Assembly (NCBI GenBank): GCA_008632985.1 | Contig: QPGO01000019.1 | Span: 62,001 to 126,000, forward strand | Direction: 5' to 3' | DNA from: Psammoneis japonica | Lineage: Eukaryota | DNA length: 64,000 nucleotides | Part shown: piece after piece, positions 1 to 64,000 of the stretch | How the letters are laid out: each line of letters opens with the position of its first letter | Numbering within the stretch: position 1 is the stretch's first letter | Program-made: the position numbers and the translations under genes | Notes under the pieces: model-generated | What the model was told of the DNA's origin: nothing | Databases searched by the model: none | What the model saw: only the letters and a program-made list of their open reading frames with translations

Positions 1-2097
1 TAATAAACAAGAACCTCCATGCCCACTTTCTAGCAGGTTTTTCTAACTGCAAAAGTTCACACGACAAACCATTTGCAAAAAGAAACAACAAACAATGGAG
101 CTGGCAAACAGAAGCTGTTTGCAATCGCTTTGCGAGGAGGTTGGCACCTTGCCGGGGCCATGACGAGGAGAGGTGCCCCGCCGGACACACACACTTTGGA
201 AAAAAGCATGCCAGAAAACCAGTTTTTGCACACATGTTTTGCTTGCGTGGTTGCCTGGAGCACAAACTGCATTTTTTGCCCAGCATGGTGCCAGCGGCAC
301 AGAGAAGGGAAAAGCGACAGCAGCTTGTGAGGGGGGGGTCATGATCATGAGCCACTTCAAATGGCTTTCTGAAACAAGAATGGCCCGCACCCCGCATTTT
401 CAAGCAAGTTGGCAGCCTGCTTGCAAAACAAGGCAGCTTCTGAACAAGCTTTAGCTGCTTTTTGGGGGCTGATCTGTGCAGCACCCATTTTGAGCAGAGA
501 AAATCTAAAAGTTGTCCATCTCCCCCCTCTCTGCAGCGCGCAAAAACTCTCTCACAATGTGCGCATGCCACACACCAGGCCTGTGCACAGGAGGAGTCAT
601 CAATGAGGGGTTTCAGCAAAAACCATGTTCAGCTTTTGCAGAGCAAACAAAAACTTGGGATTTTTCAAATTCTGCACACATGTTTCTGCCAAATCTGATC
701 AGCCAACAAAATCTGGGGTGCAGATTTTCTGCGACGCAGCACCAAGGCAAAGGCGGGCAGCAAGCAAAGCCAAGTCATCACCAGCACAGGAGAAGAGCTG
801 CTCACCACCAATGGCTGTCACAGCTTCTGGCAATGGCCAAGAAATGGTTTTGTGATGATGACACAAGCACATCTTTTTGTGTGATTTGCAGCCAGCCATC
901 ATCATTTTGCCATTCTCCGGGGGGCTTGAAAGAGGCAACAAAGTCACAGGGCACAGCTGGGCAGTCTTGCCAAGAACAAGGGTTGTGCCACAACTCCCTT
1001 GCCCGCAGCAGCCTCCACAGCAAGTGCTGCAAATTGGCTGGACCCAGCACCTGCTGTTTTGTTTGTGGTCATTGTGGCTGAGCCACAGCCCACTTTGACA
1101 TCATGGGGTTGCAACAGATTTTGTCTTGGAAGAGCATGCTGTTTCCACCCAACAAAAAGTGGACTGTGGCAGCTGCCAGCCCCACAATGCAGGTTTCATG
1201 CTGTTGGTCAAAGAGAGTTGAGAGCTGTGCAATGGATGCTGGGGTTGCAGCCATGAATGTCGTCAGCTCTTGAGGCTTCTTGGAGCATGAGCATTGGCTG
1301 GGATTTGAGAATTTGACAACATCTGGTTGCGATGACACAGCACTGGAAACCACAACAAGCTCATTGATGACAGCTCAAAGAAGCAACCTGCCTTCAAAGA
1401 AGAGCGGCAAGCGACCACACAAGCAGGGTCAAAAGAATGACGTGCCAGTTGTTTGTCAGAACAACCAGGACTTGCCGGTGGCGAACACTGGACTTCTTGC
1501 CACACGGTGCAGGGGGCTCAGGATCTTGGAGCTGTGGTGCAATTGCTGGGCAGTTCACGAACTCTGTGCTCCAGCACCCCGCTTCTGTTCCTGCTGCCGA
1601 AGGTCCCACGGCACAAAGCTGTGCTGGCCATTTGGAAAATTGGGGTGCTGCAGCCAGCGGTCAGGTTGAAAAAGAGCTTGTTTGGAAAGACCTTGATGAC
1701 ATCAAGAATGAGCAGTGACAAGTCCTTGTCCTCACCAGCAAAACCAGGCATTCGAGCTCGACACAAGCAAGGAGAGGAGTCATCCATCGCAGGACTCCCC
1801 AGTGGCTGCAATCCTGTGCAAAATGGGAGCCCAGCAGAGGATGCATCCAGTGAAAGTTCAAGGCCCCTTGTGGCAGAGAAAGATGTGGGAGCATTGCAAC
1901 AATTGATGACTTTAGAGCTGCTGCGGTCTCTCTTGGTCTGCACGAGGTGCAAACACTCAACAAATTGTGCTTGCATCGAACGAACAAGATCGCACGACAC
2001 CAATGAATCAGTGCAAGACCTGTCATGTTTCTTCCATCACTTGAATGATCAAGCTCTTGCCGTTTCTGAGCTAAAAAAAGAGAAACAGAAACTTGCA

Positions 2098-3402
2098 CAA
2101 CTGATGACACTGACGCTTTCGACCAGGTCATTGACGAATCGATCGAGATTGACAACCTCCGCGAGGCGATTCGAAGGGAATGTCCTGGTGCTCTCAAGGA
2201 GCGCCAGGAACAAGGACTTGTGCCGGACCTTCCTGCCGAAATTATCCTTTGTCTTGTGGACGAGAATGTCACCCAGCCAAGCATCAAGGGGGTCATTGTT
2301 GACATTGTGGCGAATCCCCAGCCGGACGTCCAGACTGCCGCGTGGCGCGAGTGCATCCGTGGCAGCTTCTCATGCACCAAAGTTCACTCGTGCATTGCAG
2401 CTTGGTGATTGCCCGAACACCTTGAGCTTGGGCTCAGTGGCAGCCACTGTTTTCTGCCCTTTGACAAGCGTGCATGGAATCGGTTCATTGGGCTGTCGGA
2501 GGATCCTCGTCGCTTTTGTCACGACTTTGCGTTGGGTTGGACCGCTTGCGATGGATCCATTTGCAACACACAGCCACTGATGAGAGTCAATGTATCACGG
2601 CGACGTGTTGCAGCCTTTAAATGTCACAAAGGGCGTGACAAAAACAACCTTTTGTCTGCATGCATGCTGCATCATGAATTCACAGCGGAGTGGTACATCG
2701 TGACCACTGGGCAGGAGGCCAGGGGTTCGAAACCCTGAGTGGGAGTTGTCTGCAGCAACGTTGATCACTGTCGAACGCGTAAAACTCTGTGCAGTTCTGC
2801 ACGTTCCTTCGTACGAACCCACACTGTTCCGCCAAAACCGTGCAGTGTCAGCACACGTTAGTAAAGAGCCGCATGGACGCGTGGTGCATGGGGAGGAGTG
2901 CAGTGCACAGCTGCTGACAAGAGCCAATGTGTCACGGCGACGTGTTGCAGCCTTTAAATGTCACAAAGGGCGTGACAAAAATGACCTTTTGTCTGCATGC
3001 ATGCTGCACATTGTTTGCAAGAGCAAGTTTGAAATCAATGTTCTCTGCGACGAGCGCTGGGTGTCCGTCAAGAACATGTTCAACAAGGCCTGCGACGACT
3101 GCTTTGGGATCAAGCCAAATGAATTTACCCAACTGAGCAGGGTCGAAGGTGGCAAGAGCATCACCACGTTGACGGTTCACAGCAAGCAGGACAAGCAAAT
3201 CCTTGGTCAGGCCCTTCTTCCTGTGGTTGGCGAACCAATGCTGCACTCGGCTGATGGAACCTGCCCCGAGCACAAGCGCTGCGTGAGCCGCCAGCGGATG
3301 AAGGATCTCCAGTTGACGGCGGCGATTGAAGACGATGGGTCCTTCACCTCGTCAGCCAACAAGGAGAATGTTGTGCCGCACGTGTGCAAACACCTGCTGT
3401 GA
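2098..3402 (+). pseudogene. TpA-mutated paralog of the 3' part of the gene at 16279-17987, interrupted by a small insertion
   Basis: Aligns to about 17155-17987 (DESIEIDNLREAIR, SEDPRRF, QALLP.VGEPML, ENV). Tyr codons read as Cys/His (EY>EC, FYYDF>FCHDF, AYDGS>ACDGS), and there is a TGA in place of TGG. Confidence 0.9.
2564..3013. mobile_element. 450-bp non-autonomous element with ~105-bp terminal direct repeats and an internal tRNA-like segment
   Basis: Direct repeats at about 2567-2671 and 2904-3008. Flanked by duplicated TTTG(CAA) at 2560 and 3014. Removing it restores the host reading frame (GSI-C-KSKFEI). Confidence 0.75.
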
Positions 3403-3942
3403 GCTGAAGCAACAAGCGATTGGGGCAAGAGAATGAAAAGACAATGCTGTGGAGGTTGGATCACGTGACGGTTGACTCGCCGACTTTGTGGGCAGTGCAA
3501 CGCACATGCAACAGCATTGTGGCATGACTGCATCTGGTTTGTTGCAGTTTTGCAAACTTGTGTGGCACAACGGATTCATCCCACAATTCAGCACAAGACA
3601 ACCCAGCAGTCTAGAGTGGTCGTCGAGGCTCCCCACAGCATGGAATGCTGAATGCAGGCACCAACTGATTCCACACTCTCTGGCAGCAAAGCTCAATCTT
3701 GTTGTGAAATTGAAAGGAACTGTGTGTCGCCAGCAAGCAAACTGAAACATGACAACTCTGCGTTTTTTGTGGTCAAATTCAAAACGGTTGATTCATGCAG
3801 CAGAAAGTGCTCGAATGACCAGGCGCAGGCATGTGCGCCAGCACGTTTCTCCACACTGATGAGAAATCACAACAAACAATGAGGAGACACATCCAAGAGA
3901 CAAGCAGGCAACACATCATTTTGCCCTGGCTTCTCGTGTTAA

Positions 3943-4403
3943 GGTGGTGCGGGTGCAAAAGTGGGCCAGATTCTGCGCACGTAGAGATCAGCATGTTTTC
4001 CGCCAAAGTTGGTTCGCCAACTTGAGCCCTCTCCCGGATGATGGAAACTTGGACATTTCACATGACAAAGTGCTTTGACTGCTTGGTTGCACTCCCCTCG
4101 ACTTGTTTGGGGAGAGAAGTTGCAAGTTTTCACAGGTTTCTGAGAACATGCAACGAATCTAATCAGAAAGGTGCCAAAATCGTGACGTTCAAGTTTCAAA
4201 GAGCCGTGCAAAATGAGAAACCTGTGGAAACTTGCAACTTCTCTTAACAAACAAGTCGAGTGGAGTGTAACCAAGTTGTTTGAACACTTTGTCATGTGAA
4301 ATGTCCAAGTTTCCATCGTCCAGGAGAGCTTTGGCGATTTGCGCAGAAAATGTGCTGAGCTCTGCGCACGTAGAATCTGGCCCACTTTTGCACCCGCACC
4401 ACC
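3943..4403. mobile_element. Fold-back MITE with TTAA target duplication (Kolobok-like termini)
   Basis: TIR GGTGGTGCGGGTGCAAAAGTGGG at both ends, TTAA at 3939-3942 and 4404-4407, and a further internal inverted repeat at about 4036-4141 / 4216-4321. Confidence 0.85.
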
Positions 4404-4904
4404 TTAAATGAAACAGCGCAAAACACAGCATGAGACACCAACAAGCAACGCCCCACGTCACAGTTTTCTCAAAAAATGTCATTCATTGCTCAAGGGGATG
4501 TGGCTGGGACAACTCGACATCACGCAGAAAAGACTCTTCTCCCTGTTTGTAAGAGCAACATTCTCATGTCACATCAGACATTGTCTTGTTTGAGGAATGA
4601 ATGACATTTCTGCAGTGTCATGTCAAAATGGACATGACTTCATTTAGAGAAAAAAAACCATTTTTACAGTGTGGATTTACTTGCGTCACCTCATGCATGG
4701 CAAGGTGACGCAAGCAAATGACACTGCATCACCTGCCCACAAATGTCATTTCTGCAAAAACAATGTCTGGCCACACTGAGTGCAGGAGTGCACCAGTTTT
4801 GAGGCAGAGGATGCAAGCTTTGGTGCATGAGCCAAGTGCTTGTTGTGCATGATGGATGAAGAGTGTGGTGATGCCATTTCAAAGTTCAGTGCTGATTGAG
4901 AGAA

Positions 4905-5273
4905 AAGAAATGGACAACAAGATCTGAGCTTGGTGCAATGGCCAAGGCAACCCCGCCAAGCACGAGCATCAGCAAGAGCAAGGAAGGTGACAAAGGATGC
5001 AACAAACCTTGAGCACAAGAAAAGCTGTCAGCTTTGCTCTTCATGCTGAACAAGATCCCAGCTTGGTGCAATGGCCAAGGCAACCCTGCCCAGCACAAGT
5101 CAGTGAACAACAAGGTGACAAAGGATGCAACAAACCTTGAGCACAAGGAAAAAGCTGTCAGCTTTGCTCTTCATGTCGAACAAGACCCCAGCTTGGTGCA
5201 ACAGCCAAGGCAACTCCGCCAAGCACAAGTCAGTGAAGGAGGTGACAAAGGATGCAACAAACCTTGAGCACAA
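4905..5273. repeat. ~128-bp tandem repeat (about 3 units), continuing at 12386-12505 after the copia insertion
   Basis: Repeated unit aaagctgtcagctttgctcttcatg...ggtgacaaaggatgcaacaaaccttgagcacaa. Confidence 0.85.
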
Positions 5274-5549
5274 TGACAGAAAATGAAGGCAAATGGCAAG
5301 AACTCAAACAACAACTCCTTGCTGCTGTCTAAACAGCAGATGAGTCTCTGCTCAGAAACCGTTGCAGGAGCCGAAAGACGTGCAAGTCGGTGCAATCGGG
5401 CCACTGTCATCATTCTTGTGAGCCTTGTGGCTCGAAAGCAAACTACATCGCATGCGAACGCGCGGAACTAAAGCACACAAAACTGTGTGCGGCAAACTAA
5501 ACAGCGCGCGATGTTTTGCGCGCACCCAAATCCTGTTCAAATCCTGTCA
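5274..5549 (-). repeat. 3' LTR
   Basis: Direct repeat of 12110-12385 with TG...CA ends. Confidence 0.95.
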
Positions 5550-8500
5550 CTCCCCAGTTTGCTTGAGGAGTCACAGAAACAGATTCGACTTCGGATGGAA
5601 TGAAGTTCCAGAACATGAGGGGGCGGAGAAGGTCCCAGATTTGGGAGTGACCCCAATGCTTGCTGAGAATGTCAGCAGGGTTGCGGGAGCCTTCGATGAA
5701 GTGGAACTCAAGGTGACCAGAGGCAATTGCCTCACGCACACGGTGGAACGACAGTGCGGTGTGTCGCTTGTGTAACTTGGAGTGCGGGATGGTGGCACTG
5801 TCTACAACCGACTTGTTGTCACCGAACATGTAACTGACATTGCGGATCGGGACGCCAAGGTGGCACAGGGTGATGCGCAGGTCAACAATCTGCTTGACAC
5901 AAGTCCTTGCGGCAACAAATTCAGACCCGCAGGTCGCAGTCTCCACGGTGGCTTGCTTCTTAGAGAACCAATCAGCCGGGAATTTGTTGAGGAAGTGGAG
6001 CATTCCCATGACAGAGCGTCCGGTGAGCATGCAATGGTGCAAGTTTGCATCAACGTAGTGGGTGGCAGTGATGAACTTGCCAAGGGGCAGTGGAGCGTCC
6101 TTCGGGATCATCTCTTCTGCTTCGCCGCACACGGAATGCATCCATTCACAGGCCGGAGCAGGGAGATCCGAACAGTCGGGCTCTTCCGTGCGAACGCGGA
6201 GAGCGCCGTGTCGCATCTTGGAGAGGTGCCCACAGACGCGTTTGGCACGATCCAAGTGGCCTTGACGGGGTGCAGCTCGGAAGCTAGAGAGTGACATGAC
6301 GGCCGTGGCAATGTCAATTCGACCAAGGGACACTGCCCATTGGAGTGAGCCAACAAGAGACTGGAACTTGTGAATGCCATCGGGCTCCAGCAGTTCGGAA
6401 GTGTCCAGTTCGGGGTGGTCACCCTTCTCCAGAGGTGACAGGGCGTTGGTGGTGGGTTTCTCCCCAAACAGTCGGGTGCAGCTGTCGACCATGCGCTCGA
6501 TGCACTTGCGCGGAGACAGGCACAAGGTGCCGTCGGGATCCCGGGAAAAGTCGCAACCCAGATGGAACTCAATGGGTCCCGCACCCTTGAGCTTGAACTT
6601 GCACTTTTCCGTGAGAGTGTCGACGAAAGATTGAGGGTCCTTCGTGGCAATGGCGAGGTCATCCACATAAACGGCAATGCATTCACAGTGGTCGCCGTTC
6701 CTGCGCATCCAAATGTTGGGTTCGGCGCGGCAGGAGAAGAAGCCTTCAGCTCGCAGGCAGTCGGCGAAGCGCTCGTGCCAGCGGAGACCGGAGCTGCGCA
6801 GTCCACACAGGGCCTTGTGGATGACAAGGATGTGTCCTTCGAGTTTGCCAAATTTGGGTCCGGCTGCAATGTAGAGCTTCTCCTTGGTGGTGGCTTCAAG
6901 GCAGGCATTGCCAATGTCGGTGGCCCATGTCTCCAACTCGTTGAGTTCGGCCAGGAAAATCATCAGCCGAAGGCCACAGAGGGAGACCACTCCGGAGTGG
7001 ACACTGTCGATGGGTACGTCCGTGAGGTGCCCATCGGCTGCGAGTCGTGCCTTGTGGCGACCGTTGTGTTTCACGTCGAACACCAGGTGCACTCAGATCT
7101 TCTTGTGTCCAGCAGGAGGAGTGGAAGACTCGAAGGGCCCGCAGTCATGGAAGACTTCGTATTCCCCGAGTTGGTCCATCTCGAGATTAGTTGCGTCTCC
7201 CCATTTGCGGTTGCCGTTGCGTTCGTCCAGTGACATGGCGTGTTTGCAGTTCCGGGGAACTTCGCATCCGTGCTTGCAGCGAGGTGCAGTGCGGAAGGAG
7301 CGAAGCTTGGCTTGGTTGGCCATGCGAAACAGCTTCTTCTGGCGCCTCGCGATGGCGCGGAACCGCTTCCAGCCATCAGTGTCGAGAAGTCCGTTCTCTC
7401 GTGCATGGATGGCGCAGGTGACGGGGTCATCCTTGGCGATGATGGCAAGAGGCTCGGACGTGATCTCCCCACTTTCCCATTCAAGCATGATGTTGTAGCT
7501 TGAGCCTTTCCAGGTTGGGTCATGAGGCTTCAGAGGTCCTTCGTGTGACACGATGCGTCGGAATTTCCAAACAGCAGCGTCTTCGTCTTCTTGCTCAATG
7601 TGATTCATGATGTCGTTGCAGGCAAGGACTTCCTCGCATTCGTCATTGTTGACAGAGCAGACGAACTCAGTGAGCTCGGGATTGCCGTTCACTTTCCATT
7701 CGTGGTCTTCGACGGCCTTGACGATGCGAGCTCTGTGGCGTTGTCCGTCCTCTTGTGGCTGCATGAGGAAGGTGCGTCCGATGATGTCTTGCGGATCGAA
7801 AACTGGCATCTTGGGTGTCCTGATCTCCCCATCAGGAGAATCGATGGGGTTGTCGTCATGGCGAGATTTGATGATGGGTTCAGGTGGCTCCCCATCAGGA
7901 GGATCAAGACGCAGGTTTCGAACGGCAGGATCGGTGGCAGCGGATCGTACATTGGACCGGCAGAGGATCTTCTGAGTCTCATCAGAGAGAATCTTGAAGG
8001 GCATCTGGTGGCCGACATGCTCAGCAATGCCAACAAAGCGTCCACGCAACTCACGGGATTCGGACGGCCAATCAGAGTCATCGAGGTGGAAGCACACGGG
8101 TTCCCACCAGTGAAAGCGAAGCAATGGGCTGATGTCCGGGGTGGAGCCAGTGAGAGTCTCGAGGGGCGTGCGCCAGTGGAGACGTGGGGATGCTGTGTGG
8201 TTGAGTGTGAAGCACACGCACATGAGCGCCAGCAGCCATGTGTGGGCAGGCGAACTGAAATGATCCATGACAGTGTTCGCCATGCGCTTCACGGTCTGGT
8301 GTCGACGCTCGGCAAAGTTTTGGTGTTGCTGGTGAGGCTCACTTTGCCAGCTGGAGATGAAGAGGGCTCGTAGAATCCCGAGCACCTTGTTGCTGATCTC
8401 AACTTGAGCACGGTTGCCAATGAGTTTGGATGGGGCACCACGCTCACGGATCTGATCCTCGAGTGTGTTGACAAACTCCTTGTCCGTCTTGGTGCGCAGA

Positions 8501-11170
8501 CGTCAGTGACGGTAGACTCGGTGCCAACAAACAGTTGGGCGCTGGTGCAACCAGAGTCGACGGCCGGAGTGTCGGCATGAACGGCGTCAGTGGCGATGGG
8601 CTCGTTGCGGCGGTGCACATTGAGGGCGGGGTTGGGTGATTTGTGGGCCTTCCCAAGGTGTGCACCGGCGGGCATGCGGGCGTGCTGCGTGGTGCAGTCA
8701 AAAGTACGACGGACCGCATCGGCAGGTGGGAAGCCAAAGCAAGGCCGAAGAGACTCGAAGGGGGGGTCCTTGGGTTGCACAGTGCGCTCCGGGGGCGGGA
8801 CGTCGTCGTCCTTGGGGTCAATCGCGTGTAGATGACACTCGTAGAACACGTCGTCGTTCGGAATGAGGTGATCATCGAGGGCTGACGCGTGATCGGCAGA
8901 CAAGGAAGCGGACATGATGGTCTCGTTGACAACGACACGATGACGGCAGTTGCCGCATTCGTCAAACAGGTTGGCAGTGGGATCGTCCTGCAGGTCAGAG
9001 ATCGCGTCGCACCACTGGTCGTCGTCAGTGACAGAGTGATCGAGGACGGAAGGATCCCATGTGTCATCACCGGTGAGGGTGACATGGGGCAGGGTGTCCC
9101 ATTCGGCGTCAGTGTGAGGTCGCACAGCAACACAAGGCAGGCCGCCCTTGATGTCAATGGGGGTGACACAGCCATCAGGGGTGGCAATGCGTTGCAAGCC
9201 GTTGGGCACCTTGACAGAGCGATCGTTGACATCCTGTTTGCACCATTCGAGCTGGCCGCAGGAATGGATGGTCTTGCCCTTGCCCGTGCATGCGCACTGA
9301 TGGAGGATGGTGATGATGGGACCACGCTGGGTCTCAATGACGGCACCAGCGGTGACAATGGGGATGTCCACCAATTGATGGTCGTCAATGCCCTGAACGT
9401 CGACTTGGCGAGAGGTGCGTGCAATGACGCGAATGTCGTCGCCAGCAATGCCGCCGCCATTGGCCCCACGATTGACTGGAGCACCAGCGCGTGTGGAGCG
9501 ATGAGCAGAGGCAGAGCAAATGACATTGTGATTGTCAACGCGGCGGCAGGTGTGGCCGTTAAGTTCCATGTCATCGGTGGGAGCTGGCGGAGTAGAGGGA
9601 GCGGCGGATGGCCCCGGTCGACTAGCGTTGGGGGCTTGGTTGGGAGACAACAGACGTCGCAGATCACCGGGTGGCAGTGGCTTGCGCTTGGTGAGGTGCG
9701 CCAGGATGGGATTATCTGAAGTGGCACCCACATTTGGAGCGGGGTCACCAGAGGCAGCAGGAGTCGTGTTGGACAAGTTGACATCACCGTCACTCCCAAG
9801 GCGTTGGTCGTGAAGGTTGGCCGTGATGGACTCATGGCAGTTGCTGGCTCATGGGTTGCGGGGAGGCGGACGAGAATGCCCAAGGATGATCGCCTTGGAG
9901 GAATGGGGCAACGAATCCCAAATCCGTTGGTGGTCGGGAGGGAGACGTTTCCATTGGTCACCGGTGAGGCTGGGACCACGGGTGCAGGCAGCATTGGCCT
10001 GAAGGACGTCAATGTCGCTGTCAATGTCGTAGAACACATCATCGGACGGTTCCTCGGAGCAGACGTCGTGTGCGTGTGTGGCGCGTCGGGGAGCTCGAGG
10101 TGTCGTCTTGGGTTGAAACGTGCTGTCGCATTGAGCTGCCATGGAGCGGAGCAAGCCACAGCATTGATTGCATGTGAGGCTCTTGCCACTCTGCGCACGA
10201 TGCTGATCAGCTTGGTTCTTGACAGCACGGAGTTCCTCGACAGGGTGTGCGGCATTCTCGAGCATGACGCGCTTCTGTCCTTCAGAGAAGTGGTCGCTGG
10301 CCGGGATGAGTGCCTCGCACTTGCGCAACTGATCTTGCCAATGAAGGATGAACCCGTGGGTCAGACCTTTCCAAGCACCATCACCAAGACGTGCAGCGGT
10401 GAGGTGCGTGAGCAAGGTGGAGGACTCGACAGATGTGCGGGTGGAGGCAAGTGCATGCTCAGACAAGGCACGGTGGACAGTCTGGGCGTCAGAAGACCCC
10501 ACATTTTCGCGGATGAGAGCCTTGCCCTTGTCGGTGAGAAGGATGCATTCGAAGACGGCGAACATGTGCTTTTGCTGTTCAGCAAAGAGCAGTTTGTCTT
10601 CGGGGCTGGTCGGTTTGTACGACGAGTCTAGAATGCACTCGACGTCTTGGGCACGGGCTTGTGCCACAAGTGAGGTGTGCCAAGTGCACCACTGCTTGTC
10701 GGATTTGAGAGCCGTGAAAGCGGTGGGATCACGCTTGATGCCTCGCTTGTAGTCTCGCACCGGGTCGCGTGCCTTGGTCGGGTTGGTGACATGCGGAGGT
10801 GCGAGGGGTGAGCTGCCGATGGACACAGAAGACATGCAGTCGGGGCTGAGGCGGCAGGCAAGGAACTCGTCATGCATGAACAACGAGGAGTCATTGGCAA
10901 CGTCAAGACCTTCGTGTGCTTTGACAATGTGCAGACCAACTAGAGCTGCTAACATGTTCTCATAACCGCGGGGCAAAGGGATCACATCAGTGCCGTTGTC
11001 GTGCTCAAGCGAGTCAATTTTTGGGATGGCATGAACGTGAACAGTTCTTGATGCGAGTCCGTGCCGTCTTGGGCCAAAGCCAAACGAAGAGGGCTCCCAG
11101 CACCTTGGGCAAGCACGGTTCCAACAACGTGCTCGAAACCATCGGTTTGTTGCTGACGAGTGAGAACCAT
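5550..11170 (-). pseudogene. Copia gag-pol polyprotein, disrupted
   Basis: Gag (YKRGIKRDP), protease-like NRGANGG, integrase (SEPHQQHQNFAERR), RT (IAVYVDDL) and RNase H (YVDANL, GSEFVAA, GDNKSV, NPADILSK). Split across several ORFs by frameshifts and a stop. Confidence 0.93.
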
Positions 11171-12109
11171 GGCAGACAAAAGTGGTGTCAGGACAAGCAA
11201 TTCTTGTTGGGAAGCGAAGGCAGACTTGAAACTTGGGTGAGAATGGGCTTGACTTGAAATGGACTTGACTTGAAATCTTGAACTGCCTCAAAATCAGAAG
11301 TCGCCGGGCTGCACTGTCCCGTTCGTTGTCAAGTGCTAAACTTCCCATCCGGTCCGTAGAGTTGTGCCGGCACGTCCGAACCTGCAGCCAGTGGCGCTTT
11401 GGGTTGCTTGCGAGCGGAGCAGCGGGTTGTAAACCCCTGCAGGTGAGCTGACCAGAGGTGGACAAGACCCCCGAACCGTTCTCATTTTGTGTTGGTTGGA
11501 TTTCCCGATCAGGCTGGCCAGTTGACGCAGGCGTTGGGCGCTGCGGACGAATGAACAAACACGGGAAAACACCCTCGCCCCAACGCAGGCTGCAATCACG
11601 GTTGCTTGCTCTCACAGTCGTCCTCGTGGACCTGGTGGAACTGTGGAGCACCAGCAGTCCGGGGCAGATCAGGTGCAATGGACTTGGTGTGCTTGCAGAG
11701 TGGCAGCAAAACCGCAGTCCGAAGAGTGGGCACAAGTTCTTGGCCGTGAAGATGTGCACATGTGTGCATGTCTTCAGCGACGAAGATCCTTGAATGTGTG
11801 GGGTTCTTGACCGTCAACCATTGAACGGGTGTGTCAAGGGATGAGGATCAAGGACAGACTTGGATGTGACCGTTGAATGCATGTCTTCAGCAATCAAAGG
11901 CAGCACAATCAATCCAGACATCCAGCGGCAAGGAGACTTGACGGTGACGTTAACTTCCTGCCGATGCCCTGGTGTTGAATGCACGCAGACTTGCCGATGT
12001 GCGTAGAACATGTGCGGAGGTCCACGCAGAATTGACACAGCATCGTCGGTAAATCAATGACGACGATGGCGGTTGCTCAATGGGTTGACAATGAGCAAGA
12101 CTGTTAATC

Positions 12110-12385
12110 TGACAGAAAATGAAGGCAAGTGGCAAGAATTCAAACAACAACTCCTTGCTGCTGTCTAAATGGCAGATGAGTCTCCGCTCAGAGACCGTCA
12201 CAGGAGCCGAAAGACGTGCAAGTCGGTGCAATCGGGCCACTGTCATTGTTCTTGTGTGCCTTGTGGCTCGAAAGCAAACTGCATCACGCGCGAATGCGCG
12301 GAACTAAAGCACACAAAACTGTGCGCGGTAAACCAAACAGCGCGCGACATTTCGCGCGCACCCAAATCCTGTTCAAATCCTGTCA
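12110..12385 (-). repeat. 5' LTR
   Basis: Direct repeat of 5274-5549. Confidence 0.95.
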
Positions 12386-14124
12386 CACAAGAAAAAAGCT
12401 GTGTCAGCTTCACTCTTCATGCCAAACAAGATCCCAGCTTGGTGCAGCAGCCAAGGCAACCCCACCAAGCACAAGTCAGTGAACAAGGTGACAAAGGATG
12501 CAAAGAAAGCAGAGGTTCAGGGACTTCTTGGGTTTCTGTCAAAAGCAAAAAGGGCTTTCTTGAGGATCACAGAGTTTCTCAAGATGCTGGAGCTGCTCCA
12601 AAATGTTGACAACTGGAGCTGCCACAATGCAAGTGTCCTGCCACATGCTTGTGGCAACTTCGCCTCAATGGACGAATTGATGACACAGTCAACTTTGAGG
12701 TGAGTGACGATGTGTTTTCATCCCAGGTGAGAAATGCGCGTGCGGAGGTGAGACGTTTCGTCTGTCCCTTTTCCATCGCCGTGCTTTTTGTGAGAGCAAA
12801 TCTGACTGGACTTTCCCCCGATTTTTTGTTTCTTCTTTCCACAGACATGTTTATTTTGAAAAGCCAGCCGTTGTTCTCATTGGTTGAAGGGTGCGCACAA
12901 GAAAAGCGCTGTCTCGAAAGCGGCATTTTTTGGAGTGAAACTGACAGCCATCTGCTCGTTGTTGTCACTCTGGTGCATTTGAGAGACTGTTCTGCTGTTT
13001 CTTTCACCGAATCTGACTGCTTTGAAAGAATGCACGCATTGTTCATTGTGTGAAGAGCTCATGCCAAAAAGAACGGCGTTCTAACTCTGTCATTTGCATG
13101 AGAAAAATCGGGGGAACTGACTTCGCACGTGATTTTTTTGCGCGATCGGCCATTTCAAAGATCGACTGATTTGTCAACCTGTGTGGGATGCTTGAGTGAA
13201 TGAAACAATGGGATTGAAATGGCAGCATCAAAGTTCAATGTGTGTCCAGTCATTGTGTGATTTGACATGCCCAAGTGGAGTTAAAGATGAAACATTGACA
13301 AAATTTCACCGCTCAAAATGACCAGTTCTGTCTTAGAATAAAACAAAATGGCTGCAACACTGAGATGTCGCTGATGGTGTTGTTCTGCTTTACAACAATG
13401 AAACCATCACACTTGCATCTGAGATTCTTTGTCCTCACACACCCTCAAAACCAAACACATGACAATTCTCTTGTCGGTGGCGAAATCTGATGTTGTCGCG
13501 CGACCCAAAAGCGTTGTCCATGACGACTCAAAGTGCGGACGACACATCACAAGAATCACAGCAACGTGTCATAGAAACATTCTTCATTGTCAGCATCCGG
13601 TGTCAAGCAGATGGAGCAGCGCGTTGATGAGAATCCCACTTCGCAAGCTGAGGAAGAGAGAAAGAGGCATCAAAAATGTCATGAGTCAAAAGGCCATCCA
13701 CAAGGCACAACAAAAAACAAAGATCAAATTTTCAACCACATCATCGCATTGAGCGTTGTCTCATTGACCTGTCTCGGCATTCTTGCTTCTCAGTCACAAC
13801 ATCCATTGGTGCAAGAATGGACGAGTTCATGGCGACGGCATGGTGCCATTTTCGGTTTGCGCGAATTGTGGTTTGTGGTTCGAGACATGGAAAAATGTGT
13901 TTTCACTGTCATGGAGCTCGTTTTTTACTAAGATTTTTGGCACTGAATGTACGTCTCATGTAGAAACACGTAGAAAACCTCGTGATGTGTCCAAAAGTTT
14001 CTCACCTGGGATGAAAACACATCTGACACCCAAAAGGTCACAAAGAAGTGCTTGATTTTGCTTTGCAAACAAAAGCAAGGTGATCAAAAAAATGTGTTAG
14101 AAAAAGTGAGATCGTGTCCAGACC

Positions 14125-14735
14125 AGCAGCTTCAGGGTTTGGTGTTGAGTTTTTAGATGCTGCACTTGGCATTCTGTTGAACTGTGCCACCTTGTGACAT
14201 GGTTGTAAAAGGTGGAGAAACACGGTGTCTGCACCTCTCCCGCCACAAAGTCATGGTGGCAAAAAATGAGGAGCAGAGGCCAAGCTTTTTTGCACTTTTG
14301 TGGCCATGCAGCAGCTTCAGGGTGCAGTGTTGAGTTTTCAGATGTTGCACTCAGCATTCCATTGAACTGTGCCACCTTGTGATGTGATTGAAAAAAGTGG
14401 AGAAATGTGGTGTTTCGGCACCTCTCCCGCCACAAAGTCATGGCGGCAAAAAATGAGAAGCCAAGCTTTTTTGCACTTTTTTGTGGTGGCCATGATGCAG
14501 CAGCTTCAGGGTGCAGTGTTGAGTTTTTAGATGCTGCACTCAGAGCCTCAGCATTCCATTGAACTGTGCCACCTTGTGACATGACTGTAAAATGCAGGGA
14601 AACACTGTGTTGGCACCTCTCTCGACAAAGTCACGGCGGCAAAAAACAAGGAGGAATGGAGGTCAAGCCACCCCACATTTACACTGCTCTGCAGTGGCTT
14701 CAGGGTGCAGCACTGGGTTTTAAAAAGCTGCATCT
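14125..14735. repeat. ~185-bp tandem repeat, about 3.3 units
   Basis: Repeated gcagcttcagggtgcagtgttgagtttt...gaactgtgccaccttgtga...gcacctctcccgccacaaagtca. Confidence 0.85.
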
Positions 14736-15020
14736 GGCTTTCTGTTCAAGGTCAAAATCTCACTGGCTTCGAAAAGTGAGCTTTGGAACGAATCTGATCA
14801 CTGCAAACGCAACATGAGATTAGAAACAAGAATCGAACCCCAGGCCTCTGCAGTTTTCTCATTTTCTGCGAAGCGCGCTGCCGGCACCACTGAGCTTCCT
14901 CTTCACACCAAGAAATTGCGCAGCCAAGACGCAAGCAGGTCAAGCACCAGGTCCACAGAGCAACACACCCAGTCATCATAAATGTCCGGTGTTGTCACAG
15001 TGCTGTACATCCCTGCTCAC

Positions 15021-15331
15021 GCACACGAACCACCTGGTGGTCCGTGTGCATTTTTGGGTGCACACGAACCACCTGGTGGTTCGTGTGCACCCTGCGCGAA
15101 ATGCTGCGTAGATTTGCACCGAACAAATCTGAGTGCTGCAAATCCGACATGGGATCTGCGTGTTTGTGCCACTCAACACTGGCCACCGAGCCGGCAGTCT
15201 GTGCCGGCCGTCGTGAAAAATATTTTGTGTCAAAGAAAGAGTTCGTCAGGGCCGGTGAAGAACACCCCACTGCGATGCGACCGGCACAAAATGTGCGTAA
15301 ATGCACAGGAACCATCATGTGGTTCGTGTGC
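15021..15331. repeat. Three copies of a ~29-bp hairpin-forming motif
   Basis: GCACACGAACC-N7-GGTTCGTGTGC-like sequences at 15021, 15060 and 15303. Confidence 0.7.
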
Positions 15332-16278
15332 AAATTAGAGCTCGTGAAAAATGAGCAGGGACATCAAAAAATAAGACCGGAAACGTTGGGGATCGGCGAG
15401 TGAAAAACGGCTCAGCAACGTCTTTCAGGGCAAAAATTTCAAAGACACTGCATTGTGTCAGCTCTCACTGAGATTCTAAATGTTTTTTCTCAATGAACCA
15501 ATGCATGTTAATGCTCATAAAAATGACACTACACGCGAAAATCGCACGAAATGTACCAGATCACGTAGAATCGTACGGAGAAAATCCAAAAGATGCTTGC
15601 GGAAAGCAGCGACTTGTGTTGAAAACATCTCGCAAAAAAATTTCTCACGGAAAGGCACACTGGGTGAACCACAAATACAGTAGAGTATGTGTAATCAAAA
15701 CTCCGCTTTCACGCAACTTGTCACAGTACTCCAGGTGTTTGCCACATGCAGAGCAATGACACAGATCAACAGCGGCCATGGTGTTTGCTTTGATGGCACC
15801 TGCTTCGATTGATGAGGAGCACACTGCACTGCGCGATCGTGTTTTGAACGGACACAACATCATGAAAATGCAGCCAAACAAACATTCAGACAAAGTGCCC
15901 CTGCACTGAACAAACGGGACACGACACACGCAAAATTCTGGCGCGTTGCCAAACGAACACAACAGATTAGGTTCAATTGGCTGCGCGGGAAAATATTTTT
16001 GCGGGAAACTTGGTACGTTCTGTAGAAATCAACGTAAATAAAACATTCTAATGACGGAAGTTTGAAGATTAAAATGTTCTGGTAGAATCCGATCGTGGAT
16101 TCTACGTGCATGAACTTTTGGCGCCAAACTGTAGATCTCCCTGGTATTGCTCTACGCATAGCCTACAGACACGGCTTTCACCACCGAGGTGCATCGCACT
16201 CAGCACAACCAAAAAGACACAACACAACACAACTCATAACAAAGACGCTACTCATCAAGAACAACCACTGCATTAACC

Positions 16279-17987
16279 ATGGCTCCTGCTACCGGAAAGC
16301 GTCAAGGCTCCCTCGGGTGCCCTTGTAAAGGATGCATGTATTACTTTGGTAAATCGTTAGACAAGGCAGAGCGCACAAAGGGCGCAAAGATTCTTTGCAA
16401 GTTCTGCAAGCCCTTCATGGAGAAATCGTTGGCTGACGGTGTCTTTGAAGACGACACGACGGAGGCACTCTTTCGAGTTCTCAAGCACTATGAGCAAAAG
16501 AAGCACATGTCGAAGCTCCCATGGGTATTGAAGAATCAAAAGACTCTGAAAGAAAACAAGGTGTAAGTAATCAAGTTGTTTGCAGTTGTCGTATCATTTC
16601 ATTCGTCATCTCAACGAGTGCCTTCTGTTCGTTCATCAGCGAGTATCGAGCAAACTCGAGTCTCAAAAAGAAACAAGATCGCGATGAAGTCAGGGAACTG
16701 AAACTTGCCGGAGACCTCAAGGGTGTGGTCGAGAAGGCAAAAACGAGCGCACCGGCAAGACGTGCACAACAGCTTCGCGAGACGCTCGAGCGGGCAGGGC
16801 AATCCACGGACAACCTTGACGGTATGAAACTCCTTGCGACCAAATACACCAAGTTAGCTGCATGCGCTGCTACTGACGCAAGCTTGAACGTGTGCGAAGG
16901 CCAATTCATCATCGTCATGAAGGGTGCGTCCGCCGACAGTGCTAGGGCAGCAGCACTAGACGCTCACGAACTACGAAACGTCGTTTACTTGCACTCCCAC
17001 AAGCACGGATTTGATCCACACAAGCTTCCTACCTTTTCCCATTCCATTCGTTTTGGTATATGCAAGTGCGCTGCTGACTTGTACGAAGACCGGTATGATG
17101 ACGAAGACGAAGAGAATCCACTCCGAAACTCCAAGCTCCTCAGGAAGTGCTTCAGTGCTGACGATACTGATGCTTTCAACCAGGTCATTGATGAATCGAT
17201 CGAGATTGACAACCTCCGCGAGGCGATTCGCAATGAGTATCCTGGTACTCTCAAGGAGCGCCATGAACAGGGACTCCGACCTGACCTTTCTACCGAAATT
17301 GTCCTTCGTCTTATTGATGAGAACATTACGAAACCAACCATCAAGGCGTTCATTGTTGATATAATGACGGATCCCCAGCCGGACGCCCAGACTGACGTGT
17401 GGCGCGAGTGCATTCGGGGCGGCTTTCTATACACCAGTGTTCGCTCGTCCATTGCGGCTTGGTGGTTGCCCGAGTATCTTGAGCTTGGGCTTAGCGGTAG
17501 CCATTATTGGTTGCCCTTTAACGAGCGCGCATGGAATCGGTTCGTTGGGCTATCGGAGGATCCTCGTCGCTTTTATTATGACTTTACGTTGGGTTGGGCC
17601 GCCTACGATGGATCCATCAAGCCTTGGGGGTTTCAAATCATTGTTCCCTACGACGAGCGTCGGGTATCCGTCAAGAATATGTTCATCCAGGCCTACGGGG
17701 ACTACTTTGGGATCAAGCCGTATGAGAGTTCCAAAATGACTAGGGTCGAAGGTGGTAAGAGCGTCACGTACCTAACCGTTCAACGTAAGCAGGAAAAGCG
17801 AGTCATTGCACAAGCGCTTCTTCCTACGGTTGGTGAACCAATGTTGCTTTCGGCCGACGGAGCCTACCCCGAGCGCAAGCGCTACGTGAGCCGCCAGCGA
17901 ATGAAGGATCTCCTGTTGATGGCGGCGATCGAAGACGATGGGTCTTTCGTTTCGTCCGCCGACAAGGAGAACGTTGCGCCCTACTAG
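16279..17987 (+). CDS. Unknown protein; N-terminal CxxC...CxxC, C-terminal possible LAGLIDADG-like domain; 2 exons
   Basis: Exon 16279-16562, GTAAGT...CAG intron 16563-16639, and exon 16640-17987 join in frame. Normal Tyr and TpA content. Confidence 0.8.
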
Positions 17988-19378
17988 TGAGATGCTCGTG
18001 TCGGGGCTTGGGAAACGTCTTTGAGATTGTCTATAGGACACGACTGGATTTGTGAGAAACAAGAATACAACAGAGAATGGTACAAGTGCGTATTGGGCAT
18101 GGGACTTACGCATTGTTGGTTGTACCAATGCATGTGATGCCAAGAGTCTATTCGGTCTACTCTTGGCGATGATTGTTTACTGTAGCTTGTGTAAACTAAT
18201 CATTTAGGAATGGTCGAGAAGATGCTTTATTCGTATTGTATCTCCACAGAGTAATGATGTAGTTTTGTAAAGTTGTAAAGCACAACAGATGCAATGCCGA
18301 GCCAACCGTAGCACAGCCGTTTCGTTGTTAACAAGCACTTGGTCTCTACTCGACAAGTGAGGCACCGAATACACGCACAAGCTTGTTCCGCACCCTCCCT
18401 CTGGTAGTGAAGCTGAGTCTTGTAAAATTGAATGGAACTGTTCATTAGCAAGCAATTTGAATTATGATAGCTCTGTAGCAACATTCCGTCTCAAAATGGT
18501 TGGTTCATGCAGTAAAAAGTCGTAGTATATGACCAAGCGCATGTACGTACCTAGCACGTTTCGTTGACTCTTTCTCTACACTGACGAGAAAGCACAACAA
18601 ACTGTGAGGATATATATCGAAGAGACAAGGCAGGCAACAAATTCTAACATTGCTTAACACTACCATTCGACTGCAAAACAATATGCATGCTGGTAGTGAC
18701 ATAAACATCGCGCCGTATGCAGAGCAATAAAACAACATCAACAGTAGCCACAGTGACAGTGAAATGAGAAAGATACGGATACAGTAATTGACGACTTTAT
18801 CTGCACGAGGCACAAGGACTCATTAGATTACGCTGATATCGAACGAATAAGATGACATGACACGGACGAATCGGTGTAAGACCTGTCACATTTCTTACAT
18901 GACTTGAATGATCGAGATAAGTAGTTAGACTTACGCATTCCGCACTGTATTGTTACAGAAGGTGTCAATGCCTTGCCTTTTTTACGATAGAGTACCTGAG
19001 GGCCTCTCATGCACGATTGAAGTGGACTGATAAAGTACATAATGAAAAATGACAAGAGGTTCGAAGGTGGTGTGCCGCAGATGCAAGATAGATCTGTATC
19101 GATCGTAGAAGATAGTGCGGAGTCGCCACGCACGCACCGCCGGAACTAGTATATTGGAAATATTGTGTAAGCACATACTGAGATTCTACGAAAAATAAAG
19201 AACCTATGTTCATTTAAATAAGATTGAAATTAAAAAGTGATACTCCGTGCGTTAGACGCGCAAAATATACTGGAACACGTAGAATTCTACGAGGAATTTC
19301 TCAAAAACCATTGAAAAGCTGGCATCGTACGGTACCCAGGTTTTTAAAAGCCAAAATTTCAATGAGAAAGAGTTGTTG

Positions 19379-19450
19379 TCACCTCTGGCGCAATGGCAGC
19401 GCGTGTCACTCCTAATGATGAGGTTCCGGGTTCAAATCCCGGGTGGTGTT
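19379..19450 (+). tRNA. Degenerate tRNA-like sequence (anticodon CCT); pseudo-tRNA or SINE head
   Basis: D arm GCGC-AATGGCA-GCGC, anticodon arm TGTCA-CTCCTAA-TGATG, T arm CCGGG-TTCAAAT-CCCGG. The acceptor stem has two mismatches. Confidence 0.65.
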
Positions 19451-19599
19451 TAACTTCCTGTTTTGCAACCATGGGAAATCACACACCGCACTTTTTTACA
19501 CGAAAGCAGTGCGCTGCACACATCGAGCTTTTGCTCCCAACGACAGCTGCATCTGCTCAAGGCAGTGACTGCTGATGCACAAAAAGCAGATGCCAGCAC

Positions 19600-20900
19600 A
19601 AGTGCAAGCACCTGCCACCTCAGCAGGCTGACAAAACCAAATTCGAAAACCACCAGTGTGTGTCCTTTGAGTCTGTGCCAGACCCTTGTGCAGGTTGTGT
19701 CTTCTGAGTGCCATCTAAAGAGCACATCTTGTGCTGTTGTCCATTCTTTGGCCACTCGTCCTCTTCCAGGAGTTGACCCCAGCCTGTGGTGAGCTGCACT
19801 TGGGGGCGGCTTTCCCAAAGCATCGGACTGGCAAAGTTGTCATTGACAACTGACCAAAAGGTTGCAACGAGCTGGCTGTGCTTTTGGATGGTTCCCAAAT
19901 TGCACTCACCAGCCCTGCTGCTGGACTGTTCTCTTTGACCTGCTTTGCATGCTCCCTGATCAACTTGCTCTGCTTCGTCAAAGCCTCTGGGCACACTGGA
20001 GTGTGGAGCGCATCTTTGTCTTTCTTGTCACAGGAGTCAGGACATCAAGAGTGATCTTGGACTTTCCACCTTTCTTCAACCATTTTCCCATTTTGCGCAT
20101 GCCTGTGGAGTGCTTGGCAAGCCACCAGCAGTGCCCTGTTGCCAGCTGGTTCACAACTCTGTCGATGGCCCCGGGGCTCCCAGATGACACTCTCTGGAAA
20201 CCATCTCTCACCAACCTTCATTTTTGTTGGACCCAGCGTTGACAGAGTTTCGCGCCACACAAGTGATTGAAAATTTGTGCCAGAAGCTTTGTCAAGATCT
20301 TGCATGCACTGGCAAATGCTGGCAATGTTTTGTCTTGCACCAAACATTGTTTCTGTGTTGGCCAGTTGCAAGTGGCATGTTGCCATCCTTGCTTTTGCAA
20401 GATCATCCATTTCTGTGTTGAGACGTGCCCAGCACCTGTCTGACTTGCATCTTGGCCTTGAACCTTGAGGATCTTTGACCCATTGGCTCCAGTGGGGTGT
20501 TCTCTTGGCCAGTTTGTTCTTGGCAGTGCTGGGCAAATCAAAAAAGTGATTGGAGCATGGCATGACTGGCTTGCATGGATCCAACATTCTGGTGAGCACC
20601 TGGGGTCAGTGCTGGGGTTCTTTGGGGGTTCTTGCTCTCTGTCGCATGCCACCTCAACTGCTCTGCGGCAGCTTGGAGATCAGCACATCTCACACTCCCA
20701 ACACTGCACACTCCAGCTTCAAAATCACCCAAGCATCATCAAGAAAAAGCTTGCCAAAGGTTCATTCCCAGCACAATGTGGTGAAAAAAGAGTTGACAAG
20801 CAGATCTCAAATTCTCCCTGGCACTCCTGAAGCCCAGGTGATGCCAATTTTTTCTGCTCAGCATGGCAGCTCCTCCACTTGTTTGCAGCGTCTTGTGTGC
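19600..20900 (-). mobile_element. Heavily degenerate non-LTR retrotransposon 3' region (RNase H-like / Cys-rich tail)
   Basis: Residual peptides WVKDPQ...DRCWARLNTEMDDLAK and WWLAKHSTGM..GKWL resemble LINE RNase H and C-terminal motifs. The tract is almost TpA-free. Confidence 0.5.
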
Positions 20901-21049
20901 CACATCGTCAAAGCTGGGTTTTTTTGTTGAGGACTCTGCAGCTTCCAAATGGTGCTGGGGCACACAGGCATTTGTGCAGCGCAAATTTGTGCTGAACTTT
21001 GCCTCTGTCAAAAATTGGCACCTCTCCTGGCACTCCAGCTGATGTGACT

Positions 21050-22154
21050 GATGCACTCCAGCCCTGAGCGCAACTCATCCATTTGGTGTTGGGCACCTGC
21101 GGAATTCCACATGTTGCAATCTCCATGCCAAAAGCATTTGGGCAATGAACTTGTTGACAATTGCCAACAGAAAAAGAGGCAATTTTGTGAAAGCACAGAC
21201 TTGCTCATGCTTGAAGTGCATTGTCTCCAGCTTCACATCAAAGAATGCCCCCAGCCAATTTCTGTTCTTGCAAATGGTCATAACATGAAGCCTTTGGCTT
21301 TGCAAAAACAGGGAGCATGGGACAATTTTGTAGAATGGTGCAAACAGAAATGTGTGTGAGTGACATGTGGCACATTGTCAAAAAAAAACTCTCTTGTCAC
21401 AGCCCAGCAACACCAGGCCCCACTTGAGCTGGAGTGCATCAGTCCTGGGCAGGACTCCATGTGACACTTGGCTTGCAAGACTCTGCTGCATGTGAAGAGC
21501 TCTGCAGCAAAACTGTTGGGTGATGAGTGCCGATGTGTCAAACATTGCCAACAGAAAAATGTCCATTTTGCAAATGCTTGAACACACACTCGTGCTTGTG
21601 GCACATCATCTCCAGTTTGCCTGGGTGTTTTCTTTGGACATTTTGGAAAATGCTCGCAGCCAGCTGTGTTGTTCTCACAAGTGCATCATAAAAAAACTCT
21701 CATGTCACACAGCCCAGCAGTGCAAGGTTCTCTTGCCCAGAGCTGGAGTGCATCAGCCCCGCCCTGGGCGGGACTCCATGCGATGCAGGCCAACAGAATT
21801 CTGCGTGCAAAGCTTCGTGGTGGTTTGTGTGCTGGGTGACAAACAAATTTGTCTTGGGCATCTGAACAAACAACCAAGTTTGCAGCACAGCTGCACCTCT
21901 TCACACTTGCAAGTTTTGAAAATCTGCCTGCACCGCAGTGCCACTCCACAAAAACATTTGAGGTTGGCTTCTTCATGCAAAACACAATGTTGTTGCTTTG
22001 AGCAGATTGCCAAATGGCTGAGCTGCAAGCAAAACACCACTGAGTTTGTGCAAAAATGCACGTGCATGACATGTGGCACACACAACAACAAAAACACCAG
22101 CACCGCGGTCCGGCAGCATGACATCCCACACCTGCTGCGAGACTGGAGCGCATC
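21050..22154 (-). mobile_element. Tandem array of about 3 decayed copies of the 390-bp MITE family
   Basis: Units end in ctggagtgcatc / ctggagcgcatc (about 21440, 21754, 22154) and share ttgccaacagaaaaa and gaattctgcgtg with the copy at 43943-44331. Confidence 0.65.
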
Positions 22155-23128
22155 GCACGCAGAGCCGCTCTCCCATTCTTGGTGCCCCACCCATGAAAGA
22201 GCAAGGTGGCTGGGTGTCATTGAACCCATCTGTTTTGTTGCAGTGGCACTGCAGCTCATGTTTTGTCACTTGTTTTTGTGGCGCAAAAGAAAAATTTCAA
22301 CGTGGCTCAAACAAAGCCGTGCCGTGAGCTCAGCCAAAAGAGAGACACTTTTTGGCAGCAAATGATGCACAACAATGCCAAGACCTTGCAGGCACCCCTC
22401 CCTCCTCTGTTGCTTTGTGTTGTGTTTCATGGCACTGGCATGTGCTGCAAAGCTCACTTTGGATTTTGAGCGCGGGTGTGAAAACTTGTGTGTGTGCGCG
22501 AGACAAGCAAAAACGCAGGGTGACTTTGGTGTTTGGTGAGAGAGCAGATGCTGCAGCACTGTGTGGTGGAAAAGAGAGTTGGTGGGGGAGAGCTCCCCCT
22601 GCTTTCTGATGAGGATGCTGTGTCCGTGTGTGCCACCCAGCAGTTTTGGGCACATCGCCGGCCCACAACCAAGGCCCAAAAAAAGCAACTTGAGACGAGG
22701 GCCAGTGCTGCTGTCAGCACACCACCAACAAAAAATGGTTGGGGTTGGTTGCACACTTCTCTGTTCCACCTTCATGTAAAAAAGGCGACATCTCTGTCAA
22801 GGATGCCTTTTTTGCCTTTGCCAAATGCTTCTGTCTCTTTTTTCGACGTCACATGTCAATCTGTCGACAGTGAAGACGGTCATCTGCTCTCATGCTTTTT
22901 TTCGTTGCCCCAAAATGTCCATCGATCTGTCATCAGTGACTTCGGACAAATCTTACGGATCATCTCGTTAAATGTTTCAGGTTTCAGAACTGCACCATGA
23001 AATCAAGAATGGATCAAAAGAATGCGAACGATGCGAGATGCAAAAAGCCGATTGTTTGATGCCTTATCGTCGCTCACACAATGTAACATACGTGAAAACA
23101 CACAAACGAAACATACTCTTTCCTGAAT

Positions 23129-26100
23129 ATGAAAAGCAAACGAACGATTGGCGCATTGTTGTGCCTATTTACACCACCCGCATCACCACTGTTTGTTCCA
23201 CGATGTGGTAAATCGGAAAGCAATCCCTGTGAAATCTACACCTACCAAGATTTGAGAAGCATAAATGACAATGGACTCGACCTTTATTACACATTGATGA
23301 ATGATATTACCGCTGATCCAACTGTCAGCTTTGAGCCAATCGCGGCTCGGGCTTTTGGTTCTTTTCGGAGATTTTCTGGAGTTTTCAATGGGAATGGACA
23401 CACCATTCGAAATCTGTACATTAATGGCAGTGCATATGCTGGAATGTTTTCGATACTTGAAGGGCAGGTTCACAATCTTATTTTAACCAATATCACCGTC
23501 ATTGGCAAAGACCAAGTGGGTGCTCTTGCTGGACGAGTGTCGGGACGCTCAAGTACGTCGGTAAGCGGCATTACGATTGTGAATCCCACCATAAGAGGGA
23601 GTTCAAATGTCGGTGGAATTGCCGGAGATGATGGCAGTGCAACTGCAGCTGCATGCTGTCATGTGATTGGCGGAAGTATTCATGCGGAAGAAGACTATGT
23701 CGGGGGGTTGTTTGGATTCAAGCTCGACGGCTCCATTCAGAACTGCACCTCGACCAAGGTCAACGTCAGGGCAAGCGAATCTCATAGTGGTGGTCTGGTT
23801 GGACAGCTCGAAGACGAGGCAAAGATCTACAACAGCTATGCAACCGGCGTCGTCGTTGAGGGTAGTGCACTTGTAGGCGGTCTTGTAGGTTTTGCTGGAT
23901 ACGGGACGAAAATCCTCAACAGCTATGCAATAGGAGACGTCAATGTGACTGAGACGCAGGGAAATTCATACGGGGGAGGTCTATTGGGCCAGCAAGACAG
24001 CGAATGCTCAATCACCAACAGCTTCGCCATTGGTGTGTTTTATGGCGGCGGAACGATTGGTGGCCTGGTTGGAATTCACCCGAGGGATCGCTTCTGCAGA
24101 ACAATTATGCTGCTTTAGGTCCTGCGTTTGGAAATCGGCAGGCGAAAGACAACGAAGCAAAAGTCGTCAGTGATTTGAGTCGCTTCCAAATTCAGCAGAG
24201 CGAACCACTGTCCAGCTGGGATGCCAACACGTGGATATTTGAAAGAGAGCGGTATCCAACTCTTCAATGTGTGCCGGGCGTCGGTAACGGCATTTTTGTG
24301 GGAGGACCGTACCGCGGGAAGAGCGGTGAGCCTATTCACCTCAACGGAACAACCTCTGATTTTCAAGGTGCCTCCTACACTTGGACTGTCGATAATAACA
24401 AATGTGCCTTTACGGACAACAAGGTCATTGGACCCGTTGTCTCTTGTAGCAGCTTCACCGAGCTTTCAACCTTGGTAAGAGCATGTCTAACTATTTCCTT
24501 CGATCAACGGAGTGTCGAAAAATGCACCTCTCTTTTCATCACCGCGAAACCGTCTGGGCCGAGTACGGGTTTTGCACCAGGTTGTGGAACGAAGAAGAGC
24601 GATCCGTGCGAGGTTTCTACATACCAAGATCTCAAGAATATCGAGTTACATGGCATAGACTTGCACTATGTCTTGGCGTACGACGTTAACGGTAAAAAGG
24701 GCGAAAGATTTGCTCCAATTGGATCTATCAAGTCCAAGCCATTCACAGGGACGTTTGATGGAAGGGGGCATACGATCCGAAAATTACACATTGGCCGCAG
24801 AGACGACTCAGACGTTGGCCTGTTCTGGAAAGTTGTTGCGAATCCTCCGTCGACCTCCATAGTTTCTAATCTCGTTTTGGAAGACTCAGTATTGGTTGGT
24901 AGGGCCTACGTCGGAGCGCTTGCTGGAAGTACTTATGGTGGAGGGGTCTCCATCGCGAACGTCACTGTCACAAATGTCAAAGCAAAGGGCCTTTTTGACG
25001 TTGGTGGGCTTGTTGGACACACTCGTGAGGGAAACAATATTTCATGCTGCCATGTCATTGACGGAACGGTCACCGGAGAATCAACGACATGGGCGGGTGG
25101 ACTTGTTGGTAGTTCTAATGGCGCTTTTTTTGAACAGTGCAGTGCCCAGCGGGTCAAAGTAACGTCATCTCGTCGTGGTGCTGGTGGTCTGTTGGGTGTA
25201 GCATCAAGCGCTGGCGGAACAACGATTAGTAACTGCTTTGCGCGAGATGGAATCGTGACTGGTTTATCGTTTGTTGGCGGCCTTGTTGGATACTTGAGCA
25301 GATCGAATTCTATTCAAGACAGCTATGCATCGAGTGACGTTCAAGTGACTGGGGACCCACGTAACTTGGATAGTCGCGGCGGTGGCCTTGTTGGCAGTAC
25401 GTTCGAGGGAGCATCTATTTGTAACAGCTACGCCTCTGGCTCTGTATCAGGTGGAAACATCAAAAGGGTCGGCGGCCTAGTTGGCCTCTTGGAACGCAAA
25501 GTGAAACTCGAGAATAACCATTGTGCTCATGATCCGGCTATTGGAAACACCCAAGTGAAAGAAACTCAGGCAGCTGTAGTGAAAGGCGGCGCAAGCTACT
25601 TTCAGAACAAAAGCAACGAACCGATGGGAAGCTGGAACAGAAACAGTTGGATCTTCCAAAACGGAAAGGACCCTACCCTTCAATGTTTGTCGAACGCAGA
25701 TACTTCTGATCCATTCAAAGACTTTCACGAGATTGCGTGCACTCTCAATTTCTGTCTGAACCGATTGCGCAACCAGTTCGATTCCCAATCGGCGGATTTT
25801 GGTGAGTCCCAGATGTATTTTGATAGGGCGAGAAACGGGGTAGCTGGTGGCAAGCGACTGATAAAGAAGCTAGGAGAAGTGCTACAATCTCTCGATAAGC
25901 TCAAGGCGGCAATGGTGTCTGTAGAAAAGATGAACTCAACCTTTCCCGAGGTTGCTGGTGACCTTGGGACAAGCGGAAGCACCTGCGCCGTAAATCTGCT
26001 GGAAAAGTTCATCAACACATTTGACGGAACAGATGTCATTGACGAAAAGGCAATTAATGTCATCATGGGAATTTGGTCACGTGCAAAAGCCAAAAGAGAA

Positions 26101-26199
26101 ATAAATAAGTTCAAGGCCAGTGTCGCGACCAGTCAGCGGGGTGTTTCAAGGATGATGAAAGCTCTAGACAGAGCAGTTGTGCCATTGTGTGACAAGTAG
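23129..26199 (+). CDS. GLUG-motif repeat protein with two GLUG-rich modules, a PKD/Ig-like linker and a helical C-terminus; one frameshift near 24072
   Basis: Many VGGLVG / GGLVG repeats and F.G.FDG.GHTI motifs in both ORFs. Adding one A at GGAATTC joins 23129..24118 to 24004..26199. Confidence 0.85.
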
Positions 26200-26539
26200 G
26201 TTGAAAACGACACTTGTGCTTGTCAAACACTGCACTTCACATTTGAAACCCACAGGTGACATCTGTAAACTGTAAGAAGTGTAATGCCGCCAGACAAACT
26301 GATTCATTCTCTAGTCTTGCTCTATTGACAAGAACTCACCGTTGCATTGATGCCGGTAGCCGCTCCACGTGTCGGAGGGAAATCGGATCTTCAACGCAGA
26401 TCTGCCATACAGTAGTCCCCTACGGGCATGACGATTCCTCCTGCTATTCTTCTTGCAATTGGCATAAGTCATACTGCACAGCATCGCAATAATCTACTCT
26501 GAACTCGCAGTCACCCAGATCCAGCTTCTAGAAGCAGCA

Positions 26540-27480
26540 ACATGTTGGATGAACCGTGCGAGGTTTCTACATGCCAAGATCTAAAGAATGTCGACTTACA
26601 GGGCGTGGACTTGCACCATGTCTTGGTGTGCAACATTGACCGTGAAAATGGTGACAGAATTCCTCCAATTGGATCTGTCAAGACCAAGCCATTTGCAGGG
26701 ACGTTTGATGGAAGGGGGTTTGCAATCTGAGAATTAAACATTGGCTTCAGAGACGACTCAGACATTGGCCTGTTCTGGAAAGTTGTTGAGAATCCTCCGT
26801 CGACCGCCACAGTTTCCAATCTTGTCTTGGAAGACTTTGCATTGGTTGGCAGGACCTGTGTTGGAGCGCTTGCTGGTGGCACATGTGGTGGAGGAGTCTC
26901 AATCGTGAATGTCACTGCACAACCAGCTCAATTCCCAATCAACACAATTTTGAGGAGTTCCAAAGATGTCATGTGCAGCTGGCAGCAAGCAACTGAGAAA
27001 GAAGCAAGGAGAAGTGCTGCAATCTCTCGACAAGCTCAAGGCCACAATGATCTCTGCAGAAAAGATGAAACCAACCTTTCCCAAGTTTGCTGGTGACCTT
27101 GGGACAAAAAATGGAAGCACTGCACCACAAATCTGCTGGAAAAGTTCATCAACACATTTTAAAGAGCAGACGCCATTGATGACAAGACATCCAATGCCAT
27201 CAGGGGCATTTTTGGTCACATGCAAAATCCAAGAGAGAAAGGAACAAGTTCAAGGCCGGTGTTTTTTGCCAGTCAGCGGGGTGTTTCAAGGATGATGAAA
27301 GCTCCAGACAGAGTGGTTGTGCCACTGTGTGACAAGCAGGTTGAAAATGACACTTTTGCACTTGCAAAGAAACACTGCAACTCACCTTTGAAACCCAGAA
27401 GGGACATTTGCAAACTGCAAGAAGTGTGATGCTGCCTGAGGAGCTGATTCATTCTCCATTGACAAGAACTCACCGTTGCA
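26540..27480 (+). pseudogene. Internally deleted, TpA-mutated tandem copy of the GLUG gene
   Basis: 26540-26915 matches about 24600-24970 and 26918-27480 matches about 25770-26345. STYQD>STCQD, HYVLAY>HHVLVC, STYGGG>GTCGGG. Confidence 0.92.
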
Positions 27481-28279
27481 ACTCTCTCAGTGCGGGAGCA
27501 CCGCAGCTCTCCCACCACAACAGTTCTCAAAACGCTGTGCTGTGGGCATGTTTTTCCCACTCACCGCACCCCTCTCCTCTCAAAAAAGCTCTTTGCTCCA
27601 AATGGCAAAAATGCCAAGATTGCTCGGCGCATCTGCCACTCGGATGATTTAAATCTTTCGCTCTCCCAAGCTGTGCTGTGCGGCCTGCCGATGCCACGCA
27701 CGGTCCCTCACAACTCCAGAGCTGGCAGTGGCCACTAGAGTGGCTGCTGCTCTAGCTGCCAGTGGCAGCCACTAGCCAGCTAGCTACAGCAGAGCAGAGA
27801 CAGGAACCGACCGTTATCACCGTCGCCACTGACAGGAACTGACCGTCATCACCGTCGCTTTTAACATTTAATGGCTGCTTATCGTACGATACATCATAAA
27901 GTCAGCTACGAGTGACTGAACTGTTTGTCACGCGGGAATGATTTTTATGAAAGCTACTCCGCGCTTGCCGACTGTTTTCAATCAGTTCTCGGTTCAGAGA
28001 CTAGCTCTGAACCTCTCACAATGTCTAAGACACTCTTTTGTGCACGGTATTGATCTTCTCTAGTTTACTCTAGCTAGCCTTACCGTTCGGCACAGGATTG
28101 ATCACCCTTAGTTCCCTTCGGTGAGACCCGCTTGAGTCACCTTTCCTATCGAGTAGCTACTCTCTACCGTAGCTAGAGTAGGTACCATTGAAAATTTCAA
28201 CTGTCCAATCAGATTGCGCCCAGGAGGACTTCATATTTTTGTGTGTAACGATCATCACAATATCACCATTGGTTGCACC

Positions 28280-30484
28280 ATGTTCCCCATCACGAGTTCA
28301 GGCTACTGGGACGGGGCCAACCACGCTTCTTCGCAAGCAGCTGATGATGACGGTAAAACTCGTGAAGAAAGAATCGTCGCCTTTAACCAGAAAGTGAGAG
28401 GAGCAATTGATATGAACAGCGGAACAAATCTGGCGACCACATACAACTATCAAGGAAAAGCAGTTGCTTCAGGAAAAGTCGCCCGGAATCTCCATCTCCT
28501 TACCCCGATTCTCATCTCAGAATTGGAAGTAGGAGTTACTCATTGGAACCGGGTACTTTATGCCCGAGTCTTGACTCAAACACTCCAAATGAATTCCTCA
28601 ATGGTCATGAAGGTTTGAGCAAGGCGACTACGAGGAAGCCGTCCAGTATTTCACGAATGCTCTTGCGAAGGCCCATTCCGAGGGTCGAGATAGTGGCGAG
28701 TCTACAAACGAAGGTGATGATTCGGTTGCACTGTGGCAGCTGATTGGCAATCGTAGCTCTGCGCACTACAAGCTTGGTCAGCTGGACGAGGCTCTGCTGG
28801 ACGCTTTGGCGTCAAACCGATGTGCACCAAAAGATGCCATTAAACCCATCTTGCGCTGTGTCGAGACAATGGCGGCCCTTGGTATGCAAGAAGAAGCATG
28901 GAGCTTGTTGGAAGACGCGAAGGCATCGTTTCCTGATCACATCGAGGAGCTTGAGCAAAAATACCGTTTTCTGCAGCCAAAGCAAGTTCTCGAGGTCGGG
29001 CCGGACAAGCCCTACAAGTCTATTTTTGAAGCACTTGGCGATGCCAATGAAGGAGCGGAGGTTGTCGTGGATCCCGGTATCTATGAAGAGCCCCCACTCA
29101 TTCTGGACAAGCAAGTAACGCTGCGCAGCTCCAAGCCCACGACATTGGCCAAAGCTCTCTTGGAAGCGTCGTCCGGGGACGATGAGAAGGAGTCGGGTTG
29201 GCCAGTGATTCGCGTCGAAGGAGACTACAGTGCGGTCACTTGCAACGCAACTTCTTGGAGCGCTCCCCTTCGAATCATTGGCTTCAAATCATTTGTCGAG
29301 ATATCCCGCAAAATAGTTATCATGCGGTAGATGTTCGCTCTGGACTGGTGGTTATTCGAAACACGGTCCTAACAAGCAATAGCGGTCCGGTGGTTGTTGT
29401 AGAAAGCCGTAACTTACAACCCGCCACCCTGATCTCTCTGTTACAACCTCCCACTAGAGCCAAGCGGCCATCTCATGTCATTATGCATAGCTGCAAGGTG
29501 ATGGATGGTGCACAAGGCGGTATCCTAGTGACGGATGACACCAAATTGACTCTGAGACAAGTCCACATTACCGGAAATGCAGCCAACGGTTTGGAACTCC
29601 GAGAGGGTGGATCGGCACATGTAGAAAATTGCCGTGTGTATAGCAATGGCCGCCAAGGAATATTGGTCTGGAAGTCCGCAGGCTTGCTAAGCGCAAGACA
29701 CTGCTGGATCCATTCCCACCTTGAAGAAAGTGGCGTCCTGGTGAGTCAAGGCCAAGCAAAACTTGACTCTTGCGAGATTTACGGCAATGGCGCCGCCGGA
29801 GTTGTGACACAGCAAAAGGGTAGCATTCACCTAACCAAGTGCATGGTTCACGACAACTGCGAAGGTGTTCTCATCCAAGACACTGGCAGTGGTAGTGTCG
29901 ATGGATGTGACGTGTTTCATAACAGAGCCAATGGCATCTTTGTCGGGTATGACCACAAGGCGTATGCCAGAATTACGGGAAACACCGTGTATGAGAATGT
30001 TTCGAATGGCATCTTGATTGGAAACAACCACAGGGGAAGAGTGCAAAAGTCAAACAATACAGAGCGAGACAATAAGGGATTGCCTCCCCAGACTCCTGAC
30101 TTTATGCGTCAACGATTCGTCCCATCAAAGAAACATTGCAAAACGATGAAAAAGAATGAAGCATCTATACGACAAGCACTGCAAGAACACTCACCCACAG
30201 GGGGCATTTTAGATTCGATACTTGCACAGAACAATGATTTGTATGGCGACGTCTTATTTCGTGTAAATGAAGACATGGCTCTTAATTGTCTCTTTTGTGG
30301 AAAGTCACCCTCGGAAAGTGATCAAAGTCGGTTCCCCCGCTGTTCCCGGTGTCGCGAGGCTGTCTACTGCAGCGCAAAGTGCCAGAAAGAGGACTGGCCC
30401 CGCCACAAGCTCGGCTGCCGCCTCAAGGACGTCAAGTACCCCCAGTTTTTAAATCCTGACAAATCTGTTGAAGAGCTTCTGTGA
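28280..30484 (+). CDS. TPR + right-handed beta-helix + MYND zinc-finger protein (frameshifts near 28610 and 29287)
   Basis: GDYEEAVQYFTNAL...NRSSAHYKLG TPR, repeated C.I..N...G(I/V) beta-helix units, and CLFC...CSRCREAVYCSAKCQKEDWPRHKLGC. Confidence 0.85.
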
Positions 30485-31225
30485 TTGGGTCATATCTCAA
30501 CAGCCTTACTGGTACGGAAGAGTGCAGCTTCGAGTTTCCCAATAAAGGAGAACGAGCTGACTGGGTCTTCTTCTTCTTCTTCAAAATCTTAACTGCTGGC
30601 GTCATTTTGATTGATGAGGTGCTGAAATCGATTTGCGAAGCTCTCGAGGATAAAGTTCTCAAATATATGTAGAGCTTAATCTCTTGTTTCTCTAGAGCCA
30701 GTGTTTTCGTCTAGTGCGCTCTTCTTACTGCTGATGATGTCAACCTACCCTCTCCTACTTGCTGCTGACCCAACGCACTGTGCTTCTTTTCGCTATATCT
30801 TATACGAAATGAGTTACACAGGCGCATAAAGAGTGGGTGCAACAACGTCTGCTACAAACTGGCAACGACAGCTTCGGAAGAGCACTCTGCACATCATGGT
30901 TGCTGATTGTTGATTCTTCAAGATGCTTTGCTTTGACAGCGCGCGGTTGGTCGATCGATCGATTGAGTCGAAGATCACGTCCGCCCATGGACCGTGTCAA
31001 AGTTGTCCTAATTTTCTCAATTTGAAATTTCGAAATTGACCTCTCCACTGTCGGTGGGAAACGGATCTTGAACTGTGAGTATCTTGAAGCGACGATTCTC
31101 TATTCTCTAAAGCTAGAGAGTAGAGAGGTGTGCTTCTGCTATTTTCTTCTAATCGGCACCAATCATACACAGTGTCGCAAGAATCTACTCGCTGCCACCC
31201 AGATCCAGCTCATAGAAGTATCAAC

Positions 31226-31925
31226 ATGTCGGATGAACCAGCGAGCTCGCAGTGCCAACATGAAGCAGGAGGAAGAGTAGCAGCAAGCCGCCGCGGAGGA
31301 CACAATCATGGAACTGACTTCTGACGAACTCCGAGTTGTCAAGATTCAGTTTGAAAAAAAGACATGAAATTTGGGCGCTTTGACGATTTAGTAACCGAGT
31401 ATTGTCGCTTCATGAAAATCAAGATAGATGATTCCCCCAAGACGAGCTATGATGCGCCCTCTTTTCTTGTGAATAAGTTCTGGCACGCACACATTTTATC
31501 CACAAAGGAGTACCATGCCTTTTGCGAACGATACAATAACGCCAAAAGTCAAGAGAGATATCAACTAACTGAGGAAGCGTATATGAGAGATTGTTTGACG
31601 AATGGTTCACCGACAAGGCAATCTGGCCAGACAACGTAAAAAGCAAACCGACAACATTCCAACTACAACATGTGACGATGCCATGTTGATAAAAGAGTTT
31701 ATGTGGGAAGGAAATAATCCTGATATGGTGAAGGGCGCCAGGGAGTAATTGGAACTCTTTGGCGAGGAACTAGAGGTCAATGAAGGATTTGATCCTCGTG
31801 ACCCAGAGAATGTGGATGTTGGGAACTGCATGGACGGTTGCCGATGGTACGACGGAGATTTTCCCTTGGTGTGCGATAGCTGCCGCAAGAGCTCAGCGGG
31901 GATCGGAGGCTTCTCCTGTGGATAG
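31226..31925 (+). CDS. Glycine-rich-domain (GRDP/DUF1399)-like protein, frameshifted
   Basis: EYCRFM...APSFLVNKFWHAHILSTKEYHAFC motif and a Cys-rich C-terminus ending GFSCG*. Confidence 0.6.
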
Positions 31926-32053
31926 GAGTCGATTCGGAGCTCGTAGCTGCTAGGGCCCTAATGTTAACATCAGTCTCCTAAAATTTCCCTGCTGAGCGCG
32001 ACTGATCCCTCTGTTTGGAGAGAGTCGTGAATGATGTCCTATTCTTAGAAGAG

Positions 32054-34856
32054 CTAAAATACAGTGAACGCAAAGTCGTCTTCCGCATTGCAAGAAGTGA
32101 GACCACCGAATACGGACTGAGCGTCCACAGTCACCGATGAAGAATAGGTTCCCGAGTTTAGTAGGAGAATCATATCCCGAAACTCAGTCTCGAATTCTTC
32201 GAATCGATCTACAGTGGCCGTGGGAACAGGCGTAAGATTTTCAATGTCGCCATTGATTTCTGCTTCAAGGAATGTAATGGCTGCCCCGACCTCCCCAATG
32301 TTAACAACAAGATAGTTCCAGTCAATGTCAGAAAATCCGTATATCGCCTTGTCCATTTGACGATACGACACAAGGTCCAAGGAGCCAAAACTCTTTCCAA
32401 GAGTTAGGTCGTCCGATTCGAGGCATGCAGTTGATATTGACATTGTCTGGGAACTTCCCGACGGAGTAGTGACAGTGACGTCGATTGAAGCATCCAAAGG
32501 AACCCTTCCGGGGTTCAACGGAGATCCAGTTGAATCCTCCATTGAAACAAACGAACCAAGAAAAACTGTCGAACTGTTGAAGTAGATCGTTCCGCTGCTA
32601 CTGCCTTGAGCTAGAATGGAAACGGGTTCTTCCGTTCCGACGTCGCCATTGCAAACAAAGTCTTGCGTTGTTGTGCTCTCGCAGCCGCCACCTCGATAGA
32701 CCCACCCGAGCTGGAAAGGAGTTGCAAGACACTGGATATCCTCTTCTGGAATGGTGGAAAGAAATTCACATGGTGCATCATTTGGAAGATCACAGGAAAC
32801 CTTTGCAGCGATCATACAAGAGGCATTCTCCGGTGACGGAGCAGGAGAACTCGTCGGGGGTGCTGTGAACTCTGGACACGGAATACCTGGCGGAGGTGGA
32901 TTTCCAGTCACAAATTCCAATCTGTCAGAAGCCGTACACTCGCCGTTACCGGTATCCTCACCAGATACAGTCGCGTCAACTGTATACAGCTGCTTCATTG
33001 TCAAGTCCAGTGTAGCTTCTTGTTGTACAACAAAAACTCCGTCTGGCTCCAGAACCTCGTCCTCGACGTCTTCTGACAGGTCCGACTCGACTCCATTGAT
33101 TGTACTTATCAGCGATAGCAGCTCCGTATTCAACTCACCCTCATTCTTGATCGTGTACTTGTAAGTTACATCTTGTATGCAATCTACCGTTTCTTGCTCA
33201 TTGTTCGTCCACTTGATAAGTTGTGCGGCACCAAACCTGTCCTTCATAAAAAGAGTATTGACTGCACAAGAGGAATGAAAATTTACCACCTGAAGATCTC
33301 TCCCTCCTGGTTCCTCGCCCTCCGTGATGCGAATAGAGGTGTCCCCGGACGTTGTATTTCTGTAATCCATCGTGAAGGGGCCGCCAACTTGCACTGGACC
33401 CCGAAAATATACTTCCGAACTGTTATATGCAGAAGTAGCGATAATGTAGGCGGTTCCACTTGTGGGAGGTCCATCCGCCAGGTCGGTGCACAGAAAGAGG
33501 CCAGGCGGCTGGTTATTGAAACTTTGTACACAGTCACCGCCGTTGAATTGCATCACCAACTCTTGCGGAAAATCTTCGCAGGGAGTAAGAATCGGTACGG
33601 CTTCTTCACACAAGACTGGATTCTCTCCACTTGTTTCACAAACAATGTCAATGTCCAAATTACATGGTATAGGTATCGGTGTTGGTGGAATCGTATCGAC
33701 ATGGGTTGGGCCCGGTGTAGGCACTGGTGTTGGCATGCGCGTCGAGACGCAGACTTCAATCTCGTCGTCATCCCGACACGTAGATTCACCAGTTGTGGAT
33801 TCTGCGGTTGCAAACAACGTCTTGGTATCACATCCCGGGGTGCGGCAGCGATCGATTTGACCCGGTTCAATAAAAGTGCTTACACCTTCAGGAGGAATCG
33901 TAAGACGTGGATCATTGGGTGGAACATTTTCGAGCACATTACGCAGCTCTCCATTGCACTCGAGTTCCAACGTTGTGAGTGTAACGTCCGATTCTCCCGT
34001 GTTCTCGACGCTATATGCGTATTCAACTTGCACAATACACTCTGTCTGATCGCACCCTCGAAACTCGAGGCTTCCATACCGATCGTTTACGTTCAAGATT
34101 GCTCCTCCGGACGTCTTTACGGTAACCTCTTGACATGGGGTACCTCCATTAGAGTTTGATGTTGTACACGTGATGGATTCTCCAAAGGTCTCAAACTCTG
34201 GCGCTTTCAAGACAAAGTCAAAGCCCGTGTCTAACGAAAACGTACTTGAATACAGAAAAGTGCCACCATCATCCGTACAGGTAAGATTTGCAATTACGGT
34301 CGAGGAATTGCAAGCGTCCGATACATCCTCGCAGGTAAACACGTCGCCCTCTCCTTCTCTACATTTTGTGAACAAGTAGGAGAACGACAGCATGGAAATT
34401 GGATGACTTGTATTACAAAACGGAGGCGGTGATTGAATCTCATCACAAGGCACGCCTGTTTCGGTCCCGCACGTAATGGTTGCCTAGTACGCGAGAACAA
34501 ATAGGGAAAAATATAACGGGTTTGAGTTTTAGACGTTGTAGACGAATCAAAACAAGGATACGCCGCTCGAAACTTACGTCTATTTCGCATGGCACATTGG
34601 GAGATGGCGGTGGTGTTGCAGGTCCCTCCTCCAAGCTCATACTACTTATACCCGCAGTCTCTTGCAAAAATCTCGACCAGTATTCAGTGTCTTGTTCAAA
34701 CGACAACAAGCCGCTCTTTTCATGGGACTCTTCAAAATCGTGTCTGCTGTTTGTTGCTTGCTCCGATGCCTCGACTTTCAATACATTCTGGGGTAGCGCC
34801 GAGAGACACATGATGTAGATTACAAGAGAACGCATGGTTGGTGCGTTCCGCGGCAT
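32054..34856 (-). CDS. Secreted acidic Cys/Pro-rich diatom-type protein with repeated domains (DUF7467-like); 2 exons
   Basis: Signal peptide and a phase-0 intron at 34577-34484 that joins in frame. Repeated (F/Y).GG.C..S...Q...C units and PT/PS linkers. Confidence 0.8.
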
Positions 34857-35850
34857 GGTAGGTGGGAGGTTTTGCTCGGTTGTTGTTCGTTGTTGTCGCG
34901 ATTTTGTGGGACGAATTTTCAAAAAATTGGCGTTGCCCGCGCGAAATCCCATCTCAACGGCCCAAATGGAGCCTTCATTAATTAATACCTTATTTATATT
35001 ATCATGTATGACGTTTTAGATATGTAATTCCTTAATTTAAAATTGTACATTCGCTATTTATAAAGACTGAAGACAATCAATAATATGGTTCAAAACGTCG
35101 CCCAATCTGTCGGACAAGCAAATCCGGCAGATTTTCTCGTTGCGGTTTCAAGAAAATCCAACGTACTTTTGCCATCACTCTGTGGCTCTCAGAACGTCAA
35201 GAGTCAAAAATCAGCTTTCGTCAATCGGGGCCAGTTCAATGCAGTGCGTGATGAAAGCCGATTTTGGATGTTTGCCTTGGTGAGACCTGCAGAGTGATAG
35301 TAAACGAAATCAGGTGAAAAATGGAAAGAAATCTCATAAAAAATCATTTTGATCTCAAAAATAGGCGAAATGCATTTTCGTCAAAGTGCAGTTGAAAAGT
35401 GCGAAAACACAAAATGGGCGAAGCCACTCGAGCCGAGCATTGGAAGAATCAAGAAGAACGACCTGCTTGCCAAGTGAGTCGTTGGCGCTTCATCAAAGTT
35501 TTTTTCATCATCACCCACTGTACCGTATTTAGCAACATTGTTAATTCCACTCCTCCAGCACCTCCCGTCATCACGTTTGAAACTCATGCGGCATGAACCG
35601 CTGTTGAGTCGAACGAGTCAAATGCTAATCCGTGGTCGCGGCTGACGTCATTCTCATTTTTTCGAATTTCATTTTCTCCCTCCGACAAAACTGACGACGA
35701 CCACCGAACGACCACGCGACCCAACAAAATGCACGACCACCAACAAAACCGCTAATCCTGAACTGCCATTCTCAAGACAAGCTGTTGTGAACCCAACATT
35801 GACAGTCTGTCGAACGAACGTGCGTCGCAAGGCAATATCATTTTTGGAAC

Positions 35851-37490
35851 ATGCCGCCGAATGTACTTTGCAATCGACTTTTCAGGGGTATTCCGTTTGT
35901 TTTCTTGTTGGCAACATTGTTACTGCACTTGAATGACAGAATAGCCGTTAACGCATTTACGACTACCATGCCAAGACACAGTACAAGAACAAACAACGTG
36001 GTCTTGTCCGCGAAAAAGAACAAGAATCGCTCAAAAAATTCTAGTCCATCCTTGTACGAATCCCATCATTCGGTTCCCACAATTAAACCCAAGCTCTTGG
36101 TGTTTGACTTGGACAATACAATTTGGACACCCGAATTGTATCAGATTCGTCAACGACAAGTCCCGCGAGTCAATCAAGACATTTGGCTCTTTGAGGATGC
36201 CAAACTCATTCTCAATCACTTGGTTGCCGACGAGTGGTCCGACGACGTGAAGCTGGGAATCGCGTCTCGTACACACAAGGGTGATTGGGCAAGGACGCTC
36301 CTGTCACAATTTACTCTGAATGACAATACGTCTCTGGAGAAGCTCTTTCCCTTTACAGAAATCATCAAGGGCTCCAAACGTGTTCATTTTGAACGGTTGC
36401 GTCAATCGACCGGCGTCGCCTACGAGGACATGTTGTTTTTCGATGACGATGCTCGCATGAATTTGGGTGAAGTGTCACAAATGGGTGTCCTCTGCTGTCA
36501 TACGCCACGTGGCTTGACGGCAGACTTGTTTCGAGCCAGTTTGGAAAAATACCAACAACTCAAAGAGAAGGATCAAAATGCTTGGATGGGACACGTGTTG
36601 AATGCTGCCAATTTAAATGTGCAAGTCGAGACTAACAATGACTTGGCGACGAAGGCCGCGAAACGACGGGACGAGTCAAGTTCTTTTCGCAAGCGAAACG
36701 ATTTGGTTTTGTGGTCGAAAATGGCGGCAGTGGCAAGGAATACTTTTTCCATGAATCCAAAGTAGCCGACGGCCTACAAGTACAAACCGGCATGGTGGTT
36801 CGGTTCGAGACGGCCACGGATGGACAGGGACGTCCGTCGGCTGTCATTTTGGAGAGTCAATCATCGAATAATGGCAAAAACAACAATGTGGCTACAGTGG
36901 AAATGCCGTGCTTTTCCATGAGTCAACCCTTTGCCGCCCTGTTGCTCAATGGCGTCAAGACGATCGAAACGCGCAACAATCCCATGTTGCTTGGCGTGAA
37001 ACCGGGCACTCGAGTCTTGTTGCATTGTGGTCAACGTGATTGGAACGACCTGGAAGCACCCCAACGTAAATTACGCCAAGTTGGTTTCGACAAAAAGGAA
37101 ATTACCACATTGTCCGCACTACCCGACGGCTTTACCAAGGGCAACATTGTTGGCATAATGACGGTGGGTGAAACGTACGAATCGACTCCAAAACAACGCG
37201 AAACTGCCGAGTTGCAACAAAAAGTCGTGGCGGATGCGGATGGGATTGGTCGCTATTGTACTCCTATAGTGGATGCCACGTGGTTGAAACAACCCGTCAA
37301 GGCACGAGGCAATCGTGGCTTGTACACGGCGCGTATTCCAAAGAGCGTCTTGCCAAAGGGATACAACACGGAAGCACCGACAATACGCAACAACAAGTAT
37401 GTTGCAAAACAAAGTGATACAAAAAATGATAATGCGAGCAGTAATACAATGCAGGAGACGAAACCCAAAATGTGGACCATTTCAGGATAA
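35851..37490 (+). CDS. MDP-1-type HAD phosphatase + cold-shock domain + ASCH/PUA domain fusion, probably plastid-targeted; frameshift near 36650
   Basis: VFDLDNTIW, IASRT, FFDD (MDP-1); GRVKFF..AKRFGFV...EYFFHES (CSD); SMSQPFAALLLNGVKTIETR (ASCH); signal peptide followed by VNA-F. Confidence 0.85.
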
Positions 37491-37838
37491 TCTAATCAAA
37501 TTTTTTAGAGTCTTGATACCGTAACGCACAGCACAATATGTATGCTGCAAACCCAAGATGCGAACAGTACGCAAGAACCGAAACAAAACATGTTGTGGAC
37601 TAGGTATATTATCGAGGTAGTCTTGCTCTTGATTGAACTACCAGAACTGACGGCGTCTGCGGCGAAACAAAGACCAATAATAATACTATAGAGTAGAAGT
37701 AACAACCGATAATAATACTCTAGCTAGCAATAAGCCACAACAACAAATAAAAACCAAAACTAGCTGTCAGGCTAGTCTAAAACTGTTAAAAAAGTTCAAC
37801 TACACCTGAATATCATAGGTACCTCAATTCACGTCCTT

Positions 37839-38627
37839 TTACAATTCATCCTTTTTCTCGGCTTGTTTCTTTTGAAAGGTCGAAACAGCCTTCATGAGTT
37901 TAAGTCCCGATTCCTTGACGGCCGCAATGGCTTGATCCTTTTCGTCCGAAAGCTTTTGATAGGCATCTTGTAATTTTTGAACTTCATCCTGGAATTTTTG
38001 TTCGGCCGCTTCGAGTTCGGTTTCCTTTTCGGCAACCTTGCCCGCCAACTCATCATTCGACAACTTCATGTAGGTTTCAATTTGTTGTTTCTTTTCATCA
38101 TCACATAAATCCAAATTGGCCGGACTGCACACGGGCTTGAGGTTTTCCTTTGCAAATTTGGAAAGTGCCTCGTACGTGCGGGCACCTTCGTAATCGTCCA
38201 ATCCAGCGGGATCGCCATATTTTAACGTGGGAAAGCCACGAACGCCTTCGGCATCACACAACGGTTTGCCCTCGGCGGTGCAGTCGACTTCACCGACAAA
38301 ACCAATCTCGTGTGTTTCCCAATCAGACGCCAGCTTTTCCCAATCGGGAGCCATTTTCTTGCAATGGCCGCACCTAAATAAAGAGAGATCGGGTATGATG
38401 TGTGTGAGAATTTTTTTCGAGAAAATGCCAATGACCCTGTAGAATTCTACGTGGCTCCAGTACAAACCAAAGACACACATCAAACAGACTCACCATGGCG
38501 CAAAGAATTTCAAAAAGACCGTTTTACCATCGGTCAATTCGGCATAATTCTCGGGTGTGAGAGATGGTACTTCGGCGGAAACCGCCGTGGCAAAAAGAGC
38601 AAGTAGCGTAGCAATGGAGAACTTCAT
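37839..38627 (-). CDS. ER thioredoxin / protein disulfide-isomerase-like protein; 2 exons
   Basis: Signal peptide, FFAPW|CGHC split by intron 38493-38374, GVRGFPTLK, coiled coil and C-terminal KDEL. Confidence 0.95.
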
Positions 38628-38863
38628 TGTATGTGTGTGTATGTGTGTGTTGTTGTTGTGAAACGCGAAGCGAAAAGATTCACAAGGAAAGATTTTGTGA
38701 GCTTGAGAGTTGTTGTGGCGCAACACTGTGGCTACGCGGCGTTCTACGTAAATTTTGTACCAGTGTACAGTTCCTACGGTTCTTTACGTGACATCTTCCA
38801 CGTGGAAACTCAATTTCATCGCGGGACTGCAACGTGGACAGAAACCGGGACTAAAAGATTCTT

Positions 38864-39253
38864 GACGCGTTCCAGGTCTAGGTGGGACCTCGTACTACTG
38901 AACTGTGACATCGATAGTTTTTTGAGTCTCGTCGTATGTCGCGCACGTAGATTTCTACGTGATTTTTTCGATATTTTGTGTCATTTTACGGTACACTTAT
39001 TGAGCGATCCGTCCAACAACTTTTGACATTTTTTGTTACAGCGCGATTCTACAATGTCTTAAGAATCGCGTAGGGCAGGCGAAGTTGCAAAAACGTCGAG
39101 TGGTAAGAGGCATAATTGTACCACAAACTTGGCCGTTTATTTGATGTTGAAGATAAATATATCCATTAATTAAATTCTCGTACTACGGAGCTCGCACGTA
39201 GAATTCTACGGGCCCAATGTCACACGGAGTCCCACCTAGGGCTGGAACGCGTC
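38864..39253 (+). mobile_element. 390-bp MITE, unmutated copy
   Basis: ~25-bp TIR GACGCGTTCCAG..CTAGGTGGGAC and 4-bp TSD TCTT (38860-38863, 39254-39257). TpA-rich. Confidence 0.92.
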
Positions 39254-39289
39254 TCTTGTTCTGTTTTCAGACGCGCGCGGATGAGTCTG

Positions 39290-40915
39290 CAATCGAAATC
39301 GTGGCAAGGATGTGTTTTTCAGCGAAAATGATGAACAAGAAACGGAAGCTCCCGGGGGACTCGCCTCTCTTTCTAGAGAAAAAGAGTGCTGGTGATGTTG
39401 CATTGGCAAAAAAGACACACGTGTGTTACAAGAAAACAATGCAGCCACGGTGGCATTGGCAAGTTGTTTGAAAAATCTTTGTGCAGCGTCAAGGCCATGG
39501 CATGCATGCGCCAATTGTTTGTTGAATCTTTCATGTCTCATTCCACAAGGACATCATGAAATGTGTCAGGGAACAATGATGATTCATTGTCATGGGACAA
39601 CGCCATCTGAAACAACATCATGTCATTGTCTGAATCATCGTCATGATCGGGTGCTGCGGAGGGAGGATGGAGCGGAGTGGTGTCATCATCAGTGGATGCT
39701 GCATGGCCAGAGCTGGAAGCTGTTGACAACAAGACAAGAATGGCTTGAGGAGGAGGATCATTCCTCACCATTGGCTGTTTCATGGCTTGCTGCAAATGTG
39801 CGATGTTGTGACTCATCGGAGGTGAACTTTGAGGCGCGACGGACGCGTTCCAGGTCTGGGTGGGACCTCGTGCTGCTGAACTGTGACATCGACAGTTTTT
39901 TGAATTGCGTCGCATGTCGCGCACGTACATTTCTGTGTGATTTTGGCAAAATTTTGCATCATTTTATAGTGCAATTGTCAGGCGATCCATTCAACAACTT
40001 TGAACATTTTTTTTTTTCTGCGCCATTCTCGAGTGTCTTAAGAATGGCGCAGGGCAGGCGCATTGTCCAAAACTTCGAGTGCCAACAGAGACACATGCAC
40101 TGCAAACTTGGCCGTTTGTTTCATGTCAAAGACAAATGTGTCCATTGACCACAGTGCAAATTGCAGAGCTCGCACGCAGAATTGTGTGGGGCAAATGTCA
40201 CAAAAAGTCCCACCTGGGGCTGGAACCCGTCGATGATGACATTGTTGTTGGGCGATCCCTCATCTGGTTGCAATCCAGAAGGAGTCATGAATGGCTCAAG
40301 AGTCTTGTTTTCATTTTCACAAAGCAAGCCGTGCAAGGTGAGGAGAGCAGCATCCCACAAGTCTCTGGGCAAAAATGCCTTTTTGCCTTGATGTCTCTCA
40401 AGATCGAGCGATTGCTTGAACGCTCAACCACAGGCATCTGCCTTGGCCAAATCTTGGAAGTTGCCATCTGTGTGTTCTTTTTTCCATGCCGCCCTTGTGT
40501 GGAGCCTTGATTGACAGAGAGAAACAAACCATGGTGTGCAGATTGAAAAACAAATTGTGCGCATCAAACCAAAGTCGGGTTGCAACTTGTTGTTGGGGGT
40601 GGGCATCGCATCATCGTTGTTGGCTCCCCTTTGTGCAGAACGTCGTGTGTTTGGTTGACAATCAGTGAGCACGTCTTTGTTCCAACAAACAAAGCAAAGA
40701 TCTCCATCCATGTCAACGCCCAACTGTGCTGGAGTGGGTGGTGTGTTGAGATTGGTGGGGTTGCCAAATGCAATTTTGCCCAAGTGTTGACCACACAGAA
40801 ATTGCCAGTCACTCTTGCTCATGGTGGCAGGTTTTTATTTTACAAGAGGCACGAGCACAGTGTCCTGTGCTCCACAACACTCGGGTGCTTGTTGAGAAGG
40901 ACATGGTCAAGGAAC
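39290..40915 (-). pseudogene. TpA-mutated duplicate of the 3' end and 3' flank of the RdRP gene
   Basis: Matches about 45041-46255. GVDMDGDLYFICW>GVDMDGDLCFVCW and KADAYG>KADACG. Interrupted by a MITE. Confidence 0.93.
39842..40231 (+). mobile_element. 390-bp MITE, TpA-mutated copy
   Basis: Same TIRs and TSD GACG/GATG. The empty site is visible in the intact RdRP gene at about 45585-45600. Confidence 0.92.
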
Positions 40916-41508
40916 ATTGCGGTTTCAATGCCCCACTTGCGCAAGAGAAGGAAGACAGGGCAAGTGCAATGGGTGTGCAGTCCGACACATGGCACAGAGC
41001 AGAAAGGAAGAACATTCAAGGTTGTCATCTAGTTGGGATCAAGATCTAATCCAAGCAATCCCATCCGAACGGCGTAGTCAGAAATTATTTAGTTTACATG
41101 TTTGCACCCAAAATCGCCACACACTAGTAGATTGGCTCTTTTACAGCTTACTCGATGACTGGACGGAGCTGGGCACTTCCCACCAAACCTCCCCTTCTAT
41201 CAGCGTGGTCCAGACCTCGGATGCTTGGAGTTTTGGCCCAGCACGGATGCGGATTGACGCCTCACAGACAACCACCACCGTTGCGGCGACAGGGACTAAG
41301 CATTACTAGTGCTATGACTTATAAAGAAAGAGTTTCCGAGTCAATTTTCTCTTCCAATTGCTATCGTACTTTTCGACAAGCATTGCCGAACGATGACGTT
41401 TGCGGGCTGAACGACAAACTTTTCATACATCTACTCTAGAAAGGTAGACCGGAGAGTCCATACTACCAAAACGAGCCCGTCTGAAAATCTTCTCCAACAG
41501 TGGTAGGC

Positions 41509-42850
41509 TTATAAGTTTTGCCCCGTCATATACGGAACAATATGTTTTGCGGAAAAAGATCGGATGATTTCATACTGGTCAGCTTCATCCACCATATCCA
41601 ACAGGTCAAGCTCGTTGGCGACGTCGCAGTTAGAGTGAGGTGCAAATAGCTGCAAAACGCTCGCCATGTCGCTCGTCTGATTGCAATCCCCAGCTCCATC
41701 ATTGTTGTTTGGGGATTCCATGCCACTTGAAGAGTTGCCGCCAGGACCGGATGGTGGATGCTGATTCCCGTACTGGTGGTTTTCCATCCCGTGCCTGAGA
41801 GCCGCTGCTGCTGCCGCCGCCGCCGCCACCACCAAAATTACTGCGAGCTTGTTTGTGCATGTGATCTTCCCTTATCGTATCCATGACAGCTTCAAATGAA
41901 AGACGGTCGACAAAAGTAGTTGGGAGAGTTTCTCGGTGTGACTCGTCGTTGAGGCTTTCCAAAATGTATTTTGACAGCCCTGCAGCTCCTTCGCCCTGGA
42001 GTTCGAGTTTGTGGAGAGCCACTCCCGCGCCTTCTTCTTTTTGGGCGAACCAATAAAATGTCCAGGAGTGGTTTAGATCTGTCAAAGCAGAAACTACAGC
42101 ATGTGTGCAATTTAGATAGGACGCCGCCAAGTGTTCACATATTGTCTGTGGATTGTGATCTTTAGCTTGTAACTTCTTGGGCTTCTTCAGTTCAAGCAGA
42201 GCTTCAACACAGTTCCGGATTGCGTTGTTTCGAATATCTTTTGCTTTTGCTATCACCACATCCGTAGTTCCACTGATTTTCCGACTTCCCCCCAACCCTG
42301 TGAGTTCAACAGACAAGAGCGCCCTCATCCGTTGCACGTCCCCCATCTAGTAATTCGCTGGCAATTGCAAGTTGTTTTCAAGATGCGCCATATATTTTGC
42401 CCGATTTTCAGTAGAATCGTTGTTGCTTGTCAGCCACTCAAATTCAGGGAATGCCCCAGAGTTCGCAGGTTTATTTGGCCAAGAAGCACCTTCCTCCGGT
42501 AGTTCTAGCATATCCAACATTTCCTTCCCTGCCGAGGCTGTAGCGTCTGATAATACAATGGTTCTTTTCTTCGCGATATAATCGTTTCCGAAGGCGATAA
42601 TCCCAGCCATCGCATCGGAAGGTATTTCCTGCTGCTGCTGTTGAAGCTTGTTGAACAATATGTTGCGATGCGGTGGACTGATATTCAGCGAGCCAAGATC
42701 GTCCCGCTGGATGTTAAGTAACGATGACGGATAGACATAGCCACCTTCAAACAGAGTAGAAGCCACTTGGGCAGCGACGAGCGCCGGTACATACCGGTCC
42801 TCGGCAAGCCATTTCCGGACCTCCTCCGCTGTCTTGAACTCTTCCTCCAT
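41509..42850 (-). pseudogene. Crinkler-like protein: SAM-like N-terminus + PD-(D/E)xK nuclease-like domain; in-frame TAG at 42347-42349 and a C-terminal frameshift
   Basis: SGTTDVVI...LLELKK...QTICEHLAA...LTDLNHSWTFYW. The two ORFs are in the same frame, separated only by TAG. Confidence 0.65.
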
Positions 42851-43942
42851 TTTTAATCTAGATATGGATAAAGATTTTTACTAGATTGGCGTTCCCTTCG
42901 ATACAGCAATACTGTAACACCTTTGTGCGAGTCGTCCCGTGCGCGCTGCTATGGGTCCCAGCCCCTAAGTAAAACCAAGCTGGCGTGGCAGGTCACTCCT
43001 GATGAGCGCACTGTACAGACCATCACCACGGTGAATTTGATCAAATCTCGCACCGACGATGGTGATTGTTGCGACGCCACGAAAGTCATCTAAACCTTCG
43101 TTTCTGCAAGAACGCATTTGACATGTTGTCAATTAGCATCTGTTTGACAGGAATCTAAACACGTTCTCCATGATTTTGATTTTGTGGCGAGTTGTTGACA
43201 AACACACCGATTCAGTCGTTCGTGACACCATGTCACATGCCGATTCTGCATCCAACACCCATGCGCCAGAAACCCACTGAGAGTAAAAGCCGGTGGTTTC
43301 ACAAAGGCAAGTGACATGCAACCAAAATGGCACCATCATTGTGCCAAAGTCTCGCTGCTGGTTGTCTCACTCAACTGTTGTGCAGAGACAAAACGGCGCT
43401 GACAGACAATCATGTGGTTTTTGGTTTTCACCGATTCACAAATTGTGAGAACACAAAATGCACCACTCTGCAACCAACAAGAATTGCAAAGAAACAAGAA
43501 ATGACCAAAAGATGTGCCAAAGGCAACACAGATGAACACAGGGGACAAAGACTTGACACAAACAAGAAGCTCTTGTTGGTGTGAGAACAAGAACAAAGTG
43601 AGCTCTCTTCTTGATTTGAACCTCAAAATTCTTGATTGGGTTTGCGTTTGTTGATCTGAAGATGGTTCGGTCATTGACGGTGGTCACAGTCATGAGTCAT
43701 TCTCACAGCTTGAGGCATGTTGAATGCACGAACATGCATGTGTGATGTTGCGGCAGCCAGCTCACACTGTCAATCCTTGTGTGAGCTCTTGTCGATGAAT
43801 CCAATGTCGCGGCAACATTGCCAAACCCGTTTTGGCAATGCCAATGACAAGAGGAACATTTTTCAAAACTTTGACAAAGAGCAAGTGCAGTGTGATCAGC
43901 CAAGTGTTTTTGAGTGTGAGAGGGTGGGGCGCGGGGTGGATT

Positions 43943-44331
43943 GACGGGCTCCAGTCCCAGGACCGTGTGACATTGGGCCCGTGGAATTCTGCGTGCGAGC
44001 TCCGCAGCAAATTTGTGCTGCAATGAAAATGCAAATCATCGCCAACAGAAAAAGAGGCAATTTTGCGAAAGCGTCTCCTCCTTCATGCTTGTGGTGCATC
44101 ATTGACAGTTTGCCCGGGCACATTCTTCAGACATTGAAGAACATGCCCAGCGCATTTTCACTCTCACAAATGTTGAAAATAGAAAGCCTTTGGCTTCGCA
44201 AAACAGGGAGCATGAAACAATTTCGCAGAATTTAGCACATGGAAATGTGCGGCGTGACATGTGACACGATCCAAAAACTGTTGATGTCACAGTGCAGTGG
44301 TGCGAGGTCCCACCTGGAGCTGGAATGCATT
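43943..44331 (-). mobile_element. 389-bp MITE, inverted TpA-mutated copy
   Basis: Both ends are reverse complements of the 38864-39253 ends, with TSD GATT (43939-43942, 44332-44335). Confidence 0.85.
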
Positions 44332-45279
44332 GATTTTGGAGCGAAAATGCAGAGTGAAGTTGGCGCACTGTTCAAAAGAATCAGCCAAACAACGTTGACA
44401 AAGTTGCACATTGATGACACTCTCCTGTAGAAGAACAAAGTCAGGTGATGGAAGTGCCCCCTTGCTTGTGTGCTTGCTAGATTGATGTCAGAGACGCAAA
44501 TTGTCAACTCTGAAAATGGAAAGTGTGGCTTGTGAACGTGTTTTCATGGATTGTGCTTCATCCATTTATGGCATGAAAGAGGTCAAACACAGTTGTCACA
44601 ACCTCAATGATGAATTGTAAAGAAGACTTTGCCATAAAATGTGCTTTGTGTTGACGTCATCAGCCATCTCGGTGTTGAGAAATGGTCAATTTTCTTCATC
44701 GCACCCCCGAGTCACGTGTCTTGAATCCCCCATGATCCGCTCGACTCGAAATTTTTGGAAGAACTGGCTAGACTTTGACCCCGGCTAGAGCCACAAAATA
44801 CCCGAGGTATGAGCATTATCAGTCTCCTACTCTTTAAACCAATGTCTTGCGAGAATGTAACAGGTATGTATTGTTCATGGTGTTGGGTATTTGGAAATGG
44901 AACTAACTTTTCGCGGGGCGCCTTTATTGCACGTGAAAGTGTGAGGGACGATTTTTCGTGATCGCTCTATTACTAACCCAACCTTACACTTGCGACCCCA
45001 AAAGTTGCCGGGAACTTCATATTTGAATGTCTGCAATTCCAAATCGAAATCGTGGCAAGAATGTGTTTTTTAGCGAAAATGAACAAGAAAAGAAGCTCCC
45101 GGGGGACTCGCCTCTTTCTAGAGAGAGAGAGAGTGCTGGTGATGTTGCATTGGTAAAAAAGACACGCTTGTGTTGCAAAATGGAGCCACGGTGTCATTGA
45201 CAAGTTGTTTGAAGAAACTTTTTATACAGTATCAAGGTTGTAGCATGCATGTGTCAATTATTTGTTGAATCTTCCATGC

Positions 45280-48200
45280 CTATTCAACAATGACATCATG
45301 AAACGTGTCACGGAACAATGACGATTCATTGTCATGCGACGACGCCGTCTGAAACGACATCATGTCATCATCTTCGTCGTCGACCTCTGAATCACCGTCA
45401 TAATCGGATACTACGGGAAGCGAGCGGAACGTATCCGTATCATCATTGGTGGATGCCGCGTGGCTCGAGCTTGAAGCCATTGGTGACGAAAGAAGAACGG
45501 TTTGAGGAGGAGGATTGTTCCTCGCCCTTGGCTGTTCAACGGTTTGCTGCAAAGGTGTGACGTGACTCGGAAGCGAACTTTGAGACGCGACGACGACATT
45601 GTTGTTGGACGATCCCTCGTCTGGTTGCACTCCAGAAGGAGTCATGACTAGTTCAAGAGTCTCGTTCTCATTGTCACAAAGCAAGCCGTGCAAGGTGAGG
45701 GGAACGGCATCCCACAAGTCTCTGGGCAAAAACACCTTTTTGCCTTGTTTCTCGAGGTCGAGCGATTGCTTAAACGCTCGACCGTAGGCATCTGCCTTGG
45801 CAATATCTTGGTGGTTACCGTCCGTGTGTTCCTTTTTCCATGCCTTGTATAGAGCCTTGATTAATAGAGAGAAACGAACCATGGTGCGTAGATTGAAGAA
45901 CAAATTGCGCGCGTCGTCAAACCAAGTCGGATTGTGACTTGTTGTTGGGATGGGCGTCGCATCGTCGTCCGTTCCCCTTGATACGGAACGTCTTGTGTTT
46001 GGTTGACACTCGGCGAGCACGTCCTTGTTCCAGCAAATAAAGTAAAGATCTCCGTCCATGTCGACGCCCAACTGTGCTGGAATGGGTGGCGTGTTGAGAT
46101 CGGCAGGGTTGCCGAATATGATTTTGCCAAAGTGTTGGCCGCGCAGAAACGACCAGTCACTCTCGCTCATGGCGGCGGGTTTCGATTTTACAAGAGGCAC
46201 AAGCATGGCGTCCTGGGCTCCACAACTGGGATACTTGTTGAGAAGGACATGATTTACGTCGACGCTTTCAAAGCCGGGAATAAACGCAAATCCGGCAGGA
46301 ATAGAGTCGGTGGGGTCGGGGACGCCCACCACGTTGGCGTGCTCCAGACCGACGCCTTTTTGCTGTCGACTGGCACTCACATAGTCGTCAATGGTTTCTT
46401 GTGATACTCCGCACTGCTTCCATAGAGTTTCAAGCATGAAACCCAGCTTTTTGGGAATGAACGAATCCGGTGGCTCCTTCCCACCCGAGAGAATGTTTCC
46501 TACGTACACATTCGTTTTGGTCGGGTGCAGGCCTGCGCCAGCAATAACCAGGCAAGCATGGCATACATGGCTCCCAGCGACTCGAGATGGTGCGAGCTTT
46601 CGCATCGAGCGAGTAATCTGAATCTTGTGGATGCCAGGTTTCTCGGTCAGCATGCCCTTGTACACACCAAGCGCCGGACACCAAACACGGACTTGAATGT
46701 CACTTGTGCGCTTACCGATCGCGTGGTTACCCAGGAACTTCTCAATGTAGCTCCTGGGAATGTAGCCGCACCCCATGGACTTGTCGTATCCATAATACGT
46801 GGGATCATCAATCATTTCAAAGTCCAAAGCATCCAGATTGATGAGAAAGAAATCTTGATCTTTCCGGTTGGACTTGACAGCGGGGCTGTTGAGCAACTTG
46901 ATGCGAGCGGCTGCCTTGTGCGGCGTTTCGATACCAAAGTCAGCGACGGCTTCCAGCTCTTGTTGTATGTCAACAGTAGGAATTCCAGGTCCCGACACCA
47001 AGACGTACTGAATCCAAATCTTCATGAGAGGAATGTCTCCCTTCTGCTTGCTTTGCTTTACTTGGGCACACAGCAACTCGTAACGACGGCCATTTTGCAC
47101 TCGTACGCTTTTGGAGGAAAGTGTGGGTCTTGAAATCTCTCCACACTTGACTCTGCACATCCCATAGCTATTTCATAGTGCAACAGCCGATCTCCAAATA
47201 TCTTGTACGCCATGGTGCGCTTGCGATCACTTTTGTGTCCGGGTGCTTCGAGCACCACTAGTCCAATGTTGAGTCCAAGTTCTTGTGATAATCAGGATCG
47301 TGTGCGCCTTGGACGGCCCAGGGATTATCCTGATCTTGTGGTGTTGCTCTAGCTTGAATGCTTACAGGGGCGGGAGCAGTAGGCTGAGTTGGCTGTGGTG
47401 GAGTCACTTCTCTCGACGCTCGAGAGGACTGCACACGCATCGGTTGCGGAATCGACGGTCTCGACACGCGAGAAGTGCCAGATTGGCCGGATACCTCACG
47501 AGTATTATCCTGCTCTTGTGGTGTTGCTCTACCTCGAATGCTTACTGGGACGGGAGCAGTAGGCTGAGCAGGCGCCGGTGGAGACGACACTCGAGAGGAC
47601 TGCGCACGTGTCGGTTGCGGAATCGACGGTCTCGATACGCGAGAAGTACCAGACTGGCCGGATACCTCACGAGTATTGGAGATAAGCAACAATCGATCTG
47701 GCAGCAGATGAGTAGTCACACCCTCATATTCACCCGCTGAAACGATACGCAACTTGATCTTTTGGGGACAAATCTTGAGAACTTCAGCGGTTTGGTCCTT
47801 GTACTTGCCATCTGTTACTCGCACTTCATTGCCAATGGCAAGTCCAAGTTGTTGAAGAGGGTTAGGATTGTAAGTCCCTTGGGCAGCCCAGGCATTTTCT
47901 TGCTGTAGTGATGTTTCAGCAGTTCGAAAACTTACAACAGAAGGAGGTGCGACAGACTGAGCGGGCGGTGGTGGCACTGGTATCGTCACTCGAGAGGAAT
48001 GGACATGTGCTGGTGTCGGAAGAATCGGCGGACTTGACATGCTTGAGGCATCAACGGGCTGAGGCTGTTCGGACATCTCTTGAGGAAAGATAGACTGAGC
48101 CGGCGTCGGTGGCGTCACTTCTCTCGACATTTGAGAGGACGGCAAACTCCTTGGAGACGAAATCGAAGTTCTAGAAGTGGACGAGGCATTAAATTGCCCC

Positions 48201-48397
48201 GATACCCCGCGAGTATTGGCGATAAGCAACAATTGATCTGGCAGCAGATGAGGAGTCATGCCCTCATGCTCACCCGCTGAAACGATACGCAATTGGATCT
48301 TTTTGGGACAAAGCTTGACAACTTCAGCAGTTTGGTTGCTGTACTTGCCACGTGTTACCCGTTCTTGATTTCCTACTTGATATGGATGAGTCGACAT
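45280..48397 (-). CDS. Eukaryotic (RNAi-type) RNA-dependent RNA polymerase-like protein with KOW-like repeats; two frameshifts near 47290 and 47160
   Basis: GCGYIP, QVRV...YKGML, GVPDPT, KYPS...D and catalytic DMDGD+LYFICW. Two copies of RVT.GKY..QTAEV and Pro/Ser-rich repeats at the N-terminus. Confidence 0.85.
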
Positions 48398-49779
48398 GAT
48401 GAGTGGGAGGAAGGCGAGGATGTCTGTGGTTTTTCGTGGCGCTTGTTTGTTCTGAAAGAATAAACTCGTCGACGATTGTGGGAGTGTACAAAATGTGACA
48501 GGAACCTGTTTGAATTTAAAAATAAAAAGAAGCAAGCCTGAAGAAACTCAACACAGGTAGTGGACTTGATGGCAAGTCGTTTAGTACAATGAACTGTCGA
48601 TTCATCGCCCATCGATCGAACGCTCATCCGCCGCACATCATCGATCATCGCCGTTTGATTTCAAGCGATGAAAAAGCGATGGAAGGTGGTGCGCGAACGC
48701 GCGCGCTTTCGAAGGGCCGCGCAGCCGCGCAGAGGAACAGAGCACAGCCAAGAAACAAAAAAAACATTTTGCCATCAATTCATGTGTGCTGGGGGCAAGT
48801 GCGTTCGGAGCTTTCTCTTCATCCTGTTTCTAACTAAAGCAGTCTCAAGAACATAAAAACGGTGGCTCATTCAACAAAAGCCCCCAGTGTTCAGTGATCT
48901 TGCAGCTGGCCCAGGGCTTTCAGCACTGGAACCTTGCACACCATGACCCCGCGCTTCTCACCTCTCTGGAGCAAGCCAGAGGACTCTCTCCAACTCCCGA
49001 TGCCATGGCTTTTCCTCCATCAGAGGTGACTTTTTTTTCTTTTTTGCAAGCCTGCAGATGCTTGACCAACTGTCAAGCCCAGGACAGATCTTGCCTGTCT
49101 TGGAAGCCTGCAGCTTGTTCCAGGAGGGGGGCTCAAGAGCTCAGCTCATCCAGCCCAACAAACAACAACAGCACGCACAACAAACCTTGCAAATCTCCCA
49201 TCTGCAGAGTGACATGGCCTGTCCACCCAGAGCTTTCATCATCATAGAAACACCCCATTGACTTGCCCAGCATCAGCCTTGGGCTCAATTGCTTCTGGTG
49301 CGCACTCAATGACGACACAGTGCATGGACATGATTCTGAAACTCAGAAGTCTTCGCAGCATCGTGACACTGAAGCAGAGGTGAAAGCCATTTGCTTGTGA
49401 TCAGATGACTGCCTGGCAAGAGACAAGGCATTTCTGTTGGATTTGGTGAAGGAACATCTTGCTCATTCGACACATCGCCTTTGCAGCGGGTTGGCCATGG
49501 TCAAACAAATGTTCAAGTCAAGCACCAGAGAAGCAAAACATTTTTGCTGCCAGAGGCACAAGAACCATCACCAATTGCTGCATGCTCCTGCCACACTGTC
49601 AATGTGCCAGGGGTGCAGGTTAGCTTGATGCTGGAGGCCAGTGTGCAAGTGCAGCAGCACTTTAAAAGCAGATTTTGGGGTTTTGTTTTGAGCCCAATTG
49701 CTTCTTTCTCTTTTTGGGGCTTTGCAAGAGAGTTTGGCAAAGGCTCTCCTGCTCCTGTGGCCTCGCCACCACCAGCGGC

Positions 49780-50700
49780 ACATTGTCAAGGATTTTTGTT
49801 GTCAATGAGACATCACCCACACATTGAACATGTTGGTGTGCCCTTTCTGCTTCCAGCAGATTCACAGCACAGGTGCTTCCAACTGCACCAACTTTGCAAG
49901 TGTCATTGGAAAAAGCTGTGCTGTCATTTCCAAAGATGCCGCTGCTGCCTTGAGCTCCAATGTTGAGAGCTTGAACAACCTTCCCTTGCCTCTCAATTGG
50001 CTCCTGCAATCCCACAGAGCCACCCCATTCTCATGTGATCAAAGTGCAGACTGGCATGTGCTGTGCTGTTAACTCAAGCAAAAATTGAGAGTGTGTGTAA
50101 TCTTGCAAAAGTCCTTGAGTGGGCCAATGCTTGACAAGATGTCATGCACATTGGGGAGAGCATTGGAGATGCAGGGTTTCTTGGGAATGTCCATGTGCTG
50201 CTGCTCCAGCTTGTGCCACTGGCTCATTCTTTTGTTGAAGAAATGTCTTGGGCTGCAAACAACTTTGTTTTCTTCATTTCCTTCAGCTCAGATGATGCTC
50301 TCCCAGCAACCAGATCCATCACATGCAGTGGCTGTTCTCTTCCAACAAGACGACTCTCTTGCAATTGTTGTTGGTTGTTTCCAACAAGCCCACCTGTCCT
50401 GCTGCCGCCAGAAACTGCACAAGTCACAAACTCTGTCAACAGCTGAGTTTGCAGCACCTTGGTGTTCAATGAGGCCTGCTCTGCCATGAAGCTCAAACCA
50501 AGTCATCCTTGTCACATTGACGCCAGCCACCAGATGCACAGCTGCCAACAATTTTGCACAACCACAACCTTTAAACTCTGCCATGCCTCCACCAACCATC
50601 CCTTTGCACTCAACTGTGCTGCCATGAGCAGAAGAGCCAGAAATCCTTGTGAACATGATGGAACATTGTTGAAGATGTTGTCATGCATCACTGCAAAGTC
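49780..50700 (-). pseudogene. Strongly decayed GLUG-family paralog in a TpA-free tract
   Basis: Residual GSTCAVNLLE and VSGGSRTGGLVG match the GLUG gene's C-terminal half. Confidence 0.6.
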
Positions 50701-51271
50701 CTTCCTCAGAAGCCAAGTGACAGGAGCTTGTCACACCAAGCCAGTCAAAAAAGCAGCACAAAAAAAGAAAGAGAGCAAGAAGAAGGAATTGCCTGGCTTC
50801 CATTTTCTCTGCCAAACTAATGTGCCATTCATTTGCAGTTGAGCAGCGCAGTGAAGGCTTCACATGTCCACACGCCATGGTGGCTGTTCTAGCTGGCTGG
50901 CTCTTGCTCTGGGCAGTGGCCACTGCATGCAGGGCAAGGAGAGAAGGAAGGAGGTGTCAGCCACACCAGGTGCTGATGCCAGCCAGCGACAGAAGGTGCC
51001 ACTAATTGATGGTAAAGTGACCACTGATCTCATGTGAATGGACCACTGATCTCGTGTGAATGGCTTGAAATCTGCCGTTTAGCCAAACGAAAACATCCGA
51101 AGCTCCAACATGCTGCGGAAGATGTTCGTCGCAAAGCGCATGAATTTAAAGCTTATCAGACTAAAGAATGAGTGCGTTCGCTTGTTTTTACGACTCACAA
51201 TGTTGTGGGTTTCTGTCCATTAGCCGTAGATACTGACTGCAAAGGCCAAAAAGATCTATTTTAAATGACAC

Positions 51272-52282
51272 TTAAAAGCAGTTGGGAGCAAACAGCGCAT
51301 CATCCACGGTAGAGGTGAACTCGTCATTGCACCAAAAAGACGCCAAACTGTGACCAAATCGTACGCAAGAGTCGTGATCGGCACAGTCTCTTGTATACTG
51401 ACTTCCAGAACCACAGCCGGCACCGCAACGGCCAAAGCAGCTTCCAAAAGCAAACTCCACGCTTGCGTCATGATCAGGTTCATAGCATTGCCAACTCCCG
51501 TTTTTCCAGAAGTATGTTCCGTCATCGCAACCGCCATCATCGATTGGGGCGATATAGGCAAAGTACGTTGTCTTGTCGTGCCACCTATTGTAGCTCCAAT
51601 CGTCATGCGTCACCTCATAAAATTGTATAAAGAACTACAGATGGAAGTGCATGCAAGACGACGACGAGATTGACCCTTCTCCACAATTTCAAGAGACTCG
51701 TCCTCGTCTTTAGTAGCGATGAGCACCCTTTTGCCACCTGGTGGTGTGGGGGCATCTTGTGGAACCGGAGATGACGTGTCGTGGGCTTCCCGATCTGCCT
51801 GCCGAGCAAGTTCTTTCTCCACATCAAGCTCTATTCCATGTCAAGGGTTTCGGGCCACCTGGAGAGGAGACTGGCAGAGCGTGAAGACTGAGACCCAACA
51901 GCTTCAACAGTGTCAGCATCAATGCATCATCTGCATCCAGTGCTTCTGCAAGAGCTGAAAGGAATGACTGTTCGTCGGGATTGAGTGGTCCTTTTTTCCC
52001 TCGAATGTTGATGGTGATCTCTTGGTCTTTCGGATCGGTGAAGACCTGAACGACGCGACCCGGTGCCAACTCGTACACTATCATATGGCCCTTGCCGTTT
52101 GCGCCAGGATTCGCTTCAAAGGAAGGGCCTTCTGTCAGTGCCCGCAAGCCACGCCGCCCGGTACCAGTGGCATGGGCTCTAATCGTATCCACAGTCGAAT
52201 CGGTGATGACTACAGAGGCCTTCGCAAAGCAAGGGAAAAGAAGCAGGAATAGTGACGAAGAAAGAATGGAGGTACGCATCAT
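51272..52282 (-). CDS. Secreted protein with Cys-rich C-terminal domain (CFGRCGAGC...DCADHDSC); frameshifts near 51830 and 51615
   Basis: Signal peptide MMRTSILSSSLFLLLFPCFAKA, RRL processing-like site, and three consecutive ORF pieces. Confidence 0.7.
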
Positions 52283-53447
52283 TAAAATTTCGCAGATGAA
52301 AGAGGGGAACTTCTTTTTTCGAAAATTGTGAGCCCTCTGTCTCGCAATGGGACGAAAAGTGTGTAATGATTGAACGTAAAAACGCAACCAAAAGATCCGT
52401 GCATACAGCATTATGAGGGTTGATGTTCAGGATGCACAAGTCTCCACGGTCGCGCGTGACTCGTGACTCGTAAAATTCCCGCGACCAAAACACGCGATCA
52501 GCATTGCATTGATGCCGTCTCTTCCTGCAACAACATGGCACCCTGGTTCTTGATGCTGATGTCAACATTAACAGCAAAAAGGTTGCTCGCGTGTGAAAGG
52601 CTAGAGGCAAATCATCATCTTAAGTCCTTCATCGTTCTCACTTTCCAAATGGTTCTCGACAGTGGTGCAGTGGAAGAAGGATTCGAAACCGATTAAGAGC
52701 GGCCCAAAACTCCCAGTCATTGAGTGAGTCTCAGCTGCTGCACCCAGGAAAGAAAGCCGATCGCTTCAAAATCCATTTCTCAATCAACAGTCTTCGCTTT
52801 AGAAGACGATGCGCATGATTTTTTGATTCATCATGAGAGTGCATTCTGCACCACACCGTAACATACGCACTGGCACCGAGGTTCACTCGCAACTTCGGGA
52901 AGTCTTTAAGTCACAATGAATACGGCGATGTCATTAGAGTCGGTGTCATGTCATCTCGCATGGTCCGATGACGCCTGCATGTGAGGTGCCACACAGGTCG
53001 CTCTTCTGCTCGGTGTCTCGTCAATCCACCGTCAAAGACTTCCCAATGAACATCAACATATTCATTGTATGTGAGGAGCATCCAACAGCTTCGCGTTAAT
53101 TTCCCGAAAGCAGACAAGTAGCATTCATAGTGACGTTTGGAGTGTGGCTTTCGTGCAAAATGTGTGAGAAAACAGCTCGGAGAAAGACACAACTTCGTTT
53201 TGTCGAAGGACATTTATTTTTATTACACGAACTTCAACACTTACGGATAATACCTAATTGATGTGTCATAAATAACCGACAGCGGTCACGGTCTTTGATC
53301 GAAATTTGTCTCACGTCGACTCACCTCAACCCTCTCACAAAATTCAAAAGATTGATTCGCGATTGCGAGAAAAGAACCATCATCATAGCCAATGAGAAAA
53401 AAAGCAAAGAAATCAAGCGGGCGTACGTTACTAAAGATACAACCATC

Positions 53448-54900
53448 ATGAGGCGAAGCAGAGTCGAGTCAATAGGTGCATTCTGTTTGCACTTCATTTG
53501 CACCTGATTGCATCAACAAGCAGCTCGAGGTTGGGAGATCCCGAATCAAAAGCCAAACGTGCAAGGCAATTAGGCCTAGGGCTAGTGCCCCAAGGATCAA
53601 GTCTTGTATGGGTTAATAAAACTATTATGGGCTCGTCGTATCTTCTTGGGCAATGTGAAGGTGAGCCGCCAATGATTGAAACTTCCTTTTCTTCTTGACG
53701 GAAACTCATTCACCGCCTTGATTATTTGCTTTTACAGGAGATTGCAACGGAGACGTGGATTGTCAGCAAGGCCTTCGTTGTTTCATGAGAAAAGGAAAAG
53801 AAGCGGTTCCGTCATGTCCTGGAAGCCTAGGAGAAGGATTCACAAACAAAGATTATTGTTACCTGCCGTTAGAGAACATTCCACAATCGAGCCTAATCTG
53901 GAAAGGGAGAAATCCCGCCGAGAAGTTGGGTCACTGTGAAGGAGATGTGAGTTTTGACTTTAGAAGATATACAGCAACTGTACTGTTTGTTTCTGGTACT
54001 AATTCTAACTTTGTTGAACTTGCAGTGTGACACAAGTGCGGATTGCATGCCTGGGTTGCGGTGCTTCAAGCGTAACGGTTTCCAAGCGGTTCCAGGATGC
54101 CCAGATAGCGAGGGAGAAGGCTACCGCGGGAGAGACTATTGTTATGACCCATCGAAGGAGACACCAAACACAGCGGAGACGAGCCTCATATGGAGAGGGC
54201 GAAATCCGACGGACGACACCTTCCTTTTGGGAGAGTGCGAAGGAGACGTAAGTTCGATCATTGACAATCGAATTGAGCTTTGGGATCGCTGATTGTTCTT
54301 AGTCCATATTCTTTGCTTGTACATTAGTGTGATAGCAACAGGGAATGTAAGCCGGGGCTGCGCTGTTTCAAGAGGAAGCGTCTTGAAGCGGTTCCAGGAT
54401 GCCCAGGAAGCGAGGGCACTGGAATGCCGGGGCGTGATTACTGCTACTTTTACTCACCCCCTGACGCAACGCCTCTCTTGGGACATTGCCAGGCTACGTG
54501 TACCAGCAACTCGGATTGTGAGCCTGGCTCTTGTGTGTGGAACAGAGTGCCGCGTTGGTTTCGAAATGCACTTTGAATCCTGGAACGTCCTCAGGCAGAT
54601 TCTGCTTTGACATGAGCTCAGCAATTCCAGAGACTGCAAACATCCTATCGCCCCTGCGCCCCAGCTAATCCACCACAGCAGCGCCGACAGAGAAACAACC
54701 TGTTGTTGGGATACTACCTACAGACCCCAAATCAGCGCCAGAGAAGGTCGACATTCTAATCCCAATACCTCTGGAGGAAGCACCAGCCGAAGCACCCACA
54801 ATAAACGATGAGCCTATTCTGTCAATACTACCAACAGACAACAAGCAAAAGCCAGAGATTATAAACGTACCCGTCCAGAGTTGATAAACATACCGATTGA
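53448..54900 (+). CDS. Frustulin-like cell-wall protein (acidic Cys-rich repeats, Pro-rich tail); at least 4 exons, ends uncertain
   Basis: Repeated LG.CEGDC(D/N)...C..GLRCF.R...AVP.C....DYCY. Introns at 53661-53737, 53947-54025 and 54248-54327. Confidence 0.85.
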
Positions 54901-55337
54901 AGCGCAAGAGTCACCGTCACCTGCGCCAACAATAACGAAAAGTGACTCATCGAATACATATAGGTGTTCCCAACAGATCATCACAAGGGGTACTAGAGAG
55001 GAGACAATTCTCTCGGGAAAGAAGGGACTTTTACTCTATTGTAGTTTATAATATTTGAAGAGCAGATCGGGAAGAATCGTACTTAGTTCGGGAAGTTGCA
55101 TGATGTATTTTATCGTTTAGGTCAATTCGTCATAAATGTGAAAGCAGAACATAGTATTAGGTAGCTTAGCAGTTTGCAAGAATATGGTAGTGTGTGATTA
55201 GCGAATCCCTATCACGTTAGTTTTGACATGACCTTCGTCTGGATTCAACCCTGTTGCTTGGTCCCTGCATGAATGCATTTTATCAGTTTGGCTGTAAGAT
55301 TTCAGATCTCGTCTGTTTTATCTGTTCTGACCACAAA

Positions 55338-56159
55338 ATGGCGGTCGCTAACTCGCACTTGCTGCTATCAAAATCGCAGCACCATGGCAGGAAAGACGAA
55401 AACGAAGAAAGCAAGGAAGAGGAGGAGGATGAAGACTATGTAGAGCCCATGGATGTGAGCCATGATGATGATGATGATGCCCCGTCGGAACAACAACAAG
55501 AAGAAACACTGCAAAAAAAGCCTCGACTGAGTGCTCAAAACGCAAGGCTGTGGATGATGCGTTTGAAGAGTTGTTTGGATACAAGTACGGCACACGTTTT
55601 GCATTACAACCTGCACTACTACAAAACCAAAAACGTTCCAGAAAAGAATATATACTGGTTGACATGTTTGGTCCAACAGCCGCCGCCAGACTCTTGTCAC
55701 AAACAACAACATCAGTCGTCGCAGACGGGCGAGACTAAGCCACGAAAATACACACTACCGCCTCTACAGCAAACCAAAAAGACAGTGACAAGAGTGAAAC
55801 GGTTTGCTGGAACCGAAATTACCGTCGAAGAAAAAGTCAACGACGACGACGACAAGTCTGGTGTTATTGGTGCAAAGAAAGCGACTCGCGCATCATCAAG
55901 GAGAAGAAACAAACAAGGCGGCTTGGATCATGTCTTGAATCAGTTGGAGGGTCCGTCCAAGATTTCGACAGTGGCTAAAACGAGTGCCGATTGGGACAAG
56001 TTTAAAACCAAGGAGAATTTGGAGGAAGAATTGGAAGAAAAGGCCAAGGGCAAGGATGCTTACCTGGTCAAGAAGGACTTTTTGAATCGCGTTGATCAGC
56101 GACGCTTTGAGCACGAAAAATCACAGCGAGACGAGGAGAGAGCGGCAAGACAAAAGTAA
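55338..56159 (+). CDS. BCNT-C domain protein (CFDP1/Swc5-like)
   Basis: Acidic N-terminus and KISTVAKTSADWDKFK...YLVKKDFLNRVD. The middle part probably reads in frame 55550..55738 (compensating indels). Confidence 0.88.
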   Translation: MAVANSHLLLSKSQHHGRKDENEESKEEEEDEDYVEPMDVSHDDDDDAPSEQQQEETLQKKPRLSAQNARLWMMRLKSCLDTSTAHVLHYNLHYYKTKNVPEKNIYWLTCLVQQPPPDSCHKQQHQSSQTGETKPRKYTLPPLQQTKKTVTRVKRFAGTEITVEEKVNDDDDKSGVIGAKKATRASSRRRNKQGGLDHVLNQLEGPSKISTVAKTSADWDKFKTKENLEEELEEKAKGKDAYLVKKDFLNRVDQRRFEHEKSQRDEERAARQK

Positions 56160-56240
56160 TAGCTTCAAATACAAGGCTCATATGGCTTCTGAAACGAGTG
56201 CTATTGTCTCGAGTGAATTACTAAATTCTCGCTACTGGAG

Positions 56241-56950
56241 TTAGTCATTGTATTCACGCAGTCCCTGTGACAGCGATGCGATTTGATAGGTAAAGAATCC
56301 CGCAATGGCTGGAATCTCCTGCAGACCCTGCGTTCGAAATTTACCCACAATGATAAAGAGCAAAATCAAAAAGGCAAACCTCGCTTGTCCTACACCAGCA
56401 CCCTGCACGCTTTCCGTCTCCATCGCGGACCCACCGAGGGTTTCCACGTACTTGCCCAGTCCATACGAATAGGCGGTTCCAAAGGTTGCTCCAAAGGCAA
56501 AGGAAAGGGCGGTAAAGGGATTGGACGATACTGTCCAAAGAATACAAAAGATAATTACCGAATAAAAAGCGGTATCAGACACTAAACCAAAGAGACGTTC
56601 TTGGTACTTTCTCTTTTGTTCGCTGGAAGAGACGAGCAATTGAGGATCAGAGAGGTCTATCAGCAAGTTTGGAGTTCAATAATAATGATCACACTATGAT
56701 GCAGAAACCTTTTCACTCACTCTTTCATTGGCTTATCCGATGCGTCCGACATTTCTTTGGCGAGCGCTTGCTGCGCCTTCCAAAACTCATCATTGTCCGT
56801 GTTGTACAACCTGCTGCTAGTAGCTCTTGTTGAACTGTTGGGGCGTGTCACGATAGTTCTTGGACTGCTAGGAGGAATAAACGCGTTACCAACAGATAAG
56901 GTTACAAACAATAGAAGAAACCATGGCGCTGTTCTGCTGAAGCCTCTCAT
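56241..56950 (-). CDS. Plastid-targeted membrane protein, ATP synthase protein I (Atp1/CGL160)-like; 2 exons
   Basis: Signal peptide + GNA-FIP, in-frame intron 56720-56623, four hydrophobic segments and C-terminal GFFTYQIA. Confidence 0.7.
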
Positions 56951-57188
56951 GGCGCTTTGACGTATCATCACCGACATTGCAATCATCATGTCAAAGAAAC
57001 GTGGGGTGGGTGTTTTTGATTTCCCGCAATTTTCTGTCCTTCGTACGAGTTGACTTAGAATCCTACGTAAATGACATACTAGCGAAAACTCCCTCCGACC
57101 TGACCTATCCTCCCCCATTTTTTTGACATTTTCAATTTTCAATTTGCGTGTGCGCACCGCAAGCCCCAACAAGCAACAAGATTCGAAG

Positions 57189-57869
57189 ATGGCGGCGGCG
57201 TTCTTGCGGTTGTTTTCCTTACTTCTTCATCTATCGGCCCACGTGACTGCGTTTGCATCGATACAGCCTCGTCATCAGAACCGCCATGTCATAAAGCCTC
57301 GCAGCAAACATGATTTGAATTCAGCAACAACTACTACCAGCAGTGTTGATGCTACCGAAGCTTTTCAACCATACAACGGAGAACAACCAAAAGAAGCCTT
57401 GCCTGAAATATTTATTCCTCAAGTGCTGCCAGACGACGACGATGATGATAGACTTTGGGTACCACAGACGGACTGTGTCTCATTTCGACCGCTCTGCTTG
57501 TGCGTCTCGGGTGGATACTATGTCAATTTGTTGCGGGTCCGTGGTGCCGGATTGCTTTCACGACATCGCCATCCTGGGCCGGTGCATGGACACGTGTTAA
57601 AGGGGAAATGGAAGTATCTAGAACACGATTGGACCGCCACGGAAGGGTCCTATGTCTTTGAACCGCCTGGAGAAATTCATACGCTGGTTGTGCCCGAGGG
57701 TGTGGAGGAAATGATTACCCTGTTTCACGTTACGGGGTCGCTCCTTTATTGCGACGTAGATGGCAATGTTGTTGGTGCCGATGATGTATTTACAAAATTG
57801 GAGCTTGCCAAGGCTCATTATGATAAGGTGGAATTGGGCAAAGATTTCGTTCAGCAGTTTGTGCGATAG
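57189..57869 (+). CDS. Cupin, 2,4'-dihydroxyacetophenone dioxygenase family
   Basis: RLWVPQ...FRPL, RHRHPGPVHG.VLKG.W.YLEHDW, FEPPGE.HTL, and a bipartite-like presequence VTA-F. Confidence 0.88.
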   Translation: MAAAFLRLFSLLLHLSAHVTAFASIQPRHQNRHVIKPRSKHDLNSATTTTSSVDATEAFQPYNGEQPKEALPEIFIPQVLPDDDDDDRLWVPQTDCVSFRPLCLCVSGGYYVNLLRVRGAGLLSRHRHPGPVHGHVLKGKWKYLEHDWTATEGSYVFEPPGEIHTLVVPEGVEEMITLFHVTGSLLYCDVDGNVVGADDVFTKLELAKAHYDKVELGKDFVQQFVR

Positions 57870-57988
57870 AATTAGTTGTGCAAAACCTACCGAATTAAAT
57901 GACGTTTTCTGTAGATTAAACAAGTTGTGCGATAGATTTGTTCGATGCGTATTGATTGAGCATGCAAGTCGTCTTTTAAACACTAAAG

Positions 57989-59683
57989 TTATACCTCAGC
58001 ATGGTAAACCACCATTTCATATAGCGAATAGCCGTACTGTGTGGCGCGCTCGACCCCACGCATTCGAATAAGTCTACCGGTCGAATCATCTGGAAGATTC
58101 AAGACGTCGACGCCACCATCACCTTCAGTAATTTCAAGTGCCGTGTTCCAAACTAAACCATCGTCGCTTACTTGAATTAGGTACCCACTGCCAAAGGCTT
58201 CTTCCCATCGCAACACAACTTGCTCAAAGACTTGGATAGAGCCATAGTCAATGGCCAGCCACTCCCGGTCTAATCCCCGGATGCTCGCCCATCGAGTACC
58301 CAAATCATTGTCGGTCGCGAACGCAGGGAAATTGTCTTGTTCAAATGACGAAGCAGTGGTGATGGGATAATTCACGTCGGAATTATCAACAATCATTTCA
58401 TAAAGGGAAAAACCGTATTGGGTGCCGCGATCGATTCCATACATGCGAATGGCTCTACCAATTGTTCCCGCAGGAAGATTCAACTCTTCAATTCCACCAT
58501 TACCATTACGAACTTCAAGCATTGAGGTCCATGTTTCCCCATCGTCGCTGATTTCAATATTGTATTCCGAGCCGTAGGCATCTTCCCAGTGCAGCTCAAC
58601 TCGGCTAAAAGACTGGAGACGTCCATAGTCCATGGCTAGCCACTCTTCGTCTTCGCGCTGGCTTGCCCAACGAGTTGAAAGATCACCGTCGGTGGCATAA
58701 CGTGGGAAAAAGTCATCTTCAAAGGAAGATGCCGTGGTTTCGACAATGATGGGAAGGATATCTGGTATCGAACTCGCTATTTTTTGGAAAGAAACGTCAT
58801 AAAGCGAGTACCCGTAGGACCCGCCTTCGTCGCCTCTTTCAAGTCCTTGCATTCGCACATGGGCGGTGAGGGTACTAGAGGGGAAGTCAACAACATCTAC
58901 GCCACCTGAACCTCCTCTCACTTCGACGGCAGTCATCCAACTGTTTCCGTCCTGCGATGTTTGAACGTTGTAGTCTTCTCCAAAGTCATGAGCCCAATGA
59001 AAAATGGCATTCCGGAGGAAATAAGCACGGTCAAACTGGACAGAAATCCATTCATTGTCTTCATTGGCGCTAGCCCATTGTGTGATCATGTCCGAATCAA
59101 TCGCATTCTCCGCAACATTTCCATTCAGTTCTGAAGACGCACTTGCTGCAACAATTGGCACGTACGCCGATTCGTCTCTTGAAACCGTAATTTCTCGTAT
59201 GGAATACCCATGCGAAGTGGCACGGTCAATACCTCTCATACGCAAGTACTTGGCGGTGGCACTGTTGAGGCCGATTGTCTCGGATCCACCAGCGCTATTT
59301 CTGACTTGGGCGACGGTCGTCCAAGTGACAGCGTTGTTTGATGTCTCAAGGTCGTAATCCTCTGCGTGAGCGGCCTCCCACAGAATGTCGACCGAGTCGA
59401 GGACATGTTCTGTAGCGAACTGTACATAAAGCCACTGGTTGTCGCTGGCATTACTTTCCCATCGGGTCAAAATGTTGCCGTCGGTGGCATAGTAGGATTC
59501 GTAGCTTGGTTGTGATGATGACGCAACCGTGTTGACAATTTGAAGACTTCTTTCGAGCCTTCGCTCACTACGATGGTTGTCAAGGTCAGATTCTCTGCGC
59601 TTTCTTACTTGTCCATGGGAACGCTCACCATCTACACTGCTTGCGAGAGCGCATGTCAATGTGGCGACAAACGGAACCTTCAT
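57989..59683 (-). CDS. Secreted protein with four F5/8 type C (discoidin/CBM32) domains
   Basis: Four repeats of ASS...A.D....TRW.S...EW...W...Y....S.D...W...RM.G..R...YGYS.YE, plus a signal peptide. Confidence 0.9.
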   Translation of the reverse strand: MKVPFVATLTCALASSVDGERSHGQVRKRRESDLDNHRSERRLERSLQIVNTVASSSQPSYESYYATDGNILTRWESNASDNQWLYVQFATEHVLDSVDILWEAAHAEDYDLETSNNAVTWTTVAQVRNSAGGSETIGLNSATAKYLRMRGIDRATSHGYSIREITVSRDESAYVPIVAASASSELNGNVAENAIDSDMITQWASANEDNEWISVQFDRAYFLRNAIFHWAHDFGEDYNVQTSQDGNSWMTAVEVRGGSGGVDVVDFPSSTLTAHVRMQGLERGDEGGSYGYSLYDVSFQKIASSIPDILPIIVETTASSFEDDFFPRYATDGDLSTRWASQREDEEWLAMDYGRLQSFSRVELHWEDAYGSEYNIEISDDGETWTSMLEVRNGNGGIEELNLPAGTIGRAIRMYGIDRGTQYGFSLYEMIVDNSDVNYPITTASSFEQDNFPAFATDNDLGTRWASIRGLDREWLAIDYGSIQVFEQVVLRWEEAFGSGYLIQVSDDGLVWNTALEITEGDGGVDVLNLPDDSTGRLIRMRGVERATQYGYSLYEMVVYHAEV

Positions 59684-60129
59684 AATTCCTGTTGAGGAGG
59701 CGGTATGTTAGTCGAGTCGACGATAATGCGAATGCTAGCTGAATGGTGACAACAGTGTCACTCTGTACTCACCTGTTCTGTCAATTGTTTTCTTGCATTC
59801 GTTGTGTTGGTTACGGTGTACGATACGACGTAGTTTTTTGTGAGCAAAATTCTGAGCAAAACACGACACACTTCCACATGAAATAACGAATAGGTAACGG
59901 TAACTCAAATACTTAAGTGATGTAAACGGCCATATGTAAAATATTTAAGCCTGGCACTAATATGCCCTAATCAAATGTGACATTTCTGACATTTTGACAT
60001 GGATTACTTAAATAAAGAAGTCATTCCTCAATTTTTTTAGCCACACTCATGACTAAAAAGGTCATGAGGTGGATTGAACAGAAACAAAGAGAAGCGAAAG
60101 CAGTTAGTACGAGGCGATCAATGGATCAA

Positions 60130-62500
60130 CCAGGTGGGGGCTTGTTGGGACCGTGAAGGAATGCCAGCGGGTGAGAATCATTTTACTGAAGGGACAGTCT
60201 TGGGGGGCAGCGAGAAAAGACTTGCTGGCCTTGTTGCCTCTTGGCTGCTGGTGCTGCTGGTGGTCAAAAAAGCCTTCCTCAAAAGAGTGAAGCGAAAAGT
60301 CCTCACCTCAACCACAGCTTGTTGGCTGACTCTCCATTGGTTGAGCAGAAGTTGTTGCGAGTTCTGAGAGCAAAATTTCCCAAAAATCCAAAGTGCACAT
60401 CAGAGTTGAAGGCCCCCCAGCTGATGAAAAGTCAAGCCAAAAAGCAGACATGCTCAAAAATTTCTTGGACCACCATGGGCAAAAGCCAGCTGCACCACAA
60501 AACTTGTGGCTGGAAAAAGTCAGCAACAAATTCATGACACAAGAGGCTGCAGGTGTGGACAGACCACAGCTGAAGAACAGATGTTTTGTCAAAACAAGAC
60601 AGCCGTCCATTTCTGCAATGGCCCCAGCTCTGGAGATTGAACCCTCACAACTGATCACAGATTTTTTCTTGTCTTTGACATTGCACTGTCCCTTTTCAGC
60701 TTTGTGCTGTGATCAGAGCCAACTTGCCTTTGAAAAGCCCTGGAGCAGCAACAAATTAGCTGGAGAGTCCTTGTGCAGTGGCTGGTGTTTCGGGAATCAG
60801 TGGCTGGGGAGGAGAAATGTGTTGACACCCACATGTCATGTTGTTGCATGAAGCCCAAGAAAGGTGGCTGGAGAATGCAGTGTCATTCTTGGCACACCTT
60901 TTGTGTGCAAGGGGGGGGTTGAGGAGGGGGGGGGGCTTTGTGTTCTCTTCTTCAGCATCAGAGCACATTTGCAAGTTGTCGTCTGTTTCCATGTTGTTGG
61001 TGGAGGGTGAGTTTCCAGCAAAGCTTTGGCTGGAGAGGTGCACCATGGAGACTGTGCACAGGAGAGAAATCAAAAAATGATCTCATGTTGGAGCTTCTGA
61101 TGAAAGAGAGTGGAAAAAAAGACTGGCAGTGTGTTGCAAAATTTCATCTCCAAAGCAACCATTGCAAGCAAAGATGTTTGACAAATGCAAATGTTGAGTG
61201 TGAAGTTGAGAACAATGGAGTGCCCCAAGCAATTGTGAGGGCCCCTGATTGTGAGCTCTTAGAATGTGGAGTTGCAGGCTTGCAAAGCCACAATTGCACA
61301 GAGTGTGCTGCCTGGTGGCTTTTGCAGGTGGTTGTTGGTGCTTGTCATTTCAGAGCAGTTTTCTCAAACTTTCATTGCACCCCTCAGCCAGATCTCTGAT
61401 GTTGACAGCATGGACATGAGTGTGGACATGGACACATGGATGGGCCACAGTTGCCCTGCAGAGGCAACAGTGGCAGCAAGAGAGCACAGACGGTGTGGAA
61501 AGCACCCTTTTGGCAACCACTCTTGCGTCAGGGCTCTTTGATCCATTGTCTGCCTCTGCTTGACCTGATCACAAGTCTGCCATGATTCTTTTGGATGCAA
61601 CTTGACAAATGTGTGGTGCACAAGCTTGCTGAAGTGCTCAGGCTCAATCCCACCCTGATGACTTTGGCAGCAAAATTGGCACACTTTTGTTCTTTCCAAA
61701 CTTCCTGCAGAAAACTCTTGCACAAGAAAATTCACACACAAGTCAGTTTTCTGCCCATCAATTTGCAGCAAAAATGATCAGAGCATTCTTGCATCAACAG
61801 CTGTTGGCCTCCACAATTTTTCTTCCAGGAGTGCAATCTTCTCTTGGTCTCCACATGCCCATTTCACCACACATGCCAGGCCAACAGCAGCAACAACAGC
61901 CAGCAACCACTGTTTTCAAGTGTGGTGCCACAGATTTGCTCCATTGCAGTCAGATGATGTCACAACAAGAAAGGCATTTCCCAGGGTTGCATTTGATGTG
62001 GTCATGCTGCACGTGCCTGCTGTGAAAAGCATGTGAGAAGAACAAGAAAAGGACAAGAAGGTCAGCCAGACTCTGTTGTGCAAAAAAGTGGCTGTGCACA
62101 CAGTTGTGAAGATTTGAAACTCCAAAAATGTGGGCAAAGGCATGAGGACAAGTTGAAGGATGTCACTCATGAAAGAAAAAGAAATGATGATTCAACAATC
62201 GGTGAGTCAGAAGAAGAACCTTGGTTGAGGACCATTGCTGGGGTGGCACACATGTGCGAGAGCACTGCGCATGTTCTTCCAGAGGCAGAGGAGCTTCTTT
62301 TTTGTTGGCATTGTCCATTGTTCACACACACACAACAACAACTTCAGTGGCCCCTTCTCTGCACACCTCACAGTGTATTTCTTTGCTCTTTGCAATGGAT
62401 TCAGGCCATTGTTGAGCCGCAAGAGTCAATTCTTCAACCGGACGAGATGTTGCAAAGGCACCACCACCGCTTGTTTGCGGACCAGCACACTTTCGCCTCC
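60130..62500. other. Unidentified decayed repeat tract lacking nearly all TpA and most CpG
   Basis: Composition only; no recognisable protein motif. Confidence 0.6.
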
Positions 62501-62855
62501 GAACGGACAAGAGACAGACACACCTTGGTCTTCGTTGGTACCGCGTACCGTATCCGCCATGGCGGGCATGCATGGCAGCTAATAATCTTTATCTTTAATT
62601 ACACAATAAATTTCTTCTTTCAAAAGAAAAACGCTTTATCATTTCAAGTTTTTGAGACACTAGAGAGAGCCAGGTCTTGTGTCACGAAAGAGGGTCGGCC
62701 TCTTCCAATCGTATCGTGGTTGGCGTTCAAACAGAGTAGAGAATTCAAAACACATGGATCAAGAATAGTCCTGTGACGCGTTATAGCATTGACCCTCGTC
62801 ACGGAGGTCGGTCGTTCTTCAAGCTACTTTCTCAGTTCTCTCAATCTCTTGTTCA

Positions 62856-63848
62856 TCATTGAGAAAGCATTGCTTTTCGTATCTTTTGTTTCAATAAAGG
62901 TTTACCAATCATCTGCAAAACCTTTTCTGGCAACTTTGACTTTGTTTGATCCCAAATATCCTTGGCGATATCCGACGTGGACATTTGAGTGGGCATGTCA
63001 AACATGTTGATTTGATAGTCGGGTTTCAATGCCAACATTTTCTCACGATGAAAGGACGCAACTTGTTTGTAGTATTCTCGAAAGTCGTCCTTGTCTTTCG
63101 CCTTCTGACGATTGTATTTTGTAAAAAGAGTGGAACATTTCTCTTGCGGATCACCCTGTTGCATTCGCTCGAGCCAATAGTCATAATCCAAGGCATGCCG
63201 CGCATTATCCTTCAACAGCGTGACGGCTCCGTGATTCTTCATGCGGCTCTCTACCCACTCATCAATGCCTCGGTCTGTAAAGACAAGAATTGGCTTGCCA
63301 CCACGCTGCCTTTTGATCACGTCTAACATAAAGGGCACCATGTAGGGATAGGGCGTATCATTGACGGCCATAATGCCACTCGTGACAACCTGTTCTACGT
63401 GACGTCTTAGACTTGTTAGTATTTCAATTCCCTCCGCAAAGGTACAATTGTCACTTGTGAAGCAATGCTGACAAGCACCATGATCTTGCATGACTAGAGC
63501 TTGTGCCTTTGCTCCCTCTAGTATTTCTTCATTCAATTGTTTCCCTCTTAGGGGGTAGACGCAACCGCCTTGAAAGTGCACCGACGGTATCCCAAGCTGA
63601 CAAAACGCACTGTGCAACGTCTTTGTTCCGGTAGTGCCTTGTCCAGTTCCGATATAAAAGGGAACATATGGCAAGGAATTATCATTGCTTGTTGTACCAC
63701 GGTGATGGTTTACCTCTTTTTGAGTAGACGCATCAATGCTGTTCTTGTTCTCGTTGTAGGCGGCCTTGTTATTTGCGAGAAAAATCCCGGCGAGCAAACA
63801 ACACAACCCAGTCTTTATTAGCTTGTTCTTTATCTGTTTCAATGGCAT
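62856..63848 (-). CDS. P-loop sulfotransferase-like type II membrane protein
   Basis: N-terminal anchor, IGTGQGTTGTKTLHSAF..LG..SVH, NDTPYP and TDR....WVESR. Confidence 0.7.
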   Translation of the reverse strand: MPLKQIKNKLIKTGLCCLLAGIFLANNKAAYNENKNSIDASTQKEVNHHRGTTSNDNSLPYVPFYIGTGQGTTGTKTLHSAFCQLGIPSVHFQGGCVYPLRGKQLNEEILEGAKAQALVMQDHGACQHCFTSDNCTFAEGIEILTSLRRHVEQVVTSGIMAVNDTPYPYMVPFMLDVIKRQRGGKPILVFTDRGIDEWVESRMKNHGAVTLLKDNARHALDYDYWLERMQQGDPQEKCSTLFTKYNRQKAKDKDDFREYYKQVASFHREKMLALKPDYQINMFDMPTQMSTSDIAKDIWDQTKSKLPEKVLQMIGKPLLKQKIRKAMLSQ

Positions 63849-64000
63849 TTTTGAGAAAGAACTGTATCCTTTAGGAGGAGATGGGGTGTATGTATTTTCA
63901 ATTTCGCTGCAGGATGAGGGATTGGAACACCGGTAAGGTTTACCACATCGCACATCGCACAACATCCAGAATACGGTAATGAAGTGAGGTAGGTCAGCAG

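Follow-up and report, generated by a model that had tools for sequence, protein, structure and literature searches.

The question that this locus raises is why parts of it hold almost no TpA. The window, by which we mean the whole stretch of 64,000 nucleotides analysed here (Psammoneis japonica, contig QPGO01000019.1, positions 62,001 to 126,000 of the forward strand), had been given a preliminary description that proposed a repeat-targeted hypermutation of TpA to TpG or CpA, a "reverse RIP". Using a two-state segmentation on TpA density, we found seven sharply bounded low-TpA tracts covering 28,142 of the 64,000 bp, which agree within about 200 bp with the positions in that description:

1..15297, no strand, hypermutated tract 1: TpA observed/expected (o/e) 0.11, CpG o/e 0.72; a scrambled pseudogene copy, a palindrome, tandem repeats and a copia LTR retrotransposon
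19498..22953, no strand, hypermutated tract 2: 5 TpA in 3,456 bp, CpG o/e 0.30; no domain recognisable in a domain search
26598..27735, no strand, hypermutated tract 3: tandem partial copy (26551-27480) of a Glug-motif gene
39238..41029, no strand, hypermutated tract 4: pseudo-copy of an RNA-dependent RNA polymerase (RdRP) gene (39291-39841 and 40231-40905), split by a mutated MITE (39842-40231)
43157..44768, no strand, hypermutated tract 5: repeat-family DNA, contig depth 900-42,000, with a MITE-end fragment at 44236-44328
48586..51002, no strand, hypermutated tract 6: CpG o/e 0.31; mostly single-copy (contig depth 61-69, one bin at 395)
60109..62538, no strand, hypermutated tract 7: 4 TpA in 2,430 bp, CpG o/e 0.18; no domain recognisable in a domain search

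The TpA o/e is 0.02-0.11 in the tracts (136 TpA in 28,135 dinucleotide positions) and 0.51-0.65 in the rest of the window (1,443 in 35,851). At the edges TpA drops from one every ~20 bp to none over more than 100 bp. Within the tracts the deficit of TA+CG (0.0547 per bp) is balanced by the excess of TG+CA (0.0559 per bp), and the CpG o/e ranges from 0.18 to 0.72. All of the recognisable contents are repeats or duplicates, namely the copia element, MITEs and three gene duplicates.

Such blocks could be a sequencing or assembly artefact, arising if native long reads miscall a modified base so that TA is written as TG or CA. A strand-symmetric miscall would yield roughly equal numbers of the two, and the scattered indels between the window and contigs of a public run (X1), such as 9 gaps within 4,315 bp, are compatible with a long-read assembly. 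The X1 evidence comes from one sample of one study, possibly the assembly's own source, with the platform not on record; the contigs have a depth of about 55 and reach 315 kb, so we take them to be built from accurate reads. Over two segments of 623 bp and 990 bp they differ from the tracts at 5 positions each; a gene-like TpA density would predict about 25 and 36 TpA there. They also span the boundaries of tract 6 at both 48586 and 51002. Because they reproduce the tract sequence, a base-calling error is unlikely. Environmental assemblies carry the same signature, as does Bigelowiella natans, where the preprint considered below called it from Illumina data. The artefact explanation is thus largely refuted and we regard it as very improbable; the tracts are real genomic blocks in the diatom, and their low TpA is confirmed.

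The direction of the change can be read from four pairs in the window that consist of an intact and a mutated copy. The sequences used, apart from the copies already listed with tracts 3 and 4, were:

16494..18916, + strand, intact parent gene and downstream sequence: 497-aa ORF, normal TpA
1937..3916, + strand, mutated, rearranged partial copy of that gene and its downstream region (17158-18916)
24601..26346, + strand, intact parent segment of the Glug-motif gene: ORF 23953-26199
45280..47160, - strand, intact RdRP gene: PF05183, parent of the copy in tract 4
38864..39253, + strand, intact 390-bp MITE: 30-nt terminal inverted repeats, normal TpA, adjoining tract 4

The 497-aa ORF has no Pfam family. 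Taking the four pairs together, 147 ancestral TpA became 65 TG and 57 CA, with 7 kept and 18 changed otherwise. The mutated copies retain 0/57, 3/34, 3/29 and 1/29 of their TpA, and nearly all others are TG or CA: the copy at 1937..3916 has 26 CA and 24 TG for the 57 TpA of its parent, and the Glug copy has 16 CA and 12 TG for 34. The preliminary description had polarised the change in just this way, as A>G on either strand, and its count for the first ~100 bp of the MITE is right (4 TG, 2 CA and 1 kept out of 7). The change is also strongly specific to TpA: per strand, the frequency of A>G is 127/297 (0.43) at TpA and 0.05-0.08 in other contexts.

The copia element allows us to ask when the changes occurred, and on which molecule. 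Its parts are:

5274..12386, - strand, Ty1/copia-type LTR retrotransposon: RVT_2 domain in ORF 5497-7092(-)
5274..5550, no strand, LTR copy A: 277 bp
12110..12386, no strand, LTR copy B: 277 bp, 92% identical to copy A

The two LTRs differ by 22 substitutions, 21 of them transitions. Fourteen of 18 events swap among TA, TG, CA and CG, including 4 discordances of TG versus CA, so the changes postdate integration. This bears out the earlier claim that DNA is the substrate, and the MITE (a DNA transposon) and the gene duplicates carry the signature too. Against an environmental relative (L003), 133 TpA became 40 CA and 32 TG with 10 kept, so the element-sense orientation yields both products. Low TpA is not a trait of the family, because the TpA o/e is 0.48-1.15 in 78 of the 80 related copia loci from environmental data. 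The signature does recur in two independent metagenome contigs (L074 and L056) and in five Tyr-poor proteins from ENA/JGI assemblies. Erasure of Tyr codons, which had also been claimed, holds for the reverse transcriptase: at 13 columns where Tyr is conserved among 88 outgroup reverse transcriptases, the element has 1 Tyr, 6 Cys (TGY), 3 His (CAY), 2 Phe and 1 Ile.

We also looked at the bases around the changed sites. The 3' neighbour is C for 56 mutated A and for 20 unmutated A of the same sites (P=1e-6), a difference seen in each of the four pairs, and G is the least favoured. Surviving TpA in the tracts are depleted in 3' pyrimidines (chi-square 65.5), and the product with the largest excess is TGC, at 26.8 per kb. 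The locus adds a T-A-Y context preference to TpA hypermutation. Changes in the pairs also fall in strand-coordinated runs (50 observed vs 61.5 +/- 5.2 expected, P about 0.012-0.017). In comparisons with relatives of 64-69% identity, neither the T-A-C bias (TAC>TGC pooled 41/87) nor the coordination of runs (four runs tests, P = 0.11-0.72) was replicated.

Most tracts carry a second signature, CpG to TpG or CpA, which the preliminary description underplayed. Its statement that nearly all CpG persist does not hold generally: 134 of 238 CpG are altered in the pairs, where C>T is 0.23 at CpG vs 0.06-0.08 in other contexts. Ordinary decay of methylated CpG, as in silenced transposons, is a second process superimposed on most tracts, and diatom transposable elements are reported as CG-methylated (PMC9998398). 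This decay is unable to remove TpA, and the two losses are separable, because the copia interior has a TpA o/e of about 0.1 with a CpG o/e of 0.8-1.0 (GC 56-60%) while environmental loci L011 and L004 show the reverse (CpG o/e 0.26 and 0.20, TpA 0.5). The results support the earlier view that neither CpG decay nor RIP accounts for the TpA loss.

The preliminary description knew of no system of this kind, which is now outdated. A 2026 preprint by Mettrop et al. reports exactly this spectrum de novo, in silent viral inserts of B. natans (bioRxiv 10.64898/2026.01.13.699255), and so far this unrelated alga is the only reported case of TpA-targeted mutation. As given there, 230 of 231 SNMs in two viral regions of mutation-accumulation lines were A>G or T>C, each of them on TpA, only some lines were affected, and the rate was 6e-7 per site per generation. 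The main target was single-copy, TpA-depleted CDS were enriched for RT and DDE domains, and the authors propose an adenine deaminase defence. The likeness to our tracts is close: near-exclusive A:T>G:C at TpA, giving TpG or CpA by strand, in discrete regions beside normal DNA, with a lasting shortage of TpA and surplus of CpA+TpG, and with RT and DDE-type sequences among the depleted CDS in what is read as defence against invading DNA. There are differences. B. natans is a chlorarachniophyte (Rhizaria) with a giant-virus/virophage insert as target, whereas here a diatom (Stramenopila) has a copia element, MITEs and partial gene duplicates hit; depletion is near saturation here (o/e 0.02-0.11), compared with a rho of 0.45 in the B. 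natans NCLDV insert; and de novo events were observed there but are only inferred in the diatom. Our account of the diatom tracts includes the T-A-Y flank preference and CpG co-decay; the words CpG, trinucleotide and diatom are absent from the main text of the preprint, and its supplements might hold context data. We conclude that the diatom locus is the same kind of process in another lineage with other targets.

We think it probable, if well short of certain, that the locus records a region-confined, DNA-level conversion of TpA to TpG or CpA by adenine deamination directed at silent DNA, overlaid by CpG decay. The process has converted nearly every TpA of the tracts (A:T>G:C, either strand) after the sequences were in place. 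It has affected the retrotransposon, copies of the MITE, the partial duplicates of genes and some unannotated DNA, and has spared neighbouring genes and intergenic DNA. The most likely chemistry is that an enzyme deaminates adenine in DNA to hypoxanthine, reading 5'-T-A-Y-3' (3' C > T > A, G). Its target would be DNA that is silent in transcription or packed as heterochromatin, rather than repeats as such, and it would probably act in episodes. The deaminase step and the targeting are our inference.

The model of the preliminary description, in which duplicates are found by pairing as in RIP and then mutated with other chemistry, draws on the fact that every identifiable tract content is a repeat or duplicate. 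Fungal RIP resembles the tracts in its dense, inactivating and irreversible transitions in transposon or duplicate DNA with sharp edges against genes. However, RIP turns C into T, chiefly at CpA, and produces TpA and AT-rich DNA, whereas the tracts lose TpA with GC unchanged or raised; and RIP mutates both duplicates after homology recognition, whereas in each of the three gene duplicates here only one copy is mutated. An unmutated MITE lies beside tract 4 although its family is very high-copy (summed contig depth about 1e5 vs about 55 for single-copy DNA), parts of tracts (40273-40806 and 48817-50952) are at single-copy depth, and the main B. natans target is given as single-copy. With a single member of every duplicate mutated, a RIP-like trigger is not supported, and we consider homology-triggered scanning improbable.

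Other routes would place the damage on a different base or molecule. Oxidised thymines mispair with G, and some protists carry them. In silenced DNA, T at TpA could be enzymatically modified (a TET/JBP-type dioxygenase might, for example, oxidise it to 5-hydroxymethyl- or 5-formyluracil) and turn to C at replication, a counterpart at TpA of methyl-CpG decay. TpA and CpG alike are pyrimidine-purine palindromes that end in TG/CA with exact mass balance, the symmetric outcome fits a mark on both strands, and the context could equally be written R-T-A. Against this, the two losses are uncoupled between elements, and bursts in only some B. natans lines, as the preprint gives them, fit an induced enzyme better than steady decay; we regard a thymine mark as unlikely, though not negligible. 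The scarcity of CTAG in E. coli has been ascribed to very-short-patch repair, and a thymine-mismatch glycosylase or endonuclease that guards methylated CpG and is drawn to methylated heterochromatin might likewise over-correct, resolving replication T:G mispairs at TpA to C:G. Its products would be TG and CA, and the tracts largely overlap DNA that has decayed at CpG and is presumably methylated; yet the copia interior lost TpA without CpG decay, CpG-decayed environmental loci retain TpA, and conversion that leaves 7/147 TpA, along with the B. natans rate as reported, seem too high for replication mispairs alone. We hold this to be quite improbable. Finally, A-to-I editing of element transcripts by an ADAR/ADAT-type enzyme could be fixed in DNA by retrotransposition, and one target is a retrotransposon. 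ADAR favours a 3' G, the least favoured neighbour here, and the LTRs diverged independently. The strand symmetry in element-sense orientation and the non-retro targets already contradict this route, to which we give almost no credence, even with the ADAR 5' U preference noted in the discussion of the preprint (bioRxiv 10.64898/2026.01.13.699255).

Returning to adenine deamination, the TadA/ADAT2 fold can carry out A-to-I on DNA, examples being evolved TadA base editors and amphioxus ADAT2. A TadA-8e variant edits A preferentially in YAC, close to the T-A-C optimum here (PMC13109818), and amphioxus ADAT2 on DNA favours A in GAA and C in TCG (PMC10354150). The tracts show neither ADAT2 preference (TCG 0.20, not above other NCG), and we counted GAA, rather than TpA, against the deaminase reading. 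Like APOBEC3 on minus-strand cDNA and ADAR on dsRNA, which the preprint also discusses, the proposed activity would cripple selfish nucleic acids by context-specific deamination. Those enzymes hit replication intermediates, APOBEC3 leaving a single-strand C>U signature and ADAR an RNA-level one, whereas the tracts are resident chromosomal DNA changed on both strands. The consequences are that Tyr codons are lost to Cys or His, TAA and TAG stops disappear, and elements are irreversibly inactivated. The intact MITE adjoining a saturated tract may weigh against ongoing activity.

Over the whole 64-kb window the observed/expected ratio (o/e) was 0.38 for TpA and 1.37 for TG/CA. Per kb, TpA o/e splits into two classes, 0.00-0.18 and 0.5-0.84, and a two-state segmentation by TpA density called seven TpA-poor tracts:

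1-15297, tract 1
19498-22953, tract 2
26598-27735, tract 3
39238-41029, tract 4
43157-44768, tract 5
48586-51002, tract 6
60109-62538, tract 7

With a total of 28,142 bp, the tracts take up 44% of the window; they contain 136 TpA, compared with 1,443 elsewhere. The preliminary description had drawn the same blocks, and our segmentation edges differ from its coordinates by about 200 bp at most. The edges are sharp, going from a TpA every 20 bp or so to none over more than 100 bp, and the hypermutation is limited to these discrete blocks while the adjoining DNA has a normal spectrum. Inside the tracts, the deficit of TA+CG (0.0547/bp) is balanced by the excess of TG+CA (0.0559/bp).

The contents that we could identify were a Ty1/copia-type LTR retrotransposon (the copia element), MITEs and three partial gene duplicates. 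A domain scan of the ORFs found no recognisable content in four tracts or tract parts; RVT_2 of the copia element was the sole domain found in tract ORFs, with no Pfam match at E<=0.01 in the 40 further tract ORFs. TAA/TAG stops occur at 2.1/1.67 per kb in the tracts and 9.3/8.9 per kb outside. Because these stops are lost, long ORFs overlap in several tract frames (for example 5497-11813 and 19498-22953), and gene finders would report such spurious ORFs as genes. Tract 1 also has a palindrome at 3939-4407 (469 bp, 77% self-complementary) and, within a scrambled pseudogene copy, a direct repeat (2569-2671/2906-3008, 103 bp, 92% identical) around about 230 bp that may be a small insertion.

Self-comparison of the window gave four pairs that each combine a copy in normal DNA with a tract copy:

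Gene pair: intact 17158-18916, tract copy 1937-3916, TpA kept 0/57
Glug gene pair: intact 24601-26346, tract copy 26551-27480, TpA kept 3/34
MITE pair: intact 38864-39253, tract copy 39842-40231, TpA kept 3/29
RdRP gene pair: intact 45042-46251, tract copy 39291-40905, TpA kept 1/29

Nearly all of the TpA that were not kept are TG or CA in the tract copy. Among 147 ancestral TpA with clean flanks, 65 became TG and 57 became CA (122/147 together), 7 were kept and 18 had other fates. Counted per strand, A>G occurred at 127 of 297 As in TpA (0.43), and at 0.07, 0.08 and 0.05 of the As that follow A, C and G. Spectra with no excess of A>G at TpA over other A contexts would have refuted the preliminary description, and the pairs do have this excess. 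Because the copies are old, they also carry background changes and CpG decay. About 0.07 of the A sites outside TpA have changed to G, while only 7/147 TpA survive. A 390-bp MITE with 30-nt terminal inverted repeats carries the signature of TpA loss in its tract copy.

One identified target is in tract 1:

5274-12386, minus strand, copia element with an RVT_2 domain

We searched 1.84 billion representative proteins for its relatives, the best of which were up to 67% identical, and compared residue composition across the aligned region in the 108 relatives that aligned over at least 300 aa. The window ORF has 0.8% Tyr against a median of 4.5% in these relatives, 3.8% Cys against 1.4%, and 5.5% His against 3.2%. 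Tyr is present in at least 60% of 88 outgroups at 13 columns; the residues of the window there are one Tyr, six Cys (TGY codons), three His (CAY), two Phe and one Ile. Other conserved residues of the reverse transcriptase are mostly retained (Leu 20/20, Gly 18/19, Trp 4/4). This copia family as such is not low in TpA, since TpA o/e is 0.48-1.15 in 78 of 80 related metagenome loci. For these loci we used the smaller query alignment (A2) because the first one (A1) was too divergent. Relative to the closest of them, L003 (69% DNA identity), 133 TpA were reduced to 10, with 40 now CA and 32 now TG in element-sense orientation.

Comparison of the element's two 277-bp LTRs, which are 92% identical, gave 22 substitutions: 21 transitions and one transversion. 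Interchanges among TA, TG, CA and CG make up 14 of 18 events, and at four sites one copy has TG where the other has CA. The LTRs of a retrotransposon start out identical when it integrates, so these changes arose afterwards and separately in each LTR. Tandem units of about 118 bp lie beside the LTRs, three before the left one and one after the right (4916-5276, 12386-12503), there is a separate tandem array at 14124-14732, and the 277-bp LTR core may not mark the true ends of the element.

Some metagenome relatives have the same footprint. TpA o/e is 0.13 over the whole of locus L074, and compared with L066 its 80 TpA are reduced to 1, with 27 CA and 25 TG. Locus L056 is TpA-depleted over positions 1-1200 (o/e 0.09-0.30) and then runs at about 0.5, so it may contain a tract boundary near 1.2 kb. 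Five relatives from ENA and JGI assemblies are Tyr-poor and Cys/His-rich. These five, L074 and L056 may all be from the same species as the window.

Base-calling error is an unlikely source of the TpA loss. The stretch is present in three public runs, all of one sample and one study. Run X1 gave contigs as long as 315 kb, with a word depth of about 55 on single-copy DNA; we consider its reads accurate on this ground, although its platform is unrecorded and the assembly itself may derive from this run. X1 agrees with the tract sequence to within 5 differences in 623 bp at 43219-43840 and 5 in 990 bp at 50099-51088, and one 4,315-bp contig spans from the RdRP gene past the tract boundary at 48586 with 10 differences. 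At gene-like density, the tract parts of these three matches would be expected to hold about 25, 36 and 24 TpA. The footprint in L074, L056 and the five relatives is independent evidence against an artefact. Tract cover in runs X2 and X3 was too small to add evidence. Over 36814-51088, the window differs from X1 contigs by 0.2-0.8% in long single-copy pieces, with 1-bp indels (9 gaps in the 4,315 bp), through either heterozygosity or errors left in the assembly.

Most tracts are also low in CpG (o/e 0.18-0.72), and in the pairs 134 of 238 CpG have changed, with C>T at 0.23 in CpG and 0.06-0.08 in other C contexts and no TCG bias in C>T at CpG across the four pairs. Methylation of TEs at CG by DNMT5a is described for another diatom, Phaeodactylum (PMC9998398). 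Decay of methyl-CpG accounts for the CpG loss only and not for the TpA loss. The interior of the copia element has lost its TpA and still has a CpG o/e of 0.8-1.0. Two related loci have decayed at CpG only: L011 (CpG o/e 0.26, TpA o/e 0.50) and L004 (CpG o/e 0.20, TpA o/e 0.51) keep ordinary TpA. The decay of CpG is an overlay separate from the TpA loss.

A different route to A>G changes is RNA editing by ADAR or ADAT that is then fixed by retrotransposition. We rejected this explanation: in the copia element both strands are changed (40 CA and 32 TG, element-sense) and the two LTRs diverged independently, and editing followed by reverse transcription would also have to explain the 390-bp MITE and plain gene duplicates, which are changed too. 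Fungal RIP is a poor match in its chemistry, as it is C>T mostly at CpA and creates TpA, whereas here C>T at CpA is 0.06, equal to background, and TpA is destroyed. RIP also mutates both copies of a duplicate. In our window each of the three gene duplicates has a parent that keeps normal TpA (16494-18916, 24601-26346 and 45042-46251), so the homology-triggered targeting implied by the preliminary description's 'reverse-RIP' is not borne out. Pairing of this kind is further opposed by the intact MITE, which adjoins tract 4 and belongs to a family with a summed contig depth of about 1e5, and by tract parts at single-copy depth (40273-40806, 48817-50952). The observation made in that description is confirmed, and its interpretation is supported only in part.

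Of the two As at a TpA, the one that mutates is more often the one with a 3' pyrimidine. At the same sites, C follows 56 mutated As and 20 unmutated As (Fisher P=1e-6), a bias seen in each of the four pairs, and G follows 15 and 41. TpA that survive in the tracts are short of 3' T and C (chi-square 65.5, P=4e-14), and the largest product excess is TGC, at 26.8 per kb overall and 18.9 per kb within the copia element. Neighboring events formed 50 strand runs where 61.5 +/- 5.2 were expected (P about 0.012-0.017). Neither pattern was replicated against relatives of 64-69% identity (TAC>TGC 18/34, 8/22, 6/14 and 9/17; runs tests P = 0.11-0.72), and we attribute this to uncertain ancestral flanks. 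We consider the T-A-Y preference (mutated A with a 5' T and a 3' pyrimidine) probable, and coordination of neighboring events by strand is modest and tentative.

The closest precedent is a bioRxiv preprint on Bigelowiella natans (10.64898/2026.01.13.699255). It reports that 231 of 302 nuclear SNMs in mutation-accumulation lines fell within silent inserts, a 186-kb giant virus and a 25-kb virophage, and 230 of those 231 were A>G or T>C, every one on TpA. De novo changes in the inserts came in episodes, in some lines only, at about 6e-7 per site per generation, some 1000-fold above background. The genome had 124 TpA-depleted clusters, with RT and DDE domains enriched in 324 TpA-depleted CDS, and an ADAT2-like adenine deaminase was proposed as the agent. 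CpG, diatoms and trinucleotides are not mentioned in the preprint's main text. This preprint was the only account of TpA-targeted hypermutation in the literature we searched, which took in few subscription journals, and none concerned diatoms.

As far as the preprint goes, the two cases are alike in having A:T>G:C concentrated on TpA (122/147 to TG or CA in the diatom), both TpG and CpA products (65 TG and 57 CA), discrete regions beside normal DNA, and foreign or selfish targets, to which the diatom adds its three partial gene duplicates. They are unlike in lineage, in the near-saturated TpA loss of the diatom and in its targets, which are transposons and pseudogenes. The diatom tracts represent a very recently described kind of hypermutation, now in a new lineage with new targets, and we are fairly confident both that they are real and that they belong with the B. 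natans case. From the silent viral insert of that species, we infer by analogy that the process may be aimed at silent chromatin and act in episodes.

The agent could be an adenine deaminase, which we offer as a tentative suggestion. A TadA-8e variant is described as preferring YAC (PMC13109818) and amphioxus ADAT2 acting on DNA prefers GAA and TCG (PMC10354150), so the TadA/ADAT2 family is plausible as the agent but not demonstrated. No deaminase domain was present among the 79 window ORFs scanned. More doubtful still is the full picture, a dedicated DNA adenine-deaminase defence with 5'-T-A-Y-3' specificity, guided by silent chromatin and not by homology, that would permanently disable transposons, integrated viruses and dead gene copies and be shared by, or recurrent in, distant SAR lineages (diatoms and chlorarachniophytes). 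If true, fungal RIP and APOBEC restriction would have in it an 'A-branch' counterpart, and DNA adenine editors a natural source.

TpA hypermutation is not peculiar to one species or to viral inserts, and the diatom case links it to ordinary transposons and pseudogenes. Any candidate enzyme must match the footprints here: a probable T-A-Y preference, changes on either strand of DNA already integrated, and a course independent of CpG decay. Because diatoms include genetically tractable models, the question of the enzyme and its targeting becomes testable. In practice, such tracts bias the ages that LTR divergence gives for TEs and conceal TE proteins from domain searches.

Genes in the window have few introns, and the plastid-related CGL160 is among them. 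A protein search with the RdRP returned two unnamed matches, neither above 40% identity. A hypermutated partial copy of its gene, a component of RNAi (45280-47160, minus strand), lies 5 kb away at 39291-40905. For the DUF7467 protein we had only weak leads to bacterial Ig-like proteins (scores 0.76-0.77 in a protein atlas), and we set these aside. At 47258-48397 (minus strand) is a KOW-motif protein with internally repeated Ser/Pro-rich segments, and the DNA repeats span 47263-48373. Acid_PPase (MDP1) and cold-shock domains adjoin at 35803-37490 (plus strand) in two overlapping frames. The best matches of MDP1 (identity up to 58%) are in proteins named for Attheya, Entomoneis, Fistulifera, Epithemia, Amphora and Mayamaea. 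The source of the window is therefore a diatom and not Bigelowiella, and its proteome is missing from the database. Most diatom homologues have the two domains fused, so the window has a short intron or a frameshift at this position.

Follow-up and report, generated by a model that had tools for sequence, protein, structure and literature searches.

A Ty1/copia retrotransposon in the diatom Psammoneis japonica has, with a probability of about 0.8, undergone very fast, TpA-specific hypermutation in chromosomal DNA after its integration. The comparisons reported here support what would be an extension to a second lineage of the TpA-targeted A:T>G:C hypermutation of the Bigelowiella natans type. 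The DNA analysed, referred to as the window, was a stretch of 64,000 nt (contig QPGO01000019.1, 62,001-126,000, forward strand), and all coordinates below are positions within it.

A copia element inserted into satellite DNA

The element at 5274-12385 is a Ty1/copia LTR retrotransposon of the diatom CoDi-like type on the minus strand, with TG..CA LTRs, a 5-bp target duplication and RVT_2 near the 3' end of a single polyprotein. The TG...CA ends and the flanking CACAA duplication mark 5274-5549 and 12110-12385 as a true LTR pair, and this is the only intact LTR pair within the 64-kb window. Its features are as follows.

4916-5273: 130-bp satellite, 2.8 copies, the insertion target of the element; resumes at 12386-12503
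5269-5273: target-site duplication CACAA, left copy, read directly
5274-5549, minus strand: 3' LTR, 276 bp, TG...CA, 22 differences from the 5' LTR
5550-12109, minus strand: internal region, one polyprotein of ~2,100 codons, from the reading frame and family contigs
6487-7071, minus strand: RVT_2 (Ty1/copia reverse transcriptase), residues 8-202 of ORF 5497-7092, E = 3.6e-22
12110-12385, minus strand: 5' LTR, 276 bp, ends TG...CA
12386-12390: target-site duplication CACAA, right copy, read directly

Without the insertion, the satellite unit reads ...gagcacaaggaaaaag... across the junction. The polyprotein is interrupted by two in-frame TGA codons (9849-9851 and 7093-7095) and by one frameshift within 8289-8502, where family contigs carry an extra C after 8494 that is absent from the window copy. 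YVDD is preserved in the RVT_2 domain, and identity to 120 homologues, among the matches listed, was 55-70%, one of these being named Cylindrotheca fusiformis. A Pfam search of the three ORFs upstream of the reverse transcriptase for gag, protease and integrase matched no family; these ORFs share 30-59% identity with the N-terminal parts of full-length homologues.

Differences between the two LTRs

The two LTRs of one element are identical at the time of insertion. Ungapped comparison of 5274-5549 with 12110-12385 revealed differences at 22 of 276 positions, 21 of which are transitions (p = 1e-9 versus 1/3). Eighteen of the 22 fall inside pyrimidine-purine (YpR) steps, which make up 144 of the 276 positions (binomial p = 0.004). 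When grouped by site, the LTRs differ as CA/TG at four sites, as TA against another YR step at three and as CG against another YR step at seven, and they share 15 CG and two TA sites. The CA/TG and TA-class sites are listed below (left LTR versus right LTR).

5334-5335 vs 12170-71: discordant double site, CA left, TG right; TA presumed ancestral
5363-5364 vs 12199-200: discordant double site, TG left, CA right; ancestor presumed
5411-5412 vs 12247-48: discordant double site, CA left, TG right; TG in family loose-end contigs; ancestor presumed
5445 vs 12281: single TA-class site, TA left, TG right; TA at 5444-45 in a family contig
5493 vs 12329: single TA-class site, CA left, TA right; family majority T, 61%
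5498 vs 12334: single TA-class site, TA left, CA right; ancestor presumed
5512-5513 vs 12348-49: discordant double site, TG left, CA right; family ~56% CA, 40% TG, 4% TA

Since the family majority at 5493 is T, TA changed to CA in the left LTR at this site. The ancestors at 5334-35, 5363-64, 5411-12 and 5498 lie outside the 40 places listed among 468 variable family places, and are hence inferred. The CG versus TG/CA differences are at 5349, 5450, 5452, 5453, 5459, 5488 and 5517, and the remaining four are at 5293, 5303, 5357 and 5421.

Eleven TA-class positions differ between the LTRs, each of them LTR-specific, and both strand types are represented. As TA->CA and TA->TG changes are both seen at sites where the second LTR lacks them, both strands were changed after the LTRs had been duplicated, a conclusion drawn from one LTR pair. 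Under a model of TA origin, the maximum-likelihood loss was 0.71 per LTR, equal to the loss of Tyr codons in the coding region (20/28). A sequence-only reading of this DNA had quoted seven discordant LTR site pairs, all of which were found in the alignment, including the three with TA left in one LTR; its list omitted the seven CG versus TG/CA differences and the four others. Its proposal that TA was ancestral and that each LTR was changed independently, on both strands and after duplication, is supported by the LTR-specific changes together with the polarity evidence below. The family data likewise agree with it, with CA, TG and TA rather than CG at 5512-13, TA at 5444-45 in a contig and T at 61% at 5493.

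Direction of change

Three lines of comparison, namely columns of conserved Tyr, family contigs and pairs of depleted and intact paralogues, indicate that the polarity is TA->TG/CA. The column comparison used 502 columns conserved among the 120 homologues. At the 28 conserved Tyr columns the element encodes Tyr at 5, Cys at 14, His at 6, Phe at 2 and Trp at 1, and other conserved residues are retained (Trp 14/14, Gln 6/6, Cys 5/5, His 21/22). Among 50 single-step codon changes, 25 were TA>TG/CA and 9 were CG>TG/CA. When the N-terminal half was compared with the homologue P0229, 27 homologue Tyr residues corresponded to Tyr (2), Cys (8), His (7) or other residues (10), and reverse changes were absent in 9 of 9 comparisons of this half.

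The family was represented by 13,730 read-derived contigs, and the site figures were taken from 40 of the 468 variable places. These contigs come from four runs, all on one sample from a single study and perhaps the very data behind the assembly, so their support is not independent. This very abundant family is polymorphic at TA sites, with TA frequencies of 31% to 90%. At 13 of the 40 places the window carries TG or CA and TA makes up 31-90% of family depth, while at nine the window carries TG or CA and CG makes up 95-100%. One example is position 6503, where Tyr197 is Cys in the window and TAC is present in 90% of the family. Several private window letters are without any contig support, e.g. 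at 5357, 8261 and 10436. In the four pairs of depleted and intact paralogues, TA was lost by a ratio of 82:2 and CG by 87:13.

TA-depleted blocks across the window

Depletion of TA is regional. Ten blocks with edges <200 bp wide make up 26,471 bp, or 41% of the window, and have a TA o/e of 0.02-0.15; outside them TA o/e is 0.4-0.9 and the Tyr content of host ORFs is a normal 2-4.7%. The blocks are listed below.

1-15172: domain of four adjoining blocks (1-2662, 2819-12129, 12152-13954, 14130-15172), TA o/e 0.07-0.15
19529-22914: TA o/e 0.02, CG o/e 0.28
26691-27615: mutated copy of part of the adjacent GLUG-motif gene
39382-40890: mutated copy of part of the RdRP gene region 45042-46251
43167-44586: TA-depleted
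48724-50954: CG o/e 0.18
60210-62390: TA o/e 0.02, CG o/e 0.10

Within the domain at 1-15172 lie the element and satellites and, at 2101-3377, a mutated paralogue of ORF 16494-17984. In all four paralogue pairs one member is intact and the other depleted. A Pfam search of 19 ORFs from the depleted blocks and the upstream polyprotein matched no families, and a repeat search of four block regions found no clear terminal repeats at the block ends. Since the blocks are sharp-edged, comprise transposons, satellites and dead gene duplicates, and adjoin genes that were spared, the pattern resembles targeted editing or defence rather than a genome-wide bias.

Strand balance, sequence context and rate

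Both products are present in the polyprotein, with 18 TA>TG and 7 TA>CA changes, and the family site at 5512-13 also holds both. An excess of TA>TG over TA>CA on the sense strand (18:7, p = 0.043; 37:19, p = 0.022, when pooled with one paralogue pair) would be compatible with a link of some of the change to transcription or RNA. The opposite bias was found in other hypermutated relatives (P0279, Cys 3, His 10). A runs test on how TG and CA products succeed each other along the polyprotein counted 10 runs where ~11 are expected, showing no strand-coordinated clustering at that scale. The base 3' of TA influenced susceptibility, with T the most susceptible and A the least.

About 70-80% of TpA steps are gone from this copy. 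The time-integrated TA rate was 1.24-1.71 versus a background of 0.015 per lineage, ~80-110x background per dinucleotide, and TA was lost ~6-8x faster than CpG decayed in this element. Counted in six frames, TAA and TAG number 17 and 25 in the element versus 167 and 163 in a gene region.

Alternative explanations

Decay of methylated CpG would account for the CA/TG-discordant sites if these were CG at insertion and deamination then affected one strand in the left LTR and the opposite strand in the right. Traces of such decay are evident in the seven CG versus TG/CA differences between the LTRs, in the nine window TG/CA sites (of the 40 places examined among 468) at which the family has CG, in the in-frame stop at 7093-7095, which is a TGA at a conserved Arg column, and in the CG o/e of 0.10-0.28 in the oldest blocks. 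The sequence-only reading overlooked this second, ordinary process. As an account of the discordant sites, however, CpG decay is quite improbable. With CpG kept in both LTRs at 15 sites and in one LTR at 7, 0.41 discordant sites are expected versus 4 seen (P(>=4) = 8e-4), the joint model fits poorly (chi2 7.1), and the family at 5512-13 is 56% CA and 40% TG, whereas true family CpG sites are kept at 95-100%; nor does CpG decay explain Tyr>Cys/His at 20 of 28 Tyr columns or the 82:2 loss of TA between paralogues. A RIP-like deamination of cytosine, with CA/TG ancestral and TA the product, would also place transitions in repeats at YpR steps, and two sequences alone cannot give direction. This reversed polarity has a negligible probability and was refuted by the depletion of TA in the blocks (o/e 0.02-0.15), the intact Trp (14/14) and Gln (6/6) columns, the fact that both in-frame stops are TGA, the scarcity of TAA and TAG in the element relative to the gene region, and the paralogue direction of 82:2, which is opposite to that predicted.

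If the element had been edited before or during integration, as RNA or single-stranded cDNA, or had later been converted by other family copies, the LTRs would not be a record of change in place. The sequence-only reading had dismissed RNA editing and reverse-transcription error; this holds for changes in sense RNA or shared by both LTRs, but the LTRs alone do not dispose of late editing of single-stranded cDNA or of gene conversion. Such histories would fit a family that is abundant (13,730 contigs) and polymorphic at exactly these TA sites (31% to 90% TA), the 18:7 sense-strand excess of TA>TG, and the identical loss in both LTRs of the family-TA sites at 5392, 5402 and 5408. We nevertheless consider them improbable, because DNA that was never retrotransposed, including the satellite around the element and copies of parts of host genes that lie in tandem or close by, is equally affected, and because the equality of LTR-only and coding-region TA loss leaves little room for earlier change. 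Conversion would also require many short tracts, as private CpG changes lie scattered among the TA-derived differences, and identical double losses are expected to be about as frequent as discordant ones under independent hits. Furthermore, new mutations with this signature appear in single-copy chromosomal DNA of B. natans, according to the main text of the preprint cited below. An artefact of assembly or base calling, in which a TpA modification in silent chromatin is misread as CA or TG, would be consistent with the window letters at some private sites that contigs of the four runs do not support. It is most improbable, as the read-built contigs hold both TA and CA/TG at intermediate family frequencies, block edges are sharp and host genes normal, TA is nearly absent over 2-3 kb in a manner unlike noisy miscalls, and the Tyr>Cys/His pattern recurs in unrelated database proteins from other assemblies (2/120 and 8/150).

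Proposed mechanism and comparison with known systems

Under post-integration TpA-specific hypermutation, the copia element would have integrated and its chromosomal copy then become subject to mutation at TpA, with TA giving TG by A>G on the strand read and CA by the same change on the opposite strand. Independent changes in each LTR would leave CA versus TG, or TA versus CA/TG, at equal sites, and CpG decay would proceed alongside at a slower pace. The polarity, the involvement of both strands, the post-integration timing of the LTR-discordant sites, the regional restriction and the flanking-base preference are shown by the comparisons. As to the chemistry, an enzyme would deaminate adenine within DNA at 5'-TA-3' (A>inosine>G). 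Our leading guess, offered tentatively, is an ADAT2/TadA-like DNA adenine deaminase as proposed for B. natans, possibly guided by silent chromatin or small RNA. In natural ADAT substrates the base after A34 is G, A or C; the preference for a 3' T seen here does not fit this and counts against an ADAT-type reading. No ADAT2-like deaminase was found among the Pfam-annotated ORFs of the window. Oxidation of thymine (5hmU/5fU) was considered as an alternative chemistry that would look like adenine deamination in sequence. Aberrant repair of the TDG type was rejected, since its context is TpG/CpX and its product CpG, as described in PMC4041421.

The closest known case is the chlorarachniophyte B. 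natans, in which a mutation-accumulation experiment showed integrated NCLDV and virophage DNA to be hypermutated by A>G/T>C changes at TpA only (Mettrop et al. 2026, bioRxiv 10.64898/2026.01.13.699255). The main text of that preprint gives a de novo rate of ~1000x background that is episodic between lines, and an enrichment of reverse-transcriptase and DDE domains among TpA-poor genes. As far as that text goes, both organisms share the targeting of TpA alone with TpG or CpA as the product by strand, the confinement to discrete foreign or silent regions with the rest of the genome normal (in the diatom, the rest of the 64-kb window), and a long-term footprint of TpA depletion with CpA/TpG gain. 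By the same text, they differ in targets (an LTR retrotransposon, satellites and dead gene duplicates here versus giant-virus inserts), in depth (TA o/e of 0.02-0.15 versus 0.45 in the B. natans NCLDV region) and in evidence (an LTR clock, homologues and paralogues versus de novo mutations). They differ also in lineage, a diatom being a stramenopile and B. natans belonging to Rhizaria. A further feature described for the diatom is the flanking-base preference. LTRs, retrotransposons and diatoms are unmentioned in the preprint. Literature searches for TpA hypermutation in diatoms found none, yielding papers on RIP and dinoflagellate 5-hydroxymethyluracil and the B. natans preprint.

Like ascomycete RIP, the process acts on DNA, makes only transitions, is dinucleotide-specific with sharp borders, and affects repeated or foreign DNA with inactivation of transposons. 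In RIP, however, C>T changes at CpA generate TpA and stop codons, whereas the change here is A>G at TpA and removes TpA and TAA/TAG; RIP also mutates both duplicates, whereas here the gene copy was spared and the dead copy altered. Deamination of 5-methylcytosine at CpG similarly leaves TG/CA on either strand after integration and is active in the same blocks (CG o/e down to 0.10), but it has another substrate, is ~6-8x slower here and is unable to make Tyr>Cys/His. ADAR-type editing of retroelement RNA and APOBEC editing of cDNA offer parallels in A>G change with a 5' U/T preference and in editing as a defence against retroelements. These edits precede integration and affect one strand and normally both LTRs, whereas here both strands are changed, the LTRs differ and DNA other than retroelements is also affected. 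ADARs are known from animals only.

Implications

Chromosomal TpA-directed A:T>G:C hypermutation has a single prior report, a 2026 preprint on one rhizarian alga. A second case, in a diatom and with a far deeper footprint, would take the process beyond a single species, and the LTR pair serves as an internal clock that places it after integration, on both strands and at a pace that exceeds CpG decay. Affected DNA loses TAA and TAG, acquires long ORFs in six frames and encodes proteins with Tyr replaced by Cys or His, such that gene prediction, transposon dating and protein databases are misled by TpA-stripped DNA. We give even odds to the broader idea that diatoms own an adenine-directed counterpart of RIP, a DNA editing system guided by chromatin or small RNA that clears TpA out of transposons, satellites and dead gene copies, acting on both strands with sharp borders, which would be shared with chlorarachniophytes and perhaps ancient in SAR. 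In that case many more hosts would be marked by the Tyr>Cys/His footprint, which 8 of 150 unrelated copia representatives in public assemblies carry. TpA-directed hypermutation of this kind would add the editing of adenine in DNA to the genome defences of eukaryotes as a new class, and could supply candidates for natural DNA adenine deaminases.

Structure of the element and differences between its LTRs

The following features of the copia element were used in the analysis.

5274–12385, minus strand: Ty1/copia (diatom CoDi-like) LTR retrotransposon
5274–5549: left LTR (3' LTR)
12110–12385: right LTR (5' LTR)
5269–5273 and 12386–12390: the same pentamer, CACAA, outside each LTR
11813 to 5497, minus strand: single coding frame of ~2,100 codons, disrupted by one frameshift and two in-frame TGA codons

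As both repeats have TG...CA termini and are flanked by CACAA, and the uninterrupted unit of the 130-bp satellite into which the element is inserted runs through this pentamer, we conclude that 5274–5549 and 12110–12385 are the LTRs of one insertion. The last ORF of the element contains RVT_2 (E = 3.6e-22) and is 55–70% identical to the 120 homologues listed, one of them named Cylindrotheca fusiformis.

The sequence-only reading had claimed that the LTRs differ at reciprocal sites, some retaining TA in one repeat, and had proposed their alignment. This alignment is ungapped, with differences at 22 of 276 positions, 21 of them transitions, and contains every site pair that had been quoted. Pyrimidine-purine steps, which cover 144 of the 276 positions, hold 18 of the 22 differences (p = 0.004). 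CA in the left LTR faces TG in the right at 5334–35 and 5411–12, the roles are reversed at 5363–64 (left TG, right CA), and 5512–13 also belongs to this CA/TG group. TA in one LTR faces TG or CA in the other at 5445, 5493 and 5498. Seven CG-versus-TG/CA differences and four others had not been listed.

TA is the ancestral state and TG or CA the product

Two sequences alone can neither polarise TA versus CG nor show if TA arose as the product; the direction was read from three independent comparisons. Among 502 columns conserved in the 120 homologues, 28 are Tyr, and at these the element encodes Tyr 5, Cys 14, His 6, Phe 2 and Trp 1 times; other conserved residues were retained (Trp 14/14, Gln 6/6, Cys 5/5, His 21/22). 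The 50 unambiguous single-step codon changes comprised 18 TA>TG, 7 TA>CA, 9 CG>TG/CA, 4 other transitions and 12 transversions. On the sense strand TA>TG exceeds TA>CA (18:7, p = 0.043), and one hypermutated relative is biased the other way. In the weakly conserved N-terminal half, 27 Tyr of the homologue P0229 face Tyr 2, Cys 8, His 7 and other residues 10 times, and the reverse pattern was absent in nine of nine pairwise comparisons.

Contigs of the element's family, from four sequencing runs of one sample (possibly the assembly's own data), were mapped on 4900–12109 with a likeness threshold of 80%. They reveal a very abundant family (13,730 contigs in run X1), in which transitions account for 409 of the 456 variable places. 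Most of the 40 places from which site classes were drawn, out of 468 variable places listed, fall in two classes. At no fewer than nine, the window has TG/CA and CG makes up 95–100% of family depth; these are CpG decay private to this copy. At 13 or more, the window has TG/CA and TA makes up 31–90% of family depth, which is recurrent TA loss, polymorphic between copies. The homologue and contig evidence meet at 6503 (Tyr197>Cys), where the family has TAC at 90%.

In four paralogue pairs with one copy inside and one outside a TA-poor block, 82 sites have TA in the normal copy and TG/CA in the depleted one, against 2 sites in the opposite arrangement; the corresponding counts for CG are 87 and 13. 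The change thus runs from TA to TG/CA, and a RIP-like polarity, with TA as the product, is refuted.

Each LTR was probably hit independently

The family comparison that the sequence-only reading had called for supported ancestral TA at 5493 (T in 61% of family depth) and 5444–45 (TA in a family contig). At 5512–13 the family has ~56% CA, 40% TG and 4% TA, a degree of loss unlike that of true CpGs, which show 95–100% retention. A CpG-origin model, with 15 CpG sites shared by the LTRs and 7 kept in one of them, predicts 0.41 discordant double sites, with a probability of 8e-4 for four or more. Under a TA-origin model (2 shared TA, 3 single, 4 discordant), maximum likelihood puts the loss at 0.71 per LTR, the same as the 20/28 Tyr codons changed to Cys/His. 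At 5334–35, 5363–64, 5411–12 and 5498, which lie outside the 40 places used, a TA ancestor is probable, and this modelling partly stands in for family data. At least three sites where the family has TA (5392, 5402, 5408) underwent the same loss in both LTRs, which is close to the number that independent hits would produce. Divergence per lineage was 0.015 for background, 0.21 for CpG and 1.24–1.71 for TA. In this one LTR pair, the hits thus fell on both strands after LTR duplication, and probably independently in each LTR, as had been claimed.

Across 5402–5412 the left LTR reads CA-CA-CA, the right CA-CA-TG and loose-end family contigs (runs X1, X2) TG-TG-TG, which hints at short-range strand-coordinated hits at these three neighbouring sites.

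TA loss is confined to blocks

Ten TA-poor blocks, together 26,471 bp or 41% of the window, show TA observed/expected ratios of 0.02–0.15, CA/TG ratios of 1.5–1.9 and boundaries less than 200 bp wide. In the intervening sequence the TA ratio is ~0.4–0.9 and host ORFs have 2–4.7% Tyr; the host genes are long ORFs without interruption. Besides the copia element, the blocks contain satellites, unassigned sequence and incomplete copies of three genes or ORFs: a GLUG-motif gene, an RNA-dependent RNA polymerase (RdRP) gene and ORF 16494–17984. As the CG ratio is 0.80 in the element versus 0.10–0.28 in the blocks most depleted of TA, TA loss saturates first.

16494–17984, plus strand: intact ORF, 497 aa, 4% Tyr, no Pfam family found
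2101–2560 and 3027–3377, within 1441–3399: its TA-stripped paralogue, 14–15 kb upstream, 81–83% identity
23096–26196 and 26551–27480: GLUG-motif genes with a hypermutated tandem partial duplicate directly after; TA lost 16:0 and 12:0
35803–36762: magnesium-dependent phosphatase gene; named relatives almost only diatoms, best 65% identity, which assigns the window to a diatom
45283–47172, minus strand: intact RdRP gene (PF05183)
39291–40905: partial RdRP duplicate ~5 kb away; losses TA 23:1, CG 44:2
12709–12734 and 13998–14023: perfect 26-nt inverted repeat within the TA-depleted domain, with 1,263 nt between its arms; may represent terminal repeats flanking a small DNA transposon
14124–14749: tandem array of four ~185–194-bp units, differing largely at CA/TG/TA sites (e.g. 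TTAG vs TCAG)

Survival of TA, as the ratio of depleted blocks to normal sequence, depended on the neighbouring bases.

Survival ratio of TA by flanking bases
CTAA 0.36
TTAA 0.34
CTAG 0.16
GTAA 0.14
CTAC 0.12
ATAA 0.10
GTAC 0.09
ATAG 0.04
ATAC 0.02
ATAT 0 (0 remaining in blocks, 93 in normal sequence)

By hand calculation from this context table, the ratios are approximately multiplicative over the two site halves, exposure of the target A being highest with a 3' T and lowest with a 3' A.

Alternative explanations and possible mechanism

CpG decay contributes to the changes, as a real but second process. A base-calling artefact is unlikely, given that both states occur in read-derived contigs, that host genes are normal, and that the Tyr>Cys/His footprint recurs in unrelated database proteins (2/120, and 8/150 among cluster representatives), the two among the 120 being only 60% identical to each other. 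Ten copia RT proteins from other public assemblies (P0302, P0279, P0374, P0353, P0249, P0310, P0360, P0313, P0103 and P0023), of families other than the window's, carry Tyr>Cys/His at conserved Tyr columns with varying Cys:His ratio; P0302 has Tyr 0, Cys 10 and His 5 at 17 such columns.

Pre-integration editing or gene conversion is possible for the LTRs taken alone. What argues against both is that satellites and gene duplicates are damaged equally and that LTR-based and coding-based loss estimates agree. The proposed mechanism is an enzyme that would act on the DNA of silenced regions and deaminate the adenine of 5'-TA-3'. Its strict need for a 5' T resembles the U33-A34 context of tRNA adenosine deaminases. 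An identical footprint would result from oxidation of the thymine in TpA.

Our literature search found no diatom report of TpA hypermutation. The closest precedent is a 2026 preprint on mutation-accumulation lines of Bigelowiella natans (10.64898/2026.01.13.699255), in which A>G/T>C changes arose only at TpA, at ~6e-7 per site per generation; both a virophage region and an integrated giant-virus region were affected. It also describes 124 genomic clusters poor in TpA and rich in CpA+TpG and proposes an ADAT2-like DNA adenine deaminase, and makes no mention of diatoms, LTRs or retrotransposons. The two systems share chemistry, action on both strands and regional confinement, but differ in host lineage, targets, footprint depth and kind of evidence.

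Open reading frames in depleted sequence

Over six frames, the element holds 17 TAA and 25 TAG, whereas a 10-kb stretch of genes holds 167 and 163. Because these stops vanish, long ORFs arise in all frames of the blocks. Across the element, 20 ORFs reach 100 aa or more, and overlapping long ORFs in all six frames also run across depleted blocks. Such ORFs could be annotated as genes, with Cys/His-rich products devoid of Tyr.

What the first reader, a model, noticed from the sequence alone, without database searches (positions are those of the whole stretch)
5550..11170. Systematic Tyr>Cys/His recoding of copia Pol
Seen: GNACLEA, KALCGLRSSG, DHCECIAVYVDD, EKCKFKLKG, RKCIERM, ATCGSEFVAA and KHGCEVPRNCKHA. 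Established: copia RT/RNase H motifs normally have Tyr at these positions (NAYL, ALYGL, TYGSE). TAY>TGY/CAY explains all of them. CpG is still abundant in this element, so TpA loss is much faster than CpG decay here.
Basis: partly seen in the sequence, partly recalled or inferred. Interest (0 to 1): 0.75.

Follow-up and report, generated by a model that had tools for sequence, protein, structure and literature searches.

The report
TpA-erasing hypermutation of silenced repeats
A dead copia-type retrotransposon in a diatom-like genome has had nearly every TA dinucleotide turned into TG or CA, which changed its tyrosines to cysteine or histidine; the same erasure marks almost half of the surrounding 64 kb, pointing to a genome-defence-like mutation process so far reported in only one other alga.

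Summary
Against 120 homologues, 3 of 19 conserved Tyr columns are kept (10 Cys, 5 His, 1 Phe), while 355 of 382 other conserved columns are kept (Fisher p=1.3e-14). A second reference set of 29 intact polyproteins gives 3 of 22 Tyr kept.

The cause is loss of the dinucleotide TA. The element has 5.2 TA/kb against 46 in intact relatives. The loss is not confined to the copia: seven sharp-edged blocks (28.9 of 64 kb) have rho(TA) 0.09, against 0.58 elsewhere.

Three gene fragments have one normal and one depleted copy in the window. Of 97 TA in the normal copies, 4 are kept, 48 became TG and 35 became CA.

The element is a single insertion with 276-bp LTRs and a CACAA target duplication. Its LTRs differ at TA/TG/CA sites, so the loss happened in DNA after integration. 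CpG decays more slowly.

The signature matches the TpA>TpG/CpA hypermutation reported in a 2026 preprint on Bigelowiella natans. Here it is saturating, hits a retrotransposon and pseudogene copies, and sits in a genome whose only named relatives are diatoms. The enzyme (adenine deaminase?) and the targeting by silencing are inferred.

The parts
5269..5273 (.). Target-site duplication CACAA, left copy
   Evidence: the flank reads ...GAGCACAA|TGACAG. The same 5 bases follow the right LTR.
5274..5549 (-). 3' LTR of the element (276 bp, TGACAG...CTGTCA on the + strand)
   Evidence: it differs from 12110-12385 at 22 of 276 positions.
5497..7092 (-). RT / RNase H frame (531 aa), ending in TAG at 5497
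   Evidence: Pfam RVT_2, E=3.6e-22. 3006 homologues found, the best 63-70% identical. 13 of 15 conserved Tyr are lost.
7093..8502 (-). Frame upstream of RT (469 aa, presumed integrase C-terminal part and linker), closed by an in-frame TGA at 7093
   Evidence: 3 of 4 conserved Tyr are lost. There is no Pfam hit here, nor in this part of intact relatives.
8289..9848 (-). Middle frame (519 aa), one base out of register with the next frame. The frameshift lies near 8470-8494.
   Evidence: two tblastn segments in frames 2 and 3 meet here. table 4: part of the other copies carry an extra C behind 8494.
9849..11813 (-). Gag-like N-terminal frame (654 aa), closed by an in-frame TGA at 9849
   Evidence: It aligns to the N-terminal part of the intact polyprotein of L001 at 44% identity.
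12110..12385 (-). 5' LTR
12386..12390 (.). Target-site duplication CACAA, right copy
4916..5273 (.). Tandem array with a period of about 130 bp into which the element inserted. It continues at 12391-12524 and is itself free of TA.
   Evidence: families D2-D4; 0 TA in 4801-5200.
1..15300 (.). TA-depleted block 1, containing the copia and other repeated DNA. The edge is less sharp here, at about 15300-15970.
   Evidence: read depth is above the unique level up to about 15700.
19351..23050 (.). TA-depleted block 2 (rho TA 0.04, rho CG 0.33), unclassified
   Evidence: No Pfam domain and no terminal repeats.
26501..27750 (.). TA-depleted block 3: partial duplicate of the GLUG-motif gene lying just upstream
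39201..41050 (.). TA-depleted block 4: fragments copied from the RdRP gene at 45280-47172
   Evidence: weak RdRP hit at 40427-40834.
43001..44750 (.). TA-depleted block 5, unclassified
48601..51100 (.). TA-depleted block 6 (rho CG 0.32), unclassified
60051..62550 (.). TA-depleted block 7 (rho CG 0.20), unclassified
16494..17987 (+). Open frame with normal TA content (497 aa, no Pfam hit) whose TA-depleted paralogue lies at 2101-3377

Best explanation
SHOWN.
- The flagged stretch is the coding part of one dead, full-length Ty1/copia-type LTR retrotransposon (5274-12385, minus strand) of a very abundant family.
- After it integrated, its DNA lost nearly all TpA dinucleotides through A:T>G:C transitions (TpA>TpG on one strand, equivalent to TpA>CpA on the other).
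- Every Tyr codon (TAY) holds a TpA, so Tyr became Cys (TGY) or His (CAY).
- The same process struck discrete, mostly sharp-edged blocks that make up about 45% of the window. These include duplicated fragments of host genes.
- The expressed-looking genes were left untouched, including the parent copies of those fragments.
- A slower CpG>TpG/CpA decay, of the 5-methylcytosine type, runs in the same blocks.

INFERRED.
- The blocks are silenced, methylated chromatin.
- A base-modifying enzyme is recruited there. Most likely it is a polynucleotide adenine deaminase of the TadA/ADAT2 kind making inosine at 5'-TA-3', on either strand.
- Functionally it acts as a RIP-like genome defence with the opposite chemistry.
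For: Tyr-specific loss is described under the observation check.

DNA-level polarity:
- Six alignments cover three paralogue sets.
- 97 TA in the normal copies gave 4 kept, 48 TG, 35 CA and 10 other.
- CG is kept at 81 of 192, and other dinucleotides at 57-83%.
- A>G at the second base of AA, GA or CA steps is 2-6%, against 49% at TA.
- At codon level, 24 Tyr in the normal copies gave 0 kept, 16 Cys and 6 His.

Regional pattern:
- 28,850 nt have rho TA 0.09, CG 0.58, TG 1.60 and CA 1.63.
- The other 35,150 nt have 0.58, 1.01, 1.18 and 1.17.
- Most edges are resolved to tens of bases.
- All Pfam-recognisable host genes lie in normal DNA.

Post-integration timing:
- The element is one insertion with an intact 5-bp duplication.
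- Its LTRs show TA/TG at 1 site, TA/CA at 2 sites and TG-versus-CA at 4 sites.
- CpG decay alone predicts about 0.4 discordant sites (my arithmetic on the counts).

Ancestral state in the same sample:
- 62-90% of the depth of similar contigs reads TAC where the window has TGC or CAC, at 6503, 7272 and 11665.

Relatives as controls:
- 0 of 80 metagenome loci have rho TA below 0.31, against 0.11 here.
- Relatives with strong CpG decay still keep Tyr, for example L004 with rho CG 0.23 and 28 of 32 Tyr.

Precedent:
- The same exclusive TpA>TpG/CpA spectrum was measured de novo in B. natans mutation-accumulation lines (bioRxiv 10.64898/2026.01.13.699255; Results, Discussion and Introduction read).
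Against: - No enzyme, no modified base and no methylation or chromatin data are available. The deaminase and the link to silencing are inferences.
- TpA is palindromic, so the data cannot say whether A or T is the base attacked.
- The other depleted blocks could not be classified as transposons.
- The right edge of block 1 is ragged: TA density is normal at 15477-15727, then there are 240 bases without TA.
- The TG-versus-CA argument for the LTRs rests on 4 sites.
- The read evidence comes from one sample, which may be the one the window was assembled from. Only 40 of 397 variant places were shown.
- A simple +1-base context model suggested by tetranucleotide survival was not borne out at Tyr codons.
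Confidence: 0.78

Rival explanations
1. Thymine-side chemistry. An enzyme oxidises T at TpA in silenced DNA (TET/JBP-type, giving 5-hydroxymethyl- or 5-formyluracil). The product mispairs with G, which gives T>C. This is the same outcome as adenine deamination on the other strand.
For: TpA is palindromic, and TG and CA products are near-equal (48 to 35), so A and T targets cannot be told apart. Recalled, from no call: in dinoflagellates 5-hydroxymethyluracil replaces T preferentially at TpA and TpC, and 5-formyluracil is mutagenic towards T>C.
Against: TpC is not affected here: TC is kept at 143 of 183, like the background. There is no evidence in any call that this organism has such a base.
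Confidence: 0.12
2. Editing before integration. The RNA genome or the cDNA of the retrotransposon was edited (ADAR-like on double-stranded RNA, or a deaminase acting on cDNA), and the mutated copy was then integrated.
For: A 5' U/T neighbour is the known ADAR preference (stated in the preprint's Discussion). The whole transcribed unit is affected. Other copies of the family are unaffected at some sites.
Against: - The two LTRs of one insertion differ at TA/TG/CA sites, although they are copied from one template.
- The tandem array around the element is also TA-free.
- DNA-level duplicates of genes that are not retroelements are TA-free too. The GLUG fragment lies directly next to its parent, and the stretch it lacks is open reading frame, not an intron.
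- Both strands are hit.
Confidence: 0.05
3. A by-product of repair. T:G mismatches from 5-methylcytosine deamination in methylated repeats recruit error-prone patch synthesis (polymerase-eta-like WA hotspot) or an over-eager T:G-to-C:G repair (as proposed for VSP repair and CTAG loss in E. coli). This turns TA into TG/CA.
For: TA loss and CpG decay occur in the same blocks. The polymerase-eta WA motif and the VSP/CTAG idea are recalled, from no call.
Against: - TA loss is complete where CpG is barely decayed: the copia has rho CG 0.82 and rho TA 0.11, and L064 and L067 keep their CpG.
- AA steps are not hit, and changes at TA are almost only transitions.
- Relatives in other hosts show CpG decay without TA loss.
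Confidence: 0.06
4. The family simply descends from a TA-poor master copy, or TA is avoided by selection (for example to escape a nuclease).
For: The family is very abundant, so many copies could share inherited states.
Against: - Conserved Tyr residues of RT, RNase H and the upstream part are destroyed.
- The copy has stops and a frameshift.
- Other copies read TAC at the same codons.
- The LTRs diverged at TA sites after insertion.
- Unrelated sequences in the window show the same loss.
Confidence: 0.02
5. A sequencing or assembly artefact: systematic miscalls at a modified base in repeats.
For: Modified bases can bias base calling on some platforms (recalled). The platform of the window is unknown.
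Against: - Contigs of a public run match TA-poor, low-copy parts with 0-1 differences: 4518-4747, 5124-5269, 14362-14524, 14776-15040 and 15332-16500 (table 8). These may not be independent data.
- The same Tyr>Cys/His pattern occurs in unrelated metagenome records: L064 and L067, P0103 and P0023.
- The loss is 90% or more and has sharp edges.
Confidence: 0.02

Closest known systems
TpA-restricted hypermutation of integrated viral DNA in Bigelowiella natans (Mettrop et al., bioRxiv 10.64898/2026.01.13.699255, 2026)
   Same: The change is exclusively TpA>TpG/CpA. [quoted passage not shown] Its long-term trace is low TpA with high CpA+TpG. Low-TpA coding sequences there are enriched in reverse transcriptase and DDE domains. 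The NCLDV target region there is transcriptionally silent.
   Different: - There it was measured de novo in 11 of 15 lines, in two viral inserts. Depletion is still mild (rho TpA 0.45 in the NCLDV region) and there are 124 clusters in about 95 Mb.
- Here it is inferred from sequence only, but it is saturating (rho 0.09) over 45% of a 64-kb window.
- Here it hits an LTR retrotransposon, a tandem array and pseudogene copies.
- Here it is accompanied by CpG decay.
- The host's only named relatives here are diatoms, not a rhizarian.
Repeat-induced point mutation (RIP) of Neurospora and other fungi
   Same: It is a dinucleotide-specific transition hypermutation of DNA that inactivates transposons in place, with sharp limits at the affected unit, and is usually accompanied by methylation.
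   Different: The chemistry is opposite. RIP makes TpA from CpA, whereas here TpA is destroyed. RIP hits all copies of a duplication, whereas here the gene copy of each of three paralogue sets is spared. Timing relative to the sexual cycle is unknown here.
ADAR hyperediting and TadA/ADAT2 adenine deaminases (including TadA-derived adenine base editors)
   Same: The change is A>G through inosine, with preference for a 5' U/T. BjADAT2 and TbADAT2 are reported to act on DNA (as cited in the preprint).
   Different: ADAR acts on double-stranded RNA. Here the LTR evidence places the change in integrated DNA. No deaminase gene was examined, because no genome is held.
APOBEC editing of LTR retrotransposons and retroviruses
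   Same: It is deaminase-driven hypermutation that kills retroelement copies.
   Different: APOBEC gives C>U on minus-strand cDNA, so a strand-asymmetric G>A before integration. Here the change is A:T>G:C on both strands after integration.
CoDi (Ty1/copia-like elements of diatoms; Maumus et al. 2009, PMC2806351, passages read)
   Same: It has an RVT_2-type RT, TG...CA LTR ends and a 5-bp target duplication. The nearest named relative is from a diatom.
   Different: Group assignment needs the reference RT tree, which was not available. That paper does not contain the words hypermutation or dinucleotide.

Membership tests
Ty1/copia LTR retrotransposon | Copia-type reverse transcriptase (Pfam RVT_2) | tested here: met
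   E=3.6e-22, 79.6 bits against a cut-off of 31.6.
Ty1/copia LTR retrotransposon | Two LTRs with TG...CA ends and a 5-bp target-site duplication | tested here: met
   276-bp LTRs, TGACAG...CTGTCA, with CACAA on both sides.
Ty1/copia LTR retrotransposon | Integrase encoded upstream of RT | tested here: inconclusive
   Pfam finds no integrase domain in the window frames or in 3 intact relatives. The upstream frames align to the relatives' single polyprotein.
CoDi lineages of diatoms | RT clusters with CoDi1-7 reference elements of P. tricornutum and T. pseudonana | not testable with these tools
   No reference sequences are at hand. The only lead is a named relative from Cylindrotheca fusiformis at 67% identity.
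B. natans-type TpA hypermutation | Changes are A:T>G:C transitions at TpA only, giving TpG/CpA | tested here: met
   83 of the 93 changed TA became TG or CA. A>G at non-TA steps is 2-6%.
B. natans-type TpA hypermutation | Confined to particular regions (foreign or silent DNA), with the rest of the genome normal | tested here: met
B. natans-type TpA hypermutation | Directly measured elevated de novo rate, active in only some lines | not testable with these tools
   This needs mutation-accumulation or pedigree sequencing. The only hint is that copies differ in state.
Fungal RIP | C>T at CpA creating TpA, in all copies of a duplicated sequence | tested here: not met
   TpA is destroyed, not made. 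The parent gene copies keep normal TA.
ADAR-type RNA hyperediting fixed by reverse transcription | Edits arise before integration, so both LTRs carry the same edits | tested here: not met
   7 LTR sites differ in TA/TG/CA state. Non-retroelement DNA is also affected.

The most novel reading that the evidence does not exclude
Diatoms (and perhaps SAR protists broadly) possess a chromatin-guided enzyme that edits DNA adenine at 5'-TA-3' within silenced repeats. It would be a natural adenine 'base editor' used as genome defence, the mirror image of fungal RIP. It acts fast enough to erase over 90% of TpA from a new insertion before its CpGs decay, and it shapes a large share of the genome.
Probability: 0.35. 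Interest if true: 0.9.

Novelty: new member of a known kind. Interest (0 to 1): 0.8.

Why it matters
Mutational genome defences known so far deaminate cytosine (RIP, APOBEC). A process that removes TpA by A:T>G:C changes has only just been reported, in one rhizarian alga and with a mild long-term trace.

This window shows the end state. The erasure is saturating and sharply bounded. It affects a retrotransposon, satellite-like DNA and pseudogene copies, and the genome's only named relatives are diatoms.

If confirmed, the following would follow:
- The phenomenon extends to an ecologically dominant group.
- There is a simple sequence diagnostic: rho(TA) about 0.1, Tyr>Cys/His, and only TGA stops.
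- LTR pairs and gene/pseudogene pairs provide natural clocks for its rate relative to CpG decay.
- The search for a natural DNA adenine editor and its targeting signal becomes directly testable.

There is also a practical consequence for annotation. TA-free DNA has long open frames in all six phases, and these can be miscalled as genes.

Tried and rejected
- No whole genome is held for the window, so no genome-wide map or deaminase search was possible.
- Taxon placement from host genes mostly failed. The KOW frame gave no homologue. Two atlas look-ups (RdRP, BCNT) gave no useful taxa. Cluster look-up of 8 relatives gave no names. Only two named relatives were seen, both diatoms.
- No RNA holder was listed among the runs.
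- General A>G hypermutation was rejected, because Lys and Asn are kept.
- GC-biased gene conversion was rejected, because only TA steps are affected.
- I tried to read a flanking-base preference from tetranucleotide survival: ATAT 0.013 up to CTAA/TTAG 0.47. This measure is confounded by composition, and the base before Tyr codons did not follow it. I make no claim from it.
- I tested whether TG and CA outcomes come in strand-coordinated runs. Permutation p values were 0.32, 0.05, 0.11 and 0.10. This is suggestive at best.
- The other depleted blocks have no Pfam domain, no terminal repeats and no copia remnant.
- Earlier notes of this scan held nothing on this genome or this signature in a eukaryote.
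- Six literature searches found no report of TpA hypermutation in diatoms. Subscription journals are not covered, and the preprint's supplements were not seen.


Full report
OBSERVATION. The lower frame carries a copia-type reverse transcriptase (Pfam RVT_2, E=3.6e-22). It has 3006 database homologues, the best 63-70% identical.

I aligned the 120 listed homologues. In the RT/RNase H frame, 295 columns are conserved at 80% or more and the window agrees at 261 of them. Of 15 conserved Tyr columns only 2 are kept: 8 are Cys, 4 His and 1 Phe. Lys (14 of 14), Asn (6 of 6), His, Phe and Trp are all kept.

In the upstream frame, 46 longer homologues reach 106 conserved columns, of which 97 are kept. 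Of 4 Tyr columns, 1 is kept, 2 are Cys and 1 is His. Taken together, Tyr is kept at 3 of 19 columns against 355 of 382 for everything else (Fisher p=1.3e-14).

A second, independent reference set gives the same picture. It consists of 29 intact polyproteins of 1500 aa or more, taken from metagenome loci. Of 485 conserved columns 442 are kept, and Tyr is kept at 3 of 22 (15 Cys, 3 His, 1 Phe).

The window frames hold 0.52% Tyr, 3.56% Cys and 5.08% His. The 29 relatives hold 3.91% (3.08-4.87), 0.93% and 3.51%.

ANATOMY. The element is larger than the stated coordinates.
- Two 276-bp LTRs (5274-5549 and 12110-12385) begin with TGACAG and end with CTGTCA.
- They are flanked on both sides by CACAA.
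- The flanks are the two halves of one unit of a tandem array with a period of about 130 bp.

This is therefore a single insertion with its target-site duplication intact. Relatives encode one polyprotein of about 1850-1980 aa. The window copy is broken by in-frame TGA codons at 9849 and 7093 and by a frameshift near 8470-8494. Part of the other copies carry an extra C behind 8494 (table 4). Pfam sees only RVT_2, both here and in three intact relatives, so the integrase position could not be checked by domain.

THE CAUSE IS LOSS OF TpA. The coding part has 33 TA in 6317 bases, or 5.2 per kb. The 29 relatives have 46 per kb (range 30-77). Across the window, 1-kb bins fall into two classes. Segmentation gives seven blocks: 1-15300, 19351-23050, 26501-27750, 39201-41050, 43001-44750, 48601-51100 and 60051-62550.

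| Part of window | Length (nt) | rho TA | rho CG | rho TG | rho CA |
|---|---|---|---|---|---|
| Seven depleted blocks | 28,850 | 0.09 | 0.58 | 1.60 | 1.63 |
| Remainder | 35,150 | 0.58 | 1.01 | 1.18 | 1.17 |

Most edges are resolved to a few tens of bases. The right edge of the first block is ragged. Every host gene that Pfam recognises lies in normal DNA: acid phosphatase, cold-shock domain, thioredoxin, BCNT, CGL160, cupin, discoidin, beta-helix/MYND, DUF7467 and RdRP. Inside the element, TAA and TAG are nearly gone, and TGA is the only common stop on both strands. This is why long spurious frames appear in all phases.

POLARITY AND SPECIFICITY. A self-comparison of the window found three sequences present once in normal DNA and once in a depleted block:
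- an unnamed 497-aa frame (17158-17980 against 2101-3377);
- the GLUG-motif gene and a partial copy directly downstream (24601-26346 against 26551-27480);
- the RdRP gene and fragments 5 kb away (45042-46251 against 39291-40905).

In the six alignments, the 97 TA of the normal copies appear in the depleted copies as 48 TG, 35 CA, 4 TA and 10 other. Of 192 CG, 81 are kept, 44 are TG and 44 are CA. All other dinucleotides are kept at 57-83%, and the lower values belong to steps that overlap a TA. A>G at the second base of AA, GA and CA steps is 2-6%, against 49% at TA.

At codon level, the 24 Tyr of the normal copies are 16 Cys, 6 His, 1 Asn and 1 Thr in the depleted copies, and none is kept.

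TIMING. Both LTRs of one insertion are made from one template, so differences between them arose after integration. They differ at 22 of 276 positions.

| State in the two LTRs | Sites |
|---|---|
| CG in both | 15 |
| CG against TG or CA | 7 |
| TA in both | 2 |
| TA against TG or CA | 3 |
| TG against CA | 4 |

From the CpG counts, the chance that one CpG decayed in both LTRs is about 0.8 sites, and half of those would be discordant (my arithmetic). Most of the 4 TG-versus-CA sites must therefore be former TA that was hit independently in each LTR. The implied loss per LTR is about 0.7-0.8 for TA against about 0.19 for CpG.

OTHER COPIES AND THE ARTEFACT QUESTION. Four runs of one sample hold the stretch. 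Their contigs were laid on 4500-16500 and give a summed word depth of about 63 on the unique flank. The inside of the element reaches 53,000-108,000 and the LTR bins 156,000-191,000. This is not a copy number, but it shows a very abundant family.

In run X1, 330 of 366 variant places are transitions. Only 40 of the 397 places were shown. Among those, 62-90% of the depth reads TAC at 6503, 7272 and 11665, where the window has TGC or CAC. Other copies therefore still hold Tyr.

Contigs agree with the window at 0-1 differences over TA-poor, low-copy parts (table 8). This argues against an assembly artefact, although the sample may be the one the window came from.

RELATIVES ELSEWHERE. Of 80 metagenome loci encoding relatives, none has rho TA below 0.31, and my reading of the sorted list puts the median near 0.63. 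The two lowest are L064 and L067. They are the only two with the Tyr>Cys/His pattern: 13 Tyr, 9 Cys and 4 His of 27, and 7 Tyr, 6 Cys and 12 His of 31. No other locus among the 24 listed shows more than 1 Cys. Both still have full CpG.

Two of the 120 database proteins, P0103 and P0023, show the same pattern. Conversely, relatives with strong CpG decay keep their Tyr, for example L004 with rho CG 0.23 and 28 of 32 Tyr. TA loss is therefore not a general consequence of methylation. It is a property of particular hosts.

TARGETING (inference). What is hit:
- a retrotransposon;
- the tandem array around it;
- other repeated DNA (depth above the unique level through about 15700);
- pseudogene-like duplicates.

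The intact gene copy of each duplicate is spared. Homology alone, as in RIP, does not explain that. The co-occurrence with CpG decay suggests that the blocks are the methylated, silenced compartment. Diatom transposons are CpG-methylated by DNMT5a (PMC9998398, passages). In B. natans the main target is transcriptionally silent.

MECHANISM (inference). An enzyme that converts A to inosine at 5'-TA-3' on either strand would give exactly this spectrum. The preprint proposes an ADAT2-like deaminase.

Because TpA is its own complement, attack on T cannot be excluded. Oxidation to a base that mispairs with G would have the same outcome.

Repair-linked models fit less well. TA loss is complete where CpG is almost intact, AA steps are not affected, and transversions at TA are rare.

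A weak tendency of TG and CA outcomes to come in runs would fit strand-wise events, but it is not significant in each set (p=0.32, 0.05, 0.11, 0.10).

COMPARISON AND NOVELTY. The signature is that of the B. natans hypermutation (bioRxiv 10.64898/2026.01.13.699255; Introduction, Results and Discussion read; supplements not seen). It fails the defining features of RIP (opposite direction, parent copies spared). It also fails those of pre-integration ADAR- or APOBEC-type editing (the LTRs differ, non-retroelement DNA is hit, both strands are affected).

The host is probably a diatom. The evidence is as follows:
- The only named relatives are from Cylindrotheca fusiformis, for the RT, and Amphora coffeaeformis, for a host gene at 23% identity.
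- Genes are long uninterrupted frames.
- TA-depleted DNA is far more pervasive than reported for B. natans.

This placement is an inference, and B. natans is not formally excluded. Six searches of the held library found no report of such a process in diatoms. The paper that defined CoDi elements does not mention it (PMC2806351, passages). I therefore rate the finding as a new member of a very recently described kind. It is notable for being saturating and for offering internal clocks (LTR pairs and gene/pseudogene pairs).

Noticed in passing
window 45280-47172 (-) and 39291-40905: There is a eukaryotic RNA-dependent RNA polymerase gene (Pfam RdRP, E=2.4e-15) with normal TA content. TA-depleted fragments copied from it lie 5 kb away, interrupted by a copy (39842-40231) of the stretch 38864-39253.
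   Followed up: partly
window 23096-26199 (+) and 26551-27480: GLUG-motif frames are followed directly by a TA-depleted partial duplicate. The duplicate lacks the middle 868 bases of the parent.
   Followed up: partly
window 5274-12385, both strands: TAA and TAG are nearly absent, so frames of 260-300 aa stay open antisense to the retrotransposon and in its off-frames. Gene callers could mistake these for genes.
   Followed up: partly
L064, L067 (metagenome loci); P0103, P0023 (database proteins): Relatives from other records show partial Tyr>Cys/His conversion. The two loci also have rho TA 0.31-0.33 and undecayed CpG. The process seems to occur in other hosts or samples and can be caught midway.
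   Followed up: partly
L004, L009, L010, L020, L051, L073, L007: Metagenomic relatives have strong CpG depletion (rho 0.10-0.24) but ordinary TA. Tyr retention was checked only for L004 and L010 (28 of 32 each) and L073 (18 of 28). This is methylation-type decay without the TA process.
   Followed up: partly
window 3939-4407: This stretch matches its own reverse complement at 77% over 488 columns, a long imperfect palindrome inside TA-depleted DNA.
   Followed up: no
window 14124-14732: Tandem repeats with a period of about 185 bp (74-82% alike) lie inside TA-depleted, CpG-poor DNA.
   Followed up: no
window 47258-48547 (-): A 429-aa frame with a KOW motif and internal repeats (47324-47833, 48091-48373) found no homologue in the large protein search.
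   Followed up: no
window 15477-15970: At the right end of the first block, TA density is normal for 250 bases. It is then zero for 240 bases and then normal again. The edge here is not a single step.
   Followed up: no

Follow-up and report, generated by a model that had tools for sequence, protein, structure and literature searches.

Background

In RIP, cytosine is replaced by thymine mainly at CpA, which makes TpA and raises the AT content; both duplicates are mutated, and duplication is required. It depends on cytosine methyltransferases of the RID/DIM-2 type and takes place before meiosis. Natural ADATs act on tRNA, and the natural substrate of TadA is U33-A34-C35 of tRNA-Arg. ADARs, which prefer G as the 3' neighbour, are to our knowledge confined to animals.

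The described system that comes closest to the one presented here is that of the rhizarian Bigelowiella natans. In the available text of the preprint (Mettrop et al., bioRxiv 10.64898/2026.01.13.699255), the mutation-accumulation lines show A>G and T>C changes at TpA only, at about 6e-7 per site per generation. Only some of the lines show this activity. It strikes a virophage and an integrated giant virus that is present as a single copy; elsewhere mutation proceeds at an ordinary rate with a bias towards AT, and an ADAT2 homologue is proposed. Our literature search did not find TA-directed hypermutation in diatoms, and found the signature described only in this preprint.

Here we analyse a window of 64,000 bases from a diatom, in which 28,322 bases, in eight tracts called by an HMM that uses TA only, are stripped of TA. 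The signature matches that of B. natans; what is new is the diatom host and a strand preference for T-A-pyrimidine. As far as the available text of the preprint goes, the two systems have in common TpA-restricted A>G and T>C changes on both strands, confinement to regions with a huge rate contrast, action on resident chromosomal DNA, the possibility of a single-copy target and, genome-wide, clusters that are poor in TpA, rich in CpA/TpG and enriched in transposon domains. In our window we found TpA-only transitions in discrete regions of resident DNA. On the other hand, the tracts are saturated (TpA o/e 0.02-0.11), whereas the NCLDV region of B. natans is given as 0.45, and the targets are Copia and MITE elements and pseudocopies of three host genes, together with the unrecognised content of three tracts (T2, T6 and T7). 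The presence among the targets of pseudocopies of host genes that lie beside their intact parents is a further difference. Additional features of our window are the co-extension with CpG decay, the step-like borders and the preference of strand for T-A-Y; the available main text of the preprint contains none of the words "trinucleotide", "context", "border" and "diatom".

Results

Stripped tracts and their borders

The stripped stretches of the window are the tracts T1 to T7 and a 232-base island at 15732-15963. Their TpA o/e is 0.00-0.11, as against 0.52-0.72 in the normal blocks of at least 1 kb. At the TA density of the normal blocks (0.0406 per base), a 1-kb run without TA has a probability of about 2e-18, which excludes chance as a source of the TA-free runs, the longest of which measures 1565 bases. 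Overall, the tracts have a TpA o/e of 0.08 and a CpA/TpG o/e of 1.61-1.65. The loss of TA raises the local GC content, the G+C summed from base fractions being 0.509 in the tracts and 0.473 in the normal blocks.

T1 (48..15331; TpA o/e 0.11, CpA/TpG 1.55) contains, according to homology blocks, a rearranged pseudocopy (1937-3916) of the gene at 16279-17987, tandem arrays and a Copia element. T2 (19499..22947) has 5 TA in 3449 bases (TpA o/e 0.02, CpG 0.30). T3 (26599..27733, plus strand; TpA 0.04, CpG 0.38) holds a pseudocopy of a GLUG gene, T4 (39243..41026, minus strand; TpA 0.07) an RdRP pseudogene fragment with a nested MITE, and T5 (43160..44765; TpA 0.07) a degenerate copy of the MITE family. 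T6 (48587..51000; TpA 0.07, CpG 0.31) has a polymorphic right border. T7 (60119..62536) keeps 4 TA in 2418 bases, has a CpG o/e of 0.17 and lies at single-copy depth, covered by one 9-kb contig (depth 57.5, 3 differences). The intact partners are found in the normal blocks N1 (15964..19498, plus strand; TpA o/e 0.72), with the gene at 16279-17987, N2 (22948..26598, plus strand; 0.54), with the GLUG gene, and N5 (44766..48586, minus strand; 0.52), with the RdRP gene and a KOW-domain gene. Pfam scans of 19 + 136 tract ORFs gave no more than RVT_2 and, below the threshold, an RdRP remnant, the latter being the only match among the 136, and the content of T2, T6 and T7 was not recognisable. Matches to C5HCH, Amastin and Rv2743c (E 0.002-0.007) were put down to chance. 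Homologues sought with the F5/8C and RdRP ORFs were not informative on taxonomy.

Pooled over 12 borders, the TpA o/e goes from 0.00-0.05 to 0.58-0.85 across about 100 bases, and no RIP-like gradient of leakage into the normal flanks was seen at these borders. Note that the HMM sets a border at the first TA, which inflates the value of the 50-base bin immediately outside the tract; the bins from 50 to 200 bases are free of this bias and stand at 0.58 and 0.66. Switches over short distances had been reported in a first-pass annotation of this DNA, and the HMM borders at 26598, 39242, 41026 and 62536 fall within about 60 bases of the positions given there. The step-like shape is weaker evidence than that annotation took it for, because the loss of TA is saturated and a graded exposure would also yield a step.

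The decay of CpG extends over nearly the same tracts. CpG o/e is 0.17-0.72 in all of them but the island at 15732-15963, and 0.92-1.16 in the normal blocks. In the border profile it is 0.30-0.39 deep in the tracts and 0.88-1.10 outside; the CpG step shares the tract borders and lies about 100-200 bases further inside than the TA step.

Paired copies

The earlier annotation had named four pairs in which one member is rich in TA and the other stripped, at distances from a few hundred bases to 15 kb. Our counts of TA in BLAST-aligned blocks bear this out (intact vs stripped): 20/14/18/6 vs 1/1/0/0 for the gene at 16279-17987 with its 3' flank, 19/16 vs 4/1 for GLUG, 14/16 vs 2/2 for RdRP and 29 vs 4 for the MITE. 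The distance between the members is about 350 bases for GLUG, 589 bases for the MITE, about 5.5 kb for RdRP and about 15 kb for gene 16279. The further statement that only one copy is mutated is true when one copy lies in a tract and the other outside. It does not hold for repeats with both copies in a tract, where both are hit; for example, the tandem arrays at 4916-5276 and 14124-14732, which are in-tract repeats, are all mutated.

The gene at 16279-17987 has no family match in Pfam or the Atlas. The intact GLUG gene (23129-26199, plus strand; Glug E=3.4e-11) has a partial pseudocopy in T3 with an internal deletion. In the alignment its homology begins at about 26555, and tblastn finds three pieces in two frames, with a stop in each. 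Stripping of this copy extends to 27733, while homology is recognisable only to about 27480. The intact RdRP gene (45042/45280-47160, minus strand; RdRP E=2.4e-15) shares its block with the KOW-domain gene (47258-48535, minus strand; KOW E=5.4e-8). An older MITE copy splits its pseudogene in T4 (39291-39841 and 40231-40905, minus strand), in which tblastn reveals stops and a change of frame and Pfam the RdRP remnant, with E=3.5e-4. The background divergence in the gene pairs is 12% (350/2857).

Purifying selection had been proposed as a possible keeper of the intact copies, together with a test at synonymous sites. At synonymous T|A codon junctions the ratio is 0.51 (86/168.4) in the duplicated genes and 0.61 (204/334) in single-copy genes, as against 0.08 in the tracts; non-ORF DNA of the normal blocks, including the non-coding flanks, has a TpA o/e of 0.66. 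The intact copies are thus not equally depleted at synonymous sites. Since synonymous and non-coding TA are both kept and TpA shows no gradient outside the tract borders, the sparing is not due to selection. The intact RdRP gene is low at synonymous T|A (14/42.4 = 0.33), which may, judging from these counts, reflect a limited exposure of this copy.

Whether a sequence was hit depends on its position. Position, and not copy number, seems to determine which sequence is mutated, because the LTRs and the nested MITE inside the tracts were hit, the MITE just outside was spared, and T7 was stripped at single-copy depth.

Substitution spectrum and sequence context

The mutation is specific to TA and has a direction. 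In nine intact/stripped blocks, aligned with MAFFT and pooled, the 149 TA of the intact copies face 65 TG, 58 CA, 7 TA and 19 other dinucleotides in the stripped copies, that is, 123/149 became TG or CA. In reverse, only 2 of the 15 TA of the stripped copies face TG in the intact copy. Outside TA, A>G (57/804) and T>C (57/788) show no excess over G>A (57/704) and C>T (37/561). The conversion of CpG in these alignments is asymmetric as well (102/240 vs 17/135 in reverse). As it shows no preference for T at -1, it looks like a separate, slower process, and we dropped the idea of one enzyme for the TA and CpG changes.

The base at +1 is C at 56, T at 34, A at 19 and G at 14 sites on the hit strand; on the opposite strand the counts are C 19, T 28, A 35 and G 41. 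A rule of T-A-pyrimidine is obeyed at 57 of the 71 informative sites (p=2.7e-7). Over all tracts, TGC is changed by +13.7 per kb and TAC by -11.1, and TGA by only +2.8. An equally good reading of this bias is 5'-R-T-A-3', the altered base then being the thymine of the opposite strand. There is weak support for runs in which TG or CA are coordinated by strand, with 68 of 114 neighbours alike (p=0.02 in pooled shuffling, p=0.12 within blocks). Such runs would indicate a processive enzyme; the T-A-Y context rule accounts for most of the apparent clustering.

Copia and MITE elements

The Copia-type LTR retrotransposon (5274..12385, minus strand; RVT_2 E=3.6e-22) has LTRs at 5274-5550 and 12110-12385/6 and the TSD CACAA. 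Both LTRs are stripped, with 4 and 3 TA remaining. While the two LTRs of an element are taken to be identical at insertion, their alignment now contains 22 differences, among them 4 of TG vs CA, 3 of TA vs TG/CA and 7 CpG transitions; about 4 of them are in neither a TA nor a CpG context. The background divergence of the LTRs is about 1.4%. Since the LTRs differ at TG-vs-CA and TA-vs-TG/CA sites, the mutation struck the element after its insertion, in place. Such loss of TA distorts LTR-based dating.

The CpG content of the Copia element is near normal, with an interior CpG o/e of about 0.88. The Copia interior and the island at 15732-15963 (CpG o/e 0.83) are thus stripped of TA without loss of CpG, which counts against 5mC as a guide. 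For Copia the retention would be explained by its youth (about 1.4% vs 12%), and a guide other than 5mC fits too.

The intact MITE (38864..39253; 390 bases, 30-nt TIRs, TSD TCTT) lies exactly at the left edge of T4 and has 29 TA (o/e 0.96); its insertion age is a live explanation for its state. The older MITE nested in T4 (39842-40231, TSD GACG|GATG) has 22 of its 29 TA converted and retains 18 of 30 CpG, compared with only 13 of 47 in the surrounding RdRP block (RdRPb). Because this MITE is stripped, yet richer in CpG than its surroundings, stripping went on after it had inserted. The MITE-family copy in T5 (about 43963-44328) is inverted and degenerate and aligns poorly (235/376 identical). 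The summed contig depth at 43668-44334 is 47366, compared with about 55 in the flanking bins.

Polymorphism between contigs

Among the listed differences between window and contigs (40 of 149), 11 of the 12 that X1 contigs show at 50573-51714 turn a TA of the window into TG or CA; the depth there is single-copy. At 51395 and 51397 the letters of the window recur in an X2 contig of the same sample. The polymorphism suggests that the process was active recently and shifts a border. At about 52568-52739 the direction among the listed differences is reversed and mixed with CpG changes; this could be an old allele or the result of gene conversion.

The X2 contig over 45191-48582 stops 4 bases from the border at 48586. 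It looks RNA-derived because of a skip of 98 bases (56622/56721), the ends of which read GT..AG on the minus strand. In the stretch compared, T5, T6 and T7 have no X2 contigs, and several normal parts (52109-55346, 57832-62617) are uncovered too, so that missing coverage is no evidence on expression. In a comparison of L026 and L037, which represent one further environmental lineage with such tracts, 9 differences were found in 985 stripped bases, none of them at TA, from which it follows only that the stripping is older than the split between L026 and L037.

Discussion

The process has several properties of RIP as known from Neurospora and other ascomycetes: both consist of dense in-place transitions in transposons and duplicates that are dinucleotide-specific, inactivating and linked to cytosine methylation. 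The chemistry is nevertheless reversed, as RIP turns CpA into TpA and TpA is destroyed here. Furthermore, one duplicate is spared here, and DNA at single-copy depth is also hit. We see no rise in TpA or AT, no mutation of both duplicates as a rule and no need for duplication. The claim of the first-pass annotation that the process differs from RIP is thus confirmed by the reversed chemistry and by the sparing of intact partners at synonymous and non-coding sites. Decay of methylated CpG agrees with the CpG-to-TpG/CpA component and with its confinement to the same tracts, and covers this component only: it cannot remove TpA, and the loss of TA is faster (the LTRs are near saturation at about 1.4%) and reaches 100-200 bases further out.

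With TadA/ADAT2-type deaminases and the DNA-editing derivatives of TadA, the changes would share a conversion of A to I that is read as G, a 5' pyrimidine and a 3' C. They differ in acting on domains of double-stranded chromosomal DNA instead of tRNA, and such enzymes do not explain the confinement. In the part of a review considered here (PMC13109818), TadA-8e A48E is described as editing adenine preferentially in "YAC".

What we consider probable, though far from certain, is a TA-specific A:T-to-G:C hypermutation that acts in place, is limited to domains, would be guided by chromatin and would be driven by a deaminase. On this view it works on chromosomal DNA inside discrete domains, where nearly every TA becomes TG or CA. 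The domains cover dead DNA (a Copia element, MITEs, fragments of pseudogenes and relics of unidentified kind) and end at the edges of working gene units. A copy is hit or spared according to the side of a domain border on which it lies. Our data show the specificity for TA, its direction, the action on DNA already inserted, the role of position, the shared extent with CpG decay and the T-A-Y bias, whereas the chromatin guide and the deaminase are inferred. Judging from the strand and context bias, enzymatic deamination is the most likely chemistry: the adenine of 5'-T-A-Y-3' would be turned into hypoxanthine, which is read as G. As the domains nearly coincide with the CpG-depleted regions, silent CpG-methylated chromatin is the most likely guide, with CpG decay taken as its proxy. 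The annotation's proposal that chromatin state may direct the targeting is compatible with the loss of CpG in the same tracts, with the CpG step at their borders, with the stripping of a tract at single-copy depth and with the untouched member of a high-copy MITE family just outside a tract. In Phaeodactylum, according to the part of the study used here (PMC4504042), H3K9me2/3 and H3K27me3 mark the majority of Copia elements, which are untranscribed. More tentatively, one may imagine a still-active TadA/ADAT-like DNA adenine deaminase with 5'-T-A-Y specificity, common to diatoms and chlorarachniophytes, and perhaps to much of SAR, and recruited by silent methylated chromatin with edges that move allele by allele. 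It would strip TA from any transposon, virus or dead gene copy in that chromatin, as a homology-independent counterpart of RIP with reversed chemistry; we regard this as possible, but would not bet on it.

The same map is predicted if lesions arise genome-wide and are repaired in transcribed or open chromatin, so that they accumulate only in silent DNA. The normal blocks do match gene units with short flanks, and the end of the apparently RNA-derived contig 4 bases from the border at 48586 fits as well. Transcription-coupled repair is one-stranded, however, and should deplete TA on the coding strand, whereas genes stand at about 0.5-0.6 and spacers at 0.66. Repair alone would also need the 1000-fold contrast of B. 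natans, a system that does not separate targeting from repair, and we find this explanation unlikely. We give even less weight to a homology-sensing process akin to RIP, which duplication would trigger and which the functional copy would escape through chance or protection. It is true that all identifiable stripped segments are repeats or duplicates (Copia, MITEs, tandem arrays and the copies of three genes as pseudogenes) and that the family of T5 has a very high copy number. Yet TA is kept in the intact partners at synonymous as well as non-coding sites, and an intact member of the high-copy MITE family is only 589 bases from a stripped one. In addition, T7 is fully stripped at single-copy depth (at 90% likeness), the hot region of B. 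natans is single-copy, and the stripping of the GLUG copy runs on to 27733, past the end of homology at about 27480.

Age alone could draw sharp borders, if past bursts had struck all dispensable DNA, the sequences that keep TA were constrained or came later, and the borders were junctions of insertions or duplications. The border at 39242/39253 indeed coincides exactly with one end of a MITE whose TSD is intact, and the GLUG border at 26598 is about 45 bases from the duplication junction at about 26555. Against this, the gene pairs are 12% apart, so that the intact copies and their flanks are equally old and keep TA at 0.66; the polymorphism at 50573-51714 indicates recent, border-moving activity, and the nested MITE activity over a long span. 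On balance such a history is improbable. Sharp borders at junctions, with the inserted copy alone mutated, are also what editing before integration predicts, be it ADAR-like editing of dsRNA or the editing of either cDNA or extrachromosomal DNA, the insert being mutated before it arrives. This is hardly credible, as the LTRs are discordant at TG vs CA, the changes at 50573-51714 arose in place in sequence that is not from a transposon, and the pseudogene fragments adjoin their parents and lack features of retrocopies. The in-place changes and the 3' G as least used neighbour (14/123) do not agree with ADAR-type hyperediting through an RNA intermediate either.

If position in silent chromatin, and not homology, picks the targets of the domain-limited hypermutation that we favour, it would be a second, distinct eukaryotic way of permanently destroying DNA by mutation, found in an ecologically dominant group of algae. 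As natural before/after controls, the paired copies allow the effects of selection, copy number and position to be told apart; they also resolve the T-A-Y preference to single sites, which narrows the search for the enzyme. The polymorphic border near 51 kb is a site at which the process may be watched at work. Finally, the loss of TA removes TAA and TAG stops and leaves false long ORFs on both strands (for example, 5497-11813), which may mislead gene prediction.

Stripped tracts and normal blocks

The window, gene-dense eukaryotic DNA, has a G+C content of about 0.49. Its Acid_PPase gene has named relatives in diatoms only (36-58% identity). Calculated per kb, the observed/expected ratio (o/e) of TpA is bimodal, with values of either 0.5-0.8 or 0.0-0.15; where it is low, the o/e of CpA+TpG is 1.5-1.9. 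Using a two-state HMM, the input of which was limited to TA, TG/CA and "other", we found eight stripped tracts in which nearly every TA is rewritten to TG or CA: T1 (48-15331), a small island (15732-15963), T2 (19499-22947), T3 (26599-27733), T4 (39243-41026), T5 (43160-44765), T6 (48587-51000) and T7 (60119-62536). In total they comprise 28,322 bases, that is, 44% of the window. The normal blocks are gene units with short flanks and contain 0.0406 TA per base, so that the probability of a 1-kb run without TA is about 2e-18; the longest TA-free run in the window is 1565 bases.

With TAA and TAG erased, both strands of the stripped Copia element carry very long ORFs that overlap (5497-11813, up to 654 codons), most of them without a family match. 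Stripped tracts will yield false gene calls. A palindrome-like unit of 30 bases occurs three times at the right end of T1 (15021-15332). The island, 232 bases long and TA-free with a normal CpG (0.83), has a short normal stretch on either side.

Intact and stripped copies

A self-BLAST of the window gave nine blocks that pair normal-state sequence with a stripped copy. The gene at 16279-17987 and its 3' flank are paired with 1937-3916, the GLUG gene with 26551-27480, the RdRP gene with 39291-40905 and the MITE at 38864-39253 with 39842-40231. The first-pass annotation had noted that one copy of each duplicate is mutated, and this observation is real: in MAFFT alignments of the pair blocks, from which all substitutions were counted, the stripped copies show 65 TG, 58 CA, 7 TA and 19 other dinucleotides opposite 149 TA of the intact copies. 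In the reverse direction, 2 of the 15 TA of the stripped copies stand opposite TG. CpG of the intact copies is found opposite TG or CA in 102 of 240 cases (17 of 135 in the reverse direction). Elsewhere, A>G (57/804) and T>C (57/788) are not in excess over G>A (57/704) and C>T (37/561), and thus the change of adenine or thymine is limited to TA. The background divergence of the pairs is 12% (350/2857), which means that the duplications are old. The stripped copies are pseudogene fragments: they are partial, with internal deletions, frameshifts and stops.

We also see a repeat of about 118 bases (26438-26555 and 31133-31239, 76% identity), the two copies of which have normal TA and lie in intergenic DNA 3' of two genes; one copy stops exactly at the start of the stripped GLUG pseudocopy.

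Sequence preference

Whether a TA becomes TG or CA is not left to chance, and the next base predicts which strand is hit. On the strand with the changed adenine, the next base is C in 56 cases, T in 34, A in 19 and G in 14; the counts for the opposite strand are 19, 28, 35 and 41. YTAY goes to TG rather than CA by 28:7 and RTAR to CA rather than TG by 29:7, so that the rule is obeyed at 57 of 71 sites (p = 2.7e-7). The TA that remain in the tracts are enriched in TTAA and CTAA/TTAG, the most refractory contexts (survival 0.26), and ATAT and ATAC/GTAT are nearly gone (survival 0.011-0.013). Over all 28 kb of tracts, TGC is up by 13.7 per kb, TAC down by 11.1 per kb and TGA up by only 2.8 per kb, a crude comparison that presumes a normal starting composition. 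The preferred motif is 5'-T-A-Y, with T-A-C the best; an equivalent reading, by symmetry, is a changed thymine in 5'-R-T-A.

The natural tRNA substrate of TadA, U-A-C, is similar to this motif, whereas ADARs show the opposite preference, for a 3'-G. A similar preference, Y-A-C, is reported for a TadA variant (PMC13109818).

Mutation in place and borders

TA stripping acts in place on resident DNA. The Copia element (RVT_2; LTRs at 5274-5550 and 12110-12385/6, TSD CACAA) has LTRs that differ at 22 positions: 4 are TG versus CA, 3 are TA versus TG/CA, 7 are CpG transitions and about 4 are anything else. The differences at TG-versus-CA and TA sites indicate that both LTRs were mutated independently after insertion. 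A MITE nested in the RdRP pseudogene (TSD GACG/GATG) has 22 of 29 TA converted and 18 of 30 CpG kept, while the flanking pseudogene block has kept 13 of 47 CpG; the stripping of this tract therefore continued after the later insertion. The Copia element landed in a tandem array with a repeat unit of about 130 bases (4916-5276), which resumes beyond it (12386-12503).

The switch points described as sharp in the first-pass annotation were recovered by the HMM within about 60 bases. Pooled over 12 borders, TpA o/e is 0.00-0.05 in the final 100 bases of the stripped side. On the normal side it is 0.85 at 0-50 bases (inflated, because the HMM sets the border at a TA), 0.58 at 50-100, 0.66 at 100-200 and 0.51-0.76 at 200-1000 bases. 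We looked for a gradient of TpA depletion on the normal side of these 12 borders and found none; RIP, in contrast, leaks into flanks. The argument from sharpness is tempered by the saturation of TA loss, since a graded cause above a threshold would still give a step. CpG, an unsaturated signal, changes more gradually than TpA: its o/e is 0.30-0.39 deep in tracts, 0.50 at 100-200 bases inside the border, 0.80 in the final 100 bases and 0.88-1.10 outside.

We compared the window over 43001-63000 with contigs of X1, a sequencing run; the figures rest on the 40 differences listed out of 149. At 50573-51714, 11 of the 12 differences listed are window TA changed to TG or CA in X1, at single-copy depth, and 9 of these 11 fall among the 23 TA sites of 51200-51720. 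At 51395 and 51397 a contig of X2, a run of the same sample, agrees with the window. The right edge of T6 would thus lie about 700 bases further out in another allele or cell line of this sample. This edge looks polymorphic within one sample, as judged by a contig comparison, which cannot prove allelism; the stripping seems to be recent, with a border that can shift. Among the differences listed at 52568-52739, it is the window that is more mutated, with TG/CA opposite TA (5 sites) or CG (4 sites) of the contig.

A contig of X2 (labelled "DNA?") omits 98 bases (56623-56720) with GT..AG ends on the minus strand, over which the X1 contig is continuous, and therefore X2 looks RNA-derived. The omitted stretch is probably an intron of a minus-strand gene with an ORF at 56717-57172.

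What decides the target

The reading that fits the data best is that position decides which DNA is stripped. Repeats with both copies inside a tract are hit in both (LTRs, tandem arrays), and pairs divided by a border are mutated on one side only. For example, two MITEs of one family, 589 bases apart, have 4 and 29 TA. RIP, from which the first-pass annotation had distinguished the phenomenon, is ruled out by the reversed chemistry and the spared partners. As for homology sensing in general, this family of 390-base MITEs is apparently represented by hundreds of copies in the genome (summed contig depth 47366 at the T5 copy, 43668-44334, versus about 55 nearby), and T7, the most completely stripped tract (4 TA in 2418 bases), has single-copy depth (57.5; one 9-kb contig, 3 differences). 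A spared member of an abundant family and a stripped tract at single-copy depth mean that homology sensing does not suffice and, at present, is not required either. The MITE left intact at the edge of T4 may just be young. Loose contig ends at 43668-44334 read the MITE terminal repeat.

It had also been suggested that purifying selection preserved the intact copies. A T at codon position 3 before A can always change to C silently, and synonymous TpA in the intact copies is not depleted to the level of the tracts: o/e at T|A codon junctions is 0.51 (86/168.4) in the three duplicated genes, 0.61 (204/334) in thirteen single-copy ORFs and about 0.08 in tracts. The RdRP gene alone is low (14/42.4 = 0.33) yet inside the single-copy range of 0.16-0.95. 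Non-ORF DNA in normal blocks (13.3 kb) has a TpA o/e of 0.66 and a CpG o/e of 0.97. Sparing by selection is ruled out by these junctions and the non-ORF TpA; the intact copies were not exposed, rather than exposed and then rescued.

Turning from selection back to position, CpG is reduced (0.17-0.72) in every tract but the 232-base island, and is never below 0.92 in normal blocks of at least 1 kb. In the Copia interior CpG is about 0.88, and the background divergence of the LTRs is only about 1.4%; this points to rapid TA loss and slow CpG decay. In repeats, cytosine methylation typically leaves its mark as a decay of CpG. In Phaeodactylum most Copia elements are silent and marked with H3K9me2/3 and H3K27me3 (PMC4504042). 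Together, the CpG loss and the marks in Phaeodactylum support the proposal of the first-pass annotation, a putative guidance by chromatin state, as the best available reading.

Known systems and other lineages

Mutation-accumulation lines of Bigelowiella natans carry 231 mutations in an integrated giant virus and a virophage, of which 230 are A>G/T>C, without exception at TpA (about 6e-7 per site per generation). The giant-virus region is present in a single copy, the genome as a whole contains 124 TpA-poor clusters, and an ADAT2 homologue is put forward as the enzyme (Mettrop et al. 2026, bioRxiv 10.64898/2026.01.13.699255). The signature of the window matches the one described there. Trinucleotide context, borders and diatoms do not come up in the main text of the preprint. 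Our literature search for TA-directed hypermutation in diatoms found nothing. The phenomenon is of a kind described once before, now in a diatom, and the window contributes clean natural controls, a strand and context rule and an apparently polymorphic border.

We surveyed 80 metagenome loci (512 kb) around Acid_PPase relatives, taking TpA o/e < 0.2 together with CpA/TpG > 1.4 as stripped. Six of 1770 one-kb windows are stripped by this measure, all in L026 and L037, which are the same locus (96% identity) and therefore represent a single additional lineage. The protein encoded there shares 41% identity with that of the window and about 50% with unnamed environmental proteins. The tract (L026:1-1480 and L037:1-985; TpA 0.00-0.12, CpG 0.34-0.63) stops abruptly about 400-450 bases upstream of the Acid_PPase-CSD homologue. 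In L037, the stretches at about 4001-5500 and 10001-11500 are half-stripped as well.

In the window, 35851-37490 holds the Acid_PPase ORF followed by a second ORF. Since the diatom homologues are fusions with a cold-shock domain (420-520 residues), the two ORFs are probably one gene.
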